Source of the DNA: Candidatus Omnitrophota bacterium
GTDB taxonomy: Bacteria; Omnitrophota; Gorgyraeia; Gygaellales; Profunditerraquicolaceae
Assembly: GCA_041650835.1 (NCBI GenBank)
Contig: JBAZKL010000003.1
Coordinates: forward strand, 99,682-163,681
Length of the DNA: 64,000 nt
Reading direction: 5' to 3'
Shown here: in pieces, positions 1 to 64,000 of the stretch
How the letters are laid out: every line of letters begins with the position of its first letter
How positions within the stretch are numbered: position 1 is the first letter of the stretch
The notes under the pieces: model-generated
Database searches by the model: none
The model's input: only the letters and a program-made list of their open reading frames with translations
What the model was told of the DNA's origin: nothing
Position numbers and translations under genes: made by a program

Positions 1-919
1 GCACGATAATAGGAGGCAATTCTACCGACTCTTTGGCTTCTGGAACGGATTTCTGGATTTCAATCGCTCCCGGCGATGATGCCCCTATCCCCAACTGCTC
101 CTTTACGTCATCGATCTGGTTCAGCTTATCTTTTACCGTATTTTCCAATCTATTATAGTTATCCTGCAAAAGAAGGCTCTTCTCCTGCACATCAGCGACC
201 TTTCTTTCCAAGGCGATTTTATGATCGGTTAACGATTTCAACTGCCGGCGCAAAGTTAAATTCTCGCTCTTAATGACTTTAGCCTCATTGGTAATAACCA
301 TTTTCTCGTTCTTTTCCCTTACCATCTCCTGCGTTAAACTATCCGTGACCTTTTGATTATAATCCAACTGCTGCTTCAACTCCTGGTTCTTGCGGTTCAG
401 GTCTTTAATATCAAAATTCATATTGTTCTTTTCGCGCAGCAATTGCTCATTACTGATCTGGACCTTTTTCAATTCTATACGGACTGTTTCCATCTGAAGC
501 TCTAAAGCCGCCTTGGCCTTTAAAACTCCAGCCCAATATGAATCCCCGGCGCCTGAAACAGCCGACTGCTGGGGTACTTCCTGTTTTTTAACTTCCGGTT
601 TCTCAGCGGCGGCCTTTGCCAGCTTCTTCATCAAATCTTCTTTTTCAATGCTCAACAATTCATATCTCTTATTAATCGTCTCTTTTTCTTTATTCACCCT
701 GTCGACATCATTGCCCAAAGAGCGGTTTTTCTGTTCCAAGCCGCTGATCCTTTGGCTTAAGTCATCAACCTGTTTATTTAATGCTGCATTTTCTTTCTTG
801 GCGCTGTTAAGCTCATCTTCGGTGATCTTTTGTGAACGCATCGTTTGTAGATTCACAAAAACACTGATCACTAAAAAAGCTGCCAGAGCAATAAGTATCA
901 CCTTTGTTTTTTGCAGCAT
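1..919 (-). CDS. Coiled-coil protein with an N-terminal membrane anchor. Only the N-terminal ~306 aa are in the window; the gene runs off the window start.
   Basis: My minus-strand translation from ATG at 919 (MLQKTKVILIALAAFLVISVFV...) is open to position 1. It is a K/E/Q/L-rich heptad-like sequence after one TM helix. A GGAGGA sits 4 nt upstream of the ATG. It is absent from the ORF track because there is no in-window stop. The plus-strand ORF 513..941 is its antisense. Confidence 0.45.
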   Translation of the reverse strand, partial: MLQKTKVILIALAAFLVISVFVNLQTMRSQKITEDELNSAKKENAALNKQVDDLSQRISGLEQKNRSLGNDVDRVNKEKETINKRYELLSIEKEDLMKKLAKAAAEKPEVKKQEVPQQSAVSGAGDSYWAGVLKAKAALELQMETVRIELKKVQISNEQLLREKNNMNFDIKDLNRKNQELKQQLDYNQKVTDSLTQEMVREKNEKMVITNEAKVIKSENLTLRRQLKSLTDHKIALERKVADVQEKSLLLQDNYNRLENTVKDKLNQIDDVKEQLGIGASSPGAIEIQKSVPEAKESVELPPIIV

Positions 920-1022
920 TCATTCCTCCTTAGTAAAATAAATAAAACCGAGAATCCGTGTTTTCTTTACTCTAACCGAGTCGAACTGATAGGGGGACGA
1001 TACTAACCGACTCTTTCAACAT

Positions 1023-2255
1023 TTATAATTTCGCGAACACCCGCTGCATAACCAGGCTTGCGGAACCCAAGGCAACGGAGTTCTCCCTCAATTGCGAATA
1101 AACGATCTTCAGGTCCTCAACAATCTCCCTGAACGCCCATTCCTTGACCGTTGAAGTAACCTTATTAAGGAAGTCGTCTCCCGCCTCTTCTAAACCGCCG
1201 CCGATAACAACCATCTCAGGATTCAGGAAATTAACAATAGAGGCGATCCTGATCCCCAGGCGTTTGGCGGCCAGGTCTAAAGCGGAACAGGCGATCGGGT
1301 CTTTAGCGCGGGCAGCGATAAAAACGCTCTTTAAATCCACATTATCAAGCGTAGCCGAAGTCAATTTCAGGAACCTTTCAGCCCCCTGCTTATCTTTATT
1401 CATCAAAGACTTTACATCTTCAACGATACCCAGGTCTATTTCCCACCGCTTCATGAAACAGCTGTTACCTAAATTGCAATTAAACGCATCTTGTTCCTTA
1501 TAATTATAAATAGACACCTCGCCTGCATACCCCTGGGTGCCCCGATAAATCTCGCCGTTAACCATCATCCCGCAGCCGACGCCTGAAAACATGTAAACGA
1601 CATTCTTGAGGCCGAACCCCGAACCCAGCCAATATTCCCCGAAACAGGCGCTCGTGGCGTCATTCTCTATCATCGCCGGAAGATTGAATTCCCGCTCGAT
1701 CAAATCTTTTAACGGTAAATCAACCGACGCATACGTATAATAATGATCCATCTTTTGCGGCCAATGGATCGAACCGTCTTTTTTATTGATCAACCCGGCG
1801 ATGCCGATGCCGATCCCTTTGATCTGCGAGGTATATTCTTTAGAACGCCTGATGATCTCGCGAATGATCTGCAAGAGGCATTCCGTGATCTCTTTTACCG
1901 ATGGACGGGGGCGGGCGATCTGCGTTTTAGTAATAATATTGCCTTTCAAGTCTATCAAGACGCCGACAATATTCATAAGGTTTAAGCCTACGCCGATGAC
2001 ATAGCCGCCCTGAGGATTCAGGTCCAGGAGTGTCGGGCGCCTGCCGCCTTCAGAGCGGTCCAATTCTTTTTCATACACGAGATTATATTTTATGAATTCA
2101 TCGATATAATTAGATATGGTTACTACGTTTATGCCGATCTCCTTAGAGATTTCCGGCCGGCTGATAGGCCCGAGCCTGCGCAGGATTTCAAAAATATCAA
2201 TATTTCGTTTTTCTTTTTCCGAAAATTCCTCTTTCTGAAAATTATTGAACTTCAT
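1023..2255 (-). CDS. ROK-family transcriptional regulator (NagC/XylR-like): N-terminal HTH plus sugar-kinase fold
   Basis: 410 aa. The N-terminal wHTH (ILRRLGPISRPEISKEIGINVVTISNYIDEF) is followed by an ROK glucokinase-like core (GVGLNL...GEI..G..G.AGE, C-x-C-G motif region). Confidence 0.8.
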   Translation of the reverse strand: MKFNNFQKEEFSEKEKRNIDIFEILRRLGPISRPEISKEIGINVVTISNYIDEFIKYNLVYEKELDRSEGGRRPTLLDLNPQGGYVIGVGLNLMNIVGVLIDLKGNIITKTQIARPRPSVKEITECLLQIIREIIRRSKEYTSQIKGIGIGIAGLINKKDGSIHWPQKMDHYYTYASVDLPLKDLIEREFNLPAMIENDATSACFGEYWLGSGFGLKNVVYMFSGVGCGMMVNGEIYRGTQGYAGEVSIYNYKEQDAFNCNLGNSCFMKRWEIDLGIVEDVKSLMNKDKQGAERFLKLTSATLDNVDLKSVFIAARAKDPIACSALDLAAKRLGIRIASIVNFLNPEMVVIGGGLEEAGDDFLNKVTSTVKEWAFREIVEDLKIVYSQLRENSVALGSASLVMQRVFAKL

Positions 2256-2688
2256 GTCAATGCCTTTCCCCGTGGCTCTAGAAAAAAAATTATTATTGGA
2301 TTTATTTATACTACCAATAGCACCTTAAGTCAAGTGTTTTTAATAAGTAAGCTATTGATTTTTTTGTAAATGCCTGACTAATAAGCAATACCGTTGAGTT
2401 TTCGTTACTAAAAACATTAAAAATAACTTAACCCTATTTAAGCCCTAGCCTTGCCTCTTTTTGTCATATACCCTTAAATCCGCAAGTTAATCTATGGCCT
2501 ACGGTCACAAGACACAGGTCTCAGGCCACAGGTCGCATGTCGCAAATAGTCAACAGTCCATGAACTACTTGTGACTTGCGACATAAGACCTGTGACTTAT
2601 GACTAAAACGCTGGGACACTGGCGGCTGGGGCACTGGTGTTCTGGGGCACCCGGAAAGCCGAAGCTCAAGCTTTCCCGCAGCCAAAGG

Positions 2689-2717
2689 TTGACTATTATG
2701 AAAAAATTGGTATAATT
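2689..2717 (+). promoter_or_regulatory. Near-consensus sigma70 promoter driving tRNA-Thr
   Basis: TTGACT (2689-2694), a 16-nt spacer, then TGgTATAAT extended -10 (2708-2716). The predicted TSS is a few nt before the tRNA 5' end at 2727. Confidence 0.5.
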
Positions 2718-2726
2718 ATTAAAATC

Positions 2727-2799
2727 GCTGGCGTAGCTCAGTTGGTAGAGCAGCGCTTTCGTAAAGCGCGGGTCGGAGGTTCAATTCCTCTCGCCAGCT
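2727..2799 (+). tRNA. tRNA-Thr (anticodon CGU)
   Basis: A cloverleaf can be drawn by eye. The acceptor stem is GCTGGCG/CGCCAGC, the D-arm AGCTCAGTTGGTAGAGC, the anticodon stem-loop GCGCT-TTCGTAA-AGCGC (anticodon CGT), and the T-arm GGAGGTTCAATTCCTC. The discriminator is T and no CCA is encoded. Confidence 0.85.
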
Positions 2800-2825
2800 T
2801 TTTTCTACCTATCCGCGTATTCAAC

Positions 2826-4088
2826 ATGGCAAAATTCACCCATATACTCAGCAACCGTAATTTCTTTCTCTTATGGATGGGACAGATCATCTCTCAATTA
2901 GGCGACAGGCTTGGACAAATGGCATTGATCGCCTTTGTCTATTTACGAACGCCCGGATCTTCTTTTGAAATAGCCAAAACCCTTTCTTTCACTATTTTGC
3001 CGGTGTTTTTGATCGGCCCGCTTGCCGGCGTATACGTTGACCGTTGGAACAGGCGTAAAACCATGTACTTTTGCGATTTTATACGAGCGGCATTAGTGGT
3101 AACCATTCCCGCCTTCCTTTTTTATAGTAGAAATTTGAGCTGGATCTACTGTATTATATTCATTATCTTCTCCATAGGGCGTTTTTTTGTACCGGCGAAA
3201 CTGTCCGTCATACCGGAGGTCGTTGAGGAAAAAGACCTCTTAATTGCCAACTCCCTGATCAATACGACCGGCATGATCGCGGCGATCCTGGGATTCGGGA
3301 TCAGCGGTGTTATCGTTGAATGGCTTGGGGCAAAAAGCGGTTTTTATTTAGATTCCTTGAGCTTCCTGGTCTCAGGGCTCTTGATCTTTGCCATTGTGAA
3401 AAAACACGGCGGAGGCTCCGCTTCCAGGAAAACAGGCGATACTGCGCTGCTGCATATCAGGAAATCGGTATTGCACGAAATTAAAGACGGCATCCTCTAC
3501 TTTATAAAAGAAAAGGATATCCGCTTCACCGCGGGCATCATGTTTATTTTATGGGCCGCGCTGGGAGCGGTGTATGTCGTCATCATTGTTTTTGTCCAGG
3601 AAACTCTCCATTCAGCGACAAAAGACCTGGGCCTTTTGATCATGTTCCTGGGGATCGGATTATTCCTCGGCTCTCTTGCCTACGGCCGGTTCGGCCACAA
3701 GATCTCTCATTATAAAACGATCTTTTCCGCTTTGATCTTAAGCGGGCTTATGGTCATACTCTTTGCATTAGGGATCAACCGTTACCCCTTTTTCTCAGTC
3801 GCCGCTACGCTTTCATTGATTTTAGGGCTGAGCATTGCCCCGATCATGATAGCTACAAACACCATTATTCATAAAGTAAGCCAAAATCATATGCTGGGAA
3901 AGATATTCAGCTCATTAGAGATCATCATGCACCTGGGATTCTTATTATTCATGTTTTTAAGCAGCATCCTCGCGGAAAAGATCCCGCCGTTATATATTCT
4001 TGTCTTTGTAGGAAGCATTATCAGTATCATCGGGATAATCAATCTCATCCTTAACAGGCGAATCCCCTGGCTCAATGGTATTTCCTAA
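2826..4088 (+). CDS. MFS transporter
   Basis: The track ORF 2637..4088 begins at a GTG that would read through the tRNA. The first ATG downstream of the tRNA (2826, MAKFTHILSNRNFF...) gives a ~420 aa protein with ~12 predicted TM helices and an MFS-like G-x-L-x-D-R-x-G-R-R motif (GPLAGVYVDRWNRRK). Confidence 0.75.
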   Translation: MAKFTHILSNRNFFLLWMGQIISQLGDRLGQMALIAFVYLRTPGSSFEIAKTLSFTILPVFLIGPLAGVYVDRWNRRKTMYFCDFIRAALVVTIPAFLFYSRNLSWIYCIIFIIFSIGRFFVPAKLSVIPEVVEEKDLLIANSLINTTGMIAAILGFGISGVIVEWLGAKSGFYLDSLSFLVSGLLIFAIVKKHGGGSASRKTGDTALLHIRKSVLHEIKDGILYFIKEKDIRFTAGIMFILWAALGAVYVVIIVFVQETLHSATKDLGLLIMFLGIGLFLGSLAYGRFGHKISHYKTIFSALILSGLMVILFALGINRYPFFSVAATLSLILGLSIAPIMIATNTIIHKVSQNHMLGKIFSSLEIIMHLGFLLFMFLSSILAEKIPPLYILVFVGSIISIIGIINLILNRRIPWLNGIS

Positions 4089-4129
4089 AAAGGGGAAATA
4101 TGATATAATAAAAATAATGAAAGAATATC

Positions 4130-5410
4130 ATGATTAAATTATCCGAACATAAATCTCAAACCGAGCATAAAACGATACGGGGATCTTCTCTGCCCGCGCG
4201 TGTTTACCTGCCGTTAAGCCAGCATATAGGTAAAATCTGTTCTCCGGAAGTCGCTCTTGGAGATACCGTATTAAAAGGCCAGCGCGTCGCCGCGGCAAAT
4301 GCCGGAGTATACTCCCCCCTACACGCGCCTATATCAGGTGAGGTTACGGCGATCAAAGAATGGCCGCATCCGCTTTTAGGGCGCTGCCAAGCTATCGTTA
4401 TTGAAAGCGACCTGGCAGATAAAGCGGTTGCAACTCAGACACCCCGGCTGCCGGACGAAATAGGCGCCTTGACCCCGGAACAGATCAGGACGGCCGTATT
4501 CGAAGCAGGGATCGTCGGCTTAGGCGGAGCAAGCTTTCCTACCCATATCAAATTGACACCCCCCAAGCCTATCGACAGCCTGATCATTAACGGCGCGGAA
4601 TGCGAACCATACTTAACCAGCGACGACCGGTTAATGGTGGAAAAAACCCGGGAAATCATCTTAGGTATACGCTTAGTTGAAAAGTGCCTCGGGGCTAAGA
4701 ATGTTTATATTGCCATTGAAAACAATAAAGCCCATGCCATAAAAATATTTAAAGAGCTCCTCGTCGATACAGGCTTTAAGCTGCATGTTTTAAGATCCCA
4801 ATATCCTCAAGGAGGAGAAAAGCAGTTGATTCAAAGCGTCGTGAAGCGGCAGGTGCCGACGGGGAAATTCCCTTTTGATATCGGGGTTGTAGTGCAAAAT
4901 GTCGCGACCATCTACGCCATCTATGAAGCTCTCTATTTAAGGAAGCCTTTATATGAACGGGTCATGACCATAAGCGGGGATTGCCTGCAGAATCCCGGCA
5001 ACCTCCTGGTCCGCTTAGGCACGCCGGTCAAAGACTTGATCGCGCAATGCGGCCCATTGATCAAGCCACCCCAACAGATCATTTTCGGGGGGCCGATGAT
5101 GGGGCTTGCCCAATATAGCCAGGATGTTCCGGTCATTAAGAATACCAACGGCATCCTTCTTTTATCAGAGGCGCAAGTCAAAGAGTCCCAAGAGAATACC
5201 TGTATCCGTTGCGGCCGCTGCGTGGAATATTGCCCTCTGGGATTAATGCCCTGCTTGATGAGCATGGCCGGTGAAAAAGAAAAATGGGACCTGGCAAAAA
5301 GCTACGGATGCCTTGAATGCATGGAATGCGGGCTCTGTAATTATGTCTGCCCGCAAAAAAGAAATATCGTGCAAACGATCAAAACGTCTAAAATAAGGAT
5401 ACCCAAATGA
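4130..5410 (+). CDS. rnfC: Rnf electron transport complex subunit C
   Basis: 426 aa. It has a NADH-binding glycine motif (GLGGASFPTHIKL) and two C-terminal 4Fe-4S ferredoxin motifs (CIRCGRCVEYCP, CLECMECGLCNYVCP). Confidence 0.9.
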   Translation: MIKLSEHKSQTEHKTIRGSSLPARVYLPLSQHIGKICSPEVALGDTVLKGQRVAAANAGVYSPLHAPISGEVTAIKEWPHPLLGRCQAIVIESDLADKAVATQTPRLPDEIGALTPEQIRTAVFEAGIVGLGGASFPTHIKLTPPKPIDSLIINGAECEPYLTSDDRLMVEKTREIILGIRLVEKCLGAKNVYIAIENNKAHAIKIFKELLVDTGFKLHVLRSQYPQGGEKQLIQSVVKRQVPTGKFPFDIGVVVQNVATIYAIYEALYLRKPLYERVMTISGDCLQNPGNLLVRLGTPVKDLIAQCGPLIKPPQQIIFGGPMMGLAQYSQDVPVIKNTNGILLLSEAQVKESQENTCIRCGRCVEYCPLGLMPCLMSMAGEKEKWDLAKSYGCLECMECGLCNYVCPQKRNIVQTIKTSKIRIPK

Positions 5411-5943
5411 AAGAAATGATACGATTCGGATTTATTTTGGGATTCATCTGTTTTTTAGCCAGCGGGGTATTAGCGGTAGTCAATAACGTTACCGCGCCAA
5501 AGATCAACGAACAAAAAGACCTTGAAGAAAAGGCCGGTTTAAAAGAAGTTGTGCCCGCTGCCGCGACGTTCAAGCCGCATAAACAAGGAGAAACAACCGA
5601 TTACTATAACGCTTATGATCCCTCAAACAAACTCATCGGTTTTGTGCTCAAGACGCAAACCAAAGGCTATTCCTCTACCATAGAAGCTTTAACAGGATTG
5701 GACCTTAACCTGGAAATAACCAGCATTAAAATACTATCCCAGAATGAAACCCCCGGTTTAGGGACGCGCATTACAGAACCGGCATTTAAAGGGCAATTTA
5801 CAGGGAAATCCCTGGCAACTTTTGGCCAGATCCAGGCTATTACCGGAGCGACTATATCCTCCGGAGGAGTAATTAATTCCATAAAAACAAAAATAACCGA
5901 ACTCAACGATCAATTATCAGGAGAGATCCCGAGTGCCCGATAA
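5407..5943 (+). CDS. rnfG: Rnf complex subunit G (FMN-binding)
   Basis: 178 aa with a single N-terminal TM and an FMN-binding domain carrying the covalent-FMN motif TGATISSGGV. It overlaps rnfC by 4 bp. Confidence 0.85.
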   Translation: MKEMIRFGFILGFICFLASGVLAVVNNVTAPKINEQKDLEEKAGLKEVVPAAATFKPHKQGETTDYYNAYDPSNKLIGFVLKTQTKGYSSTIEALTGLDLNLEITSIKILSQNETPGLGTRITEPAFKGQFTGKSLATFGQIQAITGATISSGGVINSIKTKITELNDQLSGEIPSAR

Positions 5944-6934
5944 ACCCGCTCAAGAAAATACTACAGAAGCCGTCAACCAGCTGCACGTCTTTACTTCGCC
6001 GCATATCCACAGCCGTGAAACCGTCTCTAAAACCATGTGGTCGGTATTCCTGGCATTGGTGCCTGCGGGTATTGCCGGAATATACTTCTTCGGATTTCCC
6101 GCGCTCAAAGTTATCATTATCTCCATACTCAGCTGTGTTATAACAGAAGCGCTCATTCAGAGGCTTAGCCATAAAAAGATCACCATTTCAGACGGTTCCG
6201 CCGCGCTCACCGGGATACTCCTGGCATATAACCTTTCTTCAAGCGTCCCTTTCTGGGTACCGCTGGCCGGCGGCATCTTTGCCATCGCCATCGCCAAACA
6301 GGTATTTGGCGGATTAGGAGCTAATATTTTCAATCCCGCATTGGCGGCGCGGGCATTCCTGCTGGCATCCTGGCCGAAACAAATGACTGATTTTGCCAGG
6401 CCGCTGAGCCCTGATGCCGTAACTCAAGCTACTCCTCTTATGCTTTTAAAAGAAGGGCAATTCAATGATTTAACGCAATTAGGGATATCCTACTGGGATA
6501 TGTTCATTGGCAAACGCGGCGGATGCATCGGCGAAGTCTGCATTATCGCCCTTCTGATCGGAGCGGCGTATTTATTATGGAAGGGGTATATCTGGTGGCA
6601 GACGCCTTTAGGGTTCATCCTCACCTTAGGAGGATTCAGTTGGATTTTCGGAACTGCCGGATTCTTTAAAGGAGATTTCTTATTCAGCATTCTATCGGGA
6701 GGAGTGGTTTTAGGAGCTTTTTTTATGGCCACTGATTACGTAACAACTCCGATCACCAGAAATGGGCAATTAGTATTCGGGATATCCTGCGGGATAATAG
6801 CTTTTATCATACGCAGGTTCGGCGGCTATCCTGAAGGGGTATCGTATTCCATCCTGATCATGAATGCCTTTACGCCGCTTATTGACCGTTATCTGCGGCC
6901 GCGTAAATACGGGACCAGGATACCTTCAGCATAA
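5933..6934 (+). CDS. rnfD: Rnf complex subunit D
   Basis: 333 aa polytopic membrane protein of the NqrB/RnfD family, with GGLGANIFNPALAARAFL and TGILLAYN motifs. Confidence 0.85.
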   Translation: MPDKPAQENTTEAVNQLHVFTSPHIHSRETVSKTMWSVFLALVPAGIAGIYFFGFPALKVIIISILSCVITEALIQRLSHKKITISDGSAALTGILLAYNLSSSVPFWVPLAGGIFAIAIAKQVFGGLGANIFNPALAARAFLLASWPKQMTDFARPLSPDAVTQATPLMLLKEGQFNDLTQLGISYWDMFIGKRGGCIGEVCIIALLIGAAYLLWKGYIWWQTPLGFILTLGGFSWIFGTAGFFKGDFLFSILSGGVVLGAFFMATDYVTTPITRNGQLVFGISCGIIAFIIRRFGGYPEGVSYSILIMNAFTPLIDRYLRPRKYGTRIPSA

Positions 6935-6940
6935 GAAAAC

Positions 6941-7576
6941 ATGAAGAAATTAATCAAAGAATTTACCAAAGGGATCATCATTGAAAATCCCACGTTCGGC
7001 TTAGTCCTGGGATTATGCCCGACACTCGCGGTTTCGACTTCAGTTTCTAACGCACTCGGCATGGGGGCCGCGGCAACCTTTGTCCTGCTTGGTTCTAATA
7101 TCATCATTTCTGCGATACGCAAAATGATCCCCAAAGAGATCCGTATCCCTTGCTATATAGTTATTATCGCCACTTTTGTCACGATTAATGAACTGGTGAT
7201 GAAAGCATACCTGCCGGCACTCAACGCTTCGCTGGGGATATTCGTCCCCCTCATTGTCGTTAATTGCATTGTCTTAGGCAGAGCGGAAGCTTTCGCCTGT
7301 AAGAACCCTGTATTGCATTCAATTTTTGACGCCCTGGGAATGGGAACGGGCTTTACCATAGCTCTCGTCATCATTTCTGCCATCAGAGAACTTTTAGGTA
7401 CGGGAAGGCTGCTCGGATCGGTTATCATTAAAGATTTTGCCCCGGTTACCATGATGATCCTGGCTCCGGGGGCGTTACTGACACTGGGATTATTGATCGG
7501 GCTTGTCAATTATTACCATATTAAACGAAAGACCAATAAAGAAATAACAAAGGTAGGCTGTGATGGATGTAAGTAA
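6941..7576 (+). CDS. rnfE: Rnf complex subunit E
   Basis: 211 aa with RnfE/NqrD family motifs (GLCPTLAV, VNCIVLGRAEAFA). Confidence 0.85.
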   Translation: MKKLIKEFTKGIIIENPTFGLVLGLCPTLAVSTSVSNALGMGAAATFVLLGSNIIISAIRKMIPKEIRIPCYIVIIATFVTINELVMKAYLPALNASLGIFVPLIVVNCIVLGRAEAFACKNPVLHSIFDALGMGTGFTIALVIISAIRELLGTGRLLGSVIIKDFAPVTMMILAPGALLTLGLLIGLVNYYHIKRKTNKEITKVGCDGCK

Positions 7577-8171
7577 GTTCATGGTTGTGATGATCTCCAT
7601 GGTATTCATAAACAACTTTATCCTTTCAAAATTCTTAGGATTATGCGCTTTTATCGGCGTCTCGAAAGAAACCAAACCGGCCATTTCCATGGGGCTCGCG
7701 GTAACGTTCGTCACCACGTTATCCAGCATGATCACGTGGCTTATATACAAATTCCTCCTGATCCCATTTAATATCACTTATTTAAGGACCATTTCATTTA
7801 TACTTGTTATTGCAAGCTTCGTTCAATTTGTAGAAATGGTCGTGCGCAAGACTTCTCCGGGGTTATATCGTTTGTTTGGGATCTATCTACCGCTTATTAC
7901 CGTAAACTGCGCGGTCTTAGGGGTAGCGGTCTTGAATTCGGAAACTTTTTTTCAAGAGGGATATACCGTTCAAGAAAGTTTTTGGTTCAGCGCTGCGCAG
8001 GGATTCTTTGCCGGGATCGGCTTTTTATTGGCGATGATCCTGATGTCCGGGATCAGAGAACGCCTGGAGCTGACCGATGTCCCCAAACCTTTTAAAGATG
8101 TGCCGTTAGCTTTCATTATTGCCTCTCTTATGAGCCTGGCATTCATGGGATTTAACGGCTTTCGCTTCTAA
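7560..8171 (+). CDS. rnfA: Rnf complex subunit A
   Basis: 203 aa with RnfA/NqrE motifs (FLGLCAF, LITVNCAVLG). Confidence 0.85.
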   Translation: MMDVSKFMVVMISMVFINNFILSKFLGLCAFIGVSKETKPAISMGLAVTFVTTLSSMITWLIYKFLLIPFNITYLRTISFILVIASFVQFVEMVVRKTSPGLYRLFGIYLPLITVNCAVLGVAVLNSETFFQEGYTVQESFWFSAAQGFFAGIGFLLAMILMSGIRERLELTDVPKPFKDVPLAFIIASLMSLAFMGFNGFRF

Positions 8172-8173
8172 AA

Positions 8174-8986
8174 ATGAATATTATAGCTGCGATTTTAACA
8201 GTTACCGGTTTAGGGATTATTTTCGGGATCGGATTAGCGGCAGCATCAAAGAAATTCTGCGTGGTAAGCGACCCGCGGCTGGAAAAGATTTATGCCCGGC
8301 TTCCCGGGGCGAACTGCGGGGCATGCGGGATGCCCGGATGCATGGGATTTGCCGAAGGCCTGATACAGGGTACTTGCACCGTTGATAAGTGCGCTGTTTC
8401 GCAGGAAGAATCGCGCAAAGAGATCGCAAGCATTCTCGGGAAAGAAGCAAAAGCCAAACTCAAGAAATTAGCGGTTTTACTCTGCCACGGCGGCTGTAAG
8501 CGCGTTAAAAACAAAATGTTCTACTCAGGAATCAAGGACTGCATTGCCGCAAACGCGGTATTAGGCGGCCCTAAGGCCTGCGCGTACGGCTGTATCGGCT
8601 ACGGAAACTGTGTTGCGGTTTGCCCCTTCGGGGCTATTACAATGGGAGAAGACTGCCTGCCGCAGGTAGATGAAAAAAAATGTACGGCCTGCGGAAAATG
8701 CGTCGCTATCTGCCCTAAGAAATTATTTATCCTTACTCCCGCGACAAGCATTGTTACGGTTGCTTGCAGTTCGCACGACACGGGAAAAGACACAAAAGCT
8801 GCCTGCCCCGTCGGCTGTATCGCCTGTAAGATCTGCGAGAAGACCTGTAAATTCGACGCGATCCATGTCACGAACAACCTTTCGGTCATTGACTACGCCA
8901 AATGCACTTCCTGCGGGGCCTGCGTAAAAGTCTGCCCCGCCAAGACCATCAGGATGAGGCAATTACCGCCGAAAAAAAAATCATAA
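8174..8986 (+). CDS. rnfB: Rnf complex subunit B (polyferredoxin)
   Basis: 270 aa. It has an N-terminal TM, a CGACGMPGC cluster motif and several CxxCxxCxxxCP 4Fe-4S motifs. Confidence 0.85.
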   Translation: MNIIAAILTVTGLGIIFGIGLAAASKKFCVVSDPRLEKIYARLPGANCGACGMPGCMGFAEGLIQGTCTVDKCAVSQEESRKEIASILGKEAKAKLKKLAVLLCHGGCKRVKNKMFYSGIKDCIAANAVLGGPKACAYGCIGYGNCVAVCPFGAITMGEDCLPQVDEKKCTACGKCVAICPKKLFILTPATSIVTVACSSHDTGKDTKAACPVGCIACKICEKTCKFDAIHVTNNLSVIDYAKCTSCGACVKVCPAKTIRMRQLPPKKKS

Positions 8987-8987
8987 A

Positions 8988-9593
8988 ATGATGAAAAATA
9001 TCGCTATCTTTGCTTCAGGAAGAGGGACCAATTTTGCCGCGATTGCCGAAGCAGTTTCCCGGAAGCAGCTTATGGCCCGCATCGCGATATTAGTATGCGA
9101 CAATCCCGAAGCGCCTGTTATCAAAAAAGCCGGACGCCTCGGGATAAAAGCCCTTATAATAGCGCGCGAAGATTTTACGGCAAGAGGCGATTTTGAAGCC
9201 CAGATCAGCCTGGCCCTCAATAAAGAAAAGATCGATTTTATCGTCCTGGCGGGCTTTATGCGTATCTTAAGTACCGCCTTCGTGCGCCGTTATAAAAACC
9301 GCATCATTAACATCCATCCCTCCCTGTTACCGGCCTTTAAAGGAGCGAATGCTATTAAAGAGGCCTTTGCGTATGGGGCAAAGATAACCGGTGTCACGGT
9401 ACATTTTGTCGATGAACAGATCGATCACGGGCCGATCATACTTCAAGAACCGCTCAAAGTAACCACAGCAGATACCCTGAAGTCATTGGAAGCTAAAATA
9501 CACTCCCTCGAACATGCCCTCTACCCCAAAGCTCTTCAATTATTATTACACGGGAAATTAAAATTCTCGGGAAGGAAACTTAAAAACAGTTAA
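8988..9593 (+). CDS. purN: Phosphoribosylglycinamide formyltransferase
   Basis: 201 aa. It shows the formyl-transferase hallmarks: IAIFASGRGTNF, LAGFMRIL, NIHPSLLPAFKG and HxxD (HFVDEQIDHGPII). Confidence 0.85.
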   Translation: MMKNIAIFASGRGTNFAAIAEAVSRKQLMARIAILVCDNPEAPVIKKAGRLGIKALIIAREDFTARGDFEAQISLALNKEKIDFIVLAGFMRILSTAFVRRYKNRIINIHPSLLPAFKGANAIKEAFAYGAKITGVTVHFVDEQIDHGPIILQEPLKVTTADTLKSLEAKIHSLEHALYPKALQLLLHGKLKFSGRKLKNS

Positions 9594-10474
9594 TTACTCA
9601 CCCGCGACCAGACCGCCGCCTTATTTAAAATAACGCGTTTATTCGTCACCTGGTTATTGAACTCAACACTCGAAAAATCGCGGAAATTATAGATCTTGAC
9701 CGTCGCGACTGCCACATCAACTATTTCTTTATCGATATCGGCATTTTTGTCGACTTCCGGTTTTTGGAATTTAAGCCTGATACGGTGTTCGATCTGCCAG
9801 GAGATAAACTCATCTAAAGTAATGTTCTTATAACGCAGGTATTTACCTTTTTTATCACCGATGGCTTCAGGGGCGATCGCTGTATTCTGAATGACCCTAT
9901 GCTGATATTCCCCCCAGGAAATAAATCCATAGGATACTTTTTTTAGATCCAAATAGTAAAATGTCTCGCGCATCTCAATACCGTTCTTTATATCGGCGGT
10001 GACAATGCAAAAGAACCTGGGCTCTTCCTGACGGCTGCGGTCCATGCTGAAAAGCACCCTTCGCAGCACCATCCAGAGATTGTTCATTTTTTCCAGGATA
10101 TCTTTTTTATATTTATATTCCTGGCTCTTCTCTTCTTCTTTCTTAAGCTTTATCTGATACTCGAGCTTTAAGGTGCTGCCGGAGAACTCATTATGATTAT
10201 TTAAGATCTCGAATTTCTCCGTATATTTATCCGGCTTATCGGACTTTTCAAAGATATTTTCTACCGGCATATAGATCCATAACGTCGAACCGACTTGCCT
10301 GACCTTAATCTCGATCTTATAATCGTTCAGGGCAATATTGGTTATCGCAGGCACGATATCATCGTAAAGGGGAGGGACAACGGGGGCAGAACAGCCGCAC
10401 AGAAAGATCAATATGATGAAGAGGTTAAGGCCTTTTCTTGCCAAATTCGTTAAAAATAGCCTCGATTTCATCAT
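9590..10474 (-). CDS. Hypothetical lipoprotein
   Basis: 294 aa, with a signal peptide and lipobox (LIFLCGCSAP) and a K/E-rich body. No recognisable family. The start overlaps the ftsH 3' end by ~50 nt; an in-frame TTG at 10444 would give a cleaner signal peptide (ARKGLNLFIILIFLCGC). Confidence 0.5.
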   Translation of the reverse strand: MMKSRLFLTNLARKGLNLFIILIFLCGCSAPVVPPLYDDIVPAITNIALNDYKIEIKVRQVGSTLWIYMPVENIFEKSDKPDKYTEKFEILNNHNEFSGSTLKLEYQIKLKKEEEKSQEYKYKKDILEKMNNLWMVLRRVLFSMDRSRQEEPRFFCIVTADIKNGIEMRETFYYLDLKKVSYGFISWGEYQHRVIQNTAIAPEAIGDKKGKYLRYKNITLDEFISWQIEHRIRLKFQKPEVDKNADIDKEIVDVAVATVKIYNFRDFSSVEFNNQVTNKRVILNKAAVWSRVSN

Positions 10475-12083
10475 AATTAAGCTCTTCCTTTGCGACTAAT
10501 TCTTTGGCTAAACGCTCTAAAAGAAGCTCTTCTTTTTTCAGGAGCGCGTCAACTTCTTTCAAACAACTCTGTAATATTTCCTGGACATCGTTATCCAGCC
10601 GCAGCTTCATTTCACTCGATATGAACCAGTCGCCGTCAATGCCGTAAAAATTACCGATGATGCCTGACTTACCCATACCCCAGCGCCAGACCATATTATG
10701 AGCGATATACATCGCTTCGCGGAAATCCATATCGACACCCGCGGTCGTCGTGCCTAATTTCAGCCTTTCAGCGGCATACGAGCCCACGCAGGTCTTGATC
10801 TCGCTTAAAAGTTTATTCTTATCGCGGATAAAGATCTCTTCTTTTTCCGGCGTCCAGGTAACCCCTCCGGTATGGCCGCGAGGGGTAATCGTGATCTTAA
10901 AAACATCCTGCGTGGGAACCAAAAGGTAGGTAACGATCGCGTGGCCCGCCTCATGATAAGCAGTCTGCAGTTTTTCTTCATCGCGCACCTTGATCCGCCG
11001 CTTAATGCCTAAAGCGATGCGCTCCCGTGCCTCATCGATCTCCTTCATGGATATTAACGCTTTATCATTTCTGACCGCGATCAAGGCCGCTTCACGCACA
11101 ATATTGGAGATATCCGCGGGAGTCTGCCCCACGGTGATCCGCGCCAAACGGTCGATCTTAATGCTCTCGGCGTCATATTGCACGCTCTTAAGGTAATAAC
11201 TGAACAGCTTTTGGCGGTCGTCGAGGTTCGGCTTATCGACATAGATCTTACGGTCGAACCTGCCCGGGCGCAACAATGCCGCGTCAAGAAAACGTTCAGA
11301 CATGTTCGTTGCGCCGATGACGACCACATTCGTATCTTTTTCTTTCAAGCCATCCATTTCAACCAACAGCTGATTCAAAGTCGTATTAGTCTCTGTTTGG
11401 CCGCCAAAACCGGTATCATTCGAGCGCTGCGCGCCGACAGCGTCTATTTCGTCGATAAAAATGATACATCCCCCTTCAAGAGAGGCGAGCTGCCGCGCCC
11501 TTTGGAAAAGGCTGCGGATACGCCCGGCGCCCACACCGACAAACATTTCCACGAATTCAGAACCCGACATGGCGATAAAAGGGATCTTTGCCTCGGTCGC
11601 GATGGCCTTGGCAAGATAGGTCTTGCCGCAGCCGGGGGCCCCCAGCATAAGGATCCCGCGCAGGATCTTACCGCCGATACGCTGCAATTGAGCGCGGTCA
11701 AGAATAAGCTTAACGACTTCCAAAGCCTCCTGCTTTGCTTCATCCATCCCGATAACATCATCCCAATGGATCCCGATACTCGCGCCCGATGTCGATTTCT
11801 TGGAAACATGGGTAAATGACTGCCCGCCTTTTTTATAAAACATCCAATACATCATAAAAACATAGACCGCGCCCTGGACAATGCCCATGACCCCCCAGAT
11901 AAACATCTGGAGCGGGGCGGTTGCCAGCTGTGACTGGCGAAGATAGGGGTCGGCAGTACGCCATTCACGCAAACCGCTGACAATGATCATGCATAAAATA
12001 ACGAATATGATGGTGATGAAAATAACGACAACACCACGCAGCCAATAAAGCTTCAAATAGAATTTTATCTTTTTCCAATTCAT
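10425..12083 (-). CDS. ftsH: ATP-dependent zinc metalloprotease FtsH (AAA+ ATPase plus M41 peptidase)
   Basis: 552 aa with an N-terminal TM. Walker A is GAPGCGKT, Walker B is IIFIDEIDA, the SRH region is present, and the zinc-binding motif is HEAGHAIV. Confidence 0.85.
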   Translation of the reverse strand: MNWKKIKFYLKLYWLRGVVVIFITIIFVILCMIIVSGLREWRTADPYLRQSQLATAPLQMFIWGVMGIVQGAVYVFMMYWMFYKKGGQSFTHVSKKSTSGASIGIHWDDVIGMDEAKQEALEVVKLILDRAQLQRIGGKILRGILMLGAPGCGKTYLAKAIATEAKIPFIAMSGSEFVEMFVGVGAGRIRSLFQRARQLASLEGGCIIFIDEIDAVGAQRSNDTGFGGQTETNTTLNQLLVEMDGLKEKDTNVVVIGATNMSERFLDAALLRPGRFDRKIYVDKPNLDDRQKLFSYYLKSVQYDAESIKIDRLARITVGQTPADISNIVREAALIAVRNDKALISMKEIDEARERIALGIKRRIKVRDEEKLQTAYHEAGHAIVTYLLVPTQDVFKITITPRGHTGGVTWTPEKEEIFIRDKNKLLSEIKTCVGSYAAERLKLGTTTAGVDMDFREAMYIAHNMVWRWGMGKSGIIGNFYGIDGDWFISSEMKLRLDNDVQEILQSCLKEVDALLKKEELLLERLAKELVAKEELNYDEIEAIFNEFGKKRP

Positions 12084-12233
12084 AGTAACTCCCTTTAGAG
12101 AAATAAGATATCACAAGAGCATACATAAGTCAAATTTTATTTTCTTGACCGCGGACATATTGCGTGTTATAATTCTTTTCCTGTTGAAACAAAGATGATT
12201 CTATCCCGGGCAATACATAGTTATACGCGATAA

Positions 12234-13514
<1,281 letters not shown>

Positions 13515-13517
13515 TAC

Positions 13518-13790
13518 ATGTTATTAAAGAAGACCTTGTACCTCTGGGGGGGAATACTTCTGGTATTAGTCATCTTTCTTCCCGGATATACAAAACTGCA
13601 AGAACTCAGAGAAAGAAATCTTGATCTGGAAGGAAAGATTAAACGTTTGGCCACAGAAAACACTTTCCTCCAAAAAGAAATAAAGCGGATCGAAAACGAT
13701 TCCTTCTATCAAGAAAAGATCATCCGGGAAAAAATGGGGGTTGTCCGTAAGAATGAAGTCCCTGTCCGGATAATCCCTCAAGATGAATAA
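13518..13790 (+). CDS. ftsB: Septum formation initiator FtsB/DivIC-like
   Basis: 90 aa with one TM followed by a coiled coil (LQELRERNLDLEGKIKRLATENTFLQKEIKRIEND). It sits immediately downstream of eno, a conserved arrangement. Confidence 0.7.
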   Translation: MLLKKTLYLWGGILLVLVIFLPGYTKLQELRERNLDLEGKIKRLATENTFLQKEIKRIENDSFYQEKIIREKMGVVRKNEVPVRIIPQDE

Positions 13791-13795
13791 ATGAT

Positions 13796-13872
13796 CGCGG
13801 GGTGGAGCAGCCTGGTAGCTCGTTAGGCTCATAACCTAAAGGTCAGAGGTTCAAATCCTCTCCCCGCAACCA
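13796..13872 (+). tRNA. Initiator-like tRNA-Met (anticodon CAU), with CCA encoded
   Basis: CGCGGGGTGGAGCAGCCTGGTAGCTCGTTAGGCTCATAACCTAAAGGTCAGAGGTTCAAATCCTCTCCCCGCAACCA. It is near-identical in its arms to E. coli tRNA-fMet, with the C1:A72 acceptor mismatch, A73 discriminator, anticodon CAT and encoded 3' CCA. Confidence 0.85.
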
Positions 13873-13883
13873 GTATAAAAAGA

Positions 13884-13925
13884 AAGCGAAGATCCTAGAA
13901 AATAGAGTCTTCGCTTTTTTGTTTG
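13884..13925 (+). terminator. Rho-independent terminator after ftsB and tRNA-fMet
   Basis: An 8-bp stem (AGCGAAGA...TCTTCGCT, 13885-13892 / 13908-13915) is followed by TTTTTTGTTTG. Confidence 0.6.
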
Positions 13926-13973
13926 CCCGGAGGCATCGCGGTTATTCACCTCATAAGCCCTCCCCACCCCCGC

Positions 13974-15530
13974 TTAATAAAGCTGAAAAACCTTAAATCC
14001 GCGCTTGGCGCCAAAGTGCTTCTCGAATACAACCCTGCCAAGCCTCCCTAAAGCTGCATAAAAATCTTTAATAGAGCGGTCTTCCTCATGCGGGCTTTTC
14101 TGCACATATTCCGGATTCCTGTCGAATATGACCGCGTAATCGATTTCCTTATTAACTATTAAACCCGCCCGGTAATTCGCTCGATTCCGTAAGTTGGCGA
14201 ATAAAAAAGTAGAATTTATTATAGGATATTTTTCCCCAAGGACCTCCCTGAATACCCGCGACATCCGGTTGTTATCACAAGCTATTGGTATTAAAGGAGC
14301 GGACTCTGTTTCAATGAATACTCTTGAATTCATAAGCATATGGGTCTGCATCCAGGTTAAAAGGGCAACACTCGGAGGCTCCGGCTCAAGAACGCGTTGT
14401 TGCCTCAGCCGATGATCATGAAGGAACATCTGCCCGCAAGCAAGGACAAAGAATATCACGGGTATCAGGGGCCATTTTTTGCTTCTGCTGCAAAAGCCCC
14501 CGACAATAATACACATAAAGACAAAAACAGGCAATATAAACCTGTCGAATTTTGAGACCACAAAGAACTGAAAAATAACAAAATATACCAAAGGAAAAAC
14601 AAGCGCTATCCTTTCTTTTGCCTTTCCCCGGAATATAAAAACAATAGTGGATACAATACAAAGCAGCGCGAAGATAAATCCTTGATTAAAGAATTTATAA
14701 TAATAGAAGTTGCTCCCCGCGCTGCCCGGATGCACCTGAAAGCTAAGGCCTGATTGATAGAAAAAATCCGCCTTAAACGCATCGGCCTCCAACACAATAA
14801 ACGGGGAAGTCAATAAAAAAACAGCGAGCGCAAGGCTCATCGAGTAGATCAAAAGCACGTTTTCGTTAAACTCCAAACCTTGAGCTTTATTCTTATTTCT
14901 GATCCTCAACACATGCATTGCGGCTAGGGCAAAAAACAAAACCGCTCCGTTATAATTGGTAGAAAGCGCCAATCCGGTCGTAACCCCGCTCCAAATATAA
15001 TACTTAAGTTCACCCGTCTCATAAAGACGGTATAAAAAGTAGAACGCGAAGAGCAGAAAAAAAACAAAAACACTGTCAACCCGTATCTGATTTGAATATT
15101 GAATATGCAACGGCAAGAGGCAGCATAAAAGCGCGGAGAACAATCCCGCTTTCGTATCCCAGATCATCCTAGCGATCTTATAAACGGCCACGATGCTTAA
15201 AGTACCGAACATGACCGGGACTAAACGCAGATAAAAAGCGACTAATCCCTCATGTTCAAGAAAAAGCCTTACCAGAATGCTTAGCGGCGCTGATCCGGCA
15301 AAGAAAAGTTTATATACGATGAACGGGGCAAGGAGGAAGCTTGCGGATATATAATAAAAAAGGCCCGGATGTATAAAATAATGGGGGTTTCCCTGCTCAA
15401 AGATAAGCATCAATATCCGGGTGATATTATCCCACTCCCCCTGTTCAGCCACGACGGCAGCGGAGGAATTTACAATTCTCAGATATAAACCCAGGATAAC
15501 TATTGCCAATAAGAGAAATGACCTCTTCAT
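13974..15530 (-). CDS. GT-C fold membrane glycosyltransferase (GT39 / ArnT-PMT-like)
   Basis: 518 aa with more than 10 predicted TM helices. The N-terminal region carries the acidic loop typical of GT39/GT83 dolichyl- or undecaprenyl-phosphate sugar transferases. The family call rests on architecture rather than alignment. Confidence 0.6.
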   Translation of the reverse strand: MKRSFLLLAIVILGLYLRIVNSSAAVVAEQGEWDNITRILMLIFEQGNPHYFIHPGLFYYISASFLLAPFIVYKLFFAGSAPLSILVRLFLEHEGLVAFYLRLVPVMFGTLSIVAVYKIARMIWDTKAGLFSALLCCLLPLHIQYSNQIRVDSVFVFFLLFAFYFLYRLYETGELKYYIWSGVTTGLALSTNYNGAVLFFALAAMHVLRIRNKNKAQGLEFNENVLLIYSMSLALAVFLLTSPFIVLEADAFKADFFYQSGLSFQVHPGSAGSNFYYYKFFNQGFIFALLCIVSTIVFIFRGKAKERIALVFPLVYFVIFQFFVVSKFDRFILPVFVFMCIIVGGFCSRSKKWPLIPVIFFVLACGQMFLHDHRLRQQRVLEPEPPSVALLTWMQTHMLMNSRVFIETESAPLIPIACDNNRMSRVFREVLGEKYPIINSTFLFANLRNRANYRAGLIVNKEIDYAVIFDRNPEYVQKSPHEEDRSIKDFYAALGRLGRVVFEKHFGAKRGFKVFQLY

Positions 15531-15603
15531 ACGGAATTATGCGGGGAATGTGTTGAGAGCTTCTTAATAGGATGAACTCCGCTTTTAGAGAACGCAGCAG
15601 GGC

Positions 15604-17253
15604 CTAATTTATATCGACAATAGCAAAGTTGCGGTCAATGATACCGCTTGCGGTAACCGCGACGGCATTGATCAGCTTGGGCCCAAGTTCATTGTAAGAG
15701 GTTTGAAAAGAAGCTTGGTCGGAAGCAGGCAATTCTTTACCGAGATCACCCGACCAAAGGTACTCAACGGAAACCTGCATACAACCGCTTTCCGATAAAA
15801 ACGGCATAGCGCTGACTGCCACCAAATGATCTTTACCGGCTGTTTGCGGCAAAGCTTTTAATTCTAACTTATTCATTTCAAAGTTCTCATACCCTTGCTT
15901 TAATGACGTATCGAGAAATGTTTTCAAATTATATTCAAGAGGCGCCAGTCCCTCCATTTCCTTCATACGCTCATGTATCAAAGCCTGGGTCTGCGGAAAA
16001 TCACCCTTGGCTTTTTCCAGGAAATCAGCGTAATATTTCTTTGCCGCGTCATTTGCCTCTTCCCATTGGCTTAAAAGCCCCAATTGATAGAGACTTGCCA
16101 GGCAATAAGGATTGCCGCCTTCTTTTTGAGCGGCCTTCTGAAGATACTCTCTGCCTGACTTTAAATCCCGCGAAGCATACAAATATATGGCGCCAAGCTT
16201 AAAACATGCTTCATCGACATGCGGGGAATCGGGATACCGCCGGACTAATTCTTCGTAATAGGCCCGCGCTAACGCGTACTCTTTTACTTTCTCAACGTTT
16301 AATGCCCGCGCGTAAAGCGATTCGGCATCAAATATATCTTTACCGCCGATAACAGCGATCTTTTCGAAAACACTTTCAGCATACAATAGATCCTGAATAC
16401 CTTCTTGTGTTGTGTAGGCGAATAAGGAAGCTATCTTTCTTAAAAGCGGGACCGCTTCTTCCTTCGGCATTACATTGGCGATCCTGGTGAAATAGGCGTC
16501 AAACATAAGCTCTGAGAGTTCAATATTGCTTTGTTTATAAAAATCCTGCGCTGCCGCAAGCAGCTCATCTGTTTTCGTAACGGTACGAATCGTTTTTTCC
16601 ACATATACCTTATATAACTCGCGCGATTTGCCTTTCTGGCCGTACGATAACAAGGTATCCGCCGTTTTCCTGATGGAGAGCATGTCTTGCGCCCCTTGAG
16701 CGTAGGCGACGGCATCATTCATCAATTCCACAAGCGCCTGTTCATGGAACGCATCCTGCTGGTCATAATGGAATTGCCAGAGGACCAGGCGGGAATAAAC
16801 CCTCAGGGGATCATTGGGGGAACTCGCCTCAATGGCTTTCTGCGCGCCCGCCATGATATCTTCCCGGTAGGTATTGCCTTGGCTGAAATATTCATCCCAG
16901 GAGAGCGTTTCTTCGAGGTATTTCAGTTGTTGATAACGGATGAAAGCGATATAATAATTGATAAACACATCAAGTGACTGTTTTTTCTGGGCTAAGGACC
17001 TTAACAATTCGACACAATCTGAATATTTACGGCTCTGGGCGTATTGGCCTGTTAAGGCCTCAAAACTGAGAGTGAGGCTCTCCTGGGTTTGAGCGTCCAT
17101 TATCTCTTTTGTCAGGGCCACCGTCGTATCATTCTGCTGAGCGCGCGCGGGTTGCGCGATCAGTAAAACACAAACCCACAAAATACAGATAACGTTACCT
17201 GGCCATGCCCGTACAATGAACCTTTGCCGTGAATCTAAATTATATTTTTTCAT
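15604..17253 (-). CDS. Secreted TPR-repeat protein
   Basis: 549 aa with a signal peptide and multiple TPR-like helical repeats (e.g. YARALNVEKVKEYALARAYYEELVRRYPDSPHVDEACFKLGAIYLY). Its start overlaps the upstream GH gene by 4 bp. Confidence 0.5.
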   Translation of the reverse strand: MKKYNLDSRQRFIVRAWPGNVICILWVCVLLIAQPARAQQNDTTVALTKEIMDAQTQESLTLSFEALTGQYAQSRKYSDCVELLRSLAQKKQSLDVFINYYIAFIRYQQLKYLEETLSWDEYFSQGNTYREDIMAGAQKAIEASSPNDPLRVYSRLVLWQFHYDQQDAFHEQALVELMNDAVAYAQGAQDMLSIRKTADTLLSYGQKGKSRELYKVYVEKTIRTVTKTDELLAAAQDFYKQSNIELSELMFDAYFTRIANVMPKEEAVPLLRKIASLFAYTTQEGIQDLLYAESVFEKIAVIGGKDIFDAESLYARALNVEKVKEYALARAYYEELVRRYPDSPHVDEACFKLGAIYLYASRDLKSGREYLQKAAQKEGGNPYCLASLYQLGLLSQWEEANDAAKKYYADFLEKAKGDFPQTQALIHERMKEMEGLAPLEYNLKTFLDTSLKQGYENFEMNKLELKALPQTAGKDHLVAVSAMPFLSESGCMQVSVEYLWSGDLGKELPASDQASFQTSYNELGPKLINAVAVTASGIIDRNFAIVDIN

Positions 17254-18533
17254 TTTGCCTTTTTCCCCCGGATACTTTTAACATCAAGAACAGGTTTCTT
17301 CCAGAATTCGCGGATAACATAATATGCCTTCCGCGGTACCCGCTTGTCCAAGCCGTATTCTTTCTCTTCGGAAGACAAAGCGACAATACCAAACCACTCT
17401 TCATTCATATTCATATTTTTTTCCGCTTTAATGTCAAAATAATAGCTGCCGTTCGACCAGTTTGATTCCGTATCATGCGCGCCCCATCCGTCGGGGCTGT
17501 ATTCATTATGCTTCCACCACTCATCATTCCACTCGAACATGGTCCCGCCCAAACAATTCCCCGGGCCTTCATGGCTCTTTGCCAAATTCTGGTAAATCTG
17601 CCGCCACTGGGACTCCAGGAAGAACGCCTGCATATTCTGGTCTTCTTTCTTCTGAAAAGCGTCATAACAATCCGCGCCGAATTCCGAGAGAAAAAGCGGT
17701 TTATCGAAAGTCAATTTCAACGAATTGAATAAATTCCCGAATGTCTTGCCTCGGTAAATGATACAAGCGACTAAATCCACCTCCCGGCAGACTTCGTTAG
17801 CAACCTCTAAGCCGATAAGCTCCCCATTGCCTAAGGCTACCGGGTGGTTCGGGTCTATCGCGTGTATCTCTTTTGCCAATTCATTCACGAAAGAATAATA
17901 GATCCGCGCGCGCATATTCTTTTGTTTCTGAGGATCGGGCTCTTTATCGATCTCATCATTCGACCAGGGATGCACGAGGTTCAGGCATGAATAATTATTT
18001 TCATTTCCTAAAACCCACATCAGGATCCCCGGCTCAGACTTATACGCGTTTACCATTTCCAGGACTTCCTTTTTTACTTTGTCCTGGAACGCCTGATCGC
18101 CATAAAACGGACAAGGGTATTCCCAAAAACCCAGCCAATGCCCCATAACCGAACGGATCCCATATTGCTCATAAAGGTCGTTCATAACAGCCTTGACCGA
18201 TTCAGGATTCTCTCCCGGCTGATAAAACCTGACGGTATTGACGCCCATATCCTTCATAAGCTTCCCGTCGGTAATCCAGGGTTTATACTCACTGGACCAC
18301 CAATCAAAACTATGGGTTTCTCCAAGAGGGATAGGATTATAACAGACCCCCTTGATCACGTAGGGCTTCTTATTGACTATCAATTGATAATGGCCGTTTT
18401 TAAACTGCTTTATATAGACACGGGGAATGGCTTTAGCGCTCATTCCCATTAAGAAAAGAGAAGAAATGATTAAGACGTAATAAAGTATATTTTGCTTTTT
18501 CATTATGATTTGCAGGAATTGTTTAAAAAACAC
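17250..18533 (-). CDS. Secreted clan GH-A (beta/alpha)8 glycoside hydrolase, family unassigned
   Basis: 427 aa with a signal peptide. It has a TIM-barrel signature: VNTVRFY, then the acid/base motif MWVLGNENNY, then a downstream nucleophile region (LFLSEFG). It is paralogous to the C-terminal half of 19917..22310. Confidence 0.6.
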   Translation of the reverse strand: MFFKQFLQIIMKKQNILYYVLIISSLFLMGMSAKAIPRVYIKQFKNGHYQLIVNKKPYVIKGVCYNPIPLGETHSFDWWSSEYKPWITDGKLMKDMGVNTVRFYQPGENPESVKAVMNDLYEQYGIRSVMGHWLGFWEYPCPFYGDQAFQDKVKKEVLEMVNAYKSEPGILMWVLGNENNYSCLNLVHPWSNDEIDKEPDPQKQKNMRARIYYSFVNELAKEIHAIDPNHPVALGNGELIGLEVANEVCREVDLVACIIYRGKTFGNLFNSLKLTFDKPLFLSEFGADCYDAFQKKEDQNMQAFFLESQWRQIYQNLAKSHEGPGNCLGGTMFEWNDEWWKHNEYSPDGWGAHDTESNWSNGSYYFDIKAEKNMNMNEEWFGIVALSSEEKEYGLDKRVPRKAYYVIREFWKKPVLDVKSIRGKKAK

Positions 18534-18614
18534 TTGAGTCCGTTATCAAAGTGATAACGGACTCAAGTGAATTAACGCTTTTTTCTCCGGCTATAAGCAG
18601 GAACCGAAGGATTA

Positions 18615-19772
18615 TTATTCGTATTTGAGTTCATCCAGATAAAAGACAGCTCCTTCCGGATTAACATCGATGTTCGTCGCCCAAGCAAACCCGCCGATAA
18701 TAAAAGAAAGGTCTTTGCCTTTTAAATCGATCGTGTATTGCGTCCATTCCTTATTCAGGATAACCGGACCGATACTGGCAGTATCTGAATCAGAGTATTC
18801 TCCCATAATGCCGCCGACTTTAAACTCTTCGATCCTTTCTCCGCCCTTGGCGCCGCGCGCCCAAAAAGTAGCTTTGGTGGCTTTAGAAAGGTCAAATCCA
18901 CCGTCAACGGTGCCCCAATTATTCGCGGGATTCTGCCAATAGATACCTGCCCAACGGGCTCCCTGAGTCGCCTTACCGCTGTACAGGATCTTAATACAGG
19001 TATCGCCTAAATACGGGTCTTCTTTAGAAGCACCGTCATATTTTAGATCGCCGTAATCACCCATCCAGCCCGAAGGAATAAAATGATTATTCGCTGAGGA
19101 CCGGTCTGAGTAAACATAAAACGGCACTGCTTCCTGCTTCTTACTTGCAGGTTTCATGGTAGGATCGGCTTCAAACTTAATATTATCCAGATAAAAAGTG
19201 CAGCCTTCAGGAGAAAGATCGTTTGTCGCGACCCAGCCAAAACCTCCGTTTATATACGAAAGGTCTTTTCCCGCCACATTAACGGTAAATTGTTTCCAGG
19301 TGTCGGTCAATTCAATAGGGCCGAATTCTACCGACGTAGAATCCGGATAGGTCCCTTTAATTCCGCCGACAACAACCTTCTGCAAAACTTCTCCACCCTT
19401 GGCGCCGCGCGCCCAGAAGGTAAGTTTAGTCATACCGGTCAGGTCAAACCCGCCTTTTTTGGTACCCCAGTTATTCGCGGGATTCTGCCAATAAACTCCG
19501 GCCCATCCCTGGCCTTGCGTTTTCTTTGCGGAATAAATGAACTGCAAACAGGTAGTTCCGGAATAAGGCTTATCAGTCGCCTGATCATTAAGCTTAATAT
19601 CGCCGAAATCACCCATCCACCCCGAAGGAACGTAATGATTATCGCGCGCTCCTTTATCCGAATAAATAACAAACTCTTTTACAGCGGCAGCCTTATCGGC
19701 AGCTTTTTCCTGAGCGAAAGCCAAGGATAAGCAGGCACATACCGCCATCACCGTCAGCACCAACTTTTTCAT
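18615..19772 (-). CDS. Secreted protein made of two tandem ~180-aa repeats of one unknown domain (possible carbohydrate-binding module)
   Basis: Start moved to ATG 19772, which follows GGAGGAGAGAT; the track start at 19841 is upstream. The signal peptide is MKKLVLTVMAVCACLSLAFA. Repeat 1 (..PSGWMGDFGD..GWAGVYWQNPANNWGT..FWARGAKGGE..FYLDNIKFE) and repeat 2 (..PSGWMGDYGD..RWAGIYWQNPANNWGT..FWARGAKGGE..FYLDELKYE) are ~55% identical. Confidence 0.6.
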   Translation of the reverse strand: MKKLVLTVMAVCACLSLAFAQEKAADKAAAVKEFVIYSDKGARDNHYVPSGWMGDFGDIKLNDQATDKPYSGTTCLQFIYSAKKTQGQGWAGVYWQNPANNWGTKKGGFDLTGMTKLTFWARGAKGGEVLQKVVVGGIKGTYPDSTSVEFGPIELTDTWKQFTVNVAGKDLSYINGGFGWVATNDLSPEGCTFYLDNIKFEADPTMKPASKKQEAVPFYVYSDRSSANNHFIPSGWMGDYGDLKYDGASKEDPYLGDTCIKILYSGKATQGARWAGIYWQNPANNWGTVDGGFDLSKATKATFWARGAKGGERIEEFKVGGIMGEYSDSDTASIGPVILNKEWTQYTIDLKGKDLSFIIGGFAWATNIDVNPEGAVFYLDELKYE

Positions 19773-19916
19773 ATCTCTCCTCCTTATTAATTGCCGTTCC
19801 CTTAAAAACATATTTGCAAAGGACTTAGGAAGTCCTAACAAAAAACACGGCCGTATAATTTATTTTTAAGTTTTTTTGTTTCGCCTGTTACAACCTCCTT
19901 TCTACCCCCTCGCATA

Positions 19917-22310
19917 TTATTTCGCTTTCCATTTTTTCTTATACATAAAATATGCTTTGCGTAACTGCCGCAAAAACGGGCTTAACTTACCCTTACCCTG
20001 TCCGCATATGCCGAGCCATTCCTCATGCATAAAACCATCCGGGAACGGGCCGGTAAACAACCCCTTCGTATCATGCATAAACGGCTCATACGCTTTCCAC
20101 CATTCATCCACCCACTCAAAAACGATTCCGCCGACTGAATTACCGGCTCCGTCGGAGAACGCCATATTATTCTCTATATCCTCCCAGGTGCCGCGATGAT
20201 ATTCCGATTGGAACTCCTCTGCTTCGTCTAAAGACTTGCCTTCGGCAAAAGCCGGGCAGCCGTATTCAGTAATAAATGCCGGCTTATCAGCCTGCTCCTT
20301 AACTTGTTTCCACAAAGAACCAAAGCCGTAATTCCCCCGGTACGCGTTGGTCCCGAACATATCAATGTCCGGGGCATTCTTGCCGAACTTATCCAGGAAA
20401 AGGACATCGCCGCTGCAGATGGCGACAGGATGCTCCGGGTCGATCGCTTTGATCTGCCTTGCCGCTTCATTGGCAAAAGCAAAGAACGCATCCGGTTCTT
20501 TGTCGGCGTTGCAGGCATAACCATACACGTTCTCATTGCCTAAAAGCCAGAACAAAATAAACGGCTCATCCTTATATTCCGCAACCATCTTCAAAACGGA
20601 ATCAAGCATATTCTTTTTCTGCTCTTCATTCGTATAATCGGTCCCGGGATTCCATTTCGCGCCTGAACCGATAGCATACTTGCCGAAAAAGTCACCCATA
20701 ATAACGCGGATACCGTATGTCTTATAAAGATCGCGCAATAATTCTTTGTTCACTTTAAGCGGATGATGATACAAACGTATGGAATTGGCTCCCATATCCT
20801 GCATTAATTTAAAATCGCCCACCGGAGGTTCATCGGGGTCCTGAACGTTATTCTTATTGGCATCCACGAACGCGTCGTAGGGGCCGTCGATCAAAGCGTT
20901 CTTGTTAAAATCTTCGAATTCCCAATCGCCTAAGGTATGCTCGTCGGGAGATTGCCCTATTTTAGTAGGAGAATAGGTGATCGCTTTTACGACAAACGGT
21001 TTATCATCAACGATCAACTGCCAATCGCCGTTCTCATATTGAGCCAGATGGACCTTCCCCTTGCCCAATGTCCGTTTTATATTTATCGAATCCGGCTGGA
21101 CTTTTGGTTTTATTTTATCCAACAGCCCGAGCTTCACGAATCTCCCGGGGTTAGTCATGATCACGTCGTTGGCAAGGTCATGATCAAAACCATTGGTAAT
21201 AGTGATATCGGCATCAATAAGCCGATAGCCCAACTGAGGATTATTACGCAATAAAAAATTGATCTTAGCGATAGCTGCCTGGCCCACATACCACGGCGTA
21301 TGCCAATAGGTCCATCCGTAGCTTCCGGGGAAATGTACCACGATCGAATAATAGCATTTAATCGCATGTTTAATTAAGCCTGATTTTTCCAGGAGTAAAC
21401 CTGTATAAAACAGCTTGACGCCTTGGGGCTCGGGAGCAGTCGCCCACTTCAAGAACGCAGCCTCCAAATCAGGCGAATTGACAAAATCCCAATGGCTGCC
21501 TTCGAGACGGCCTGTTTTTTGTGTTTTCTTATATTCAGGGTCCCACCGGATAGAAGAAGTATTCGGGTACACCCCTTCTCCGACAGCCACGCTTAATCCA
21601 TCCTGGTCTTTGACCGCGTATTGATAATCCTTTGTGCCGACATTTTTGAATTCTCCGTATTTCGAATAATCGACAAAATCTTCTTTCCCGGGATCATATA
21701 ACGTGATTTTCGTAGGAAGCTGGCTTACTTTCTTTACTGCGGCCGGTTTCGCTGCAGCAGACACATCTTTAAGTTGAGCGATAGCTTCCTGGGCGGTTTT
21801 AGCGATGACCCAGAACCACCCCCGCTGGTCCCATGCCTGGGCAAAAGAATACTTATCGGAAATAATCTGAAAAGTCTTTATGGCATCCTCTTTTTTTCCC
21901 TGGTTACGGTAGGATTCCCCTTGTATAAAATAAGCGGTCGCCACATCGTTTAAAACCTGGACAGCTTCGATCTCCTTCTTGCCGCGGGGCAGCTCTTTTA
22001 AAGCCCCCTGCAGCCTGGCAGCTTCATCTTTATAGAGGTCAATGCATTGATTGGTATACTCAAAGGTAAGAACGGCGTCTTTCTGGCCATGGGCTTCCCA
22101 TGCCTTATCGACTAATTCCGACGAAGAAAGCTTTTTTTCAGTAACGGGGATTTGCGCGGCTTCAGGGACAACGGAAGCCGTATCGGCAGGAATAGTTACC
22201 GGCTCTGCCGCCAAAACAAAGCTGCCGGAAGAAAGCACGAAAAGACATGCGGCATACAATAATATTTTGGCCGAAACCCTGTATTTGAGGACCCCTGGCT
22301 TCTCAATCAT
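19917..22310 (-). CDS. Large secreted glycoside hydrolase: N-terminal helical/TPR-like region plus C-terminal clan GH-A TIM barrel
   Basis: 797 aa with a signal peptide. The C-terminal ~400 aa are paralogous to 17250..18533 (ANSIRLYHHP; ILFWLLGNENVYGY; AFITEYG). Confidence 0.6.
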   Translation of the reverse strand: MIEKPGVLKYRVSAKILLYAACLFVLSSGSFVLAAEPVTIPADTASVVPEAAQIPVTEKKLSSSELVDKAWEAHGQKDAVLTFEYTNQCIDLYKDEAARLQGALKELPRGKKEIEAVQVLNDVATAYFIQGESYRNQGKKEDAIKTFQIISDKYSFAQAWDQRGWFWVIAKTAQEAIAQLKDVSAAAKPAAVKKVSQLPTKITLYDPGKEDFVDYSKYGEFKNVGTKDYQYAVKDQDGLSVAVGEGVYPNTSSIRWDPEYKKTQKTGRLEGSHWDFVNSPDLEAAFLKWATAPEPQGVKLFYTGLLLEKSGLIKHAIKCYYSIVVHFPGSYGWTYWHTPWYVGQAAIAKINFLLRNNPQLGYRLIDADITITNGFDHDLANDVIMTNPGRFVKLGLLDKIKPKVQPDSINIKRTLGKGKVHLAQYENGDWQLIVDDKPFVVKAITYSPTKIGQSPDEHTLGDWEFEDFNKNALIDGPYDAFVDANKNNVQDPDEPPVGDFKLMQDMGANSIRLYHHPLKVNKELLRDLYKTYGIRVIMGDFFGKYAIGSGAKWNPGTDYTNEEQKKNMLDSVLKMVAEYKDEPFILFWLLGNENVYGYACNADKEPDAFFAFANEAARQIKAIDPEHPVAICSGDVLFLDKFGKNAPDIDMFGTNAYRGNYGFGSLWKQVKEQADKPAFITEYGCPAFAEGKSLDEAEEFQSEYHRGTWEDIENNMAFSDGAGNSVGGIVFEWVDEWWKAYEPFMHDTKGLFTGPFPDGFMHEEWLGICGQGKGKLSPFLRQLRKAYFMYKKKWKAK

Positions 22311-23155
22311 CCCACTAATGCTCCTTGGGTAACCCCTTTAACGATATATTTTTGCATAAGGATATAAACGATAATTATCGGTAACGCGGTAATGGTCAAA
22401 CCAGCCATTAAAAGAGGATATTTCGTGATAAATTCTCCCTGAAAAGTCTGCAACGCGACCTGCAGCGGCATAAGAGGCTTTGAATCAAAGATGATCAACG
22501 CTAACACGTATTCATTCCAAACATTAAGCGCGTTAAATACGACCACAACCGCAAGCACAGGCTTTGCTAAAGGCAGGGCCACATGCCACCATATTCCCAT
22601 TTTGGAGCAACCGTCTATTCGAGCCGCATCTTCAAGCTCTTTAGGCATCTTATCAAAGAAAGTTTTTAAAAGGAATATGCTCGTTGATAATCCCACGTTG
22701 ATCATGCAAAGGATATACCCGACAGGAGTATTTCTCAAATGGAGCTTATTCAATAAAACGTAGAGCGCGACAAAGCTCCCCGGAATGGGGATCATCATAG
22801 CGACCATAAAGACCGAGAAAAGTATCCCGCGGCCGGGGAAACGAAAACGAGAAAACGCGTACGCGGCCATGGAAGAAATAATGACGATACCGACGACAAC
22901 CGAAACCGTATAGAATATACTATTTAAAAAGTACCTTCCAAATCCGCCTTCCTGCCAGGCCAAATAGTAATTTTCAAAATGGAACTCATGAGGGAATAAA
23001 GACATATCCGTAAATATTGTTTCCTGCGTTTTCAGGCTGGAAGAGATCATCCAAAAGAGAGGGAAAAGGCACGTAATAGAAACGGAGATCAAGAAAAGAT
23101 GGATGAGCGTATTTAAAGCGATTTTCTTCGTCGTATAATAAGCCGTGCTCTTCAT
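22307..23155 (-). CDS. Carbohydrate ABC transporter permease (MalG-like)
   Basis: 282 aa with 6 TM helices and an EAA loop (LEDAARIDGCSKMGIWWHVALPLAKP). Confidence 0.85.
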   Translation of the reverse strand: MKSTAYYTTKKIALNTLIHLFLISVSITCLFPLFWMISSSLKTQETIFTDMSLFPHEFHFENYYLAWQEGGFGRYFLNSIFYTVSVVVGIVIISSMAAYAFSRFRFPGRGILFSVFMVAMMIPIPGSFVALYVLLNKLHLRNTPVGYILCMINVGLSTSIFLLKTFFDKMPKELEDAARIDGCSKMGIWWHVALPLAKPVLAVVVVFNALNVWNEYVLALIIFDSKPLMPLQVALQTFQGEFITKYPLLMAGLTITALPIIIVYILMQKYIVKGVTQGALVG

Positions 23156-23178
23156 TATAGTCTATCCTTATTCTTAGG

Positions 23179-24063
23179 TTATGTCTGACGGAATTTACGG
23201 GAGAACTGATATTGGATAAATGATATCGCCATCAGGACGACACCGAAGGTCAGCCCCTGCGCACAGGCATACCCGAACCGGGAAGAGCCCCGCATCGAAG
23301 CTAAGATCCGTAAAACAGGGACCGAAGTATATCCCCCGACCTCGCCTCCCACTAAACCGATGATCAAGACAAACGCCTGCATAGTTCCCAGGACCGTGAG
23401 TATCGCGACCAAAACCGTGACCGGTATCATTAAAGGAACCGTAATATTCTTAAAGCTGTGCCAGGCATTAGCCCCGTCAACCCGGGCCGCCTCATAGAGC
23501 TCCCGGGGAATAGTCTGTAACCCCGCCAGGAAAATGAGGAACCCCCAGCCGAAGCCTTTCCAGCAATGTACCAACGCGACCGTTGTCAAGGCGGTTTTCG
23601 GGTCATAAAGCCAATGCTGCGTCCATCCCGATAATCCTATTGCGGACAACATACGATTTATCATATTCGCGCCGTCAATATCATTAATAACATACCTCCA
23701 CACCATGCCGACGACGATCTCGGACAATACCGGGGGTATAAAGAAAATAAGCCGGTAATAGTTCTTTAAGCGTATTTCCCTGTCGCACGCCATAGCCAGG
23801 AGAAACGCGAAGATATTCTGCAAGGTAAGGGCTATTATTGTAATATATCCGGCGTTCCACATTGCCTGCCACCACGATTTGTCCTGAGTAACTATTTCAA
23901 TAAAATTACTCATACCGACGAATACCTTGGTCGGCATAATACCGTCCCATTCAAACCTGCTCAACTGGAAGACCCACAAGAAAGGAACAATATAAAATAT
24001 CGTAAAAATAAGCACTGCGGGGAGCACAAAAACGTAATTCTCTAAAGTATCTTTGATCTTCAT
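23179..24063 (-). CDS. Carbohydrate ABC transporter permease (MalF-like)
   Basis: 294 aa with an EAA loop (LYEAARVDGANAWHSFKNITVPLM). Confidence 0.85.
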   Translation of the reverse strand: MKIKDTLENYVFVLPAVLIFTIFYIVPFLWVFQLSRFEWDGIMPTKVFVGMSNFIEIVTQDKSWWQAMWNAGYITIIALTLQNIFAFLLAMACDREIRLKNYYRLIFFIPPVLSEIVVGMVWRYVINDIDGANMINRMLSAIGLSGWTQHWLYDPKTALTTVALVHCWKGFGWGFLIFLAGLQTIPRELYEAARVDGANAWHSFKNITVPLMIPVTVLVAILTVLGTMQAFVLIIGLVGGEVGGYTSVPVLRILASMRGSSRFGYACAQGLTFGVVLMAISFIQYQFSRKFRQT

Positions 24064-24180
24064 AGTAAGTGTCTCGTTTTATGAAAACAGGGAGGAAATT
24101 AAGCTCCACACCCTTTTATCCGGCGCGATCCTCCGTAGCCCTGCCATCATTTTTCTTACCGATGAGCGTAGGAGGACGGT

Positions 24181-25515
24181 CTATTTCCTTTTCTTATTTA
24201 ATTCTCTCTCTTTGATCTTTTGGACCTCATCCGCGACCGCTTCAGGGGTCTTTTTGCCGATAATGATCAGCTGTATCCCTTTATCGAAAGCCTCGATCAC
24301 CGCGGGGAATTCCGACACACCCCAAATATTCGGGTGAGTTGTCTGCTCCATATCATCCGCGAACTGTGAAAGGATATCGGAGATATTCGCTAAACTCTCT
24401 TTGTTTGAAGGGAGGTTTTTTGTCGCTTCAGCTAAATATACTTCCTGGTCTTTTGAGGTAAGCCATTGCAGGAATTTCACCGCTTCTTCTTTTTTCGGCG
24501 AATTCGCGTTGACCATGAACGAAGACCCCGCCCCTCCCCATATCGCCATGGGATATTTATCCGACGCCGCAGGAGGCAGCATCGCCGCATAATTCAACTT
24601 GGGGTTCATCCCCTGATAAACATTGACGCACCAGGAGCCGTTAAAAGCAAAAACCGCCTTTTCAGTCGCGAAAAGCTGCTCGGCAGTCTTATTAACCATA
24701 GTCACGACACCGCCCGCCAGAACTCCCGACTCCTGCATCTGCTTAAAAAGGGTAAAGACCTTGATCCAATCAGGATCGGTATACGGGCTCTCTCCTTTAA
24801 TAGTCGCGAGCACCTTATCTTTACCCATGATATTGAACGCGTAATTATTCGCCAGGCAATCGATCATCCATAACTCGGCCCATCCTGAAACGAGGCCCTG
24901 CATGTTCTTCTCTTTGATCTTCTTGCCGATAGCTAATAATTCTTCGAACGTCGACGGAGCTTTCTCCGGGTCAAAGCCGAGCTCTTTCATAAGATCCTTA
25001 TTATAAACCATTTGAATGGTCATAATATCAATGGGCACGCCATAAATCCCCGGATTGATGCCGTAGCTGTTAGAAGGCGTAAATTCATTGACTGCCAAGG
25101 CTTTACTGAAAAAACTGTTTTCCCATTGCGCGTTATCGGCTTTCATATAGGGTGTCAGATCAAGGATATGCCCGGCTTTTATAAATGACGAAAAATCCCT
25201 TTTTTCACCCAATATGCCGAATATATCGGGCAGATTAGCCCCTTGCGCTGCCGCGCGTACTTTCTGAGAATACGCATCCGAAGGAGCGTACAACTCGAAG
25301 AAAACCTTTGTCCCGGTTTTTTCTTCATACCGCTTTGCCAACTCTTCAAAAGCAGGCTGTCGGTCAGTCATCCAATGCCAAATCGCGATAGTCGGTTTCG
25401 ACTCTATTTTCTTCGAAGCACAACCGGTGACACCCGCAAATGAAGCAAACAGAAACAAGGCTCCTACCCCGAGCGAGAGTTTGTTCATTATTGTTCTTTC
25501 TATACCGACTTTCAT
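24181..25515 (-). CDS. Extracellular solute-binding lipoprotein (family 1, sugar ABC)
   Basis: 444 aa, with a lipoprotein signal (LFASFAGVTGCASKK) and a family-1 SBP-like fold. No ABC ATPase gene is present in the operon. Confidence 0.8.
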   Translation of the reverse strand: MKVGIERTIMNKLSLGVGALFLFASFAGVTGCASKKIESKPTIAIWHWMTDRQPAFEELAKRYEEKTGTKVFFELYAPSDAYSQKVRAAAQGANLPDIFGILGEKRDFSSFIKAGHILDLTPYMKADNAQWENSFFSKALAVNEFTPSNSYGINPGIYGVPIDIMTIQMVYNKDLMKELGFDPEKAPSTFEELLAIGKKIKEKNMQGLVSGWAELWMIDCLANNYAFNIMGKDKVLATIKGESPYTDPDWIKVFTLFKQMQESGVLAGGVVTMVNKTAEQLFATEKAVFAFNGSWCVNVYQGMNPKLNYAAMLPPAASDKYPMAIWGGAGSSFMVNANSPKKEEAVKFLQWLTSKDQEVYLAEATKNLPSNKESLANISDILSQFADDMEQTTHPNIWGVSEFPAVIEAFDKGIQLIIIGKKTPEAVADEVQKIKERELNKKRK

Positions 25516-25913
25516 CCAGCCTCCTCTGTTAAATTAATAGTATATAATACCATTGAATTTGGAATAAATCAAGTTCATAGAGATAAGGTTACAAGAAAAG
25601 GATTTTGACCTTGGGGTATTATTAAAATTTAGCACAAGTTCCTGTAATGGTCAAGGTTTTTATTACTCAAAACAATTACCGCCATATTTCACTTGACCTT
25701 AAAATAAATTATGTTATTATTTATCTATCTGCGCTTTCCGGAAGATCGGTTATTCTCCCGGTTTATATTTTTACGCTCCAAAGTTCTCATAAACACTCAT
25801 CGCAAAAGAATGTTATAAGTATAGCATTTTTTATGGTATTTTTCAAAATTATTCTCATGTTTAAAATGCCTTGGCTTTTCTAGTATCTATTCATAAAAGC
25901 ACGGAGGGGACGC

Positions 25914-26522
25914 ATGAAAGATGAAATGGACATCCTCAGGGAGATGGGAACGATCTCAGCCGGACAGGGCAGTATCGCCCTTTCGGAAATAATCGGGAGA
26001 AAGATAAACCTTAAAGTCCCCGCCCTGACGTTTGTCTCCGGCACCGACATACTTAACCGTTTCAGGGAAAACCAGATCGTGGTCAGTATTTTAGGGAACC
26101 TGCTGACCGGCCTTGAAGGGAAGATCTTATTCCTGCTTGACGAAAAAAGCGCTTATAAATTGATCGACATGTGCTACGGCAGGAAACCCGACGAAAAACA
26201 ATGCGGGGTATTCACCGAAATGGGGATGTCGCTGATGAAAGAAGTGGGAAACGTGGTGATTTCTTCTTTTGTCGGGGCCTTAAGCATTCTTTTGAAATCC
26301 TTGATCATCCCCTCCATCCCGACACTGGTAAACGGCCCGATCAAGCAGATACTGAACATGATACTGTCTTCTGATGACGAATATGTCCTTTTTATAGAAA
26401 CAACCTTTGAAGAGCCTCAACAGAATATCACCGGATGTTTTTACCTGGTATTGACCCCGCAAACAGTCCAGTTTATCCAGACCGCGTGTAAAAAAATGCT
26501 TGAAAACATTAATCAAAGCTAA
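25914..26522 (+). CDS. CheC/CheX-family protein (divergent)
   Basis: 202 aa. The first CheC active-site repeat is degenerate ([14 protein letters not shown], with N replaced by T). The second retains S-x3-E-x2-N (SLMKEVGN). Confidence 0.55.
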
Positions 26523-26524
26523 CC

Positions 26525-27487
26525 ATGAATGAGAGCAAGAACGAAAATACAATATTGATCGTCAGCGCTGACCCTCAGAATATTAGCTTCTTATCGGAAC
26601 TCTTAAGCGGAGAAGGATATAAGGTCAAAGAATGCTCGACCCAGACGGGAGCGAAAGAAATCCTGCTGCAAGAGCAATTTAACCTGGTTATCGCTGATTT
26701 CGAAGCCAACCAGATGAACGGCATTGAGATCTGTAAATTTATCCGCAGTAATTACCGTATTCGCCACATCAGCGTCATTATGCTCATGAATTCAAAAGAC
26801 CCCCTGAACAAGATCAAAGGCATTTACGCGGGAGCGGATGATTATATTGAGACGCCTTTCGACCCGGGAGAATTATTAGTCCGGATAAAAGCGTCACTCG
26901 TGCGGCTGACCAGGGATTTAGATGCCAACCCTTTGACCAAACTTCCCGGCAACGTTTCAGTGATGAAAGAGCTCGAAGAGCGGGTAAAGACTAATGTTCC
27001 GCTGGCGGTCGGATATGTCGACTTAAACAAATTCAAGGAATTTAACGACCGCTACGGATTTGAACGCGGAGACACGATCATCTCGCATACCGCGGTCACT
27101 ATCATGAATGCTTTAGAGAAACACGGCTCGCCGACCGATTTCCTCGGGCATATCGGGGGTGATGATTTTATTTTCATCTCTACCCCGGCTTGTGTCGATA
27201 CAATCTGTAAACAGATCATTTCCAACTTTGACAAAACGGTCACCTCGTATTATGAACAAGAAGACCTTGCCAATGGTTATATTATCGCGCGCAACAGAAA
27301 AGGCGAAATGACCAAGATCCCTCTTCTGAGTATTTCCATCGGGGTTACTACCAATGAACACCTTAAGTTTACCCACATTGCCGCTATTATACAGAACGCT
27401 ACAGAATTAAAGCATTTTGCCAAAACCTACGGCGGAAGCATCTACTTAAAAGACAGGCGACAGAGAACCGACGCCAACCCTTCTTAA
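26525..27487 (+). CDS. Response-regulator receiver fused to a GGDEF domain with a non-canonical GGDDF motif
   Basis: 320 aa. The REC domain (LVIADFEA) carries the conserved Lys position as Thr (DDYIETPF). The GGDEF domain shows [27 protein letters not shown] and [10 protein letters not shown]. Confidence 0.75.
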
Positions 27488-27586
27488 AAACTCCTAACTT
27501 CAATAAAATAATTTAAGATTTGTTTTTGGTACTTTCGGGGGTTATTGCTTTGAAAAAAGAATTTCGTCCGTAGAAAAAGGCTGGAA

Positions 27587-27886
27587 TTACAAAGTATTCA
27601 TGATGGTGTTGATCTTTTCAAACATAACACCTACTTCATGCGAGGCATGCTTTGTCGATTCTTTTACCCAAACAACCTTGCCTTCGACAAAATAGGTGCC
27701 GAACTGCGGAGTAACCCTGAACTCTCCCGTCACCTTACTTCCGACAGGAACTGTTTCATTAAGAAAGACCCTCATCCCGCCGCTGCTCAGATCCGCAATA
27801 GGGACTTCCTTTTTTTCATGACCCTTGCCGAATGTTGCCTTATTATTCTCTATATTCCAGCGGCTATATTTTCTTCTCTCGTCCAA
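27587..27886 (-). CDS. PilZ-domain protein (c-di-GMP receptor)
   Basis: 99 aa. It has an RxxxR motif (RRKYSRW) and a DxSxGG motif (DLSSGGMRV). Confidence 0.8.
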   Translation of the reverse strand: MDERRKYSRWNIENNKATFGKGHEKKEVPIADLSSGGMRVFLNETVPVGSKVTGEFRVTPQFGTYFVEGKVVWVKESTKHASHEVGVMFEKINTIMNTL

Positions 27887-27911
27887 CGTCTTATAATACC
27901 CTGTTGTAAAC

Positions 27912-30272
27912 TTATTTTACTTTGAATTGGCCGACCAATTCCCTTAATTCAGAAGATGTTTTCGCTAATTCAGCCGCCCCCGCGCTCATTTCTTCCATTG
28001 ACGCGGTCATTTCCTCGGTACTGGCAGAGAATTGCTGGGTCGACGCGGCATTCTGCTCTGCGACTTGGGCGACCTGCTTAACCACATCCATGACTTTCTC
28101 CGTGGCACGGATCTGCTGCGGTACCGACTCTGAGATCGTGATCATCAGGTCCTTCGCTTTATTTGCCACGGTAAGGATACTTTCCTGGACTCTACTGGTG
28201 ATCTGGACGATCTTTCTTCCGTCTTCAGCCTGTTCCTTTTCACTGACTACCAGGCCTACAGCCCTGTCGATCTCATTAATGATCTTTTGGACCAATTGCT
28301 GGATCCTGTTGGCCGCGTGAGCAGAACCTTCGGCAAGCTTTCTGACTTCTTCAGCAACGACGGCAAACCCTCTTCCCGCGTCACCCGCGCGCGCCGCTTC
28401 AATTGCAGCGTTCAAAGACAAAAGATTGGTCTGATCGGCAAAAGATGTAATGGTGACAATAATGTCCCCGATCTCTTTAGAGCTATCTTTCAATTCCTGA
28501 ATAGCGGTCGATGATAAATTAGCCGCCTCAACTATCTTGTTGATCTTGTCGATCAACTGGATCGTGGATTCTTTACCCTGTGCCGCGTGTTCCGCCGACT
28601 TAACAGAGCTGTCTTTGGCAACTTCGGCATTGGTAGCGACCAGCTTCAGCCTTGAGGCCAATTCATCGAATATCTTCTCGACCTCGCGGACCTTATCCAG
28701 CTGGGTAGAGGCGCCCTTAGAAATATCCTGAATACCATTGCTTATCTGCACCATTGAGGCATTAGTTTCTTCGGCATTCGCGGAAAATTGCTGCGCGGCA
28801 TTTGAAACCTGTTCAGTATTCACCAAGATCTGCGAGATCATATTACGCATTTGTTCGACGAATACATTGAACCAGTTCGCGAGGTCCCCGATTTCATCGG
28901 AAGATTTGATGGAGATCCGATTGGTCAGGTCGCCTTTTCCTTTAGCTAATGTCTTAAGCATGGCAAGCATAAGCGTGCTCGGCTTGGTAATAGTACGGAC
29001 AATGACCAAAGAAACAATGACGAAAACAACCGCGATAATGATCATCGACCCGAATAAATAAATCAAAGAACTCTTGCCGACTTCAACGATACCCTTTTTA
29101 ACCTGCTCAACCGAAGAAATCTTGATTTCCTCAATACGCTTGGCGGCAGATTCCTGAGATTCATTTAATGCATTCCTTGAATCTTCAATAACCGCAGCTG
29201 CGCCCTTAACGGTCTCCGCGGCCTTGGTATCGATCTCTTTACGCATCTCTTCGCCAAATGCCGAAAGCTCTTTCGGTACTTCGGTATTTAAACGGTCGAT
29301 CTTACCTGAAAGAGTTTTCTCAACCGTCGATATCTTTTCACGCGCTTCAGACTGAATATTAATGACTTTAGCGATCGAGTCTTCAAATAAAGCCTGCAAT
29401 ACCTGAGAAGTCATGATCTTTTCTTTATCGGCATCTGTCTTGATCTTCAAGTCCATAAGGCGCATCTGCTCTTTAATGACTCCGATAACGCGCTTGATCT
29501 CTCTTTGCGTAGTGGAATATGCCTGGCCATAGCCTTTTTTGATATTATTCTTGAGACTCTCCTGCAAAGGCATGATCTGTTCCATAGCTTTATCAGAGCT
29601 AAAACCTGGAGTAGCGGACGCAGCTTCCCCTAAGATCGTCATCATCTGGATCGTATTGTCATCAACCTGGTCGTTTAAACCTCCCGTGATCTCCTCTAAT
29701 TGATGTCCTAAAATGACCAACACTTCTTCTATTTTACCGAATCCGTCTAAACTTGCCTGGATCAAACCCTCAACGCGAAAATATGCCAATTGAGTTAAAA
29801 CATCCTGGGATGTTGTCGCTTCTTCAATAGTCTGGCCTACAGCTTCAGAGGCGACCGCCAAGCTGGAATTAAAGCCATCCGCCATGGTAACTTCAAGCTC
29901 TTTCAGGGAAAGCGCGACATCCGAACCCGTTTTTGTGATCATTTCCTGGGTATACCCCTGGAACTTACCCTGGCTCTTCTGGGCAATTTCTTTTATCTCA
30001 CCCAAGGCGACTAAACCGCTGGTTTTTTTGACGCTCTCTTCAGCGATATTCTGGAAATTCTTAAAAAGATTTTTAACATCATTAAAAACATTATCGAAAG
30101 AATCAGTGACATTCTTACTGATATCCCGCTCGAGCCTCTTATTAGAAAGAATACCGGAGATGATCGCGCCGCTGCTGGATAGTAAAAAGATTAAAATAAC
30201 AAGACCTAATATCTTATGAGAAAGCCTTAACTTAAAACCTTTTTTCTCTTCCATGATAATGTTTTCGCTCAT
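27912..30272 (-). CDS. Methyl-accepting chemotaxis protein with a large helical periplasmic domain
   Basis: 786 aa. It has an N-terminal TM, a ~400 aa helical ectodomain, a second TM, a HAMP domain ([19 protein letters not shown]) and the conserved signalling hairpin ([38 protein letters not shown]). Confidence 0.9.
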
Positions 30273-30282
30273 AGTTATGTTT

Positions 30283-31248
30283 TTATTCGCTATACCGCGT
30301 GTCTATGATTTCTTTTAAATTTACCATCCCGCTTAGAACATTCAACGACATCAGGTTCTTGGCTATCTCTTCTATCTCTTGGAGCTGCGGGGTGAAATTC
30401 TTAAAAATGATCCTATCCTTAGGCATAGTCAATGACCGGGAGACCAGTTCAGGGTTCATTTTAAAAATGTTCACCTGGGACATCGCGGTCTGCCTGCCGC
30501 TTGAATCATTTTTATCTTTTTCGATAAAGTTCCCCGCTTTGATCAGGCCTTTAACAAACGCCTTAACCACATCAGGATGCTCTTTCAATACCTTAGGGCT
30601 GACGATAAAAACGCTATTAATAAGGTTAGGGTATACATCTTTACTGAGAATGACCCTTTTTGCTACCCCTTCTTTTTCCGCCAGCGCTCCATAAGGCTCT
30701 GAAAGGCAAAAACCGAAGATCCTGTCCTCTTTCATAAGAGATATGGTCCTGCTAAAAGGAATAAGTAAGTAACGCACATCACGGCCCATACGCAGCTTCT
30801 TATCTTTCAGGAAGCGGGCAAAAACAAGCAGATCCATGGTATCATTGCCGGAACCACCCATGATCTTTCCCTTCAACTCGTCTACCGAATCGCTATTAAG
30901 AACGATCGTGCTGCCGTTTCTTCCGACGTTAAGAAGGATCTTTAACGGAACACCCTCATACGCCATTAATAATGCCTTAGGCAGGGTTATAGCGGCCCCA
31001 TCGATAGCTCCCGTCCGGAAAGCGGCTTCAAGCGCGGTCCATGAATTATACACATCCAATTGCACTTTTTCTTTCGCGACAGTAGTAGCTATTTCCTGCT
31101 GCGCCAGGAGCAACGGGATATGCTCAACAAGAGGCATAACACCGACTCGCATGTTATATTCCTCTTGTTGAGCAAAAACACCTACGGTTCCCAGAAAAAC
31201 CATTACAGCGACTACACAGGCTTTAAAAACTGATTTTTGATTTTTCAT
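30283..31248 (-). CDS. Orphan periplasmic substrate-binding protein (NMT1/SsuA-TauA-like)
   Basis: 321 aa with a signal peptide and a type-II PBP-like fold. No permease or ATPase gene is adjacent. Confidence 0.55.
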
Positions 31249-31271
31249 ATTTAAGCTGGTACGTATCCCGA

Positions 31272-32552
31272 TTAAAATTTCTCTTTATCATCCCACTTTA
31301 CCGGATTATCCTTCTTGGTAGGTGCGACTTTTTCTCCAGGCACTTCGTCAATGATCTTAACCAGGTCCCATTCACCGTTCATTTCGGAGGCTGCTTTTCC
31401 TTCGAGGATCAATGTTGAAGTCATCGCCTGATGATCCCAGTCTCTCCAGGATTCTTCACCCTTAAGGACCGTGAACTTATGCCCTTCAAGCGCTTTAATC
31501 ACGGCCTTAGCGTCGATAGATCCCGCTCTTTTAACCGCGTCGGTATATTCCATAATAGCTACCCAGGCAGCAGCAGCAGCATTGCCGGGATATGTTCCAT
31601 AGCGCGCTTTAAATTTCTCGACAAAAGTCTTAGATCCGGGATATTTATCCTGTAACTGCCATTCCCACGGGGAAGTACAGATAACCCCTTCCATCGCTTC
31701 CGGCCCGGAACCTTTTGCCATATAAAGCTCCATCAACGGAACAACGATCTTTAAATCTTTTTTAACACCCATCGCTGTCGCTTGCTTTAAGGAGTTGATC
31801 ATATCTTTTCCAAACTGCACCAAAACCAATACGTCCGGTTTCGCAGCTTTAGCATCCAAAAGATATTTTACAAAGCTTTTCTCACCTAAAGGAGAACGTA
31901 CCGCGCCGATGGTCTGGCATCCGGCAGCTTCCAAAACTTGGCGGAAAGATTTTTCAACCGTATGGCCCCAGGTATAATCAGCGGTCACATAATAATATTT
32001 AGCGCTTTTTCCGAATTTGTTGATCAAATACTCGCTGGCCGCATGCGCGGACATCCACGCGTGATGATACCAACGGAATATATAGCGGTTGAGCGCCTGA
32101 TAAGTAGGCTCACCCGTCTTTGCGTCAATCTCATAACCGGTTGTCGCGTCTGAATGGCTCAAACACACCATAAAGATTTTGCCTTTTTCTTGCGCGACTT
32201 TCGCCTGCGCGACAGCTTCGCTGCTGGCAGAACCACCGGTCACCATAACCGCGTTATAAGTATCGTATAATTCAGCGGCGTTCTTCGCGGAAACCTGCGC
32301 GTTCGTTTCTGAATCTTTTTCCACATATACAACGCGCTTGCCTAATAATCCTCCGGCAGCGTTTACTTCATCAATGGCTAATTTATACGCTTTGAGCTCA
32401 TCAGCACCCTGATCAGAATAAGAACCGGTCAAAGGAACATTTATACCAATGGTTAAGGTATCTTCTTCAGCATGGCCGGCAGGAACAAATAAACTCATTC
32501 CCGATACCACCAGGCTTAACGCGAGTAAGAAAACAAGAACTTTTCCCTTCAT
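31272..32552 (-). CDS. Orphan periplasmic binding protein, type-I (LivJ/LivK-like branched-chain amino-acid binding family)
   Basis: 426 aa with a signal peptide. It shows GINVPLTGSYSDQGADELKAYKLAIDEVNAAGGLLGKRV, typical of Leu/Ile/Val-binding proteins. No permease or ATPase gene is adjacent. Confidence 0.8.
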   Translation of the reverse strand: MKGKVLVFLLALSLVVSGMSLFVPAGHAEEDTLTIGINVPLTGSYSDQGADELKAYKLAIDEVNAAGGLLGKRVVYVEKDSETNAQVSAKNAAELYDTYNAVMVTGGSASSEAVAQAKVAQEKGKIFMVCLSHSDATTGYEIDAKTGEPTYQALNRYIFRWYHHAWMSAHAASEYLINKFGKSAKYYYVTADYTWGHTVEKSFRQVLEAAGCQTIGAVRSPLGEKSFVKYLLDAKAAKPDVLVLVQFGKDMINSLKQATAMGVKKDLKIVVPLMELYMAKGSGPEAMEGVICTSPWEWQLQDKYPGSKTFVEKFKARYGTYPGNAAAAAWVAIMEYTDAVKRAGSIDAKAVIKALEGHKFTVLKGEESWRDWDHQAMTSTLILEGKAASEMNGEWDLVKIIDEVPGEKVAPTKKDNPVKWDDKEKF

Positions 32553-32571
32553 ACTACACCTCCTTAAATGA

Positions 32572-32612
32572 TAATAAAAAAAGCGAAAGTGACCTTTCTT
32601 TCGCTTTAAAAA
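32572..32612 (-). terminator. Rho-independent terminator (palindromic), downstream of the minus-strand outer-membrane protein gene
   Basis: The plus strand reads AAAAAAAGCGAAAGtgaccTTTCTTTCGCTTTAAAAAA. On the minus strand the stem is followed by a T-run. Confidence 0.5.
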
Positions 32613-32858
32613 ATGTTCCGCAAGAATAATGATGGGAATTTAGATTTTTCATTTGCATTAACTCTATAATAAAGATTTTAAATTTTTTGTCAAGATTTTT
32701 TTAATAAATCTTTACGCCTAACGATGAAAACTTAAAGACCCGATCTATCTCGACGATAAACTTCACCGCGAACATCGTCCTTCACAAACCATACAACACT
32801 GTTACGAAAGGGGGAGGATAATCACCTATCCTTCCCCTTTCGCTTAAGAATAATTACT

Positions 32859-34250
32859 TTAGAATTTCAGTTCGAGCTGCGTCCTTAAGAAACAGGCGTC
32901 ATCTGCGCTGGCCACATAAAAATCACCGGGATGGAAATATTCGCCCATCACAAGCGCCGAAAGATTCTTATTAAAGGTATAATCGAACTTCGCCTGAGTA
33001 AGCGTGCCTCTGTTCTTGCCCGTGCCGAAGGTATCACTCGTCGGGGCGATAGTCTCATTGGCTTTTAAATAATAGTACGCAAGGCTCAGCTTCGACTTTT
33101 TCGTCGGAGACAACAACAAACCGATCTTATACAATTGTAAGTTGGTCCAATAGCCGAGGGCACCCGCCTCGTTATTATACGTCAGATAATACAGTTCGGA
33201 ATAAACATCCGACATGATCGGCCAGCGGGAAAACAAAGGATTCCAGGATTCATTGGTAGATGAATCGCGGTCATCGCCTGACAAATACATATACCCGGCA
33301 TTGAGGACAGGAGAGAACATGACCTTTTTGAAATCCCGGGTAACGAACCCATACCCACCCATAGCCCTGCGGGCATCATCGCCGTACTTGCCGAACTGGG
33401 ACGCGAGCTGGCCTTTAAAAGTCCAAGGCGCGATAGTATATTTCGCGTAGGTGCCTACCGTACTTAAAGTACTCTTCCTGGCGCCCAACTTACTACCGAT
33501 ACCGCCCTCTTCGGCTTTGTAGATGTAATAATTCTCCAAATGCAGCTTCTTTGAAGGATCGCTCTTAAGATATGCGATAAAACCTTGTTCATCCCCGAGA
33601 TTAAGCTGCTGCTCTGCTCCCGTAGCTCCCGCGGGAAGCCCTTTACCGTCAAGGCGATTGATCACGGGTAATTTTTCATCAGTTGCGTCGTCAGAAAGAT
33701 AGATCAAATCAAGAGTATTCTTCTTATCGATCTTCCAAGAAGCCTTGATCGCGTCGAAATAGACCGTTCTCGATCCGTCTTGAGGAGTTCCGTCGGAGAT
33801 CAAGAAACCTTCTCCATACTGCCCGATAAGATCCTGGCGGCCGACTCTCACATCAACCGGTAATTCCCCGAAATTCTTAACGTCAAAATAAAGATTATCA
33901 AATACTACTTCATTAATATCGAAATGAAACCCTTTTTTCTTAGTTCCTGAAGCTTGGTGATAAAATGTATACGCCCTGTTCTCATTGGTCAACTTACCGT
34001 ACAAGGTAAGTTTCTTGGTAACATTCGCCTGCCCCCACAATGATGTCTTTATCCTGAAGAAATTACGGTTATCACTTGTCGGGGTAGCGCTTACCAAGCC
34101 ATTGGTCATATCATTCCAGTTTCTCCAAAATTCATGGCGTACGCGCAAATACGGCCCCCACTTGAATGTCACTTCAGCAAAAACAGGCGAAGCGACCATA
34201 ATACCTACCAGCGCAAAAGCAATAAGACAAAGCCAGTATTTCTTATTCAT
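32859..34250 (-). CDS. Outer-membrane beta-barrel protein (porin-like)
   Basis: 463 aa with a signal peptide (MNKKYWLCLIAFALVGIMVASPVFA). It has alternating amphipathic beta-strands rich in Y/G/T/N and a C-terminal aromatic residue (…LRTQLELKF). Confidence 0.55.
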   Translation of the reverse strand: MNKKYWLCLIAFALVGIMVASPVFAEVTFKWGPYLRVRHEFWRNWNDMTNGLVSATPTSDNRNFFRIKTSLWGQANVTKKLTLYGKLTNENRAYTFYHQASGTKKKGFHFDINEVVFDNLYFDVKNFGELPVDVRVGRQDLIGQYGEGFLISDGTPQDGSRTVYFDAIKASWKIDKKNTLDLIYLSDDATDEKLPVINRLDGKGLPAGATGAEQQLNLGDEQGFIAYLKSDPSKKLHLENYYIYKAEEGGIGSKLGARKSTLSTVGTYAKYTIAPWTFKGQLASQFGKYGDDARRAMGGYGFVTRDFKKVMFSPVLNAGYMYLSGDDRDSSTNESWNPLFSRWPIMSDVYSELYYLTYNNEAGALGYWTNLQLYKIGLLLSPTKKSKLSLAYYYLKANETIAPTSDTFGTGKNRGTLTQAKFDYTFNKNLSALVMGEYFHPGDFYVASADDACFLRTQLELKF

Positions 34251-34912
34251 TCCGCACCTCCTTATTGTTAGTCCACCTAAAAATTTGCATTACGAATTCC
34301 TGCTTGCCCGCTGTTCACCTAACAGGCCTTTAGACAGGAAAAAACGCTTTAATGAAGAATTGATTATTATACCAACCTGAAAAAGAGCGCAAATTTTAGG
34401 TTTCACCCTTACAATAACCCATCCCCCAGAGATCGGTTACAAAACACTAAAACAACACACAACTAATCAACAACCTATGTACAGCTTATCTACATCTTAT
34501 ATACATCTTTTCCACAGCTTATGCACTATTATATGCACAGGCCCTGTTTTGTCAAGTCTTTTTTTTAAGTTTTTTTTCATTAGCCCCCGAAGCAATAATC
34601 CTTCCTTACACCGACGGAGAGTCACCGTAAACAATATTAACGGTAATAATTCATAAATCTAAATGGAATAATTAGTTATGGAAATAACTCCGGATAGGAG
34701 GCCTAAGGAGGGAGGTTGGAAGGAGATGAAATAACATCAACCTATGGGGTTAAAATGATCATTAATGCGTTATAAATGACAGGCTTCCTATATATAGGTA
34801 GTTTTATGGTTAAAAGTGGCCCTAACTCAAGCAACAATCACTAACAGGTAGCTCAATTAGGGTACGGAGAAAGGTTAAGTAGTTGGATTATTTAACGTTA
34901 ATGATAAAGATT

Positions 34913-35037
34913 AAAGTCTAAAGAACAAAGGAAATTCAAAGACTAAATAACAAATTTTAAAATTACCTGACTGCAGACAGGAACCTTGAACCTTAAACCT
35001 TTAACCTTCCTTTGTTATTTAGCCTTTAGACTTTAAA
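34913..35037. repeat. Copy A of a ~125-nt hairpin-forming intergenic repeat element (REP/MITE-like)
   Basis: The imperfect inverted-repeat arms are AAAGTCTAAAGAACAAAGGAA (34914-34933) and TTCCTTTGTTATTTAGCCTTTAGACTTTAAA (35007-35037). The right arm matches copy B at 50700-50730 with 3-4 mismatches. Both copies contain AACCTTAAA between the arms. Confidence 0.5.
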
Positions 35038-35160
35038 CTTAACTTGTCATACCTAATTACCAATAATTAAGTCACAGGTCACAAAGAATCAGAAACTAGT
35101 GAATTAGAAGATCGAAAGGCTGGAAAGACGAGACTCTGGGGACTAAAAATCGAAGCTATA

Positions 35161-36834
35161 TTATACTGTTTTGTCCTGTAATTTAAACTTTTGTACCGTT
35201 TCCTTTAATTCTACGGCCAAACGGGCAACTTCCTGGCTCGAAGCGGCAACTTCCTGCATGGAAGCAGTTTGCTCCTGGGTATTCGCCGAAACATGCTCTA
35301 TCGCGGTTGCCGACTCTTTAGCTATCTGCGTAACTTCGCTTATTACCTTTACCATGCCCTCTATCTCAGCAACACTATCCTGGCCGGTAGAAGCAATATG
35401 GTTAACAAATACGGTAGCCTCCTGGGCAACCTTATTAATCTCCCCCAAAACCTCAGTTATTTTAGCTACCTGGGCCCGGCCGCCCTGGACTTCTTTTGAA
35501 CTGGCTTCAATGGAATTAACCGCGCGATTAGTTTCTTCCTGGATCAACGTGATCAGCCCCCCGATCTTACGCACAGCTTCAGCTGCGCCCTCAGCGAGCT
35601 TTCTAACTTCTTCGGCAACTACCGCGAAGCCTCTCCCCGCGTCTCCAGCCCTGGCGGCCTCAATTGCCGCGTTAAGCGCCAAAAGATTGGTCTGATCCGC
35701 GATAGAAGTGATAGTCTCGGTGATCTCTCCTATCTGCTGCGAAGTCTTGCCAAGCCCCTGAACAACAGAAGTTGTCTCTAAGACCGTATTTGTCAAATGG
35801 CTTATTCTTTCTACAGTTTCCAAAGCTGCGATACGCGCGCTTTCCGCGCAAGCCGTTGTCTGGCCAACCGCCCTATGCGCCATTTGAGCATCTTTAACCA
35901 CATCCTTAAGATTATCAGCTGCCCGGCCCATAGCTTCAAATACCCCATTGATCTGCTTTGCCTGAGTATTGGCGCCTTTACTTACCTGCGCCACGGAATA
36001 AGCGACTTCTTGCGTTGAAGAACTCATTTCCTGAATAGTATGCGTCGTCTCTTGTAAAGAAAACGCCACCTTATCGGCAATTCCGCTGATCTGAGCGATC
36101 ATGTCGCGTAACCCTTGAGACATCTTAGAGAATGCTTTCGACAACTCCAGCATCTCATCATCGCCCTTCATCTCGATCGCCCCCAAAGAAAGATCACCGG
36201 AAGAGATTTTCTTAGCAATAAGCATAAATGCCGACAAGGGCCGTAAAACATGCTTTTCCAGGAAAAGGCTGTACAGTACACCCCCGCCGACCAAGACTAA
36301 GACGCATAAAAAAACCGCCAGCATGATAATGCCGTTAACATCCGCGATGATATACTTATCCGTAATTCCCACCCTCAAGATACCAACGGCCTGAGTGCCT
36401 GACATAACAGGAATAACCGCCTCGAAAACACTCCCATAGCCGGGCCGCTTAAGGATAAACTGGCTTTTTGCCTTAAGACAGCGCTTCTCATCCGCTGTTT
36501 TGTTCAGGTATTTTCCCTCCAGGTCCCGGCGCGTGGAAACCAACACCAACCCTTCTTTCTCAAGAAGGATAATATACTCAATATCGAAATTCCTGCCCCG
36601 GGCATCTTCGAATAAACGGGAAATCCGGTCTATCGCGCCGGATTCTAAAAGGTCCCTGCATGAAAGCGCAAGGCTTGACGCCATGTTCTCAGCCGCTAAC
36701 TGCTGCATCGAAAAAAGCTGGGCGCGCATTCTATAGCCGACAACCGACAGCACTATGGCAGTTACCAGGGAAACAACCCCGAGAAAATAAACCATCATTT
36801 TCAATTTCATCCGGGAGCTATTCGCGAGATCCAT
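35161..36834 (-). CDS. Methyl-accepting chemotaxis protein
   Basis: 557 aa with two TMs flanking a ~150 aa periplasmic domain, a HAMP domain, and the signalling hairpin [38 protein letters not shown]. Confidence 0.9.
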
Positions 36835-36979
36835 ATACCCTCTGAAGCTGTTGAGAATTTAACGAACGGTTACTGATCTTGTATTGAATAAACAGCAAAA
36901 ACTGCTTTCGCTTGATAAAAAAGGCTGGAACAAATCAAAAACCCTGAAGACATCCTTCGATAAGGCAGGCAGGCGAAGC

Positions 36980-37504
36980 TTAACTTTCTTTTTCTTTACC
37001 TTCTTTCAGCACAGACGCGGAGGAGCCCTTCACCCGCTCAACATGCTGCACTTCTTCGGGGCTCAAGACGCTCTTAAGGTCTAAAAGGATCAAAAGCCTG
37101 TCTTTTAATTTCCCGACCCCCCAGATATAATGTTCAGGGATCTCCGTCATAACCAGCGACGGGACGTCTTCAACATATTCTGAAGATAACCGCAACACTT
37201 CTGAAACCGAATCCACGATCATGCCCACGGTGTTATCGCCGAATTCCACGATAACGATACGGGTGCGCTCCCCGCGTTCTTTAGCGGTAATACCCAATCT
37301 TTTCGCCAAATCAATAACAGCGACTACCTGGCCGCGCAAATTAACGACACCTTCGATAAAAACAGGAGCCTTGGGTAAATAGGTGATTTGCAGCAACCGG
37401 ACAATTTCCCTTACCTGGCTTATATCAACACCAAACTCTTCTTCCCCGATCGTGAAAACAACCAACTGGTATTCTTTTAATTTACTTTCAGCCATGAGGA
37501 TCAC
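36980..37504 (-). CDS. cheW: Chemotaxis coupling protein CheW
   Basis: 174 aa with a CheW-like SH3-type domain (EYQLVVFTIGEEEFGVDISQVREIV...). Confidence 0.9.
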   Translation of the reverse strand: MILMAESKLKEYQLVVFTIGEEEFGVDISQVREIVRLLQITYLPKAPVFIEGVVNLRGQVVAVIDLAKRLGITAKERGERTRIVIVEFGDNTVGMIVDSVSEVLRLSSEYVEDVPSLVMTEIPEHYIWGVGKLKDRLLILLDLKSVLSPEEVQHVERVKGSSASVLKEGKEKES

Positions 37505-37531
37505 CCCCTGTTATGAACTGCCCGGAAATAA

Positions 37532-38143
37532 CTATTCTTTTAATCCTAATAAATCAAATATTTTCAACAATGAGTCCGTTGACGGGAACAACAAAAACAA
37601 GCCTTCGAGATTCAACCCCTTAACTTTCATATCGGTCTTGATCACAATCGCCTCTTCCGAATACTGCGCGATCTGTATAAAAATAAAATCCAGGATAGCA
37701 CCCACCATATCCATCGCTAACGAAGGGATAGAAGTAAGGATGTTTTGGTGGACCATGTCGGCCAAAGCGGATAAATACGACCCGCCTAAGATATTCGCTG
37801 ATTCTTTTAAAGAGGACTGGAACAAGGAATCGTTAAAATCGATCTGGTCTTTAGGCAAACCCAGAAGGCTGCTGGATAAAAGCCGCGCGTCATTCGGAGA
37901 AAACAATAAAAATATCCTCCCGTAAATATCCCCCTTGATCTCCATATCTAAAACAAAAAATAACCGGTCCATTTCCCCTAATAATTTATAAATCTGCTCC
38001 AAGGGAACCATGGTAACTTCAGGGACGTTGATCTCGACTTTCTCAGCGACCAGATCGGCCAAGGCAGTAGCGGCATTGGCAGCGCCGATAGTGCCGATCT
38101 CTCTTATCAGATCCATCTGAGCTAAAGAAAACTTTTTATCCAT
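37532..38143 (-). CDS. cheC: CheC-family phosphatase
   Basis: 203 aa. Repeat 1 is DLIREIGTIGAANAATALADL, with N replaced by T. Repeat 2 is SLKESANILGGSYLSALADM, with E..N retained. Confidence 0.75.
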   Translation of the reverse strand: MDKKFSLAQMDLIREIGTIGAANAATALADLVAEKVEINVPEVTMVPLEQIYKLLGEMDRLFFVLDMEIKGDIYGRIFLLFSPNDARLLSSSLLGLPKDQIDFNDSLFQSSLKESANILGGSYLSALADMVHQNILTSIPSLAMDMVGAILDFIFIQIAQYSEEAIVIKTDMKVKGLNLEGLFLLFPSTDSLLKIFDLLGLKE

Positions 38144-38164
38144 GACCGATTCCTTTTTTATTAA

Positions 38165-39208
38165 CTATATTTTTTCTAATATCGCTTTCGCTATATCAAA
38201 AACAGGCAGCACCGCGTCAGACAAGCCGGCATCATAAATAACTTTCGGCATACCCCAGACAACCGATGTCTTCTCATCCTGGATAATTACCGTACCGCCT
38301 TTTTCTTTTATTTTCCTTACCCCTTCCAAAGCGTCCTTACCCATCCCCGTCAAGACTACCACGACAACATTCTTACAGTCATAATTCTCAACGACCGACA
38401 ACAGTGTCACATCCGCTGCAGGGCGGACAAAATTCACGAGAGGCCCCTGGTTCAATTTTATCCTTAAAACCCCTTTTTCATTTTCAATCCCCATATGGGA
38501 GCCGGCAGGCGCGACAAAAGCTTTTCCAGCGACAAGAATATCGCCCTCCTCAGCCTCTTTAGCCTTGATCTTTGACTGCCAGGAGATCCTTTCAGCAAAG
38601 CTTAAGGTAAATCCCAGCGGCATATGCTGGATTATCAAAAAAGACGCGGGGACATTCGCGGGGATATCCCGCATAACATCTAACACCGCTTTCGGGCCGC
38701 CCGTTGAAGCCGCTATCAAAACCAGCTTCTTAAAGGCGATCGGTTTTACCTCCGCGCCAAAAGTATCTGCTTTAAATTGTTCTTTTGAAGAGACCTTCGT
38801 CACCTCAACCTTAGCCGCTAATTTTATTTTCGCGATAATCTCATCTTTAAGCTTATTGATATCTAAAGAAATCTCGCCTGATGGCTTGGCAACAAAATCA
38901 ACCGCCCCTAACTCCAGCGCCCGCAATGTCGCGGTCGCGCCCGCGCGGGTATACGCGGAGATCATGACAACGCGCGATGGCTGTTTTTTCATTACTTCTT
39001 CAAGGACGCTTAACCCATCCAGCAAAGGCAAGTTTATATCCAAAGTGATCACGTCGGGCTTGAACTCGTATATTTTTTCCAAAGCCTCTTTACCGTCTTT
39101 CGCTTTACCGATTATTTCCAAAGCCGGATCGCTCTCAATAATATCGGAAATGATCTGGCGCATCAAGAATGAATCGTCAACGATTAAAACACGTATTTTA
39201 TTTTCCAT
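38165..39208 (-). CDS. cheB: Chemotaxis methylesterase CheB (REC plus methylesterase)
   Basis: 347 aa. It has an N-terminal receiver domain (VLIVDDS...DVITLDINLP) and a C-terminal catalytic domain (ASTGGPKAV, IIQHMPLGFT). Confidence 0.9.
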   Translation of the reverse strand: MENKIRVLIVDDSFLMRQIISDIIESDPALEIIGKAKDGKEALEKIYEFKPDVITLDINLPLLDGLSVLEEVMKKQPSRVVMISAYTRAGATATLRALELGAVDFVAKPSGEISLDINKLKDEIIAKIKLAAKVEVTKVSSKEQFKADTFGAEVKPIAFKKLVLIAASTGGPKAVLDVMRDIPANVPASFLIIQHMPLGFTLSFAERISWQSKIKAKEAEEGDILVAGKAFVAPAGSHMGIENEKGVLRIKLNQGPLVNFVRPAADVTLLSVVENYDCKNVVVVVLTGMGKDALEGVRKIKEKGGTVIIQDEKTSVVWGMPKVIYDAGLSDAVLPVFDIAKAILEKI

Positions 39209-39696
39209 TATACTTCTTTCTCTCCCCAGGAAACCGTTTTAACCAGGACCTTACCGTCATCCAAATTAAGCTCGATCGTTCTCCCGAAACTACCGCCCGT
39301 TTCCTGGACATCGACCTTCATATCTAAAGCCTTAAGCGTGATCATGGCAACTTCAAGGTTCTTTTGGCCGACATTAAGGATACTATCGGAAGCAATAAAA
39401 CCGAACATATGCGCTCCGCCGAAAAGCTTGGTAACAATTGAGCTGCGCGACACGCCCCGCTTCTCCATTTCTTCGACCATCTTCGTAAGAGCGGAGTTGA
39501 CAAACCGGCTGGGATTTGATTTAATCTTGGCTTTCTCGATATCAGGGAGCATCGGATGCGCCATCACGCCGATCTTCTTTGACGGGTCATACATAGTGAT
39601 ACCTAAACAGGAGCCAAGCCCCCGGGTGATCAATCGTGCAGGGGCTTCGGATATTTCCATTTGAGCCATATTTACTTCAATGGTTTTTGCTTCCAT
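39208..39696 (-). CDS. cheD: Chemoreceptor glutamine deamidase CheD
   Basis: 162 aa with GLGSCLGITMYD and GVMAHPMLP motifs. Confidence 0.85.
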   Translation of the reverse strand: MEAKTIEVNMAQMEISEAPARLITRGLGSCLGITMYDPSKKIGVMAHPMLPDIEKAKIKSNPSRFVNSALTKMVEEMEKRGVSRSSIVTKLFGGAHMFGFIASDSILNVGQKNLEVAMITLKALDMKVDVQETGGSFGRTIELNLDDGKVLVKTVSWGEKEV

Positions 39697-39709
39697 GATA
39701 ATCGTACCC

Positions 39710-40081
39710 CTATCCTCCTATAACTCTTTTTAATGCCTCCACGACGCGTGAAGGTTGAAAAGGTTTTGTTACAAAATCCTTGGCACCTGCCTGAATAGCT
39801 TCAACAACCAAGGAATGCTGCCCCATAGCCGAAACCATGATGATCTTCGCCTGCGAATCCACTTTCATGATTTCCTTGACCGCGCCAATACCGTCGATCT
39901 CTTCAACCTTCGGCATGACAATATCCATCGTGACTAAGTCGGGTTTAAGCTGCTGATATTTATCGATCGCATCTTTGCCGTTCTCAGCCTCACCGCAAAT
40001 CTCTATACCTTCCTTCTTGAGAATATCGGAAAGCATCCGACGCATGAACAACGCATCATCAACAATTAATACCCGTGCCAT
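39710..40081 (-). CDS. cheY: Chemotaxis response regulator CheY
   Basis: 123 aa single-domain receiver (LIVDDALFMRRML, DLVTMDIVMP, SAMGQ, KDFVTKPF). Confidence 0.9.
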   Translation of the reverse strand: MARVLIVDDALFMRRMLSDILKKEGIEICGEAENGKDAIDKYQQLKPDLVTMDIVMPKVEEIDGIGAVKEIMKVDSQAKIIMVSAMGQHSLVVEAIQAGAKDFVTKPFQPSRVVEALKRVIGG

Positions 40082-40136
40082 CTGCTACCTCCTTTGTATT
40101 TTTGAATCAGGCCTTCTTTAAAGTCCCGGAATACAT

Positions 40137-40982
40137 TTATCCGATTTTCTGGTAAATCTTATTCTTATTGCCCGGTTCTGCCGCCGTGAATAAATCTTTT
40201 TGCCAAACATTTTCCACTTTGCCGACGGTCAAATACCCTTTCGCGTTAAGCGAGCTATAGAACTTCCGGGTAAATTCCTCCTGCTGTTGGCGGGTGAGGT
40301 AAATCATAATGTTCCGGCAGCAAACCAGGTCCATGAACTGCAAATACGGTTCGGTTATCAAATTGTGCTGCTGGAACTTCACCATCCCCTTTATTTCGTC
40401 TTTCAATTTGTAAACGTTATTATAAACTGGTATGAAATATTTATCAAGCGTTTTCTTATCTAACTTTTTTAACTCGATAGCCTTATATTCGGCTTTCGCC
40501 GCTTTATCCAATGCTTCCCGGTCCATATCGGTAGCGATGATCCTGAGGGAATAATCCCCCCGGCTGGCCAATTCTTCTTTCAGCATGATCGCCAGGGAAT
40601 ACGGCTCTTCTCCGGTCGCGCACGCCGCGGACCAAACCCGCAGCACCCGGTTATTCATTTCGGCCTTACGCTTGAGGATGTCCGGGATCACAACGCTGCG
40701 CATTGCCTGGAAAACTTCTATATCGCGGAAGAACTCGGTAACATTAACGCCAAGGGTATTCAATAAAAACCCGAATTCTTCGGGGGTCTTTCGGATATAC
40801 CCCTCATAATCCACATACCGCTCCAGCTTCAGATTCGACATACGCACGCGCAAGCGCCGCAAAACAAAACTCTTACGATACGAGCTTAAGTCGATACCCT
40901 TTTGTTGCCGGATATAAGCAAGGAGCGACAAAAATCCCGGATCTTTTAAATATTCCGCTTCCTGGGGATCCTGCATATTCAT
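40137..40982 (-). CDS. cheR: Chemotaxis methyltransferase CheR
   Basis: 281 aa with a CheR N-terminal helical domain and a SAM-binding domain (RVWSAACATGEEPYSLAIML). Confidence 0.9.
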   Translation of the reverse strand: MNMQDPQEAEYLKDPGFLSLLAYIRQQKGIDLSSYRKSFVLRRLRVRMSNLKLERYVDYEGYIRKTPEEFGFLLNTLGVNVTEFFRDIEVFQAMRSVVIPDILKRKAEMNNRVLRVWSAACATGEEPYSLAIMLKEELASRGDYSLRIIATDMDREALDKAAKAEYKAIELKKLDKKTLDKYFIPVYNNVYKLKDEIKGMVKFQQHNLITEPYLQFMDLVCCRNIMIYLTRQQQEEFTRKFYSSLNAKGYLTVGKVENVWQKDLFTAAEPGNKNKIYQKIG

Positions 40983-40989
40983 TCTATAA

Positions 40990-41253
40990 TTAATGACGCG
41001 GGTTCTTGCTGATATGCAAGATCGCTTTTGTTAATTCTTTAACGACGTCTGCGCGGAACTGGGTGCCTTGTTCATTGAGCTTGGTAAACACCCGCCCCTT
41101 ATCGGTAATGACATAATTCGGCGGTAGCCTGTTCAAAGCCCAAACCATAATATCAAACTTGCATTTCTGGCATTTACATATATCCTCGATCTCGGAGAAT
41201 AATTCATTCAACTCATCTTCAACAATATCTTCCATGTAATTATGTATTTGCAT
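40990..41253 (-). CDS. ComFB-family protein (late competence ComFB-like; candidate cyclic-dinucleotide receptor)
   Basis: 87 aa. It shows the ComFB hallmark cysteine cluster and downstream motif ICKCQKCKFDIMVWALNRLPPNYV. It is embedded inside the che operon with an 8 bp gap to cheR. Confidence 0.75.
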   Translation of the reverse strand: MQIHNYMEDIVEDELNELFSEIEDICKCQKCKFDIMVWALNRLPPNYVITDKGRVFTKLNEQGTQFRADVVKELTKAILHISKNPRH

Positions 41254-41412
41254 GAATGCCTCCTTGTAGCTTCATTATTCGGCTGCTGCAACACCGATAA
41301 CCTTACACCCCCCGCGCTGATCGCACCTTGACTTATCGGATAGCCAAGTGCGCGCTTTCTGCGCAGGAATTGCGCGGGGTATGCTGCTTTCTGCAGCACC
41401 GATAACCGAATA

Positions 41413-43560
41413 TTAAACTCTATCCTCAAACAATATCTGAACCCTAGCCCCTTCAGTTAAAGGCGTCACAAATCCCGCAGGGCTATCATTAACCAGGATC
41501 CTGATCTTTTTCCCAAAGCCCTTGTAAGGATCAAAGTCAATATACTTGAATATATCGGAAAGCAGGATCTGTCTTTTCTTTACGTAATAGACCTTTATAT
41601 CCGCGCCATCGATCAAGAATTCATCAAGTTTGACCTGCTGGCCGTTCATAAAGGCCTGCACCGCCTCAAAGGCCATATCAATATCTTTACCGTCTACGGT
41701 CACATGTATCGTATCATGCATTTTAGGCAAGTCAATAATATCTTTGATCCGGTAATAGGTCGGGGTATCCGCGACAAATTCCAGGAAATCATTTTCCTTC
41801 AATTCAGCATCCAAGCCGGTCAATTGCCCATTAAGCCTCAGCGTAAAATTCTGCTGGGTCAATATCCGCGGGGCCTCATTGACATTAACCAGGATCTGGC
41901 GTTCAGACAAATTATCCATGCCGATACCCTGAAACTCCAAAAGATCGCGAACCCGGGGGCCAATCGTTTCAATAACAGCGCGGTCGGGCACCATTGCTTC
42001 CGCAGCGCGCCGGATACCGTTCACCAAAACAGGGGCGTTGAATTTCACCTGCTGACGGTTAAATATTACGGAAACCGCCTGAGGGGCGACAACTTCCTGC
42101 AAACGAACACACCCGTCAACGCCGTCAACGGCTTCAACAAAGGTGAGGGAATCCCCATCTTCTACTTGATCAGCGAGAGAATTAACCGGGTTACCGTTTA
42201 AACTTACCGTTGCTGAGCCGCCGAGGCTACCTTTAAAAATCCGCAGCTCCCCATTGACTTCAGCCGTCAAAGACAAACCGGGGCGGGGAAACAGCTTCTT
42301 GTTCACAATCACCCCTGATGCCGTCAATACGGCCATGATATCTTTTTTTTGCTGAAAATCCAGCATCCGTAACGGCCGGCCGTTGACCGTAACATTAATA
42401 AAACGCAATCCTAAAGACTGCATCGTCATGAGCGTAATACCTATGGGAGTTATGGTTTCCGGCCCCTTGAGCTTCCCGGTAAGGTCATGGACACTCTTGA
42501 TCATATGCGGCAGGCGTACGCCAACCTTGTGAGGGGCGATCCCAAAGCCTTTCGCAAGCTCCTGGACCAGGTCAAACGTCTGGCTTGCCCCTCCGACAAC
42601 AACAACAGCTTCGGGAGGCCCTTCATTCAACGCAAGGCCGGCCTGAGCGATCGATGCCGCTAATTTGTTAACGGCAGGTAACAGGTTTTTCTTAAGGGTG
42701 AAAATATCGATACGCTGAGGCTTTCCCCAAATATCTTCATAGGCGACCATGACATCGTGATCCAGGGAGCGCTTGATCCGTTCCGCGGAAGAGAAATCCA
42801 CCAGCAAAACCTTGGAAATATATTCCGTGATCTCATCACCCGCTTCGGGGACCATGCCGTAGGCGAAAACAAACCCGCCCTTGGTCAAGGCCAGATCAGA
42901 CGTTCCGGCACCGATATCAATAAGGACGATATTAAGGCTGCGCATCTCCGGGGGGACAATAGCATTGAGAGCGGCAATAGGCTCAAGGGTCATATTAATC
43001 GCCTCAAGCCCGGCCTTTTCCAACACGGCGAACATGCTGTCTAAAACTACGCGCGGCAAGAATGTCGCAATAACCTCGACACAGATCATTTTCCCGCGAT
43101 GGCCCCGGAGGCTGGAGATCCGGTTATTATCCAGCTCGTAATAAACAGGACTGTAGCCGACGCAATAAAATTCAGAGAGCTTGTTCCCCGAATTAGAAAC
43201 GATCGCCTCGATAGCTTCCAACTCCAGGTCACGCACGATCGCCGGAGTGATCTCCTGCTCCGTGCCAAGTTCTTTGGAAACCTTACTTTTATGCGCGGCC
43301 AGATTTCTCCCGGCGACCGCTACCCCGACTTGCCTGAGCTTCCTGCCCAGGCGCGATTCAAGGCTTTCTTTTATCTTAACGACGGTCTTGACGACCTCTT
43401 CAATGCTATGGATCTGCCCGTCGAACATCGGGCGCGCCGCATGTTCCCGGACCTCCACATCGACGATCTCGACATGCTCATCCTGCTGACGGGCAACAAT
43501 CCCCATCACCTTGCGTGTCCCGATATCCAACGCAAATATTTCCCGCGCCATAGGAATCAT
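41413..43560 (-). CDS. Actin-like ATPase (FtsA/PilM/EutJ superfamily) N-terminal half fused to a C-terminal array of 4-5 small ThiS/MoaD-like (beta-grasp) repeats
   Basis: 715 aa. The N-terminal ~370 aa carry ASKHA motifs: FALDIGTRKV (phosphate-1), LIDIGAGTSDLAL (phosphate-2) and VVVGGASQ (adenosine). The C-terminus repeats a V/L-x-V/L-N-G...L..GD.I.F/V pattern (VTVNGRPL; SLNGNPVNSLADQVEDGDSLTFV; RLNGQLTGLDAELKENDFLEFV; MNGQQVKLDEFLIDGADIKVYYV; LVNDSPAGFVTPLTEGARVQILF). Its start overlaps the upstream cheC by 4 bp (ATGA). Confidence 0.6.
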   Translation of the reverse strand: MIPMAREIFALDIGTRKVMGIVARQQDEHVEIVDVEVREHAARPMFDGQIHSIEEVVKTVVKIKESLESRLGRKLRQVGVAVAGRNLAAHKSKVSKELGTEQEITPAIVRDLELEAIEAIVSNSGNKLSEFYCVGYSPVYYELDNNRISSLRGHRGKMICVEVIATFLPRVVLDSMFAVLEKAGLEAINMTLEPIAALNAIVPPEMRSLNIVLIDIGAGTSDLALTKGGFVFAYGMVPEAGDEITEYISKVLLVDFSSAERIKRSLDHDVMVAYEDIWGKPQRIDIFTLKKNLLPAVNKLAASIAQAGLALNEGPPEAVVVVGGASQTFDLVQELAKGFGIAPHKVGVRLPHMIKSVHDLTGKLKGPETITPIGITLMTMQSLGLRFINVTVNGRPLRMLDFQQKKDIMAVLTASGVIVNKKLFPRPGLSLTAEVNGELRIFKGSLGGSATVSLNGNPVNSLADQVEDGDSLTFVEAVDGVDGCVRLQEVVAPQAVSVIFNRQQVKFNAPVLVNGIRRAAEAMVPDRAVIETIGPRVRDLLEFQGIGMDNLSERQILVNVNEAPRILTQQNFTLRLNGQLTGLDAELKENDFLEFVADTPTYYRIKDIIDLPKMHDTIHVTVDGKDIDMAFEAVQAFMNGQQVKLDEFLIDGADIKVYYVKKRQILLSDIFKYIDFDPYKGFGKKIRILVNDSPAGFVTPLTEGARVQILFEDRV

Positions 43561-44177
43561 GTTTGATTTATACTAAGGATCTTATGCACGCTTTCCTGCG
43601 CCAATAAGAAAAGGACGAAGACATTCAACTCGACATCTTCGATAAAAAGACGGTTCTCGATCGGCAGGATATACCCGGCATCGCCCTTATGCAGCCCGGC
43701 GATCAAGTGACGGACCAAACGAGCCATCGTATCCATGTGGATCTGATTTACCGACGGGACTAATTTATACAGCTTCAAGAACTCAGTCACCGCGTTCAAG
43801 TAGGAACAACAGAGGATATTAGAACTTTCGGAGAGGGCGGAAGCATCCGCAAGATTAAAAAGCTGGCTGGTCCCGGCTTTCCGGCGCGCGAGAATATCGA
43901 TCATTGAAAGCGCGCTCTTGAGCGAGAACAAAACCAGCATATCACCGGTTAAAGACCCCAAAATATTCACGCTGACCGCCATGCCTATTTCATGGGGGTC
44001 GGATAAGAATTCGGCGCTTAAAACCTCAGGGAATGAAAGGATCTTAACGCTCGGGACATTAATAAGCACTTTCTTGTTAAAAAGCTGGCCTAAAGCCGTG
44101 GCGGCATTACCCGCGCCGATATTGCCGATTTCTTTTAATACGTCTAATTGCTGAGATGTTAAATTCAATCCGCTCAT
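43557..44177 (-). CDS. cheC: CheC-family phosphatase
   Basis: 206 aa with a canonical first repeat (LDVLKEIGNIGAGNAATALGQL) and a second repeat (SALSESSNILCCSYLNAV). Confidence 0.85.
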   Translation of the reverse strand: MSGLNLTSQQLDVLKEIGNIGAGNAATALGQLFNKKVLINVPSVKILSFPEVLSAEFLSDPHEIGMAVSVNILGSLTGDMLVLFSLKSALSMIDILARRKAGTSQLFNLADASALSESSNILCCSYLNAVTEFLKLYKLVPSVNQIHMDTMARLVRHLIAGLHKGDAGYILPIENRLFIEDVELNVFVLFLLAQESVHKILSINQT

Positions 44178-44189
44178 TTTTACCTTTGC

Positions 44190-46184
44190 CTAACGCAGGC
44201 TCATCGTATCTAAAATCAACGCGACTTTCCCGTCACCCAGTATCGTCGCTCCCGCAATTCCCTTTGTCCGCTTGATCAACGCCCCTAAAGGCTTGACGAC
44301 AATATCTTGTTCGCCTAATACCTGGTTGACGACCAAACCGGCTGCTTTTGTGCCGTATTCAATAATGATCACGGACAAACTTGTATCTTCGGCGGCATCA
44401 AGCTGTAACGCCAGCTTCTTAATATCGAGTTCTTTCTGCAGCCGGATGATCGGGATGATCTCATCCCTGACCCGCGCCACTTCAAAATTCTGTATGATCC
44501 GGAGCTCTTCTTCCTGGATCTTAATGATCTCCCGGACGCTCATTAAGGGGATCGCAAAGACCTCGTTACCCACCTTGACCAGCATCGCCTTGATGATCGC
44601 CAACGTCAACGGCAGCGTCAGGATAAAACGGCTCCCCTTACCGGGCTCGGTTTCAAATTCAAGCCTGCCCCCCAGGGATTCGATCTTGGATTTAACGACA
44701 TCCAGCCCTACGCCCCTGCCTGAAATATCGGTTACTTTCTTGGCGGTCGAAAAGCCGGGCAGCGTGATCAGGTCAAGGATCTTTTTTTCATCAAGGCCTA
44801 CGGCTTCTGCTTCCGTTATCAGTCCTTTCGTAAGAGCAACGTTCTTGACTGTCGTGAAATTAACGCCCCTGCCGTCATCGGCTATCTCAATGAAGATCTG
44901 GCCTTTCTGCCTGCTGACCTGAATAAGCAATTTGGCGTTCGGCTTCTTGCCGGCAGCGCTGCGCTCCTCGGGGTTTTCGATACCATGATCAATAGCATTG
45001 CGTATCAAATGCACCAGCGGGTCGCTCATTTCATCAAGGACCACGCGGTCCAATTCGATCTCACTCCCGCTGATCTCCAGCTCCACCTGTTTATTCTGCT
45101 TCCGGGCCAGGTCCCTGACCATGCGCGGAAAAGTATCCAGGATATAAGCGACCGGTAATAACCGCGTCTGCATGATCTCATCTTGCAGCGACGAAATAAG
45201 CCGGTCGAGCATCGAACTGACATCTTCTAAAGGGTCTATCTTATACTGCTGAGAGATCTGCATCAGGCGGATCTTAGCGATCGCCAGCTCCCCCATCAAA
45301 TTCATGATCTTATCCAAACGTTCCACCGGCAGGCGCATACTCTGGATCTTCTTGACATAATGCTGGGCAGGAGCAGCGACGGTAGCGGATGAAGCAGCCC
45401 CCCCTGCTACGGCAGGACGGACATTGATTTCAAGGGAATTGATCTCCACCTTCTCGATCTCCGAGATAGTCAACAAGACCCGGTTGATCGTTTCTTGAGT
45501 CTCTTTTGTTTCCAGGATCAAGGTAAAGGTAAAATCAAATTTACCCTCTTTCAGGCAATCAAGCGCAGGCAAGGACTTAATGATCTCTCCGCTGCGTTTG
45601 ATATTATTAACCACCAGGTACGCGCGGGCCTCACGCATGACACAATCCTTGGAAATGATCACTTTGACCTTATAGATATTATGCTTGAGGTCCTTTGCCA
45701 GGTTTATTTTTTTAAGCTCTTCTTCGCTGAACTCAATATCCCCGTTCCCTTCTAAAACCTTCTTCGCCGGTCCGGTTGAACCCGAGGCAATTTTCTCCAC
45801 ATCGGGCTCCTGGGTAAAAATATCCTTCAAATCCTGCAAAAAAGGATTAATGTCGACCTTGGATTCCTGTTTGGCTTTTATTTCCTCGACTAATTTTTCC
45901 AGGAGGTCAACGGTAGCAAAAAGCTTATCGATGATCTCTGAGGTGACCTTCTTGCGCTGGCTGCGCAACTCATCCAGAAGGTTCTCCATATGGTGGGATA
46001 ACTGGGTAAGTTTATCAAACCCCATCGTTGCCGACATGCCTTTTAAGGTATGCATACAACGGAAGATCTCATTCAACGAACTTAAGTCGGCGGGATTTTC
46101 TTCAAGTTTAACCAGGCAATTACTGATAACGCTGAGGTATTCTTCGGACTCGGTAAGAAATAATTCTCTATAGCTATCCTGCAT
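44190..46184 (-). CDS. cheA: Chemotaxis histidine kinase CheA
   Basis: 664 aa. It has an HPt domain (FRCMHTLKGMSATMGF), a dimerisation domain, a HATPase_c domain (DDGRGV, GRGVGLDVV) and a C-terminal CheW-like domain. Confidence 0.9.
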   Translation of the reverse strand: MQDSYRELFLTESEEYLSVISNCLVKLEENPADLSSLNEIFRCMHTLKGMSATMGFDKLTQLSHHMENLLDELRSQRKKVTSEIIDKLFATVDLLEKLVEEIKAKQESKVDINPFLQDLKDIFTQEPDVEKIASGSTGPAKKVLEGNGDIEFSEEELKKINLAKDLKHNIYKVKVIISKDCVMREARAYLVVNNIKRSGEIIKSLPALDCLKEGKFDFTFTLILETKETQETINRVLLTISEIEKVEINSLEINVRPAVAGGAASSATVAAPAQHYVKKIQSMRLPVERLDKIMNLMGELAIAKIRLMQISQQYKIDPLEDVSSMLDRLISSLQDEIMQTRLLPVAYILDTFPRMVRDLARKQNKQVELEISGSEIELDRVVLDEMSDPLVHLIRNAIDHGIENPEERSAAGKKPNAKLLIQVSRQKGQIFIEIADDGRGVNFTTVKNVALTKGLITEAEAVGLDEKKILDLITLPGFSTAKKVTDISGRGVGLDVVKSKIESLGGRLEFETEPGKGSRFILTLPLTLAIIKAMLVKVGNEVFAIPLMSVREIIKIQEEELRIIQNFEVARVRDEIIPIIRLQKELDIKKLALQLDAAEDTSLSVIIIEYGTKAAGLVVNQVLGEQDIVVKPLGALIKRTKGIAGATILGDGKVALILDTMSLR

Positions 46185-46212
46185 AAAAGGCCTTCAAGGA
46201 TTGTGTATTGTA

Positions 46213-46821
46213 TTATTCGCCGATGCTTTTAATAATAAGCTCCAGCCCCACCGAGTTGGGGATCAGGAAAAAATGCCCCCGGATGGAAGCTTTGAGTTCC
46301 GTAAATTCAGATTCGATCAAAAGGGCAAACTCAGACGTACAACTTAATTCGATCAAAACATAATCAAGCATTGCCCCCGCCATATCAATGATCAACTCCG
46401 GCACAGTCGGGACCAACCCCAAGCCGACAAAGCTCCCTAACGCCCCCAAATAAGCGTTAGCGAGTATCACCCCTACTTCTTTTAACGCAGAACGCTCGAC
46501 ATCGCCGATAACGCTTCCGCCGGAAACCGGCTTGCCGGTCATCAGCCCCGCGAGGGCAAGCGCGTCTTTCTGGGAAAAGATAAAAATAATGGTGCTCGGT
46601 AAATCGCCGAGGACCCGTAAAACCAGGCCCGCGACAAGCTGATCATCGCCGCCGACGGCATTCGGGACCTCTTCAATAGGAAGAAACAATATCCGGGGGA
46701 CAACGATACTAATATTGGTATCGAGCAACTGCGATAGCGCGGTCGCGGCATTACCGGCACAAATATTGCCGATCTCCTTCATCGCGTCTTTTTGCTTATC
46801 GGTAAAAGCCATATCAGCCAT
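46213..46821 (-). CDS. cheC: CheC-family phosphatase
   Basis: 202 aa with a canonical first repeat (DAMKEIGNICAGNAATALSQLL). The second repeat has E but N replaced by V (SALKEVGV). Confidence 0.85.
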   Translation of the reverse strand: MADMAFTDKQKDAMKEIGNICAGNAATALSQLLDTNISIVVPRILFLPIEEVPNAVGGDDQLVAGLVLRVLGDLPSTIIFIFSQKDALALAGLMTGKPVSGGSVIGDVERSALKEVGVILANAYLGALGSFVGLGLVPTVPELIIDMAGAMLDYVLIELSCTSEFALLIESEFTELKASIRGHFFLIPNSVGLELIIKSIGE

Positions 46822-46869
46822 TTCGCTTACGCTCCTCCTGCGTTTACGTGCAAATAAATAAACGGTCGG

Positions 46870-47256
46870 TTACAATCTTTTTTCCGCCGGAAGCAAAGCA
46901 TTACGGACCGCCTCCACCAGCCGGATCGCCTGGACCGGCTTCGTCACAAAATCTTTGGCTCCCGCCCGTATCGCCTCCACAACCAACGACTGCTGCCCCA
47001 TAACCGAACAAATCAATATCTTCGCGTTCGGGTCGATTTTGACAATTTCCCTCACAGCGCCGATACCGTCAAGCTCTTCCATCATAGGCATGACAATATC
47101 CATAGTCACCAGATCAGGCTTGAACTCTTGATACTTCACAACCGCATCTTTGGCGTTCGAAGCTTCAACGCAGATCTCGTAACCTTCTGCGGTCAAGATC
47201 TTGGCGATCATTTGGCGCATAAAAACAGCATCATCAACTATCATAATTTTTGCCAT
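46870..47256 (-). CDS. cheY: Chemotaxis response regulator CheY (second copy, first gene of the operon)
   Basis: 128 aa single-domain receiver (IMIVDDAVFMRQMI, DLVTMDIVMP, KDFVTKPV). It is ~60% identical to the CheY at 39710..40081. Confidence 0.9.
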   Translation of the reverse strand: MAKIMIVDDAVFMRQMIAKILTAEGYEICVEASNAKDAVVKYQEFKPDLVTMDIVMPMMEELDGIGAVREIVKIDPNAKILICSVMGQQSLVVEAIRAGAKDFVTKPVQAIRLVEAVRNALLPAEKRL

Positions 47257-47273
47257 ACATACCTCTCGTAAAA

Positions 47274-47301
47274 ATTATAAGCTACTCTGACATTATGTCA
47301 A
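47274..47301 (-). promoter_or_regulatory. Candidate sigma70-like promoter for the che operon
   Basis: On the minus strand: TTGACA (47301-47296), a 16-nt spacer, then TATAAT (47279-47274). The RBS AGAGG and the ATG follow within ~18 nt. The predicted TSS would fall at or inside the SD, so the leader would be very short. Confidence 0.3.
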
Positions 47302-47357
47302 GAGAAATCGTCCTTTTCCAATTCCCTCTTAAGTTTTTTAATCCAAGCTACTTACCG

Positions 47358-48134
47358 TTATTTTTTCTTAAGCGATCTTGTTTTGATAACGTCAGAGATC
47401 ACCCCCCAGCCGCATAAAAAACCGCAGGCTGCATAAAACAGCGTTATCACCAAGCGGTCGGCAACCGCCAAAGCAACAGACTGTTTAAAAGGCACCCCTG
47501 TCTGCATCAACAAGAACGTCATCCCGCTTTCCTTGATACCGAGCCCTGAGGGAAGAGGAGAAAGATATCCCATGGTAAAGGAAATGGCGATAAGCTTAAC
47601 CATTTCCCCCCAGGGGATACGCACGCCGAACACCTTGAATAAAAACCAATAATAACAGACGCCGGAGATAATATTCAAGAGCGCAAGCGGCGCCACGGCA
47701 AGAATATTACGGCTCGTTCCTTTAAAATACCCCGCGGCGTTGCTGATAAAATCACCCAGCCGCTTTCTTTTATTCAGGATAAAAAAGAAGGCCAGCGCAA
47801 AAAAAACGATCAAGAACCAATGGGTGCGCGCCGCAAGCTGCGCGCCGAAATATAACCCGGCGATAATCCACGGCAAGACAGAAAAGAGCTCGAGAGCGGC
47901 GAATGACGCAAGGCTTTTATATAACGGGACAGAGTCATTCTTAAGCGCCGCGCTTGCCAATGCGTAGCCGGAACCCGTCAAAAATATCTTATTCAACGCC
48001 CCCGCAACGATCGTCCCTTGTATCGCTTTTCCCAAAGAAACCTGCCGATTAAGTAAGATCCAAAAAACACATGAGCTTAAAAAAACACTCATTCCTAACG
48101 CCAAGAAAATAAATACCCCATAGACGATCGTCAT
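47358..48134 (-). CDS. Polytopic membrane protein (lysylphosphatidylglycerol-synthase TM-region / UPF0104 flippase-like)
   Basis: ~258 aa with 7-8 TM helices. Start chosen at the second ATG (MTIVYGV...) because it forms a 4-bp ATGA overlap with the upstream methyltransferase stop; the track start is 48146. The family call is weak. Confidence 0.4.
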   Translation of the reverse strand: MTIVYGVFIFLALGMSVFLSSCVFWILLNRQVSLGKAIQGTIVAGALNKIFLTGSGYALASAALKNDSVPLYKSLASFAALELFSVLPWIIAGLYFGAQLAARTHWFLIVFFALAFFFILNKRKRLGDFISNAAGYFKGTSRNILAVAPLALLNIISGVCYYWFLFKVFGVRIPWGEMVKLIAISFTMGYLSPLPSGLGIKESGMTFLLMQTGVPFKQSVALAVADRLVITLFYAACGFLCGWGVISDVIKTRSLKKK

Positions 48135-48793
48135 CGTTTCCGGCACACACCCGTTAATCCTTTACACCAAGGAGTAAACCTGCTCAAGAAGCCGTGGAAT
48201 TTGCGCACAGATGAAAACCGGCGCCACGGCAGGAGCCATCCGAAACGCCCGTATAAACACACTTCCGGGAAACTCTTTTCTAACAGCGCTTTAAACTCGA
48301 AATAATCCAGTTCCGAGAAATGCGTGGGATGCTTTTCTCCGGTCAGGGCGCAATATACCCAAAACAACGGCTTATTCGGCGTCGAGATCACGAATGTTCC
48401 CGAAGGAGACAGCACCCGGGATATCTCCTCAAGAAAACCCCGGTGAAACAACCGATGAGGGAGATGTTCAATGACTTCGATAGCGCAGACTGTCTCAAAA
48501 GAATTATCCTTAAAAGGGAGCTTACGCGCATCCGCGCGGACAAAGCTTATTCCTGCCGCGCCTGCCAACCGGCGAGCCCTGAGGAGCCTGCCGGCGGAAA
48601 TATCCATCGAGATCAACGTGTCGCAGCGGCCGCGGATATCTTTGGCCCACATGCCGTCTCCGCAGCCGATCTCCAGGCACCTTCCCCGTACATGCGTAAG
48701 CACAAAATCAACAAACTCCCGGGAGCCGCTTTGCCGATGCGCCTGCTTTGCCGCGGAAAGCTCTAAAGAATCCAAGTATGTTTTTTCATTCAT
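48131..48793 (-). CDS. Class I SAM-dependent methyltransferase
   Basis: 220 aa with motif I (LEIGCGDGMW) and motif post-I/II (ISMDIS; VCAIEVIEHL). Confidence 0.7.
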   Translation of the reverse strand: MNEKTYLDSLELSAAKQAHRQSGSREFVDFVLTHVRGRCLEIGCGDGMWAKDIRGRCDTLISMDISAGRLLRARRLAGAAGISFVRADARKLPFKDNSFETVCAIEVIEHLPHRLFHRGFLEEISRVLSPSGTFVISTPNKPLFWVYCALTGEKHPTHFSELDYFEFKALLEKSFPEVCLYGRFGWLLPWRRFSSVRKFHGFLSRFTPWCKGLTGVCRKR

Positions 48794-48794
48794 A

Positions 48795-49502
48795 TTATTT
48801 CCGCGCTACCATGCTGTAACCCAGCGTATCTTCTTCATTCTTGTTCAAACATTCCAATAAAACAAACGACGATTGGACAAGAGCGCAGGTAAAAAGCTTT
48901 AAAGCCTCCGCGGCGGCGGATCGCGGCCTGCCGCCGGCATAATAAAGGTAATTACTTAACCGCTGGCCCATCATCTTCCAGAACCCTCCCCGCGCTTTAA
49001 CAGTGACTTGCGTAAAGCCGGCCGTTGCCGCCAGGTAACTTAAGCCGTAACGGGTAAAACGGTAATAATCATGCGGGGCCTCATGAATGCCCCAATCCAT
49101 CGGCGCTGTTAAGATAAGGCAGCCGCCTTTTTTGAGCACCCGGTAAGCTTCCCGGAATAACACCTGGGGGCGGCGGACATGCTCAAGCGCCTGGATAGAC
49201 AAGACCGTATCAAAGCTATTATCCCTGAACGGCAGTTCCTCTGCCGAGCCGTAAATATCCGGCTTGCCGGATGAAGTTGTTACATCGAGCCCGATATAAC
49301 GCGAACAGTAACCGTCAAAAACCGCCTGGTATGGCTTTTCACCGCAGCCTATATCCAACAAAACCCCTTTGGCATCTATGCGGCAGGAGATGAGCGCGTC
49401 AAGTATCGACTGTTTTTCGATCCGCTGCGGATGCAGCCAGGGAAACCTCCCCCTGAGGATATACGCTGAACGTTTTTTCCTGAAAATTTCCCTGGCATTC
49501 AT
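48795..49502 (-). CDS. Class I SAM-dependent methyltransferase
   Basis: It has motif I (LLDIGCGEKPY) and VLKKGGCLIL. The ATG at 49502 overlaps the GT4 stop as ATGA. The track start at 49553 is a TTG and would overlap GT4 by 55 nt. Confidence 0.65.
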   Translation of the reverse strand: MNAREIFRKKRSAYILRGRFPWLHPQRIEKQSILDALISCRIDAKGVLLDIGCGEKPYQAVFDGYCSRYIGLDVTTSSGKPDIYGSAEELPFRDNSFDTVLSIQALEHVRRPQVLFREAYRVLKKGGCLILTAPMDWGIHEAPHDYYRFTRYGLSYLAATAGFTQVTVKARGGFWKMMGQRLSNYLYYAGGRPRSAAAEALKLFTCALVQSSFVLLECLNKNEEDTLGYSMVARK

Positions 49503-50602
49503 TGAGCGCGCGCTTTCAGATAATGAGCGATCCTTGTTATCACCTTCTGCCAATCATACTGACTGCTTAAACGCAGGCCCTGTTCAGAAAGTGTTTTAAG
49601 TTGTGCAGAAGAGCTTAAGGTTGCATGCAACAGGCTGGTTAAATCCCTGACATTATTCTTCTCAAACCGCGGCAGCCCTAAATCCGGACAGCCGGTAGAA
49701 ACAAGCGTCGGCGTAGCAGAAGCCATCGCCTCCAGAGCTGCCAGGGGTAATCCTTCATAGAGAGAAGGTAAAACGAACAGGTCCGCGTGACGATAAACTG
49801 CCGGAAGGCTTTCATAGGGGACCTTGCCCAGGAATTCAACGGCAAACGGCAGCTTCGCGGCTTGAGCGCGTAAACGTTTTTCCTCCCTGCCAACACCGGC
49901 TATCCGCACCGCGATCCCGGTGCTGCCGGGAAGGTTCTTTACCGCGCTCAACAAAATATCGATCCCCTTCCTGGCATCCAGCCTGCCGGCATAGAGTATT
50001 GTTTTTACCGCCTGCCCGAAGCTGCGCGCCGATACGGGTTTAAAAAGCCCCGTATCCACACCGTTAGGAATGATCTCTATTCTTTCTTTCTGCGCCCCCA
50101 TAAACTGAAGCTCCTCCGCCATATCCCGAGAAAGAGCGATGAGCCCGGAAGCTTTCTTTAACAATGTTTTCTCATAAGGGATATACGCCTTATTCAAAAA
50201 AGCGTACAAGGGCCTGCCCATTAATACGCAAGCCTTATACTCTCCATAGCGGCTGCCCTGAAAATGAGCCACGAGCGGCCGGGTTATCCGGCAGACAAAA
50301 GGAGAAGACAGGCTGTATAACAAATCGAATCTTTTTTCTATCTTCGGTATTATGCCGCCGGCATAGTAAGCAAACGACGGCATCCGGGTCAAAAAAGTCT
50401 TACCCAAAAGCGGGACACGGTAGAGCGAAACCAGCCCTCTCGTTTCTTTCCTGACTTTATATATCGTCGGATCACCCGCGATTATCGTCAACTCAATCCC
50501 GTGCTCTGGAAGAAGGCGTTCGATATAACCTGAACAAACTCCCATCCCCCCTTTTGCGTAGGGAGGATGGTCACGGCTTAACATTAAGACCTTCATAGCC
50601 AT
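49499..50602 (-). CDS. Glycosyltransferase family 4 (GT-B, retaining)
   Basis: 367 aa with an N-terminal GGMG motif (PYAKGGMGV) and a C-terminal E-x7-E motif (EGLPLAALEAMASATPTLVS). Confidence 0.8.
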   Translation of the reverse strand: MAMKVLMLSRDHPPYAKGGMGVCSGYIERLLPEHGIELTIIAGDPTIYKVRKETRGLVSLYRVPLLGKTFLTRMPSFAYYAGGIIPKIEKRFDLLYSLSSPFVCRITRPLVAHFQGSRYGEYKACVLMGRPLYAFLNKAYIPYEKTLLKKASGLIALSRDMAEELQFMGAQKERIEIIPNGVDTGLFKPVSARSFGQAVKTILYAGRLDARKGIDILLSAVKNLPGSTGIAVRIAGVGREEKRLRAQAAKLPFAVEFLGKVPYESLPAVYRHADLFVLPSLYEGLPLAALEAMASATPTLVSTGCPDLGLPRFEKNNVRDLTSLLHATLSSSAQLKTLSEQGLRLSSQYDWQKVITRIAHYLKARAQ

Positions 50603-50622
50603 AAATTATTTTCTTAAGTTTA

Positions 50623-50730
50623 AAAGCTAAAGATCAAATAACAAAGGAAACTCAAAGGTTAAAGTTTCAATTCTAAAATTTAACCTTAAAACTTTAATCT
50701 TCCTTTGTTCTTTAAACTTTAGACTTTAAA
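50623..50730. repeat. Copy B of the hairpin-forming intergenic repeat element
   Basis: The arms are AAAGCTAAAGATCAAATAACAAAGGAA (50623-50649) and TTCCTTTGTTCTTTAAACTTTAGACTTTAAA (50700-50730). It lies 17 bp downstream of the epimerase stop and ~20 bp upstream of the GT4 start. Confidence 0.5.
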
Positions 50731-50761
50731 ATTATCTTATTACTCCTGATTCTATTAAACA

Positions 50762-51856
50762 TTACGCGTACTCCCGCAGGCGGTCCACGATCACCTCGGA
50801 AGCAGTAAAAAGAAGCGGCTGCATAAGTTTATTCTCCCGGTTAAACGCCGGGTAACCGGTGATGAAGGATCCTGCAATAGTTTTATCGAACCGGGAAAGA
50901 ACAACATTTTCTCCCAACCCTTCACTTCTCTCCGTATGCGCGCGCAGGAGTAAACACGGTTTCCCTAAATAATACGCCTCCTCCTGGATACTGCCTCCAT
51001 CGGTCAAGACACACGCGCATTGTTCAAGCAAGAACATGAATTGGCGATGAGAAACAATAGCGCAGGATTCAATGTTACGCATACCCAAAACCTTCCGCAA
51101 CAGCCCGTATTTGTTCAACTGCCGCGCGGTCGGGGAGTGCTGCACAAAAACAACAGGCATATGCGAACAGGCGCGCTCAATGGTATCGACAATAAATTCA
51201 ATACGGCGCTTCGAGAAAATATTCTCAAACCGATGGAACGTTACCAGGCAATACCCGCGCTCCCGCGGTTGTATATTCCTGTTTCTTTCAAAGCTGAAGC
51301 GCGCCGTTTCAAACGATGTATTCGCCGGCATCAATACCGATTTATCCTTATACCCCATGCCGTCAAGATTTTGATACGCCCAGGCGGAGGGAGCGAAAAG
51401 GATATCGGAGAATTTCATCGCAATGAGCCTGACGATTTCTTCAGGAAAAGGCGCGTTCCAGTGAAAAGACCGTAATCCGGCCTCGATATGCGCGACCGGC
51501 AAACCGGCCCGCTTCGCCAGGTATAAACCTAAAAGCGTGGAAATTGTATCGCCATGCACCAGGCATATCCCGGATTTCCCGTGAAAAACATTCCTTTTTA
51601 TCCAGGCGGAAGAAGCGCTCCTCAAGAGCATCCCGCTCAACCAAATAAACGCCTGCGGCAGCGTAGCAATATCCCTTCCTCGCGACAAACACGCTCCAGG
51701 CTCATCCAAAGAAAACTCGGCACGCAACTCTTTGGAGAGTAACGCGTGTTGGCCAAGGTCGATGAGATTATACGGGATATTTTTTGCCTTCAGGCGCCAG
51801 AGGACCGGAGCCATTTTTACAACCTGGGCCTTTGTGCCGAGAGCGATATGGATCAT
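50762..51856 (-). CDS. UDP-N-acetylglucosamine 2-epimerase-like (WecB/MnaA family)
   Basis: Start set at MIHIALGTKAQVVKMAPV, which aligns with the canonical epimerase N-terminus (M..I..v.GTRPe.iKmaPl). It also has HIEAGLRS and the PFPEE motif. The track ORF extends to 51931 through the 18-bp tandem repeat, which would add an N/D/T-rich extension (NDTNDNNDTNDNNDT). Confidence 0.7.
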   Translation of the reverse strand: MIHIALGTKAQVVKMAPVLWRLKAKNIPYNLIDLGQHALLSKELRAEFSLDEPGACLSRGRDIATLPQAFIWLSGMLLRSASSAWIKRNVFHGKSGICLVHGDTISTLLGLYLAKRAGLPVAHIEAGLRSFHWNAPFPEEIVRLIAMKFSDILFAPSAWAYQNLDGMGYKDKSVLMPANTSFETARFSFERNRNIQPRERGYCLVTFHRFENIFSKRRIEFIVDTIERACSHMPVVFVQHSPTARQLNKYGLLRKVLGMRNIESCAIVSHRQFMFLLEQCACVLTDGGSIQEEAYYLGKPCLLLRAHTERSEGLGENVVLSRFDKTIAGSFITGYPAFNRENKLMQPLLFTASEVIVDRLREYA

Positions 51857-51901
51857 AGTATCGTTATTGTCGTTAGTATCGTTATTGTCGTTAGTATCGT
51901 T
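51857..51901. repeat. Tandem repeat of 18 bp x 2.5 copies, immediately 5' of the epimerase start codon
   Basis: AGTATCGTTATTGTCGTT, AGTATCGTTATTGTCGTT, AGTATCGTT. It is followed by degenerate AACGA-rich sequence up to 51945. Confidence 0.7.
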
Positions 51902-51945
51902 TAATATGTTCAACGAAAATAACGAATACAACGGAACTAACGATA

Positions 51946-53478
51946 TTACCCTTTTATTTTAAGCAACTCAGTATTACCAATGCGATGAACCGGAATGATC
52001 CGGTCCCTGTATTTCACAAGGAACTCCTTAAGGTAAACACTTGTATTATCCCAGGCCTCAGAAACAATAATATATCTGATATTATTCGCTAAAACTGCCT
52101 GCCATATAACATCGGGATCCCGGCTGAACGGATACACAACCGATTGATGTCCCGTGTATAAATACGTTACGGTCGGTTTACGTGAAATGATCCGCTCTTT
52201 ATCCTTCACCTGCGATGCTATCCACGCATTCATAGCCAGAAAATTCCGCGCGGGCGGATAATCGGTAATATACGACCAAAGCTTCAGGTACCTATCGCGC
52301 GGGGAGAACCACAGTGCACAGATCAACTGCGCCACCAGCGCCAACTGGAGCGCCTTTAAGGCTTTCTGCGGGCTGCGGGTAAAGAATCGGAAAACCGCGG
52401 TAAGGCCGAAAAAGTAAAAATAAAATACAAACGGCAAGATAGGAAATAAATATCTCCCGTCTTCATAAAAAGGCCAGAAAGAAATCAGGAAAAGATACGC
52501 CAGGAAATAGATAACAAATACCCGGCGGCCGCGCTTCATCCGGTCCCAAAGCCCTAACCAGACTATATAAAAAGATATGCACACCGCGGCATTATAAAAC
52601 GCCCCCGGAATAGGAAAAGGCAGGAGCGCTTCCTGGATATTCGAAGCGTAAAAATTTATCCCTTCAATAAAACGCAGCAATAAAAACCAGGGATTATCGG
52701 TGATCAAGCCGTGATGAGGGGCATAGCCGTCCAAAGGAAGGAACTGCTGGGCAAAAGAAGGAGCATACGGCGAAGCGACAGAGGCATTACGCAGCTGCCA
52801 AACAAGGAAGACAGGGACAAAAACAGCTGTAAGAAAAATGATCTTTTTCTTGACGGCTTTACCATCATCATTCTTTCTTTCCATCCATAAAGACAAGAGC
52901 ACGCTCAAGAATACCAGGACCCCGACATACCGGAAGAAATAAACCAGGAGCAAAGCCGCGGCAGTTAACCATCCTTCCTTATTAATGACCGTCGGCATTC
53001 TTTTGTAACGGGCGAAGGTTAAAAAGCTTATCCCTGAAAAAAACAATAACGGGACCTCGGTCAGGATTTTATGCGAATAACCCCAGTAGAGCCTGTTTAA
53101 GAACAAGAACGCCACAAGGAAAAAAGCCGCCGGATGCGGCAGGTCTTCTTTGAATAACCGGTAAAAGGCCACCAGCGTAAAGTAAGATAACAATAAAATG
53201 AGCACCTGCATCAGCCAGAAATTCCTGCCGAAGAAAAACAGTATAGCCGACAATAAAACGGAGATCCCCGGAGCTAAAACGGACAAAGGTTTACCCGGAT
53301 AATTTACCATCCGTAAACCATCGCCTTGAGCTAAAGATTCACCGATAATGATATACTGCGCGCTATCCCCGCCGGTATCAAGAAGTCCGGGAGCAACACA
53401 CCGAAGACCGCAATACCAGAAAATAACGCTCAATAAAATCCAATGCCAATTCCTGGCGGCCCTTTGCACAACGCTCAT
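51946..53478 (-). CDS. GT-C fold polytopic membrane glycosyltransferase (GT39 / ArnT-like)
   Basis: 510 aa with ~12 TM helices. It is translationally coupled (ATGA) to the upstream GT2 polyprenyl-phosphate sugar synthase. ArnC-ArnT-like pairing. Confidence 0.55.
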   Translation of the reverse strand: MSVVQRAARNWHWILLSVIFWYCGLRCVAPGLLDTGGDSAQYIIIGESLAQGDGLRMVNYPGKPLSVLAPGISVLLSAILFFFGRNFWLMQVLILLLSYFTLVAFYRLFKEDLPHPAAFFLVAFLFLNRLYWGYSHKILTEVPLLFFSGISFLTFARYKRMPTVINKEGWLTAAALLLVYFFRYVGVLVFLSVLLSLWMERKNDDGKAVKKKIIFLTAVFVPVFLVWQLRNASVASPYAPSFAQQFLPLDGYAPHHGLITDNPWFLLLRFIEGINFYASNIQEALLPFPIPGAFYNAAVCISFYIVWLGLWDRMKRGRRVFVIYFLAYLFLISFWPFYEDGRYLFPILPFVFYFYFFGLTAVFRFFTRSPQKALKALQLALVAQLICALWFSPRDRYLKLWSYITDYPPARNFLAMNAWIASQVKDKERIISRKPTVTYLYTGHQSVVYPFSRDPDVIWQAVLANNIRYIIVSEAWDNTSVYLKEFLVKYRDRIIPVHRIGNTELLKIKG

Positions 53479-54386
53479 TCTTCGGTCCTATCCATCCTCA
53501 ATTGATTGATCTGCTCGGAGACAAGGCCGAGCATAAATATGACCAGGGAAGCGGTAAAAAGCAAAACGCTCATATTGGTAAACCGGTGGCTGGAAATGAA
53601 GGTATAAACGTAATAAACAAATCCGCTTATAAAAAACACGGCACTGACGGGCATAAACACGCGCAGGGGGGAGAAAAAAACAGCGATGCGTATCATGATA
53701 AGCAAAAACCGCAGGCCGTCTTCCCAAACATTGATCTTGCTGACGCCGTGTTTACGCAGTCCGCCGGAAACAGGCACATACCTGATCGCCCTGCCGCTGT
53801 TTAAAAAGGCAAGCGTCAAAGTGGTGGGGGAAGAAAAACCGTTGGGAAGCAGGTAAATATATTTAACGGCGAACCTGCGCTTTATGGCGCGAAAGCCCGA
53901 AGTCAGGTCTTTTATGGGGAACCGGGTCACATAACCGGAAAAAAAGTTATAACAGCGGTTACCGAAATTGCGCAGGCCAAGCTTCGAAAAATCCCTGGCC
54001 CCGATGACCATATCAAAAGAGTCCAGTTCACGCAAGAGGCGCGGGATATCCCGGGGATTATGCTGTCCGTCGGCATCCATTAAAACCACTATATCCGCGG
54101 CAGAATTGCGCAATCCTGTTTTGATGCAGGCGCCGTTACCCATGCGATAGGGATGCCGGATAACGTGAGCTTGGGCTGCAGCGGCTTTTTCAGCGGTATG
54201 GTCCCCTGAAGCGTCATCAACCACCACTATCCGGCACGCCGGGCCTAAAGTTTCACGGACCTGCAGGATGACCGCAGCAATGGAACCAGCCTCATTATAC
54301 GCAGGCATAATAACTTCCACAGTCTCTTCTTCCATACGCGCCTTTCCCCTTATACCGGAACAAAACACCTCAAATCCGGCACACAA
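53475..54386 (-). CDS. GT2 polyprenyl-phosphate glycosyltransferase (DPM1/ArnC/GtrB-like)
   Basis: 303 aa. It has IVVVDDASGDHT and LMDADGQH (DxD) motifs and C-terminal TM helices. Confidence 0.85.
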   Translation of the reverse strand: MCAGFEVFCSGIRGKARMEEETVEVIMPAYNEAGSIAAVILQVRETLGPACRIVVVDDASGDHTAEKAAAAQAHVIRHPYRMGNGACIKTGLRNSAADIVVLMDADGQHNPRDIPRLLRELDSFDMVIGARDFSKLGLRNFGNRCYNFFSGYVTRFPIKDLTSGFRAIKRRFAVKYIYLLPNGFSSPTTLTLAFLNSGRAIRYVPVSGGLRKHGVSKINVWEDGLRFLLIMIRIAVFFSPLRVFMPVSAVFFISGFVYYVYTFISSHRFTNMSVLLFTASLVIFMLGLVSEQINQLRMDRTEE

Positions 54387-54465
54387 AACACATATATTAT
54401 TGTAACAAAGAATCCAAAAAAACCTATTATTTTCTCCTGGATTTTGCTATAATACTCTTACTCAA

Positions 54466-55422
54466 ATGAAAGAAAATAAAAGAATAAAGATCGCTATCAT
54501 CGTCGAAGACCACCGCCTCCAGGACTATATTGTACTTTTACTGGTAGGGGAAGGCTATGAGGTCAAAGCGTATTCTTCGCAAAGCGACGCCTTGGAAAAC
54601 CTCGAAAAAGAGACAGTCGACCTTATTATCTCCGAGTTCCAATCGCCCAACATCAACGGCCTGGACATCTGCAAAGTCTTACGGAAGAATTTCATCTATA
54701 ACCTTATCCCCATGTTCTTCCTTATTCCCGATAAAGCCCCGTTGAATGCGGCCCGGCTCATTTACGCGGGAGCCGATGACTATATCAAGAAATCATTGAT
54801 CGAAGAAGAATTGTTCCTCAAGGTCAAATTAAACCTCTACCGCAAATCACGCCATCAGGATATCGATAACATCACCCGGCTTCCCGGGCAATCATATTTA
54901 CTGCGGGAGCTACAAAAACGTATCGAGTTCAAGGAATTATTCGCCGTATCGTATATCGACCTGACCAAATTCAAGGAATTCAACCACCGCTACGGATTTG
55001 AGCGGGGCAATGCCGTGATGCAGTATACCGCTTCGCTTATCCACAACACTATGCGCCAAAAAGGCGCGATTTCCGACTTTCTTGCCAAAACCGGCAGCAA
55101 CGACTTTATCATGATCACCTACCCGGAAAATGTCGATGAAATCGTGAACAAGATCATTAAAGAATTTGACACCGATATCCCCTCTTTTTACGATGAAGAA
55201 GACAAAAAGAACGGTTTTATTACGATTAAGGACCGAAACGGCGAAATACAAAGATCACCGTTCTTAAAGATCCACATCGGAGTCGTTATCAACGAATATT
55301 TCCCGCTCTTCTCTCCTACCCGGATCGTTCAGATCGCCAGTGAAGTTAAGGACCTCGCCCAGAAGAACGCCGATAAAAGCGTGTATATTAAAGAGGACCG
55401 CAAGCATTATATTATCTCTTAA
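54466..55422 (+). CDS. Pseudo-receiver fused to a degenerate GGDEF-like domain
   Basis: 318 aa, paralogous to 26525..27487 (RLPGQ, IDLTKFKEFNHRYGFERGN). At the receiver phospho-acceptor position Asp is replaced by Glu (DLIISEF). The GG(D/E)EF motif reads TGSNDF. Confidence 0.7.
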   Translation: MKENKRIKIAIIVEDHRLQDYIVLLLVGEGYEVKAYSSQSDALENLEKETVDLIISEFQSPNINGLDICKVLRKNFIYNLIPMFFLIPDKAPLNAARLIYAGADDYIKKSLIEEELFLKVKLNLYRKSRHQDIDNITRLPGQSYLLRELQKRIEFKELFAVSYIDLTKFKEFNHRYGFERGNAVMQYTASLIHNTMRQKGAISDFLAKTGSNDFIMITYPENVDEIVNKIIKEFDTDIPSFYDEEDKKNGFITIKDRNGEIQRSPFLKIHIGVVINEYFPLFSPTRIVQIASEVKDLAQKNADKSVYIKEDRKHYIIS

Positions 55423-55428
55423 GTAAAG

Positions 55429-57441
55429 TTATTGAGCGGTTTTTTTCTCTTGAGCGGAAATTTCTTGTATCGTGGAGAGAAAATCGGCATTGACCGGGTA
55501 TCCCAGAGTAAGGGCTCGACGCGCATGGAAGCGCGCAAGGTGCCCGCGCGGAGGCTCCAGAGACCCGTAAATAACAGCAAGATTATTATGCGCCTCAGCG
55601 GAATCAGGGTTAAGTATAAGCGCTTCTTTCAGATGCCGTAAAGCCCGCAGGTCGGCATTACGCGCATAACAGGTACCTAACGCGTATTGTGAAAAATAGT
55701 ATCCGGGATTCAAGCGCACCGACTTTTCGTACGCGGTGATCGCAACGGTGAGATCTCCGAGCTCCTCACAAGCCTGACCTAAACCATAATAACCCAGATA
55801 TGAATCGGGGTCAGCTTTTATTGCCGAAAGAAAGTGCTCTTTGGCGCGCGCGGGATCATTTTCCAGGAGGCAAAGCTGCCCGAGGCCGACGTACATTTCA
55901 GACGCCGCCGGATTAATACGCAAACCCTCTTCCCAGCGATGGTGAGCCTCCTGAGCCCTGCCCATTGCCAGATAGATCCTGCCCAGAAAATTATAAATAT
56001 GGAAATTATTATTATCGATCCCTTTTGCCTGAAGCAGTAACCGCTCTGCGTCGGCCAGGCGGTTTTCTTTTTCCGCGACATACGCCAGATTGATCCTGCC
56101 GGTGACCTGATTCTCAATAGTGTTGGATAAGACAAGCGACTTTCCAATAAGGGCCTTTGCTTTACTATAGTCACCCTCGTTTAAATACTCAACGCCCAGA
56201 TTATGCAAGGCAATGGTTGATGCGGGTTCAGTTTTTAGAACAGCTTTCCAGAGACGCGTTGCGCTTGACCATTCGTAATTCCTCATCCATACCAGGATAA
56301 TGAAAATACCCAGCACGCAGGCATACAGGTACGGAATGACCTGATTCCAGCGCCGATACAGCCGATCGAGTGATAAAGCCGCAATAAAATACAGGCCGAT
56401 CGAGCCGCAATAAAAATGGTGCTCCGCCGCAACAATGTTAAGGACCGCGTAAAATTTCGGCAGCTGGCAGATCACATACCATGCCAGCCCAAAGCTTACC
56501 CAGGGCTGTTTTTTACGCAACACCAGGATCATAACGATAAGTATGACGATACCTACGATAGACAAGAACGCCGCGGGCTCATAAACCGAGGTAAGCGAAG
56601 GAAAACTATGGTGTATTGATAACGGATAGGGAAAAAGAAAAAGCCTTAAGGAAAAAAATAACACCGCCGCCTGGGTAAGGGCATTCGCGGAAAAACTTCT
56701 CAAAGGACTGGCTAAGGGAGCCAATATCCCGGCACTGCTGCCGATCATAAAAAAGCGGTATTGCCAATACGCCACCGACAAAAAGGCCAAACCGATATAA
56801 AGAACACGCCGGCGCAGAAGGCACTGCAACAACGGCTCACCGGGATGAACGACGAGGAGATCATAGGCAAGGACCAAGAGGCCGAAGACTAAGGCGCTTT
56901 CTTTTGTTAAGAGCGCGCACAGATACATAAGCAAAACCAGCGCATTCTTGTGCTTCAAGAGGAAGATCATGCCCGCGAGGATAAAAAAAGTCACCAACAG
57001 ATCGGAACGGCAGGTAATGTAACTTACCGCCTGAGTATTGAGCGGATGGCAGACAAAAAGTATCGTTACGCCTAAGCGGACGGCAAAGGCAAGGTCTTTT
57101 TTAAGATACTTAATTATCTGGAACAGCAAAACCGCATTTAAGAAATGTATCAAGACATTGATACAATGGTACCCAAAAGGCTTAAGCCCGCTAAAAAAAT
57201 AATTAAAGCTGAAGGTGATCATCAATAACGGGCGAAGCATCCCTTTTCCGACATTAGTTTCAGAAGTATATGTCCCCTGAAAAAATAAAGGGATATAGCG
57301 GAAGCTTTTGATAAAAAGATTATGGACTATCGTGTGCAGGTCGTCAAAAATAAAGGGGTTCCCTAAAGAATTAAAATAGAGGACGCAGCAGAATAACGCG
57401 ATGAATAAAACAGCCGTTTTTTCCTTAAAACTTTCTCCCAT
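55429..57441 (-). CDS. TMTC-like membrane protein: N-terminal polytopic GT-C-like domain plus C-terminal TPR repeats
   Basis: 670 aa. The N-terminal ~400 aa have ~11 TM helices with a DD motif in the first loop (FIFDDLHTIVHN). The C-terminal ~270 aa carry 6-7 TPR repeats. Confidence 0.55.
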   Translation of the reverse strand: MGESFKEKTAVLFIALFCCVLYFNSLGNPFIFDDLHTIVHNLFIKSFRYIPLFFQGTYTSETNVGKGMLRPLLMITFSFNYFFSGLKPFGYHCINVLIHFLNAVLLFQIIKYLKKDLAFAVRLGVTILFVCHPLNTQAVSYITCRSDLLVTFFILAGMIFLLKHKNALVLLMYLCALLTKESALVFGLLVLAYDLLVVHPGEPLLQCLLRRRVLYIGLAFLSVAYWQYRFFMIGSSAGILAPLASPLRSFSANALTQAAVLFFSLRLFLFPYPLSIHHSFPSLTSVYEPAAFLSIVGIVILIVMILVLRKKQPWVSFGLAWYVICQLPKFYAVLNIVAAEHHFYCGSIGLYFIAALSLDRLYRRWNQVIPYLYACVLGIFIILVWMRNYEWSSATRLWKAVLKTEPASTIALHNLGVEYLNEGDYSKAKALIGKSLVLSNTIENQVTGRINLAYVAEKENRLADAERLLLQAKGIDNNNFHIYNFLGRIYLAMGRAQEAHHRWEEGLRINPAASEMYVGLGQLCLLENDPARAKEHFLSAIKADPDSYLGYYGLGQACEELGDLTVAITAYEKSVRLNPGYYFSQYALGTCYARNADLRALRHLKEALILNPDSAEAHNNLAVIYGSLEPPRGHLARFHARRALTLGYPVNADFLSTIQEISAQEKKTAQ

Positions 57442-57447
57442 GGCAAC

Positions 57448-57500
57448 AAAAAGCCCCTGTTTTCGTTTAACCTTTGAAAACAGGGGCTTTAAAAAACATA
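57448..57500 (-). terminator. Strong rho-independent terminator downstream of the pilin gene (minus strand)
   Basis: A 13-14 bp perfect stem (AGCCCCTGTTTTC...GAAAACAGGGGCT) is followed on the minus strand by TTTTTGTTG. Confidence 0.6.
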
Positions 57501-57523
57501 CTCTGTTTAAGTTCTCTTATAGC

Positions 57524-57901
57524 TTATAACCCGTGATCATGATCCCGCAGTACGCCTGTGGTATTGCTGTACAAAGCCAACCCTGTAGAATCATAAACAC
57601 TGGCCCTTCTCGGGCAGGTAGGTACCGCTCCGACCAGAAATGGTTCTGCGTGACGGTTAGACGCCGTACCCAAAGAAGCGATCGATACCGGGAAGCCGTT
57701 ATTATCCATACGGTTACGAGCGGCTGATTTAGCATAAAAAGCTGAGATCGCGCTCCTTAAAGAACCGATGTTCCCCTGGCATGCTGCTTGATCAGCATCT
57801 TCTTTCAAACTAACAAAACGAGGAATTGCAACTGCCGCTAAAATACCTATGATAACAATGACCATTACCAATTCAATAAGCGTGAAGCCTTTCTTATTCA
57901 T
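57524..57901 (-). CDS. Type IV pilin / T2SS major pseudopilin (prepilin-type N-terminal methylation domain)
   Basis: 125 aa. It has a class III signal peptide and conserved N-terminus (MNKKGFTLIELVMVIVIIGILAAVAIPRF), with Glu at +5. A GGAGG RBS is present and it is followed by the strong terminator. Confidence 0.85.
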   Translation of the reverse strand: MNKKGFTLIELVMVIVIIGILAAVAIPRFVSLKEDADQAACQGNIGSLRSAISAFYAKSAARNRMDNNGFPVSIASLGTASNRHAEPFLVGAVPTCPRRASVYDSTGLALYSNTTGVLRDHDHGL

Positions 57902-57987
57902 TTCTCACCTCCTCTTAAAAGTTTACCATATTGACCGTTTTATTGTCAAGTATTTTCGTAAATTAATCTATCCTCACCCGACGATTA

Positions 57988-58524
57988 TTACTCGACAAAT
58001 GTATATGATACCATATCAAAAGTGATCTCCTGATAGGGCAAAAGGGCCTTCTTCCGGGTAATAGTAACAGCCCCCACCGACACGAGCCTTTCCATCGCGC
58101 TCAACTTCTCAAGAAAATTGATCGCCTGCGGATAGGTGCTTTCATATTTCATTTTGATAAAAAACTGCTTCAAACCGTTATTTGCCGGGTCAGGCTTGCC
58201 TGAATCGGTTATTTTAAAGCTGCCGCCTTTTAATCCCGCTTGCGTACTGACGCGAATAAGGTCCTTGACTAAACTAAAAGGCTTCTCTTCATTAACAGGG
58301 ACCACTTTATTTATTTTCTGCTCTTCCTGCTTCAAAGCCTCATTTTTGCGCTCCAACTCGGCTAAATACTTGTTTGCGTTCTCTTCTTTTTCATATTCCG
58401 CGGTTTTCTCCGCCAGCGACGCCTTTAAATCAATATTTTCTTTAAGGTACCAGCCGAAAAGCGCGATAACCAGCACCAGAATAACAATAACAACTATATT
58501 AACGATCAGGTTCAATTTTTTCAT
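57988..58524 (-). CDS. PilO/GspM-like pilus assembly protein
   Basis: 178 aa with an N-terminal TM, then a coiled coil, then a C-terminal globular domain. It is positioned directly after the pilM-pilN fusion. Confidence 0.5.
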   Translation of the reverse strand: MKKLNLIVNIVVIVILVLVIALFGWYLKENIDLKASLAEKTAEYEKEENANKYLAELERKNEALKQEEQKINKVVPVNEEKPFSLVKDLIRVSTQAGLKGGSFKITDSGKPDPANNGLKQFFIKMKYESTYPQAINFLEKLSAMERLVSVGAVTITRKKALLPYQEITFDMVSYTFVE

Positions 58525-60263
58525 TTTCCACCCACACTGGCGGTAACCGTGAATTTCCTCACCTTTACCGACGTCAATACGATATCACCGGATGAGCCGG
58601 CCATTTGCGCGGTAAATCTTTCCAGTTTTAACGGCGTAATACTCACATCCCTGAAATACTTCGTACTTTCCAGCTTATGCCGGAATGCCTCCACGATCTC
58701 AAGCGCCTGTTCATAGTCGCTTGAAACTTCGGCCTTTATCGTAACAATACCCGCTTCAAGCGTCAATTTCGTTAAAACTATTTCTTCAGGGACCGCTTTC
58801 GGCAACTCCTGTAACGCTGCGCGTAAAGCATCTTTGCCTGCTGCCAACAGTTTAACCGCAGCGTCTTTCTTCCCGACAAACTGCTCTTTAGCCTGAAGTT
58901 CACTCAATCGTTTGCCCAGCTTTTTAAATCTTTTCAATTCGAATTCCTTGCTTTTGATATCCTTACGGATAAGCGCGTTATCGAGGGTAACTTTAAGCGC
59001 GGCTAAACTAAAAAGAGAAATAACGACAAAACTAAGGACCAGCAGGATCAAACGCCGCCGGGCGACAATTTCTTTTTTCTTGATCTCAAGCGGCAGGAAA
59101 TTAATAACCGTTTCCTCCGCCGCTTTCGTCTTGATGCTTCCTAACGCGAGGCTGGCGGCATTCACAAAAATGGGGGAATTAACCACCTCATTCTCATTTG
59201 TTTTTTCTTTGACTATCTGGACATCGGCAAAAGGCATGATCAGATGACACTTACCGCCTACCTGAGGGGCGATTGAAGCAAGAAAATGTTTGATCTGGCT
59301 GACGCCGCCAAGAAAATAGATCTGATCAACTCGCTTACCTTCCGATTGCTCCTTATAAAAAACCAGCGACCTGCGTAACTCATGCATGATACGCTCCAGA
59401 TGCGGCTGCCACAACATCCGAAGCTCCAAAGCATTGACCCGGGGGCCGTCAGCGCTTAATTCCTGGCCTTCCTCATATTTCTGACGCATGATCTCTTCAG
59501 CGATCGCGACCTTATCTTTCAGGTCAAAGGGGATTTGAGGAATACCCTGCTCCTGGATCGCTCTCTCCGCGACTTCGCGGGCAACACCCAATTGCCGCGC
59601 GACATCCACGATAATATCATTAAATCCGAAGATAACGTTACGCAGGAACACTAATTTAGAATTACGCACCACACTGATATTGATAGACGTGGCGCCGATA
59701 TCCATACAAATAACGGATTCATCTTTTTCTTTAGCTTCCTTGGGAAGCAGGTTTGATAAAACGCATCCTGCAGGAGTAATTGAGACCGGGGCAATATCAA
59801 AGGAGGCAAAAACATCAATGATCTTCTGAATGTATACTTTTTCAGTCCTGACAACCAAAACTTCCGACTTCTTGGACTTGGCGACGATCTGTTCACCAAG
59901 CATCAAGCATTCAAAAACATGATGGATGCCGCTGACCGGGATCATCTTATGCTTGGCTTCATTGACCGCCGCAAAGAGTAATTCTTTTTTATTTATGACC
60001 GGAAGGAATATCGAAGTAGCGGTGATCGACGGCGGAGGCAGGTTAACGCTGATACGGGCAACGCGCAGGTTTTTCTCAGGGATAAACTTGGTTATTTCCT
60101 GCAGGAAACTATCGCCCTTGATATACAAAAGCCCGTTGGGAAGCGCCTCAGTAGGCGTAGGGAACAAAAAGGCATTCAACAAAACCGGTTTACCTTTAAG
60201 CTCTAACTCGACAACCTTGGTAAACCGCGAACCGATATCGATCCCTATTAACATATTAGGCAT
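58521..60263 (-). CDS. Fused PilM (actin-like ATPase) and PilN (TM plus coiled coil) protein
   Basis: 580 aa. The N-terminal ~370 aa are PilM-like (MLIGIDIGSRFTKVVEL...ICMDIGATSINISVV). A TM helix (LILLVLSFVVISLFSLAAL) then leads into a C-terminal PilN-like periplasmic region. Confidence 0.7.
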   Translation of the reverse strand: MPNMLIGIDIGSRFTKVVELELKGKPVLLNAFLFPTPTEALPNGLLYIKGDSFLQEITKFIPEKNLRVARISVNLPPPSITATSIFLPVINKKELLFAAVNEAKHKMIPVSGIHHVFECLMLGEQIVAKSKKSEVLVVRTEKVYIQKIIDVFASFDIAPVSITPAGCVLSNLLPKEAKEKDESVICMDIGATSINISVVRNSKLVFLRNVIFGFNDIIVDVARQLGVAREVAERAIQEQGIPQIPFDLKDKVAIAEEIMRQKYEEGQELSADGPRVNALELRMLWQPHLERIMHELRRSLVFYKEQSEGKRVDQIYFLGGVSQIKHFLASIAPQVGGKCHLIMPFADVQIVKEKTNENEVVNSPIFVNAASLALGSIKTKAAEETVINFLPLEIKKKEIVARRRLILLVLSFVVISLFSLAALKVTLDNALIRKDIKSKEFELKRFKKLGKRLSELQAKEQFVGKKDAAVKLLAAGKDALRAALQELPKAVPEEIVLTKLTLEAGIVTIKAEVSSDYEQALEIVEAFRHKLESTKYFRDVSITPLKLERFTAQMAGSSGDIVLTSVKVRKFTVTASVGGK

Positions 60264-60266
60264 ACT

Positions 60267-61487
60267 TTAACCGCCGACTTTGGAAACTACTGACGTAAGA
60301 GGCAAGAACACTGAAAGCGCGATCCCGCCGACAACAACGCCCATGGTAACGATCATAAGGGGTTCAAACATGGCAAACAAGCCCCTGACCGCCGCCGGGA
60401 CTTCTTTATCATAATACTGATTGACCTTTTCCAGTGTGTCGCTTAACGTACCTGTCTGTTCACCGACACCGATCATGCGCACGACCAGATAAGGGAACTT
60501 TCCTGACATTTGCAATGCTGTAGAGATTTTTTCTCCCACATTGACATAGTCGCGGGCTTTAACGATCAAAGTCTCAAAATATTTATTCCCGGTTACTTCC
60601 GAAGCGATACCTAACGCCGCGAAAACATTGACACCGGAACGTAATCCCAAAGCAAAGGTGTGGCAAAACCGGGACAAGGCTATTTTTTCCATCAGGACAC
60701 CGACAACCGGTATCCGCAGCTTCCATTTCGCGATCAAGTATTGGCCTTTTTCCTGAGAATTAACTACTTTATACCCGATAACCCCCCCGATAATTATAAG
60801 CAGCCCGGCCCACCAATACCCCGCCGCTAAATCGCTGACCGCTAAGACGATCTGCGTTGGTAAGGGTAAGGCGACTCCCAGGTCATCGAACATCGGTTTA
60901 AACTTAGGGATAACCACAATAACGAGAACAAGGACCACCAGGATCATGGTAGTAAAGAGTATGATCGGATAAATAGAAGCTTCCTTCACCTTCGACTTTA
61001 ACTCCTCCTGCCACTCCAGAAGCTTCGCTAAATCCCCCAACACAAAAGGAAGCTTACCCGTGCTTTCTCCGGCGCCGATGATCGAAGTATATAATTTAGG
61101 GAATGACTTCGGATAATCGGATAACGCGTCTTTTAACGACCTGCCGGATTCCACATTATTAGCGATACTCTCCACCACCGCTTTTACTTTCTTTGTCGGG
61201 GCGGCTCCCGCTAAATCACGCAAAGCCGCCAGTAACGTAATACCGGCATCCAAAGAAATAGCCAGCTGTGTGGTAAAATTAAGCAATTCCGAAGCATTAA
61301 GCGTATTGATATGATGGGCTCTTTTAGAGCCTGCCTTCGATCCTTGCGATGAAGAAACCCGCGAAAAGGTAAGATAATAGCCGGATTTGCTGAGCTGGCC
61401 GGATAACTCTATTTCATTCTCGGCAGAAAGGGTCCCCTGGATCAATTTCCCGGCAGCATCCCTGGCTTTATAGGTATATGTTTGCAT
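60267..61487 (-). CDS. Type II secretion system F-family inner-membrane platform protein (PilC/GspF)
   Basis: 406 aa. It has duplicated T2SSF domains and three TM segments. Confidence 0.85.
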   Translation of the reverse strand: MQTYTYKARDAAGKLIQGTLSAENEIELSGQLSKSGYYLTFSRVSSSQGSKAGSKRAHHINTLNASELLNFTTQLAISLDAGITLLAALRDLAGAAPTKKVKAVVESIANNVESGRSLKDALSDYPKSFPKLYTSIIGAGESTGKLPFVLGDLAKLLEWQEELKSKVKEASIYPIILFTTMILVVLVLVIVVIPKFKPMFDDLGVALPLPTQIVLAVSDLAAGYWWAGLLIIIGGVIGYKVVNSQEKGQYLIAKWKLRIPVVGVLMEKIALSRFCHTFALGLRSGVNVFAALGIASEVTGNKYFETLIVKARDYVNVGEKISTALQMSGKFPYLVVRMIGVGEQTGTLSDTLEKVNQYYDKEVPAAVRGLFAMFEPLMIVTMGVVVGGIALSVFLPLTSVVSKVGG

Positions 61488-61489
61488 AC

Positions 61490-61912
61490 TTAGTTTTCAA
61501 CCCAAGATAAATTAACTTGAGAATAAGAATTCGGAACGCCTATATCCACCCTTAAGCGGACACTAATAGTCTTGTTAATATCCCCGATCTGGCCATGTCC
61601 TGTTACCGTTACTTCGCGGTATACCGCCGGGCTGGTATCGTCCCGATTGGCAAGCTCAACCCAATAAAAACCATCTCCTAAGGAAACTTTACTTGCCTCA
61701 AGGATCCCCGTCCAGTTCCAATTATTCTTCAACTCATACTTTGCCCGTTCAACACCTGCTTGCGCTAAATAAAAAGCAGTGATCCCCTTCTTTTGCAGCG
61801 CTCCCACCTTAACCTTGGCTTCCCATATCGTTGATAAAGCGCCGACCAGGAAACTGACTACTGCCAGAAGGAAGAAAACAAATAGTAACACCTGGCCCTT
61901 ATTCCTGCGCAT
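61490..61912 (-). CDS. Minor pilin-like protein (PilX/GspK-like?)
   Basis: 140 aa. It has an N-terminal hydrophobic helix (GQVLLFVFFLLAVVSFLVGALS) but no canonical G-F-T/S-L-x-E cleavage motif. Confidence 0.35.
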   Translation of the reverse strand: MRRNKGQVLLFVFFLLAVVSFLVGALSTIWEAKVKVGALQKKGITAFYLAQAGVERAKYELKNNWNWTGILEASKVSLGDGFYWVELANRDDTSPAVYREVTVTGHGQIGDINKTISVRLRVDIGVPNSYSQVNLSWVEN

Positions 61913-62574
61913 TAATCATTCCTCGCTTTTATGGAAGTTTCCAGTGTGAAATCATAATTATCCGGGCCTGCCGGTTGAGCAGGGAACGGACGGGTAGTCA
62001 ACATAATTCGAAGATAGCCGTTTGTCGCGTTGAAGAAGGGATCGTGCGCGTCACAGGGAGGAGCAGCATAGGCATGAGGCACGGAGAATATATTCCACAA
62101 TGACGCATGACAATTAAGATCGCTATCGCATTGCAAATCGGGATTATCGACAATATTCCCCGCTAAGACCTGTTGAGCGGACCATCCGCCGCTCGAAGGC
62201 TTCCAACGGCGCGTAATAGTATAATTAGCTTCATCTCTTTCGTATTGCACCCTGATCGGATCTACGCCGTCACCATCAGGATCAATCAGAAAATCCAATT
62301 TCTTAAAATGCCCGTAAGCGCATCCGACGCCGTTATTATTGCCATTACCCGGGTCATCAAGATCACTTACAGAAGCCATTCGGATCTCTCGGGACATATA
62401 TTCCAAAGCCCAGCGCAAATTCTCCTGGCATTCAATATAGCGGGTTTGTTTTCTCCAGTCACGGGAGACCTTATAAAATATGCTGGACGCGGCGGTCATG
62501 GCAAAACCGAACACTACCAGTCCGATCAAGATCTCTATTAAACTAAACCCTTCTTTCTTTTGCGCCATAGCCAC
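61912..62574 (-). CDS. Prepilin-type pseudopilin (PilW/GspJ-like)
   Basis: 220 aa with the N-terminal motif KEGFSLIEILIGLVVFGFAM. Confidence 0.7.
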   Translation of the reverse strand: MAMAQKKEGFSLIEILIGLVVFGFAMTAASSIFYKVSRDWRKQTRYIECQENLRWALEYMSREIRMASVSDLDDPGNGNNNGVGCAYGHFKKLDFLIDPDGDGVDPIRVQYERDEANYTITRRWKPSSGGWSAQQVLAGNIVDNPDLQCDSDLNCHASLWNIFSVPHAYAAPPCDAHDPFFNATNGYLRIMLTTRPFPAQPAGPDNYDFTLETSIKARND

Positions 62575-62578
62575 ACCT

Positions 62579-62971
62579 CTAATAATTTGCTAAAAGCTTC
62601 ACTAAGGTAACAGAACGTTCCGCATCCAGCTTCTCGCCTGCCCAGGACATAGTCACGCTAATTTGTTTAAGGTCGCCGCCAAAAAGGATCGTGACCGACA
62701 CCGTGCGAAAGAACGGCATGTTAGTCAACGCATGTTTTGCTTCAGACACAGCAGTTGTGTAATCCGATAACTCTTCCATCCGCTGCTGCGCAAGCAATAG
62801 TGCCCGCGTTAACATAGCACTTTTGCGCACATAGCGATACCCCTGGGTAAACATCGACAGCATAGAAACAAGCATAATACCGAGGATAGCAATAGAAATA
62901 GAAACTTCGATCAGGCTCAACCCCTTACCAGATGTTTTTTTCTGAAAGATCCCCGTCGTCATGACGAACAC
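62579..62971 (-). CDS. Prepilin-type pseudopilin (PilV/GspI-like)
   Basis: 130 aa with the N-terminal motif GKGLSLIEVSISIAILGIML. Confidence 0.7.
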   Translation of the reverse strand: MFVMTTGIFQKKTSGKGLSLIEVSISIAILGIMLVSMLSMFTQGYRYVRKSAMLTRALLLAQQRMEELSDYTTAVSEAKHALTNMPFFRTVSVTILFGGDLKQISVTMSWAGEKLDAERSVTLVKLLANY

Positions 62972-62977
62972 TCCAGG

Positions 62978-63445
62978 CTATTGCACCTCTAAAAAACCCG
63001 TCTCGGCAATTATTTTTATCAACTTGGTGTTCCCGGCCCGGGTCAACGTAATATCCGTATCCGCAGAAACCGCGCCTGCCGCGTCAACACTTTTCCCAAA
63101 AGGATTGCTAAAACGTATTGTTGCATCGGGAGTCACTGAAACAGAAGTATTTAACTTCTTATATATCTCCTGCTCTTGAGCGCTCAACGCGTCATCATCA
63201 TTTTTATCTTCACCGATCTTATAAGACCGGTCCGAAGTGTCGATAATGAATAAATAATTATGCTGATGGAGCGTTGCCGATGCTTTTGCCCAAGCCAGGT
63301 CGACATAAACACTGCGCGCAGAAGATTCAAGAGCGCGTTTATCAAGCAATGAGAACGCGACCAATGTTACCGCCGCCAGGCCGGCAGCGATCGCGATCGC
63401 AATAATCAGTTCCATTAACGTCGTAGCTTTTTTCCCCATAATCAC
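62978..63445 (-). CDS. Prepilin-type pseudopilin (FimT/GspH-like)
   Basis: 155 aa with the N-terminal motif KKATTLMELIIAIAIAAGLAAVT. Confidence 0.7.
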   Translation of the reverse strand: MIMGKKATTLMELIIAIAIAAGLAAVTLVAFSLLDKRALESSARSVYVDLAWAKASATLHQHNYLFIIDTSDRSYKIGEDKNDDDALSAQEQEIYKKLNTSVSVTPDATIRFSNPFGKSVDAAGAVSADTDITLTRAGNTKLIKIIAETGFLEVQ

Positions 63446-63495
63446 GATAAATTATATACTAAACGAAGATTACCGGCAATATGTTTATCTTATTT

Positions 63496-63933
63496 TTAAT
63501 ACCCTTCAAAAACAACTATACATACCGACGTCCCATACAAGGGATGATCCGGCATCTCCTGCAAAAGCCCCATATTAAGGCCGTTGCCGCCATCTAATAT
63601 CCTGTCCAATTTATCACGGGAAGAGCTCGGGATCTTAGGATTAGTATCATACGGCCCGGGATGCACCGCCAGGTCGAACCAAACCACATGTTCATTAGGG
63701 ATCCCGTTCAACGTAGCGTCAAAATTATTGCAGTCCCACATATACGGCCAACCCCAGGGGCTCACAGACCATTTATCCAGATACGGCCCCTGCCAGAAGG
63801 CGATCGCGTTATTGCCGATCGCCTGGCGATCGGCTGATCCGCTATGCACGACCGGAGGGACGCAAAAACCCTCTCCATAATCTGCCCTGGAATAGGGGTC
63901 ATCTTCAAACCCCGTGGCAGGGTTCGCGGGCAT
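63496..63933 (-). CDS. Hypothetical protein (possibly pilus-associated)
   Basis: 145 aa, rich in W/P/G, with no recognisable motif. It lies at the upstream end of the pseudopilin operon. Confidence 0.3.
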   Translation of the reverse strand: MPANPATGFEDDPYSRADYGEGFCVPPVVHSGSADRQAIGNNAIAFWQGPYLDKWSVSPWGWPYMWDCNNFDATLNGIPNEHVVWFDLAVHPGPYDTNPKIPSSSRDKLDRILDGGNGLNMGLLQEMPDHPLYGTSVCIVVFEGY

Positions 63934-64000
63934 AACACCCCATTGACTGCCAGGCCAAAGCCCGAGGTCATTATAAAATCCTATGGAAGCGGTTTTAATA

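Follow-up and report, generated by a model that had tools for sequence, protein, structure and literature searches.

A conserved CheC-like and REC-GGDDF gene pair that may join chemotaxis to c-di-GMP in Omnitrophota

Introduction

Within the window, i.e., the whole 64,000-nucleotide stretch of Omnitrophota DNA analysed here, a gene for a CheC-type protein is directly followed by a gene for a receiver–GGDEF protein whose A-site reads GGDDF (REC-GGDDF). GGDDF motifs are usually scored as degenerate or inactive in genome censuses of c-di-GMP enzymes. The locus raises the question of whether this protein is a decayed enzyme, a nucleotide-binding regulator or a working cyclase, and how it is connected with the chemotaxis-type protein encoded beside it. 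The structure of the genes, the mapping of their residues, the conservation across the family, the synteny and the fold were all obtained directly, and from these we consider it on balance probable that the pair belongs to a conserved Omnitrophota module that joins chemotaxis to c-di-GMP and comprises an active GGDDF cyclase with a probable pseudo-receiver, a CheC partner, and PilZ and ComFB readers. A literature search found no description of such a module, either as a CheC-like protein with a GGDEF protein or as chemotaxis with c-di-GMP in Omnitrophota.

Organization and synteny of the gene pair

The CheC-type gene (25914..26522, plus strand; 202 amino acids), assigned with Pfam CheC, NCBIfam CheC and a Foldseek search of its AlphaFold2 (AF2) model, is preceded by a Shine–Dalgarno-like GGAGGGG (25903..25909, plus strand), read from the sequence 4 nt 5' of the ATG. 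The REC-GGDDF gene (26525..27487, plus strand; 320 amino acids), assigned with Pfam Response_reg and GGDEF and with AF2/Foldseek, follows after a spacer of 2 nt (TAA at 26520–26522, "cc", ATG at 26525). An earlier note on this DNA had described this order of genes, and both ORFs and all the strings that it quoted are present in the sequence; the tight coupling that it reported also holds, but the gap is 2 nt and not 3. Inspection of the sequence revealed no comparable Shine–Dalgarno-like site before the REC-GGDDF gene, which fits translational coupling. A promoter/terminator scan returned 11 promoter-like sites against 5.1 expected and nothing decisive.

Orthologous loci were compared in other genomes, and 30 of the 36 have the CheC-like gene directly upstream of the REC-GGDDF gene, indicating that the arrangement is not due to chance. 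The spacing of the two genes stays between about −17 and +21 nt across lineages that are approximately 50% identical, and no other gene at the orthologous loci shows a linkage as constant as this one. In the remaining six loci, a ComFB–CheR fusion is encoded directly upstream and a PilZ protein directly downstream of REC-GGDDF. Fusions of CheC with a receiver or a GGDEF domain were also sought; among the CheC-like homologs listed, 120 of 120 were stand-alone proteins of about 202 amino acids.

Conservation of the GGDDF domain

The C-terminal part of the protein (amino acids 135–312; 26927..27460, plus strand), delimited from Pfam, the PleD alignment and family conservation, is a GGDEF-fold domain of what we call the H-[IV]-GGDDF subfamily. 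Its Pfam GGDEF (PF00990) match is significant (E = 2e-13; 51.1 bits, cutoff 23.8), spanning only profile positions 5–120 of 161. The AF2 model of the 320-amino-acid protein (pLDDT 84) has the full beta–alpha GGDEF topology, and its best Foldseek matches are DgcR, WspR and PleD, together with DosC and GcbC. Two further matches in Pfam, both weak, to the Cas10/Cmr2 palm2 domain (E = 0.07; 8e-6 for P0117) and to GTP cyclohydrolase III, were rejected as identities of the domain because the GGDEF profile, the fold and the guanine ligands fit far better.

In a HMMER alignment to PleD, the A-site is H209-I-G-G-D213-D214-F215 (nt 27149–27169, plus strand), and GGDDF itself (amino acids 211–215; nt 27155–27169) falls on the GGEEF of PleD; the same mapping was obtained with DosC and DgcZ. 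The substitution of the A-site Glu by Asp, as read by the earlier note, is thus real. The A-site motif of diguanylate cyclases is [G/A/S]G[D/E]E[F/Y] (PMC8835794), from which the protein departs at the fourth residue, which is Asp in 121/121 members of the family and in 146 of 150 subfamily representatives. D166, N174 and D183 align with PleD D327 (metal), N335 and D344 (guanine) in the comparison with PleD, DosC and DgcZ, and their conservation is 100%; the PleD K442-type phosphate Lys is conserved as K300. Twelve residues (D166, K171, N174, D183, H209, G211, G212, D213, D214, K296, K300 and R312) are invariant in all 121 relatives, which share 56–92% identity.

That the domain is otherwise well conserved, as had been stated, is true of the residues for metal and guanine and of the Lys residues; it is not true of several other positions, in addition to the partial Pfam match. 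The Arg at position −2 of the GG is replaced by His (121/121), the equivalent of PleD R446 is Gly (in the family, Gly 50% and Lys 49%), and the His of the GH..GD motif is Phe. The inhibitory I-site RxxD, located five residues upstream of the GG, reads SPTD; its Arg is missing in 121/121 relatives (replaced by N, S, T, E, G, A, K or H) and in 148 of 150 subfamily representatives, and its Asp (D205) is 97% conserved. K296 and a conserved C-terminal K-D-R-R tail (amino acids 309–312) may compensate for the altered −2 and R446 positions. Some points speak against a cyclase: besides the change of Glu to Asp, two residues that active cyclases commonly have are altered, with His at −2 and Gly/Lys at R446, and GTP-binding non-catalytic GGDEF domains would keep much the same residues.

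The subfamily extends well beyond these relatives, with 670 clusters (50% identity) at E ≤ 1e-30, and GGDDF occurs with His at −2 in 143 of its 150 top representatives. A Pfam scan of 90 longer members identified REC, EAL (23 of the 90), HAMP, CBS, MshEN, GAF and HD-GYP as partner domains, which, as annotated, are those of c-di-GMP turnover. The base-specifying Asp is changed to Ser or Asn only in a HAMP-GGDDF clade from Desulfobacterota and Nitrospirota (H[IV]GGDD[FY]). Judging from these sequences, the GGDEF family has a large branch that had not been named before, whose native catalytic hairpin is H-[IV]-G-G-D-D-F in place of R-x-G-G-[DE]-E-F; in this branch GGDDF is not a lesion. The same window also contains a GGDEF paralog (54466–55422) that has lost its A-site and substrate residues, and paralogs without catalytic residues in the same window and genomes read, for example, AKTGSNDF and RGNA, indicating that relaxed copies do decay. 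Within the Omnitrophota DNA examined, a biased sample of 0.56 Mb, GGDDF was the only intact A-site, and no canonical GG[DE]EF domain was seen.

From these patterns, REC-GGDDF is most likely a working, guanine-specific diguanylate cyclase, rather than a decayed enzyme, and this is what we predict. The Ser that marks Hypr-type enzymes (at the position of PleD D344 and GacA S348) was not found, D183 being Asp in 121/121. In the predicted mechanism, two GTP molecules would undergo condensation across a dimer, in which the metals would be bound by D166, D213 and D214, the guanine recognised by N174 and D183, and the phosphates held by K171 and K300; without an RxxD I-site, there would be no product inhibition through that site. 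A GGDDF domain can be active, as GSU1937 of Geobacter sulfurreducens, a Hypr enzyme and the only GGDDF domain reported to be active in vivo, made cGAMP and c-di-GMP, whereas its GADDF mutant did not (PMC8835794).

The earlier note had proposed instead an impaired cyclase or a c-di-GMP-binding effector. The invariance of GGDDF and of the catalytic set, the missing I-site Arg, the activity of GSU1937 and the contrast with the decayed paralogs argue against this proposal. In a first form of it, the domain would bind GTP with no or feeble catalysis and serve as a nucleotide-sensing regulatory subunit, like the degenerate GGDEF domains of GGDEF–EAL phosphodiesterases. The fourth residue of the motif is the proposed catalytic base, for which Asp is shorter than Glu (PMC8835794), and together with the His at −2, the Gly at R446, the EAL-fused members (a setting in which GGDEF domains often turn allosteric) and GGDDF–EAL proteins such as PA3258, reported to give no cyclase phenotype, this would suit a sensor. 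However, REC-GGDDF has no other output domain to regulate, invariance extends beyond the binding residues to its entire catalytic set, with both metal carboxylates and K171 among them, paralogs under real relaxation are quick to decay, and genes for c-di-GMP receptors adjoin; with the activity of GSU1937 and the lack of canonical GG[DE]EF domains in the biased 0.56-Mb sample, these points make this first form rather improbable.

An effector role, with the GGDEF domain serving as the receptor for c-di-GMP as in PopA, PelD or SgmT, is far less probable still. A non-canonical A-site, the retained Asp of the I-site and an Arg-rich conserved C-terminal tail would be in keeping with such a role. Nevertheless, the I-site Arg is lacking throughout the family and in nearly all subfamily representatives, and effector-type GGDEF domains normally lose the A-site and substrate residues, as the paralog in the window has done, whereas here they are invariant. 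The KDRR or DRR tail is common to EAL- and HAMP-fused members of the subfamily, indicating a feature of the domain and not an addition for an effector. If GGDDF enzymes are active, as we predict for REC-GGDDF, then cyclase counts are underestimated for Omnitrophota, Desulfobacterota, Nitrospirota and some Clostridia, and the definition of the A-site motif needs widening.

Degeneration of the receiver domain

The N-terminal domain (amino acids 9–127; 26549..26905, plus strand), defined by alignment to PleD and to the CheY and CheB receivers of the window, is an atypical receiver. It matches Pfam Response_reg (PF00072) with E = 9e-17 (61.7 bits against 30.2), and its modelled fold resembles the receivers of PhoP, VicR and RR468 (Foldseek with the AF2 model; TM 0.88–0.95). 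The phospho-acceptor is kept as D58, which aligns with PleD D53 and the CheY Asp; however, S14-A15 occupies the positions of the acidic pair and M88 that of Thr87, and the position of the receiver Lys (Lys109) is T110 (nt 26852–26854) both in the HMMER alignment to PleD and in the alignment with the two CheY and the CheB of the window. The replacement of Lys by Thr noticed earlier was therefore confirmed, and the receiver is more degenerate than had been claimed. In contrast, the receivers of the two CheY proteins and CheB in the window are canonical (DD, D, S and K).

Across the family, position 58 is Asp in 92% and Glu in 7%. All 121 members have a hydrophobic residue at the Thr87 equivalent, 86% have Val or Ile at the first acidic position, and both Thr87 and the first acid are lost throughout the clade. 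The second acidic position keeps Glu in 36%, and the Lys is kept in 64% and absent in 36%; its change to Thr defines a small subclade (8 of 121). Canonical receivers were found in other REC-GGDDF lineages. With the acidic pair for Mg, the switch residue Thr87 and, in this genome, the Lys all lost, canonical phosphorylation is probably gone, and the receiver is predicted to be probably phosphorylation-independent. It would then serve as a domain for dimerisation and partner binding instead of a phosphorylation switch. For the family as a whole, phosphorylation may still occur, given the Asp at position 58 and the Glu retained at the second acidic position in about a third of its members.

WspR is phosphorylated by a CheA-like kinase, and a Wsp-type output has a REC-GGDEF protein with a canonical receiver, encoded within a che-like operon together with a hybrid CheA. 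The arrangement in the window differs from such an output in that the receiver is non-canonical, about 10 kb separate the gene from the che cluster, and the CheA (44190–46184) has no receiver domain.

Characteristics of the CheC-like protein

The upstream protein belongs to the CheC family, with a Pfam CheC score of 26.2 bits (cutoff 22) and a match to NCBIfam CheC_Thtogales that covers residues 3–185 (E = 9e-27), and its score against the NCBIfam CheC equivalog (94.2 bits) lies well below the cutoff of 250. The best Foldseek matches of its AF2 model are Thermotoga maritima CheC (1xkr and 2f9z; TM 0.77–0.81), with CheX at 0.5–0.68. The cheD gene adjoins another CheC paralog (37532–38143) and not the CheC-like gene at 25914–26522.

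The CheC consensus is reportedly D/S-x3-E-x2-N-x22-P, said to go back to Park et al. 2004 and Muff & Ordal 2007. The second site of the CheC-like protein is canonical and complete (S106-x3-E110-x2-N113-x22-P136), and the first reads D6-x3-E10-x2-T13-x22-P36, with Thr for Asn. This Thr underlies the earlier description of the first repeat as degenerate; the substitution itself stands, but D6, E10 and P36 are kept, and a Ser or Thr at position 13 is a conserved variant of the whole family (92% of 121 sequences; E10 100%, E110 99% and N113 81%). The CheC of the che operon (37532–38143) carries the Ser/Thr variant of site 1 as well. The EXXN motif belongs to the active site of CheC-family phosphatases (PMC12799141), and their Glu makes a salt bridge to the receiver Lys that catalysis needs (PMC3035606). 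A search for covariation between the receiver Lys and the site residues of the CheC-like protein revealed no pattern across about 30 gene pairs: the Lys-containing receivers of L005, L008 and L014 are accompanied by N113S, and Thr-, Ile- and Val-containing receivers pair with the canonical N113.

These data bear on a scheme in which the receiver would still accept phosphate on D58, either from CheA or from an orphan kinase, and activate the cyclase in the manner of WspR, PleD and DgcR, with the CheC-like protein as a dedicated phosphatase that resets it. Position 58 (Asp, or Glu as a frequent phospho-mimic), the conserved E110 and N113, and the tight operon coupling at 30 of 36 loci would suit this scheme; ancestral REC-GGDDF receivers are canonical, and other CheC paralogs in the window pair with CheY genes (e.g., 46213 with 46870). 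It is set against by the receiver in the window, which lacks both acids (S14 and A15), Thr87 (M88) and Lys109 (T110), by the hydrophobic Thr87 equivalent throughout the family and the Val or Ile at most first acidic positions, and by the absence, here and in 36% of the family, of the Lys for the salt bridge with the CheC Glu. We therefore regard this scheme as possible but unlikely.

Equally unlikely in our estimate is that the two genes are simply co-expressed, the CheC-like protein being one more CheY-P phosphatase without a physical or regulatory link to the cyclase. The window holds four CheC paralogs and two CheY, site 2 is canonical, and six orthologous loci lack the CheC-like gene. On the other hand, the juxtaposition persists within the narrow spacing given above in lineages that are only about 50% identical, and no other gene is linked as constantly. 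CheC-family proteins are not known to have partners other than receiver domains and CheD, and a receiver is what the neighbouring gene encodes. In the reading that we prefer, that of a cyclase with a pseudo-receiver, the CheC-like protein with its one complete phosphatase site would be the most likely partner of the receiver. It could gate the cyclase by binding the pseudo-receiver, with CheY-P as its real substrate, or it could dephosphorylate those family members that are still phosphorylatable.

Neighbouring candidate c-di-GMP receptors and chemotaxis genes

Convergent with the REC-GGDDF gene lies a gene for a single-domain PilZ protein (27587..27886, minus strand; 99 amino acids; Pfam PilZ, E = 1e-12) that contains both c-di-GMP-binding motifs, RRKYSR (RRxxxR) and DLSSGG (DxSxxG). 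In related loci, 16 of 17 homologous PilZ neighbours keep both RxxxR and [DN]xSxxG. Upstream of the PilZ gene in the same minus-strand unit, a methyl-accepting chemotaxis protein (MCP) with HAMP and MCPsignal domains (Pfam) is encoded (27912..30272, minus strand), and the combination of PilZ and MCP recurs in L001, L002 and L006.

The che cluster (35161..47256, minus strand) encodes an MCP, CheW, CheC, CheB, CheD, CheY, CheR, ComFB, an FtsA/PilM-like protein, CheC, CheA, CheC and CheY, and is most likely the pathway with which the REC-GGDDF/CheC-like module communicates. Immediately upstream of cheR, it contains a stand-alone ComFB (40990..41253, minus strand; Pfam ComFB, E = 6e-26), which is homologous to the ComFB half of the ComFB–CheR fusions upstream of REC-GGDDF in six loci. 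ComFB is a family of c-di-NMP receptors that bind c-di-GMP or c-di-AMP, and ComFB–CheR fusions have been noted for Omnitrophota (PMC12448109). By their synteny, the PilZ and ComFB proteins are candidate readers of the cyclase product; the adjacent PilZ and the ComFB next to CheR could feed the signal back to the chemosensory pathway.

A more specific and quite doubtful version is that the receiver mimics CheY-P as a decoy. The CheC-like protein would bind it through the surface that it uses for CheY-P and hold the cyclase off or on, CheY-P would compete for this binding, and c-di-GMP would track the kinase, with feedback through ComFB/CheR and PilZ. If this were true, c-di-GMP would follow the activity of the chemotaxis kinase without phosphotransfer to the cyclase, which would be a new wiring of the chemosensory pathway to a second messenger, and the H-x-GGDDF hairpin would be a functional alternative to GG[DE]EF. 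More generally, the fixed pairing of a cyclase with a CheC-family or ComFB–CheR protein, plus PilZ, is a concrete and testable circuit that could reveal how an uncultured phylum integrates chemotaxis with c-di-GMP.

Comparison with known systems

In sequence and structure, REC-GGDDF is best matched by PleD, WspR and DgcR, with which it shares the domain order, the fold, and the metal and guanine ligands. Whereas these have GG[DE]EF, the −2 Arg, RxxD and canonical receivers, the protein in the window has H-I-GGDDF, no I-site Arg and a receiver without four of the five signature residues. GSU1937 and the window protein are alike in that GGDDF forms the A-site, EAL and HD-GYP domains are lacking and homologs are numerous; in contrast, GSU1937 is a TM-HAMP-GGDDF protein with Ser at the position of PleD D344 and makes cGAMP, whereas the window protein is a REC-GGDDF protein with D183. 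The HAMP-GGDDF clade of Desulfobacterota and Nitrospirota, with its Ser or Asn, matches GSU1937, a likeness drawn from descriptions; when a Ser-type HAMP-GGDDF protein was used as the query for homologs, the best 120 matches listed included no Geobacter entry.

GGDDF is also found in PA3258 and Bordetella DdpB, and a non-canonical A-site is common to CC3396/PdeA, PA3258 and PopA, whose degenerate GGDEF domains serve as GTP sensors or c-di-GMP receptors. CC3396/PdeA, PA3258 and PopA are fused to EAL or keep RxxD, whereas neither applies to the window protein, in which the catalytic set is invariant.

The CheC-like protein resembles the CheC of T. maritima and Bacillus subtilis, which belongs with CheX and FliY among the CheY-P phosphatases, in fold, length and the two-repeat D/S-x3-E-x2-N-x22-P layout; it differs in the Ser or Thr for Asn at site 1, found in 92% of its family, and in being coupled to REC-GGDDF and not to cheD. 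In Vibrio cholerae, the PilZ protein PlzC regulates CheX, a CheY-P phosphatase of the CheC family, and joins c-di-GMP with chemotaxis (PMC12799141). The window likewise has a PilZ protein, a CheC-type protein and a predicted cyclase encoded side by side. The ComFB–CheR architecture noted in PMC12448109 is the same as that upstream of REC-GGDDF in six loci, whereas the ComFB of the window stands alone beside cheR. The passages of that source considered here tie ComFB–CheR to no particular cyclase, and its synteny with REC-GGDDF and PilZ was observed in the present analysis.

Conservation of the GGDDF active site

Both genes of the pair are real: an ORF at 25914..26522 (+) encodes a CheC-like protein of 202 aa, and one at 26525..27487 (+) encodes the 320-aa receiver–GGDEF protein (REC-GGDDF). 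The genes are coupled, as an earlier note on this sequence had stated, but the gap is 2 nt (TAA, cc, ATG), not 3 nt, and as we read the sequence, a Shine–Dalgarno-like GGAGGGG lies 5' of the CheC-like gene only, with none before the REC-GGDDF gene. The REC-GGDDF protein matched Response_reg (E = 9e-17) and GGDEF (E = 2e-13, covering only profile positions 5–120 of 161), and the first structural matches of its AF2 model (pLDDT 84) were DgcR, WspR, and PleD. Its nearest relatives (92% and 90% identity) were encoded in Candidatus Omnitrophota metagenome-assembled genomes, as were nearly all the named matches.

HMMER alignments placed GGDDF (aa 211–215) exactly over the GGEEF A-site of PleD, and T110 on the PleD receiver lysine. 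Alignments with DosC, DgcZ, and the window's own CheY, CheY, and CheB receivers gave the same mapping, so the residue assignments of the earlier note are correct. That note had read the protein as possibly an impaired cyclase or a c-di-GMP-binding effector. However, in 121 family members (56–92% identity), G211, G212, D213, and D214 were invariant, together with the metal ligand D166, K171, the guanine ligands N174 and D183, K300 (PleD K442), and a His at position −2 of the GG, where PleD, DosC, and DgcZ have Arg; F215 was kept in 118 of the 121. The family also has features of its own, namely an invariant K296 and a K-D-R-R tail (R312, 100%). The I-site speaks against a c-di-GMP-binding effector such as PopA or PelD: its Asp was kept in 97% of members, whereas its Arg was present in none of the 121.

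The window also provides its own control. A second REC-GGDEF paralog (318 aa; 54466..55422, +), 41% identical to the REC-GGDDF protein, has AKTGSNDF at the A-site, RGN (Asn) at the guanine Asp, and Glu as the phospho-acceptor. Such decayed paralogs also form a group in other genomes (loci L042–L049), and the window copy grouped with L044, L047, and L049. Thus, relaxed copies do decay, whereas the REC-GGDDF gene has not, and this paralog is the better candidate for a non-catalytic effector. In 0.56 Mb of Omnitrophota DNA, a sample biased by being centered on REC-GGDDF loci, the GGDEF-domain ORFs comprised 44 of the GGDDF type and nine decayed paralogs, with no canonical GG[DE]EF. Judging from the invariance across the family and from the decayed paralogs, the GGDDF motif in this family is not a product of decay. 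The replacement of Arg by His at −2, invariably joined to that of Glu by Asp at position 4, suggests an active site that was remodelled, not broken.

The wider GGDDF subfamily

A phmmer search of 1.84 billion cluster representatives with the GGDDF domain alone returned 670 matches at E ≤ 1e-30. Among the best 150 of these, 143 had GGDDF and about 140 had His at −2. The consensus, NPLT.LPGN ... DLDNFKAFND.YGF..GD ... [11 protein letters not shown] ... ELK.YAK...GS.Y..DRR, was common to several domain architectures, and one member came from a cultured Firmicute, Desulfitibacter alkalitolerans. Partner domains were scanned in the 90 longer or atypical proteins of the best 150 (most of the other 60 were ~310 aa, the length of REC-GGDDF) and are those commonly found with c-di-GMP enzymes: REC (46/90), EAL (23/90), HAMP (17/90), CBS (9/90), and MshEN (5/90), as well as GAF and HD-GYP. 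The main general conclusion is that a GGDDF motif with His at −2 appears to be a selected, widespread alternative catalytic hairpin.

In a HAMP-GGDDF clade of Desulfobacterota and Nitrospirota, the base-specifying Asp position was Ser (44) or Asn (58) among the 120 proteins listed. These proteins, which lie outside the window (P0325 and P0424–P0542), carried H[IV]GGDD[FY] in 119 of 120 cases. We know of no characterized example of the Asn variant.

The receiver and its probable CheC-like partner

The Lys-to-Thr substitution reported earlier (T110) understated the degeneracy of the receiver, in which the acidic pair (S14-A15) and the Thr/Ser87 position (M88) are also lost, leaving the phospho-acceptor D58 as the sole surviving signature residue. 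The other three receivers in the window (CheY, CheY, and CheB) are all canonical. Across the 121 sequences, the first acidic position was Val/Ile in 86%, and the second was Glu in 36% and otherwise Asn, Ser, Ala, or His; the Thr87 position was Met, Ile, or Leu in 100%, the Lys was kept in 64% (Thr, as in the window, in eight sequences), and the D58 position was Asp in 92% and Glu in 7%. Canonical DD-D-T/S-K receivers do occur in other REC-GGDDF lineages, including L038 and L040, and the loss in the Omnitrophota clade is therefore secondary. Mean column identity was 0.70 in the receiver versus 0.74 in the cyclase domain, and receiver conservation was greatest across α4–β5–α5 and the linker.

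The CheC-like protein matched Pfam CheC (26.2 bits; cutoff, 22) and the NCBIfam CheC of Thermotogales (E = 9e-27, residues 3–185), and its AF2 model (pLDDT 79) superposed best on Thermotoga maritima CheC (1xkr and 2f9z; TM 0.77–0.81), with CheX poorer. It is a CheC-fold family member, not the CheD-partnered equivalog. In its family, site 2 is canonical (S106 100%, E110 99%, N113 81%, P136 99%); site 1 keeps E10 (100%) and P36, with the catalytic Asn replaced by Ser/Thr in 92%. The CheC of the che operon (37532–38143) has the same site-1 Thr, and the paralogs at 43557 and 46213 keep Asn.

In CheC, CheX, and FliY, an inserted Asn positions the water and an inserted Glu salt-bridges the receiver Lys (PMC3035606). 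With neither that Lys nor the Mg ligands, the window's REC-GGDDF receiver is a poor candidate substrate. Where the receiver of a family member retains Glu, Asp, and Lys, the CheC-like protein may act as its dedicated phosphatase. We prefer to read the domain as a pseudo-receiver with the CheC-like protein as its partner: it would now be a phosphorylation-independent module for partner binding and dimerization, and the likely catalytic substrate of the CheC-like protein would be true CheY-P. A decoy-receiver mechanism that couples c-di-GMP synthesis to CheY-P levels is a possibility. PlzC–CheX of Vibrio cholerae (PMC12799141) offers a precedent for a PilZ protein being functionally connected to a phosphatase of the CheC family.

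Gene neighborhood

We compared 51 family loci from other genomes, of which 36 orthologous loci had assessable upstream sequence (L022 was scored by hand). The CheC-like gene was directly upstream in 30 of the 36, at a spacing of about −17 to +21 nt. The remaining six had a ComFB–CheR fusion directly upstream (e.g., L009:4757-5869, L012:4810-5910, L050:1552-2661, and L010:3993-5624) and a same-strand PilZ gene 11–190 nt downstream. PilZ lay within 3 kb of the REC-GGDDF gene in 16 loci, and 16 of 17 PilZ neighbors kept both RxxxR and [DN]xSxxG (RRKYSR and DLSSGG in the window). The ComFB proteins have recently been established as a family of c-di-GMP/c-di-AMP receptors, and ComFB–CheR fusions have been noted for Omnitrophota (PMC12448109). 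A stand-alone ComFB (40990..41253, −; E = 6e-26) is encoded directly upstream of cheR in the che cluster of the window. Genes for chemotaxis proteins and for candidate c-di-GMP readers therefore recur consistently on the flanks of the cyclase gene, PilZ and ComFB being assigned as readers by synteny. We found no description in the literature of the CheC-like/REC-GGDDF/PilZ or ComFB–CheR/REC-GGDDF/PilZ arrangement.

The che cluster (35161–47256) encodes MCP, CheW, CheC, CheB, CheD, CheY, CheR, ComFB, CheC, CheA, CheC, and CheY. The window is an unusually CheC-rich chemosensory region, with four CheC-family paralogs within 21 kb (25914, 37532–38143, 43557–44177, and 46213–46821) alongside two CheY, CheA, CheB, CheD, CheR, CheW, and two MCPs. 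Inside the cluster, between the ComFB–cheR pair and a cheC paralog, a 715-aa protein (41413–43560, −) matched FtsA/PilM-like actin-fold ATPases and ThiS/TGS-like β-grasp domains. A type IV pilus-like cluster (57524–63933, −), with N-methyl pilin-like genes, PilO, a PilM/PilN fusion, and PilC/T2SSF, adjoins the decayed paralog (54466–55422) and a TPR protein (55429–57441); REC-GGDDF likewise has flanking pilin-like genes in L009, L010, L012, and L050. Because no flagellar genes were seen within the window, the che system may steer pili.

Upstream of the CheC-like gene, the divergent genes at 19917–25515 (−) encode a sugar ABC transporter (a solute-binding protein and two permeases) and a 797-aa protein with TPR and a GH2-like TIM-barrel; they are unrelated to signaling and mark the module boundary. 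Elsewhere, a complete Rnf-type operon (4130–8986, +; RnfC, G, D, E, A, and B-like) encodes an ion-translocating ferredoxin:NAD oxidoreductase. The mechanically called MFS transporter ORF at 2637–4088 (+; GTG start at 2637) overlaps tRNA-Thr(CGT) (2727–2799, +), and its true start is probably downstream of this tRNA.

Comparison with known cyclases

The GGDDF domain of GSU1937, a Hypr GGDEF protein, made cGAMP and c-di-GMP in vivo, whereas its GADDF mutant did not (PMC8835794). The HAMP-GGDDF clade resembles GSU1937 by description in carrying GGDDF, and GSU1937 is at most a candidate member of the clade. With Asp rather than Ser at the base-specifying position, the REC-GGDDF protein falls outside the Hypr enzymes. 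Cyclase activity is plausible for it but not guaranteed, because the cross-dimer catalytic base is proposed to be residue four of the motif and PA3258, a GGDDF-EAL protein, had no cyclase phenotype (PMC8835794). The sequence and the model suggest that the REC-GGDDF protein would fold and work like a cyclase of the PleD/WspR/DgcR type; unlike these, however, it fails the textbook A-site definition, lacks an I-site, and has a non-canonical receiver.

Follow-up and report, generated by a model that had tools for sequence, protein, structure and literature searches.

The window, a 64 kb stretch of DNA, carries on its minus strand four head-to-tail genes separated by gaps of 23, 10 and 25 nt (Table 1), whose coordinates and strand are exactly those of the first-pass annotation. 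They had been read there as a LivJ-like binding protein, an NMT1/SsuA-like binding protein, an MCP and a PilZ protein, and Pfam agrees in all four cases. The first two products (hereafter PBP6 and NMT1_2) are a LivJ-type, type I and a NitT/TauT-type, type II periplasmic binding protein, each with a Sec-type signal peptide (...AGHA/EED and ...GVFA/QQE, respectively); the periplasmic domain of the MCP is hereafter called ECTO. A consensus scan places a candidate sigma-70-like promoter ahead of the four genes, matching at 11 of 12 positions, and both of its hexamers are kept in loci L008, L009 and L002. The 5' leader contains a terminator-like hairpin which may be an attenuator or stabilising element. 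Its structure, with other stem sequences, is seen again in related Omnitrophota-type loci, and a search of Rfam returned no matching family.

Table 1. Features of the four-gene operon and its surroundings in the 64 kb window.
Feature	Coordinates	Strand	Size or start	Assignment and position
PBP6 gene	31272..32552	minus	426 aa	Peripla_BP_6, 258 bits, E 2e-76 (Pfam)
NMT1_2 gene	30283..31248	minus	321 aa	NMT1_2, 96.7 bits, E 2.5e-27 (Pfam)
MCP gene	27912..30272	minus	786 aa	HAMP residues 424-476, MCPsignal 558-737 (Pfam)
ECTO	29070..30143	minus	~358 aa	Periplasmic domain, residues ~44-401, between TM1 and TM2
PilZ gene	27587..27886	minus	99 aa, TTG start	PilZ, 48.4 bits, E 1e-12 (Pfam)
Candidate promoter of four-gene operon	32666..32693	minus		Sigma-70-like; TTGACA, 16 nt spacer, TATTAT
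Leader hairpin	32580..32607	minus		Terminator-like hairpin then U-run; 5' leader, directly upstream of PBP6 Shine-Dalgarno
Outer membrane porin	32859..34250	minus		Alginate_exp (AlgE-like) family, E 2e-19 (Pfam); directly upstream of triad operon
Porin promoter	34555..34528			12/12 match
che cluster	35161..47256	minus		Pfam; upstream of triad operon
CheC-like protein	25914..26522	plus		Convergent with PilZ operon
REC-GGDEF-like response regulator	26525..27487	plus		Motif GGDDF; convergent with PilZ operon
BPD_transp_1 pair	22307..24063			Permeases of a separate sugar system
SBP_bac_1 protein	24181..25515			Binding protein of the same sugar system

The MCP is made up of TM1 (residues ~21-43), ECTO, TM2 (~402-425), HAMP and a signalling domain. 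Some 310 residues follow the HAMP domain, with a hairpin tip near residues 631-636, and this length suggests a signalling domain of the 44-heptad class; EE-containing motifs resembling methylation sites are also present in the MCP. The periplasmic domain had been described at first pass as all-helical and ~400 aa long. It is in fact shorter, though still unusually long, and AlphaFold2 does predict it to be entirely helical, folded as one long hairpin whose tip falls around residues 221-225 (pLDDT 76), while the low pTM of the model (0.37) makes its shape and any docking surface uncertain. No Pfam sensor family matched ECTO up to E<=10, Foldseek comparison of the model with the PDB gave nothing significant, and ECTO matches just 35 clusters (50% identity) among 1.84 billion representative proteins. 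Judged by sequence, it belongs to an undescribed domain family, 29 of whose 33 members are MCPs; four ECTO-HAMP-PAS-HATPase kinases were found, two by Pfam (L066 and L068), one by a custom ECTO profile and length (L070), and P0057.

Is the arrangement peculiar to this window? The conserved unit consists of three genes, encoding PBP6, NMT1_2 and the ECTO receptor (hereafter the triad), and 35 distinct triads were found in uncultured anaerobic bacteria from Omnitrophota, Desulfobacterota and Lentisphaerae/Verrucomicrobia bins, plus unbinned contigs, in genomic contexts unrelated to one another. Starting from NMT1_2, the order PBP6, NMT1_2, ~780-aa MCP is present at every locus (L001-L014). An independent start from ECTO gives the same picture: at L016, L019 and L023, whose contexts are unrelated, ECTO relatives only 21-25% identical follow a PBP6 and an NMT1_2 gene, and one ECTO histidine kinase has both binding-protein genes upstream. 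The PBP6/NMT1_2/long-MCP arrangement is far from chance, since all related loci that were examined have this gene order. When metagenomes are entered with PBP6, 30 of 49 closest-clade loci are complete triads and 8 more are triads truncated at a contig edge. Some closest-clade loci with enough flank are without NMT1_2 and ECTO, the PBP6 gene being followed by a zinc-ribbon/HAMP protein (L032) or a dCache MCP (L047). That the binding proteins, MCP and PilZ are functionally unrelated and merely share one operon is scarcely credible and is effectively refuted by the synteny data: order and adjacency are kept across phyla and contexts, the NMT1_2 stop codon overlaps the receptor start codon in four lineages (L004, L007, L016 and the P0057 locus), and the components co-diverge.

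The first-pass annotation had found no cognate permease or ATPase for either binding protein, and none is present within the 64 kb. LivH-type permease and ABC ATPase queries gave no tblastn match in the window, and Pfam scans of nearly all its ORFs of >=110 aa recovered as permeases only two BPD_transp_1 proteins, which form a separate sugar system with their own SBP_bac_1 protein. Over the window and flanks of <=10 kb, which set the scope of this absence, ABC importers adjoin none of the 35 distinct triads and none of the 49 closest-clade PBP6 metagenome loci; the sole exception among triad loci is L007, with a Liv-type importer ~4 kb upstream of the triad and unrelated genes between. A transport-dedicated orthologue, named at first pass as a case that would count against a sensory role, was not found for either protein in comparison with NCBIfam equivalogs: PBP6 scores 96 bits, far below the cut-off of ~490 for urea and Liv transport, and NMT1_2 scores 70 bits against a transport cut-off of 163.5. 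Both proteins might still mainly supply ABC importers encoded elsewhere and signal to the MCP only secondarily, as in the MBP-Tar model, given that both families are dominated by transport proteins and that a more distant PBP6 relative (L084) sits in a LivHMGF-type operon, so that the wider PBP6 clade includes transport proteins. This is improbable in view of the low equivalog scores, the lack of adjacent importers and the triad's movement as a unit among unrelated contexts, where it also precedes histidine kinases; moreover, a bacterial binding protein with both uses typically has its gene beside those of its transporter, not beside a receptor gene (PMC8050422). Comparative genomics strongly supports the view that both binding proteins, lacking a transporter, appear to work for the chemoreceptor instead.

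To that extent the first-pass proposal stands, the triad recurring in 35 lineages with no adjoining importer and also with histidine kinase output, but it draws no distinction between the two binding proteins. Across 27 triads the NMT1_2 and ECTO distances correlate at r = 0.958 (partial Mantel r 0.85 with PBP6 controlled for, p = 0.0005) and those of PBP6 and ECTO at r = 0.00 with NMT1_2 controlled for, mirror-tree correlations being inflated by shared ancestry and rate differences and partial Mantel tests being known as liberal. PBP6 is the slowest-evolving part of the module, at about half the rate of the others (mean p-distances of 0.37 for PBP6, 0.64 for NMT1_2 and 0.69 for ECTO), and even the remotest triads retain 48-53% identity in it. 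Seven triads of a single metagenome have median identities of 80% for PBP6, 45% for NMT1_2 and 42% for ECTO. These comparisons indicate that the binding proteins are not equivalent, NMT1_2 being the constant, co-evolving partner of ECTO and PBP6 a slowly evolving component.

The two proteins could instead provide parallel inputs, each binding its own ligand and docking separately on ECTO, with the receptor integrating two cues and no relay from PBP6 to NMT1_2. Trg offers a parallel, as it accepts two different binding proteins, those for galactose and ribose. PBP6 and NMT1_2 are structurally different, the modelled length of ECTO could offer two sites, L022 keeps NMT1_2 and the receptor but has no PBP6, and 24 of 31 clade-B loci couple a PBP6 relative directly to another MCP with no NMT1_2 present. 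Such an arrangement is conceivable yet rather doubtful, as the PBP6-ECTO distance correlation is lost once NMT1_2 is controlled for and PBP6 stays almost unchanged where ECTO differs by >50%, even within one metagenome. With one partner near-constant and the other so altered, a specific PBP6-ECTO interface is hard to reconcile with the data unless the contact is among the few conserved ECTO motifs.

Both proteins have genuine binding-protein folds. The AlphaFold2 model of NMT1_2 (pLDDT 91.7) has 3UN6, NrtA, SsuA and TauA as its top structural matches, and the family profile has its top PDB match in 8WM7 (E 1e-17), to the C-terminal NrtA-like regulatory domains of NrtC and CmpC. Those domains share the NMT1-type fold and are there for regulation, not substrate delivery; they form one cytoplasmic polypeptide with an ABC ATPase, whereas NMT1_2 is secreted and free-standing, and in its family the NrtA-type nitrate-binding histidine motif GVVHSAS is not conserved but replaced by GGSGNDT. 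This replacement and the divergence of NMT1_2 at the pace of ECTO would fit one or both proteins being structural or regulatory parts of the receptor (adaptor, clamp or assembly factor), with ECTO itself sensing, and the closed, ligand-free Venus-flytrap domains of BvgS offer a precedent. The idea is nonetheless unlikely: sequence comparison shows invariant polar residues in the NMT1_2 family (W70, E74, R78, D136, E243, Q253 and Q258), the model gives NMT1_2 a bilobal fold at high confidence, and PBP6, whose nearest solved structure is 3I09 (E 2e-38), shows very strong purifying selection of the kind typically seen where a ligand binds.

The triad operon is the distal operon of a complete che cluster, ordered CheY, CheC/X, CheA, CheC, FtsA/PilM-like, CheR, CheY, CheD, CheB, CheC/X, CheW and sCache_3_2 MCP, with type IV pilus genes ~10 kb from the cluster. 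A che cluster also adjoins the triad in L002, L005, L009 and L014. The AlgE-like porin has its own promoter and is an accessory confined to the window's lineage, a porin upstream of the triad recurring only in L002, L005, L008 and L009.

The locus is probably a dedicated, transporter-independent, binding-protein-mediated extracytoplasmic chemosensor composed of PBP6, NMT1_2 and the ECTO receptor. A small solute would cross the outer membrane, in the window's lineage possibly through the co-located porin, and would be captured by the binding proteins. NMT1_2 would be the receptor-proximal partner, docking on the ECTO coiled coil, and PBP6 the strongly conserved ligand-recognition part, acting on the same complex via NMT1_2 or alongside it. 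The resulting conformational change could pass through TM2 and HAMP to the ~44-heptad signalling domain, which presumably feeds the upstream che cluster by controlling its CheA/CheW, with adaptation by CheR, CheB and CheD. The trio, shared by dozens of uncultured anaerobes, most likely detects its chemical by an indirect route, with the binding proteins as intermediaries.

Of the known sensors, archaeal BasB-BasT and TorT-TorS appear to resemble the triad most. In Halobacterium, amino-acid taxis requires basB, the gene directly upstream of basT, and mutants in the binding protein and in the transducer are impaired in taxis in the same way (PMC8050422). The Halobacterium salinarum pairs BasB-BasT and CosB-CosT share with the triad a dedicated binding-protein gene directly upstream of the receptor and the lack of a transporter, and BasB, like PBP6, is a Peripla_BP_6 protein. 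These archaeal systems have one binding protein per transducer and a dCache-like ectodomain, whereas the triad is bacterial, with two binding proteins, each of its own structural class, and an ectodomain of ~358 aa predicted to be all-helical. In TorT-TorS and LuxP-LuxQ a dedicated type I binding protein, encoded with the sensor and again without a transporter, is pre-associated with the periplasmic domain, which in TorS is an elongated helical bundle. The triad module likewise occurs on histidine kinases, but it has a second, type II binding protein and its usual output is an MCP; neither by sequence nor by fold could ECTO be matched to TorS, HBM or any Pfam sensor domain. MBP-Tar, the analogue offered at first pass, is the wrong one. 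There, as in GBP/RBP-Trg, DppA-Tap and PstS-CtpL, a periplasmic binding protein presents ligand to a chemoreceptor, but MBP, GBP/RBP, DppA and PstS are transport components encoded with their own ABC transporters (PMC8050422). Tar, whose sensor is a four-helix bundle, and Trg, Tap and CtpL use 4HB or HBM domains, from which ECTO differs, and the triad lacks a transporter and keeps its binding-protein genes in one operon with the receptor. BasB-BasT, TorT-TorS and LuxP-LuxQ are closer because their dedicated sensor binding proteins are encoded next to the receptor (PMC8050422).

The first-pass annotation had also included PilZ in the sensor, on its output side. It falls outside the conserved module, standing beside only 4 of the 35 triads, all of the window's own lineage, and an output-side role is conjecture. 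Its RxxxR (R5..R9) and DxSxxG (D32..G37) motifs are invariant in four orthologues, and comparison with solved PilZ structures gave no detectable sequence similarity. The CheC-like/REC-GGDEF-like pair is kept together with PilZ in the window's lineage and may be linked to it; the three would form a lineage-only add-on that probably couples c-di-GMP to the pathway. MapZ (PA4608), a single-domain PilZ protein, acts on chemotaxis through CheR1. Both it and the window PilZ are small, stand-alone proteins with intact c-di-GMP motifs, the latter encoded in a chemosensory context and accompanying the triad in one lineage only.

Four minus-strand ORFs lie where the first-pass annotation had drawn them, head to tail and separated by gaps of 23, 10 and 25 nt, within the 10-35 bp it had claimed. 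Its family assignments are upheld by Pfam: Peripla_BP_6 for the secreted LivJ-type binding protein (hereafter PBP6), NMT1_2 for the secreted NitT/TauT-type binding protein (hereafter NMT1_2), HAMP and MCPsignal for the MCP, and PilZ for the last and smallest protein. The periplasmic ectodomain of the MCP (hereafter ECTO) is indeed predicted to be all-helical but measures ~358 aa, not ~400 aa, between transmembrane (TM) segments at about residues 21-43 and 402-425. A public read-set assembly contains an identical contig with the same gene order, and the NMT1_2 of the window is 100% identical to a protein of a Candidatus Omnitrophota MAG. By Pfam, a long chemosensory cluster runs along the minus strand, and the four-gene operon lies at its distal end.

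Coordinates of features in the window and in two homologous loci
Feature	Coordinates	Strand	Remarks
PBP6 gene	31272..32552	-	LivJ-type binding protein
NMT1_2 gene	30283..31248	-	NitT/TauT-type binding protein
MCP gene	27912..30272	-	786 aa, bears ECTO
PilZ gene	27587..27886	-	99 aa
Sigma-70-like promoter	32693..32666	-	precedes PBP6 gene
Terminator-like hairpin and U-run	32607..32580	-	about 50 nt after promoter, just 5' of PBP6 ribosome-binding site
CheC-like gene and REC-GGDEF-like gene	25914-27487	+	convergent on PilZ, downstream of operon
Second REC-GGDEF paralogue	54466-55422	+	
che cluster		-	in order: CheY, CheC/X, CheA, CheC, FtsA/PilM-like 715-aa protein, CheR, CheY, CheD, CheB, CheC/X, CheW
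Genes after CheW			in order: sCache_3_2 MCP, Alginate_exp-family outer-membrane porin with own promoter, four-gene operon
715-aa protein gene	41413-43560	-	inside che cluster
Type IV pilus or T2SS-like genes	57988-63933	-	PilO, PilM, PilC/T2SSF, several N-methyl pilins
Sugar-type ABC system	19917-25515	-	SBP_bac_1, two BPD_transp_1 permeases, then TPR/GH2 glycosidase
Split MCP, locus L004	2734-5064		Desulfobacterales MAG
380-aa protein after PBP6, locus L032	8387-9529		

The unit that is conserved across genomes is a triad of PBP6, NMT1_2 and the ECTO-bearing receptor, and not a tetrad. The operon had been annotated as a single unit of four; its first three members recur together, whereas PilZ, like the porin, accompanies only 4 of 35 distinct triads, all from the window's own lineage. 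The NMT1_2 family is small (23 clusters; 7 loci among 185,579 species genomes), and every locus found through it encodes PBP6, NMT1_2 and a ~780-aa MCP in that order. A word-indexed search with the ectodomain returned only one match because of its low-complexity helical sequence, and HMMER was instead run in full over 1.84 billion representative proteins. Only 35 clusters matched. Of the 33 ECTO family members examined with Pfam, 29 proved to be MCPs and one a histidine kinase, with no Pfam domain on any ectodomain; three more ECTO receptors, from the metagenome loci described below, have no MCP signalling domain, two of them being histidine kinases by Pfam. Relatives at only 21-25% identity again have PBP6 and NMT1_2 directly upstream. 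These distant members occur between leuS and comEC in an Omnitrophota genome, on an unbinned contig, in a Lentisphaerae/Verrucomicrobia bin, and as an ECTO-HAMP-PAS histidine kinase followed by three REC-HD-type regulators. PBP6 is missing from one locus that encodes NMT1_2 and the receptor, and in another PBP6 sits at the far end of a che operon.

A metagenome search with PBP6 gave 413 matching stretches, of which the best 80 loci were analysed with our own profiles. Among these, 30 of the 49 loci of the closest PBP6 clade are complete triads and 8 others are triads interrupted by a contig end. The order is PBP6, NMT1_2, receptor in 23 of the complete triads and receptor, PBP6, NMT1_2 in the remaining 7. 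The stop codon of NMT1_2 overlaps the start codon of the receptor in four lineages. The PBP6 profile itself reaches further, to at least 731 clusters, with named ones from Omnitrophota, Candidatus Magnetomorum, Desulfobacula and Thermodesulfobacteriota. In one Desulfobacterales MAG (L004) the MCP is split into two ORFs of 561 aa (ECTO and HAMP) and 185 aa (signalling domain), which could reflect a frameshift, a pseudogene or an assembly error.

If two binding proteins accompany each receptor, what do they serve? In bacteria, nearly all known cases of indirect sensing through binding proteins involve transport proteins with a second role at a receptor, and the signals of most bacterial chemoreceptors are unknown. 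The absence of a permease or ATPase near the two binding proteins was confirmed for the 64-kb window by Pfam scans of ORFs and by tblastn, in which LivH-type permease and ABC ATPase queries had no match. Within the 64 kb, ABC components are limited to two sugar-type permeases and the SBP_bac_1 protein that goes with them; this system lacks an ATPase gene in the whole window and presumably relies on a shared ATPase encoded elsewhere. No ABC importer adjoins any of the 35 distinct triads (0/35), and importers are absent from all 49 closest-clade loci, where the lone "ABC" match is an exporter 4 kb away. The likeness to MBP-Tar suggested at first pass therefore fails on gene content: neither the 64-kb window nor the 35 triads encode the binding protein with its own permease and ATPase. 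Triad loci instead have a binding-protein gene adjoining a receptor gene with no transporter, the arrangement of a dedicated pair. A dual-use model, in which the binding proteins also feed a transporter encoded elsewhere in the genome, is unlikely because synteny speaks against it.

Family membership was compared with curated transport models, and neither protein reaches the cut-off of any transport equivalog. PBP6 belongs to PF13458 (258.1 bits, gathering cut-off 31.7). Its nearest curated models are urea-type and Liv-type, but it scores far under the NCBIfam cut-offs (TIGR03669, 96.7 vs 494.8; TIGR03407, 95.4 vs 492.75; PRK15404, 65 vs 477), which places it outside the UrtA-type urea and LivJ/LivK transport equivalogs. 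NMT1_2 matches PF13379 (96.7 bits, cut-off 24.7) and stays below the SsuA_fam cut-off (70.2 vs 163.5), and is thus no transport orthologue of SsuA, NrtA or CmpA by these measures. The most likely reading is that the module is a dedicated, transporter-independent chemosensor in which the binding proteins would mediate ligand detection. In these phyla, the annotation [quoted passage not shown] is probably attached to many genes that encode sensors and not transport components.

Both binding proteins start with Sec-type signal peptides. The closest solved relative of PBP6 is 3I09 (E 2e-38), for which co-crystallisation with acetoacetate is reported (bioRxiv 10.1101/251942). As a weak guess, the ligand of PBP6 might be a small carboxylate or keto-acid, or an amide- or urea-like compound. 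The AlphaFold2 model of NMT1_2 (pLDDT 91.7) has the classical type II bilobal fold; its closest structural matches are 3UN6 (TM 0.80-0.88), NrtA (0.80), the CmpC regulatory domain, SsuA and TauA. The best match of the family profile is the nitrate-binding regulatory domain of NrtC (E 1e-17), whose histidine motif GVVHSAS aligns to an invariant GGSGNDT in the NMT1_2 family; the anion-binding motif is not conserved.

The receptor is an MCP by its HAMP and MCP signalling domains (Pfam), its two TM helices and the che cluster directly upstream, and the length of the signalling domain suggests the 44-heptad class. The ectodomain is less familiar. ECTO has no match to known sensor families in Pfam even at E<=10, and Foldseek against the PDB gives no significant match, only generic coiled coils. 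No profile or fold match places it among 4HB_MCP/TarH, HBM, TorS-like, PilJ, CHASE3 or NIT domains, and assignment as an HBM, TorS or 4HB domain was rejected for want of Pfam or Foldseek support. The AlphaFold2 model is all-helical (pLDDT 76, pTM 0.37) and at this low pTM reads as one long helical hairpin with its tip near residues 221-225; were the hairpin straight, each arm (about 176 residues) would measure roughly 25 nm. Conserved motifs of ECTO fall near residues 84-100, 130-185 and 333-343.

The three components evolve at different rates. PBP6 has many invariant motifs, and in the most distant triads it retains 48-53% identity, compared with 26-32% for NMT1_2 and 21-25% for ECTO. Across 27 distinct MCP-type triads, mean p-distances are 0.37 for PBP6, 0.64 for NMT1_2, 0.69 for ECTO and 0.62 for the signalling domain. 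The distance matrices of NMT1_2 and ECTO correlate at r=0.958, whereas ECTO correlates less well with its own signalling domain (0.78). With PBP6 controlled, NMT1_2 and ECTO keep a partial r of 0.85 (p=0.0005; mirror-tree statistics are liberal); the partial values are 0.00 for PBP6 and ECTO with NMT1_2 controlled, and 0.47 for PBP6 and NMT1_2 with ECTO controlled. Seven complete triads of one metagenome have median identities of 80% (PBP6), 45% (NMT1_2) and 42% (ECTO). On this correlative evidence, NMT1_2 would be the partner nearest the receptor, and PBP6 a recognition component that evolves slowly. Together with the stop/start codon overlaps, the co-divergence of NMT1_2 and ECTO lends indirect support to a putative docking of binding protein on ectodomain.

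How might the parts be arranged? Provided that binding proteins mediate detection, the main alternative is that the two dock independently on the receptor in a Trg-like manner. A layered, envelope-spanning receptor can also be envisaged, improbable as we consider it. Here a dimer of ECTO would make up a four-helix coiled-coil stalk reaching at most about 25 nm, each arm comprising about 176 residues; NMT1_2 (type II) would sit on the stalk and PBP6 (type I) would stack upon or beside NMT1_2. Where a genome carries several paralogous modules, these would then be insulated from one another by the co-diversification of NMT1_2 and ECTO, and the near-constant PBP6 would act as a common ligand-recognition unit. 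Such layering resembles that of the outer domains in eukaryotic ionotropic glutamate receptors, where a LivBP-like layer lies above a type II ligand-binding layer.

Low-GC (29-40%) metagenome Ga0272440 contains thirteen distinct loci of the closest PBP6 clade (L041, L048-L052, L054-L058, L061 and L063), mostly in receptor-PBP6-NMT1_2 order where the receptor is in view. PBP6 is 74-94% identical among them and NMT1_2 and ECTO only about 42-45%, suggestive of a large expansion of paralogues within a single organism or a few relatives.

The PilZ protein matches PF07238 (48.4 bits, cut-off 22.5). Binding of c-di-GMP is plausible because both PilZ motifs, RxxxR (R5..R9) and DxSxxG (D32-L-S-x-x-G37), are invariant in four orthologues. 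Likeness to MapZ, a PilZ protein that binds CheR, was sought among solved PilZ structures, with no PDB sequence match at E<=10. The CheC-like and REC-GGDEF-like pair is also convergent to PilZ in the homologous loci L002, L008 and L009, and this co-occurrence suggests that PilZ and the pair may form a local c-di-GMP branch of the pathway. The REC-GGDEF-like protein has the signature GGDDF instead of GG(D/E)EF, and its match to the Pfam model is partial (positions 5-120 of 161). The window also holds a second REC-GGDEF paralogue. An ORF scan of the 64-kb window found no flagellar genes; about 10 kb separate the che cluster from a type IV pilus or T2SS-like gene set on its upstream side. Pilus-based behaviour, and not swimming, might therefore be what the pathway controls. 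The 715-aa protein encoded between CheC and CheR is unusual for a chemosensory operon, combining an FtsA/PilM/MreB-like actin fold in its N-terminal half with a ThiS/TGS-like region.

The operon's sigma-70-like promoter is conserved and the promoter-then-hairpin layout recurs in seven other loci (L002, L005, L008, L009, L014, L028 and L029). Of the regions upstream of closest-clade PBP6 genes, 10 of 57 have such a hairpin, with differing stem sequences, vs 0 of 27 in a more distant clade. The hairpin might act as an attenuator or stabilise the 5' end of the mRNA. A riboswitch or known RNA was rejected, as Rfam gave no match at gathering or E-value thresholds and the fold z-score of the leader is only -0.63. 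The hairpin had also raised the possibility of a cytoplasmic AmiC/NasS-type sensor acting with an ANTAR antiterminator; this was rejected, as both binding proteins carry signal peptides and no ANTAR protein was found among the ORFs scanned.

Chemoreceptor-linked binding proteins of bacteria are encoded with transporters, and in archaea basB (Peripla_BP_6) and cosB lie just upstream of their own transducer genes (PMC8050422). TorT-TorS and LuxP-LuxQ are kinase counterparts of such pairs. The module described here would be comparable in working to BasB-BasT, TorT-TorS and LuxP-LuxQ. It differs from them in its two binding proteins of different structural classes, in its undescribed ectodomain, and in its portability across phyla and output types. 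No description of the triad was found in the literature searched.

The locus represents a recurrent, self-contained sensor cassette in which an ectodomain not described before is combined with two different binding proteins; the cassette is spread over several phyla of uncultured anaerobes and is wired to chemotaxis and two-component outputs. For the chemoreceptor and sensor-domain field, its interest lies in a new ligand-binding-domain family to define (ECTO) and in what may be the first bacterial family of chemoreceptor binding proteins that are dedicated and transporter-independent. It also offers a natural system in which to study the joint action of two binding proteins on one receptor and the means by which cross-talk between paralogous modules is avoided.

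Other partners of PBP6 occur. A closest-clade PBP6 gene in locus L032 is followed by a gene for a 380-aa protein that carries a zinc ribbon at its N-terminus and a HAMP domain, in place of NMT1_2 and ECTO, which may be another kind of signalling partner. A sister PBP6 clade (about 42% identical; metagenome contigs L073-L104) has no NMT1_2, and a Liv-type importer is present in only one of its 31 loci. In 24 of the 31, PBP6 lies directly beside an MCP with another ectodomain, unannotated or dCache_1, and without a transporter; these bacterial pairs of binding protein and chemoreceptor, apparently dedicated too, make up a second family of simpler build.

Follow-up and report, generated by a model that had tools for sequence, protein, structure and literature searches.

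An A+T-rich, hairpin-forming intergenic repeat family in a clade of Candidatus Omnitrophota

Two palindromic stretches lie 15.7 kb apart in the 64,000-nt piece of Candidatus Omnitrophota DNA analysed here (the window), which raises the question of whether they are copies of a dispersed repeat and, if so, of what kind. The first-pass annotation had proposed two related copies, A and B, and the proposal holds: their positions are right and they are homologous, with 81% column identity over an alignment of ~150 nt that is interrupted by one 23-nt indel at the apex, and the similarity is kept under proper alignment. Comparison by nhmmer gave E values of ~1e-32 to 1e-47, and nhmmer profiles run over the 64-kb window matched copies A and B only (next best E 0.85). 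The 31-nt arm pattern reported earlier recurs with 0 mismatches at 35007–35037 and 50700–50730, the number of matches expected from shuffles being 0.00, and, with 3 mismatches allowed, is found in the opposite arm of copy B as well. Likewise, TTCCTTTGTTNTTTRRNCTTTARNNTTTA is present in all four arms of the two copies (0 expected). Both elements had been located correctly; their extents had been drawn too narrowly, the homologous units covering about 34885–35057 and 50603–50750. The features of the two copies are as follows.

34885 to 35057, plus strand (family '+' orientation): copy A, core palindromic repeat (nhmmer envelope, E 4e-42 and 9e-35)
34873 to 35086, plus strand: copy A composite, core and shared flanks (flanks align with L004, L005 and L086, which are unrelated loci)
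34924 to 34933, plus strand: copy A left-arm core motif AACAAAGGAA (read from the sequence; pairs with 35007–35016)
34966 to 34981, strand not assigned: copy A apex mini-palindrome CCTGACTGCAGACAGG, of (CCTG)n(CAGG)n type, nested at the centre
34981 to 35040, plus strand: copy A right-arm heptad arrays (Tandem Repeats Finder)
35007 to 35037, plus strand: copy A 31-nt right arm, core TTCCTTTGTT followed by heptads TTTAGCC, TTTAGAC and TTTAAA (exact pattern match)
50603 to 50750, plus strand: copy B, core palindromic repeat (nhmmer E 1.5e-31 and 1.4e-32)
50640 to 50649, plus strand: copy B left-arm core motif AACAAAGGAA (read from the sequence)
50700 to 50730, plus strand: copy B 31-nt right arm (exact pattern match)

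Both copies lie, as had been noted, 3′ of the stop codon of a minus-strand gene: copy A begins 103 nt past the stop of a methyl-accepting chemotaxis protein (MCP) gene and copy B 11 nt past that of an epimerase gene. The reverse complement of copy A is the strand carried by the sense transcript of its flanking minus-strand genes. Three genes define the setting.

35161 to 36834, minus strand: MCP gene, last of the che cluster (Pfam MCPsignal, HAMP and sCache_3_2)
50762 to 51856, minus strand: UDP-GlcNAc 2-epimerase gene (Pfam Epimerase_2)
49499 to 50584, minus strand: GT4 glycosyltransferase gene, immediately downstream of copy B (Pfam; gene call in L001; sequence)

The MCP is 100% identical to an NCBI protein from a Candidatus Omnitrophota MAG, and the epimerase length is 364 aa, judged from 364-aa orthologues. 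The likely start of the GT4 gene is 50584, with GAAGG before it; copy B lies ~20–35 nt upstream of this start and fills nearly all of the epimerase–GT4 gap. All copies of the family are intergenic, occupying the slot from the stop codon of one gene to the ribosome-binding site or promoter of the next. They are dispersed over unrelated intergenic regions in both orientations, and the genes beside them have unrelated functions (MCP, epimerase, ABC-F, NuoB, RadA, PIN, Macro-NUDIX, DEAD helicase and SIR2).

The repeat is not confined to the two copies in the window. The same genome has a third copy, situated 5.3 kb beyond the window between mnmG and a phosphoglycerate-mutase-like gene, so that 3 copies occur in 73 kb, and eight further full copies occupy unrelated intergenic regions of a sister MAG and of related metagenome contigs. 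The sister MAG, CAZPNW01, holds four copies; others were found in metagenome contigs L036, L086, L094, L096 and L042, and half-copies in L067. A strict pattern recovered only 3 loci in the sister MAG, and the same pattern would miss the third copy of this genome. No match to the family was found in the viral collection searched, and no Rfam family was found for the repeat. One subfamily, comprising copy A and the copies in L004, L005, L086 and L094, is 75–87% identical at five unrelated loci in two species. Copies A and B are members of a previously undescribed A+T-rich, hairpin-forming intergenic repeat family, which is non-coding and lineage-restricted, within a clade of Candidatus Omnitrophota. 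The earlier label of REP/MITE-like stands in its general sense, a repeated, hairpin-forming, intergenic and non-coding element of the REP/MITE/ERIC kind, but the family is far from REPs proper, which are 20–40 nt long, GC-rich and tagged by GTAG or CGTC.

The copies share a characteristic build, in which the arms are arrays of degenerate 7-nt units (TAAAGNN, then AAGGTTN) that meet at an invariant core, AACAAAGGAAG/CTTCCTTTGTT. The pairs of this core are almost unchanged across 10 copies. Among the first six copies aligned, the sequence CTTCCTTTGTTNTTTA does not vary, and among ten it hardly does, although the conservation of the right arm is partly an ascertainment bias because this arm served as the search pattern. 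In copy A, Tandem Repeats Finder reports (GAACCTT) x4 at 34981–35008 and (TTTAGAC) x3.3 at 35018–35040, and the 7-nt periodicity is general, with lag-7 autocorrelation z of 4.5–7.2 in 10/10 copies tested (6.5 in copy A). The core measures ~130–170 bp, and composite forms reach ~330 bp. The flanks of the copy A composite consist of GGTTAAGTAGTTGGATTATTTAACG on the left and, on the right, CTTGTCATACCTAATTACCAATAATTAA followed by GTCACAG/GTCACAA heptads; a (TGTGACN)n flank is common to copy A, L086 and L004. The apex is an indel hot spot at which short inserts have been gained and lost. In five copies (A, L005, L086, L094 and L003b) the same place at the apex is occupied by a (CCTG)n(CAGG)n mini-palindrome, and it is cleanly absent (AAAATTA|AACCTT) from copy B, L004 and L003a; the difference between L004 and L005 is a clean 16-nt mini-palindrome. 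That of copy A is the sole match in the window, none was found in 462 kb of unrelated loci, and the same mini-palindrome is present by itself in intergenic regions elsewhere (L003:3137, L086:4698 and L098:7114), with longer variants in L099. The copies are mosaics of shared modules, as in L094, whose left end resembles L003b and whose right end resembles L004. The first-pass annotation had overlooked the build from 7-nt units, the GC mini-palindrome at the apex and the flanks of the composite.

Stable folding, by contrast, had been anticipated correctly: copies A and B each form one long imperfect hairpin on either strand (z −4.3 to −5.3), and 0/200 shuffles folded as well. By strand, the energies are −29.5 and −38.4 kcal/mol for copy A and −27.6 and −35.0 kcal/mol for copy B. 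No other local inverted repeat in the window is as long as these two. The arms of copy A (34897–34941 and 34999–35043) are 78% complementary, and those of copy B (50615–50672 and 50677–50734), which form the longest local palindrome, span 58 nt at 78% complementarity around a 4-nt loop. In the extended copy A region the minimum-free-energy hairpin spans 204 nt at −51 kcal/mol; across the family, cores fold at −26 to −52 kcal/mol and composites at up to −77 kcal/mol. Family GC content is 0.20–0.33 (0.29 in copy A and 0.21 in copy B) versus 0.46 for the window. No covariation was detected: 22/23 consensus pairs lack a compensatory change and most changes break pairs, so these data do not show the structure to be under selection.

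Since each copy is placed within a string of co-directional genes or at its end, co-transcription is likely, and the RNA would then contain an AU-rich hairpin of 45–60 bp. The transcripts of ERIC and Correia elements form long stem-loops that modulate mRNA stability (PMC2229807). By analogy, the likeliest effect of the hairpin would be that of an RNase entry point or barrier (RNase III, or a block to 3′-exonucleases), which would uncouple the stability of the upstream and downstream mRNA segments. Copies with a GC apex followed by UAAUUUUAAAAUU may, in the right orientation, also act as weak terminators; the terminator scan found no canonical intrinsic terminator at copy A or B. The more stable, G.U-rich orientation is found in the sense transcript for 3/3 copies of this genome and 6/7 in the two assigned genomes. 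This trend gives a weak hint of a role at the RNA level, but it is confounded with element orientation, as 8/10 copies favour the same family orientation and 7/9 the sense strand.

Comparison of orthologous sites bears on both age and constraint. The copy B orthologue is kept in L100, a relative with 75% protein identity, where the outer arms are ~90% and 82% identical, as against 57–58% at four-fold degenerate sites. Subfamily copies at non-orthologous loci of two species are 83–87% identical versus 75–78% at interspecies four-fold sites. Copy A is missing from the orthologous spacer in L101, the element is absent from the epimerase–GT4 site in L098 and L099, and the radA–PIN gap measures 3 nt in L105 versus a 310-nt element in L005. 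No clean filled/empty pair was found at orthologous sites: at the epimerase–GT4 and radA–PIN sites, closer relatives hold different repeats, not an empty site, and in sister genomes the same stop-to-start slots are filled by other, unrelated tandem-unit palindromes. Gene order across the 15.7-kb A–B interval is identical in L099, which lacks copy B, and in L100/L101, which lack copy A. A separate palindrome of 9-nt units next to the epimerase gene (51857–51945) grew in situ, the site reading only TAA-TTTCGTT-ATG in the outgroup and holding 4/5, 4/5 and 6/6 units in three relatives.

Together, these observations are, in our judgement, probably best read as a non-autonomous intergenic palindromic repeat of ERIC/MITE/BIME-like kind, co-transcribed as an AU-rich hairpin. 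Such a unit would have multiplied by copy-and-paste, either through transposition in trans or through recombination or template switching between palindromic spacers, the latter being considered because of the mosaicism and the replacement of whole spacers. The subfamily of copy A would have spread at about the time when two sister species split, and copies would later have diversified through heptad slippage and nested insertions. A classical MITE, that is, an internally deleted IS derivative mobilized in trans by a transposase that recognizes terminal inverted repeats and leaves a short target-site duplication, is possible but rather unlikely. Small size, a non-coding, A+T-rich and end-to-end palindromic sequence, and intergenic dispersal in both orientations are all traits of bacterial MITEs (PMC2229807), and the 75–87% identity of one subfamily across five unrelated loci, the lack of copy A in L101 and the contrast between L105 and L005 at radA–PIN point the same way. 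However, the target-site duplications that had been proposed as a check were found at none of the copies, nor were consistent TA termini; no transposase or RAYT gene lies in ~82 kb of this genome or beside any copy, and no candidate transposase was present in any sequence examined. Complementarity runs over the whole length, beyond the termini, and nearer relatives show other repeats in place of empty sites. The element ends lack sharp limits, and copies combine the shared flanks in different ways, which is why we describe the copies as mosaics.

It seems improbable that the repeat is a cis element selected by the host, kept at each locus for its function and not spreading selfishly, whether as a terminator/attenuator acting in both directions or as a protein-binding site with TTCCTTTGTTATTTA at its centre. 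In favour of this, the outer arms of copy B are far more conserved in L100 than neutral sites are, and the TTCYTTTGTTATTTA motif survives without a partner arm in half-copies (L100, L042 and L067). Copy A also sits where a terminator would be expected, between the last che gene and a strong porin promoter in a spacer with no other terminator-like site, and the L005 apex is a 6-bp GC stem followed by TAATTTTA in sense orientation. Against this, orientation relative to transcription is mixed overall (~6 to 5), the terminator scan was empty at both window copies, full termination would be harmful at copies B, C and L003a, which lie between tightly spaced co-directional genes, L098 and L099 do without the element at the same site, covariation is lacking and motif conservation is inflated by ascertainment. 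It is very unlikely that each palindrome arose independently where it now lies, short tandem units of that spacer having expanded symmetrically, with likeness by convergence. The neighbouring 9-nt-unit palindrome did grow in this way, and the family arms are themselves heptad arrays whose unit number varies between arms and copies; yet copies at unrelated loci have in common a non-repetitive core, AACAAAGGAAG...CTTCCTTTGTTATTTA, the apex sequence AATTTTAAAATTA, long stretches of unique flank and the order in which the unit types follow one another, with 60–87% identity over 130–330 nt and nhmmer E down to 1e-47. Core, flanks and an identity beyond convergence effectively refute a convergent origin; slippage in situ explains how family members vary but not where the copies came from. 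A further idea is that A and B bound a mobile unit of 15.7 kb, be it a composite transposon, a genomic island or an integron-like array of cassettes with attC-type sites; it draws on their direct orientation around a che and glycosylation gene block. The attC/VCR sites are likewise imperfect palindromes, of ~60–140 bp, located 3′ of ORFs. But we reject a mobile unit as having next to no likelihood, given the identical gene order across and beyond both copies in relatives lacking one or the other; moreover, there is no integrase or transposase, the core, judged from its sequence, misfits the attC R''/R' consensus (RYYYAAC...GTTRRRY), and other copies flank unrelated single genes.

Among known systems, the BrickBuilt MITE of Porphyromonas gingivalis, a minisatellite-containing element with 19 copies (PMC4596501), is like the Omnitrophota family in being intergenic, species-restricted and low-copy, with internal tandem units and leader and tail modules (PMC4596501), but its units are 23-nt direct repeats with only small inverted ends and it forms no end-to-end hairpin. 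The arms of the family recall another class, the intergenic arrays of 7-nt units. Cyanobacteria carry heptamer direct repeats (STRR). These and the TAACTGA repeats of Beggiatoaceae, Cyanobacteria and Bacteroidetes likewise combine several heptamer types per spacer, and in relatives the spacers are shorter and free of repeats. TAACTGA repeats have been suggested to act in post-transcriptional or translational control, and heptamer repeats are overwhelmingly direct (169 direct sets versus one inverted set in BOGUAY) (PMC4679880); the family differs in that matched inverted arrays form one long hairpin around a unique non-repetitive core and in that the whole structure was copied to many loci.

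REP sequences are associated with RAYT transposases. The family resembles REPs and BIMEs (bacterial interspersed mosaic elements) in its mosaic, modular spacers built from varying combinations of a few palindromic modules; in size and GC content its nested (CCTG)n(CAGG)n mini-palindrome is comparable to a REP, and it is dispersed independently. REPs are 20–40 nt long with GTAG or CGTC tags (PMC3733652), whereas the main element here is 130–170 nt and A+T-rich, the mini-palindromes seen lack such tags, and no RAYT gene occurs in any sequence examined. Correia (NEMIS) elements of Neisseria, MITEs of 107 or 155 bp, offer a parallel in their intergenic dispersal and in short and long forms that differ by an internal block, comparable to the apex insert. 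They have 24-bp TIRs, a TA target duplication and an IHF site, and their co-transcribed hairpins are proposed to be cleaved by RNase III (PMC2229807); they are far more abundant than the Omnitrophota family, in which no target-site duplication or TA termini were found and no IHF consensus was seen in the sequence. ERIC elements (enterobacterial repetitive intergenic consensus, or IRUs; 127-bp imperfect palindromes) have no sequence similarity to the family and belong to a different phylum, and the family is much more A+T-rich, with arms of 7-nt tandem units. Short TIRs, TA ends and target-site duplications are reported for ERIC (PMC2229807, Table 1), none of which was found in the family, and the long stem-loop formed in ERIC transcripts changes how stable the flanking mRNA is (PMC2229807). 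ERIC elements are nevertheless like the family in being of similar size and palindromic over their whole length, in being found, in either orientation, in transcribed intergenic regions within operons or at operon ends, in having variants with internal insertions or deletions at fixed positions, and in a modest copy number with some copies kept at orthologous sites.

Copies A and B, which the first-pass annotation had described as two occurrences of one hairpin-forming repeat, belong to a wider set of homologous intergenic repeats in related genomes and contigs, the TAAAG family. On alignment, the two copies are 81% identical by column except for a 23-nt indel at the apex, and the near-identical 31-nt right arm claimed for them was recovered, its pattern being exact in both right arms with 0.00 matches expected from shuffles. 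The opposite arm of copy B also matches this pattern, with 3 mismatches, and all four arms of the two copies fit a pattern of a core plus three heptads. Searches of the 64-kb window with nhmmer profiles returned copies A and B only (E values of 1e-32 to 1e-47; next match, 0.85); these values, together with the zero shuffle matches expected, rule out chance or low-complexity similarity. The proposed folding was likewise upheld: whichever strand is folded, each copy forms a single long, imperfect hairpin (−27.6 to −38.4 kcal/mol, z of −4.3 to −5.3), with arms of 45–58 nt that are 78% complementary, and the two are the longest local palindromes of the window. The MCP, porin, epimerase and GT4 genes that flank them are all on the minus strand (4/4), and no ORF of at least 80 aa overlaps either copy, apart from the ends of the flanking genes.

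Palindromic repeats of the window, the adjoining contig and related loci (L-numbers denote loci retrieved from relatives, except L106, the adjoining stretch of the window's own contig).
Copy A (winA), ~34885–35057: 103 nt 3′ of the MCP gene stop, inside the 910-nt spacer before an Alginate_exp-type porin gene.
Copy B (winB), ~50603–50750: nearly fills the gap between the UDP-GlcNAc 2-epimerase and GT4 glycosyltransferase genes.
Third copy, L106 17559–17723, ~5.3 kb past window position 1 on the same contig: fills the 173-nt gap from a phosphoglycerate-mutase-like gene to mnmG/gidA.
9-nt-unit palindrome, 51857–51945: exactly fills the gap from the stop of a 510-aa gene to the epimerase start.
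Second heptamer-built hairpin, 2504–2603 and 2610–2650: ~80 nt upstream of tRNA-Thr(CGT).
(CCTG)n(CAGG)n mini-palindrome: alone in spacers at L003:3137, L086:4698, L098:7114 and L099 ~11215–11300; nested at window 34966–34981.

The expectation of further copies was borne out in relatives and in the same genome, where extending the window's contig by 9 kb yielded the third copy and hence three in 73 kb. In the genome collection, the strict arm pattern found three loci, all in the sister MAG CAZPNW01 and carrying four copies together (L003a, L003b, L004 and L005), counts that are underestimates because the same pattern would miss the third copy; CAZPNW01 holds at least four. With a looser 18-base pattern for metagenomes, the matches listed were mostly due to chance and the counts are not quantitative; profile screening of the matches listed recovered the three CAZPNW01 loci again, from JGI samples, and added copies from L036, L086, L094 and L096 to the family, L042 contributing a truncated one and L067 fragments of the right arm. 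The viral contig collection contained no family copy, which speaks against a phage origin. Every copy is intergenic, lying between ORFs in mixed orientation relative to the neighbouring genes, and the flanking genes are functionally unrelated among copies, which speaks against an association with a particular gene. Pairwise identity is 75–87% within a subfamily formed by winA, L004, L005, L086 and L094 and 60–74% for the remainder, winA and winB being only 72% identical in this comparison. We conclude firmly that these sequences constitute a new family of palindromic repeats, intergenic and restricted to one lineage.

As to the lineage, the nearest named homologues of the window's epimerase and RadA are from Omnitrophota, and a Candidatus Omnitrophota MAG protein matches its MCP at 100% identity. 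The syntenic orthologous loci are as follows.

Syntenic orthologous loci in relatives.
L098: epimerase identity 92%.
L099, in MAG CAZPNW01 (GCA_964588175.1, label Planctomycetales): epimerase identity 86%.
L100 and L101, in GCA_041662125.1: 75–83% identity.

CAZPNW01, the source of L003–L005 and L099, is labelled 'uncultured Planctomycetales bacterium' and is syntenic with, and 85–86% protein-identical to, a lineage whose proteins carry the name Candidatus Omnitrophota at NCBI; the Planctomycetales label probably reflects taxonomy that is loose or out of date.

The core element measures 130–170 bp, with a GC content of 0.20–0.33 versus 0.46 for the window, and its arms are arrays of degenerate 7-nt units (lag-7 autocorrelation z of 4.5–7.2 in every copy tested). 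In the sense of the flanking genes, (NNTAAAG)n is followed by (NAAGGTT)n, the apex AATTTTAAAATTA and the complementary arrays. The core junction AACAAAGGAAG/CTTCCTTTGTT is essentially invariant across copies, an invariance that is partly ascertainment bias because one arm served as search bait. Complementarity spans the full length of the element, the ends of which are not sharply defined. The apex is an indel hot spot: L004 and L005, 86% identical elsewhere, differ there by a clean 16-nt indel, and in 5 of 10 copies a (CCTG)n(CAGG)n mini-palindrome of 12–20 nt sits exactly at the symmetry centre. This GC-rich mini-palindrome is in its own right a small repeat dispersed in the clade, present alone or nested at the apex, and it has 0 matches in 462 kb of unrelated metagenome loci. 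The flanks are mosaic, GGRTTATTTAACGTTAATGATAAAG being common to winA, L004, L005 and L086, and a (TGTGACN)n array with TTATTGGTAGTTAGGT to winA, L086 and L004; in L094, the left end is of L003b type and the right end of L004 type. The composite hairpins of L004 and L005 exceed 220 nt and reach −77 kcal/mol. An independent in situ origin of each copy is ruled out by the unique core and flank sequences shared across loci.

Target-site duplications, for which the first-pass annotation had proposed a check, were not seen: across the junctions of 11 copies, the boundaries of which are fuzzy and fixed by no clean empty site, there is no shared word above chance, and the same 11 have no consistent terminal dinucleotide or 5′-TA-3′ termini. 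Neither the ~82 kb of this genome that were covered nor the surroundings of any copy contain a transposase or RAYT gene. Three orthologous slots showed turnover and replacement, with no clean filled/empty pair. At the epimerase–GT4 slot, the outgroup L100 keeps a recognizable copy B orthologue with its centre swapped for other sequence, L098 and L099 carry GGTCGCA-type heptamer arrays plus (CCTG)n(CAGG)n hairpins in place of copy B, and homology between the window and the latter two restarts just ~10 nt before the GT4 start. The other sequence at the centre of the degenerate L100 orthologue spans ~85 nt (11150–11235) and contains CCGCCACAAAGCATGGCGG, with a T8 run 11 nt on, an arrangement that is terminator-like in the gene direction. 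In the MCP–porin spacer of L101, copy A is absent and the distal part is unrelated and unalignable, the promoter-proximal 330 nt being ~90% conserved. The radA–PIN slot comprises a 3-nt gap in L105, GTGAC heptamers between conserved flanks in L104 and a 310-nt composite element in L005.

Between the window and L100, identity in the outer arms of copy B is ~90% and 82%, versus 57–58% at four-fold degenerate sites, and subfamily copies at non-orthologous loci of two sister species are 83–87% identical, versus 75–78% at the four-fold sites of those species. This excess points to constraint, to concerted evolution or to spread around the time when the species separated. The idea that A and B are the ends of a 15.7-kb mobile island was also considered; the genes between them form a conserved syntenic operon block, and because synteny is unchanged in relatives lacking one or the other copy, this reading is ruled out. 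Integron attC/VCR sites have R″/L″…L′/R′ core sites (RYYYAAC…GTTRRRY) and occur in cassette arrays with intI nearby; an attC identity was rejected, as the core AAC-AAAGG…CCTTT-GTT-ATTT does not fit GTTRRRY and no integrase was found.

Two further observations concern neighbouring stretches of the window. Ahead of the Alginate_exp porin gene, ~330 nt (34250–34580) are ~90% identical in L101, versus ~57% at four-fold sites, and contain a perfect TTGACA-16-TATAAT promoter at 34555–34528 on the minus strand, giving a leader of ~280 nt that is a candidate cis-regulatory leader RNA and has no Rfam match. Within this conserved leader, at 34476–34522, lie 4.3 copies of the 11-nt unit (TATCTACAGCT), of which L101 has exactly one fewer. 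At window 12249–13900, enolase is identical in L103 (Logan SRR8542065) and the upstream genes are alike; 3′ of enolase, L103 has a DivIC-family gene where tRNA-Met and a gene of the PMT family stand in the window, a discrepancy due either to rearrangement at the strain level or to assembly.

The four longest local palindromes of the window are all intergenic and built of short tandem units (4/4). One of these four, the 9-nt-unit palindrome, reads, in the sense direction, TAA, TATCGTTAG TTCCGTTGT ATTCGTTAT TTTCGTTGA, a loop, ACGATACTA ACGACAATA ACGATACTA ACGACAATA ACGATACT and ATG. At the orthologous site, the outgroup L100 has TAA-TTTCGTT-ATG only, the unit numbers being 4+5 in L098 and 6+6 in L099. 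Because the outgroup has only the seed and the three relatives have 4/5, 4/5 and 6/6 units, this palindrome grew in place with its arms roughly matched. Its predicted folding would set AAAGG, from the end of the upstream ORF, beside AUG, a possible split ribosome-binding site. The second heptamer-built hairpin (2504–2650) consists of five GGTCACA-type units, a loop, five TGTGACY-type units and then (GCTGGGGCACTGGCG) ×2.7; the GTCACA/TGTGAC heptamers of its 2504–2603 part also flank the winA, L086 and L004 copies and fill orthologous spacers of L098, L099 and L104.

In-place growth of the 9-nt-unit palindrome underlies a tentative reading of the whole, which we regard as rather improbable: that a process peculiar to this clade builds, symmetrically expands and exchanges hairpin palindromes of 7–9-nt tandem units specifically in stop-to-start slots, so that the TAAAG family would be its dispersed product and not a transposase-driven MITE. 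Hairpin-templated slippage, or template switching between palindromic spacers, might supply the mechanism, and the folded RNA hairpins would put upstream and downstream translation signals side by side (split-RBS), being tolerated or selected. Counted in its favour are the in situ growth of the 9-nt-unit palindrome from a 7-nt seed to matched arms, the swapping of palindrome types for one another in two independent slots, the nesting of mini-palindromes exactly at hairpin apices, and the finding of neither target-site duplications (11 copies) nor a transposase (~82 kb and the surroundings of the copies).

A role of the family at the RNA level was also considered. Gathering-threshold scanning of the window with Rfam 15 returned two tRNAs only, none at the copies, and a permissive scan gave only generic long-hairpin plant miRNA precursor models below threshold (20–26 bits versus gathering thresholds of 54–200); both scans together rule out a known RNA family. 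An intrinsic terminator is a GC-rich stem-loop with a U tract directly after it. The terminator scan found no such site at copy A, and its sole candidate close to copy B falls within the GT4 gene, outside the element, so no canonical terminator was found at either copy. The L005 apex would qualify in one orientation, with a 6-bp stem and then TAATTTTA; the GC apex is absent from 5 of 10 copies, and orientation is mixed. Compensatory covariation was looked for and not seen: a double change occurs in just 1 of 23 consensus pairs, invariant pairs being neutral evidence, and the covariation term of +0.81 kcal/mol is unfavourable. The sense strand is more stable, through G·U pairs, in 7 of 9 assignable copies (3/3 in this genome), a G·U versus A·C strand test that is confounded with element orientation because one family orientation is more stable in 8 of 10 copies. 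We infer that the family may act at the RNA level from its position in co-transcribed spacers, its fold and what is published on how ERIC and Correia elements behave (PMC2229807).

Omnitrophota is a widespread phylum that is almost wholly uncultured. The family offers a marker with which strains can be typed and MAG bins checked, links Planctomycetales-labelled contigs to the Omnitrophota lineage, flags sites prone to misassembly and marks spacers of likely operon mRNA processing. The window's tandem-unit palindromes show growth in place and mutual replacement at one stop-to-start slot in sister species; were such turnover true genome-wide, the clade would be a natural system for the origin and turnover of hairpin spacers without an obvious transposase.

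A literature search on Omnitrophota and repeats found nothing relevant on dispersed repeats in Omnitrophota genomes. Heptamer direct repeats are described from Beggiatoaceae, Cyanobacteria and Bacteroidetes and are almost never inverted (PMC4679880), and BrickBuilt is an example of a MITE containing tandem units (PMC4596501). REP/BIME elements are GC-rich palindromes of 20–40 nt with a GTAG or CGTC tag (PMC3733652); the REP-like label of the first-pass annotation does not suit the main element, which is 130–170 nt and A+T-rich with no RAYT gene seen, and the nested mini-palindrome CCTGNCTGNNGNCAGG is REP-like in size and GC content but lacks a GTAG/CGTC tag in the copies seen. Bacterial MITEs are shorter than 200 bp, non-coding, A+T-rich and dispersed, with terminal inverted repeats, target-site duplication and TA termini (PMC2229807). 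The MITE-like label stands for size, A+T richness, inverted repeats and dispersal and falls for target-site duplication and TA ends, and composite forms of up to ~330 bp go beyond the 200-bp limit. The mosaic flanks, whole-spacer replacement and nested palindromes suit spacers of BIME-like, modular build, exchanging through recombination or template switching, at least as well as they suit a MITE. Given these mixed outcomes and the BIME-like fit, we describe the TAAAG family as similar in its working to ERIC, Correia or BIME elements rather than filing it as a proven MITE.
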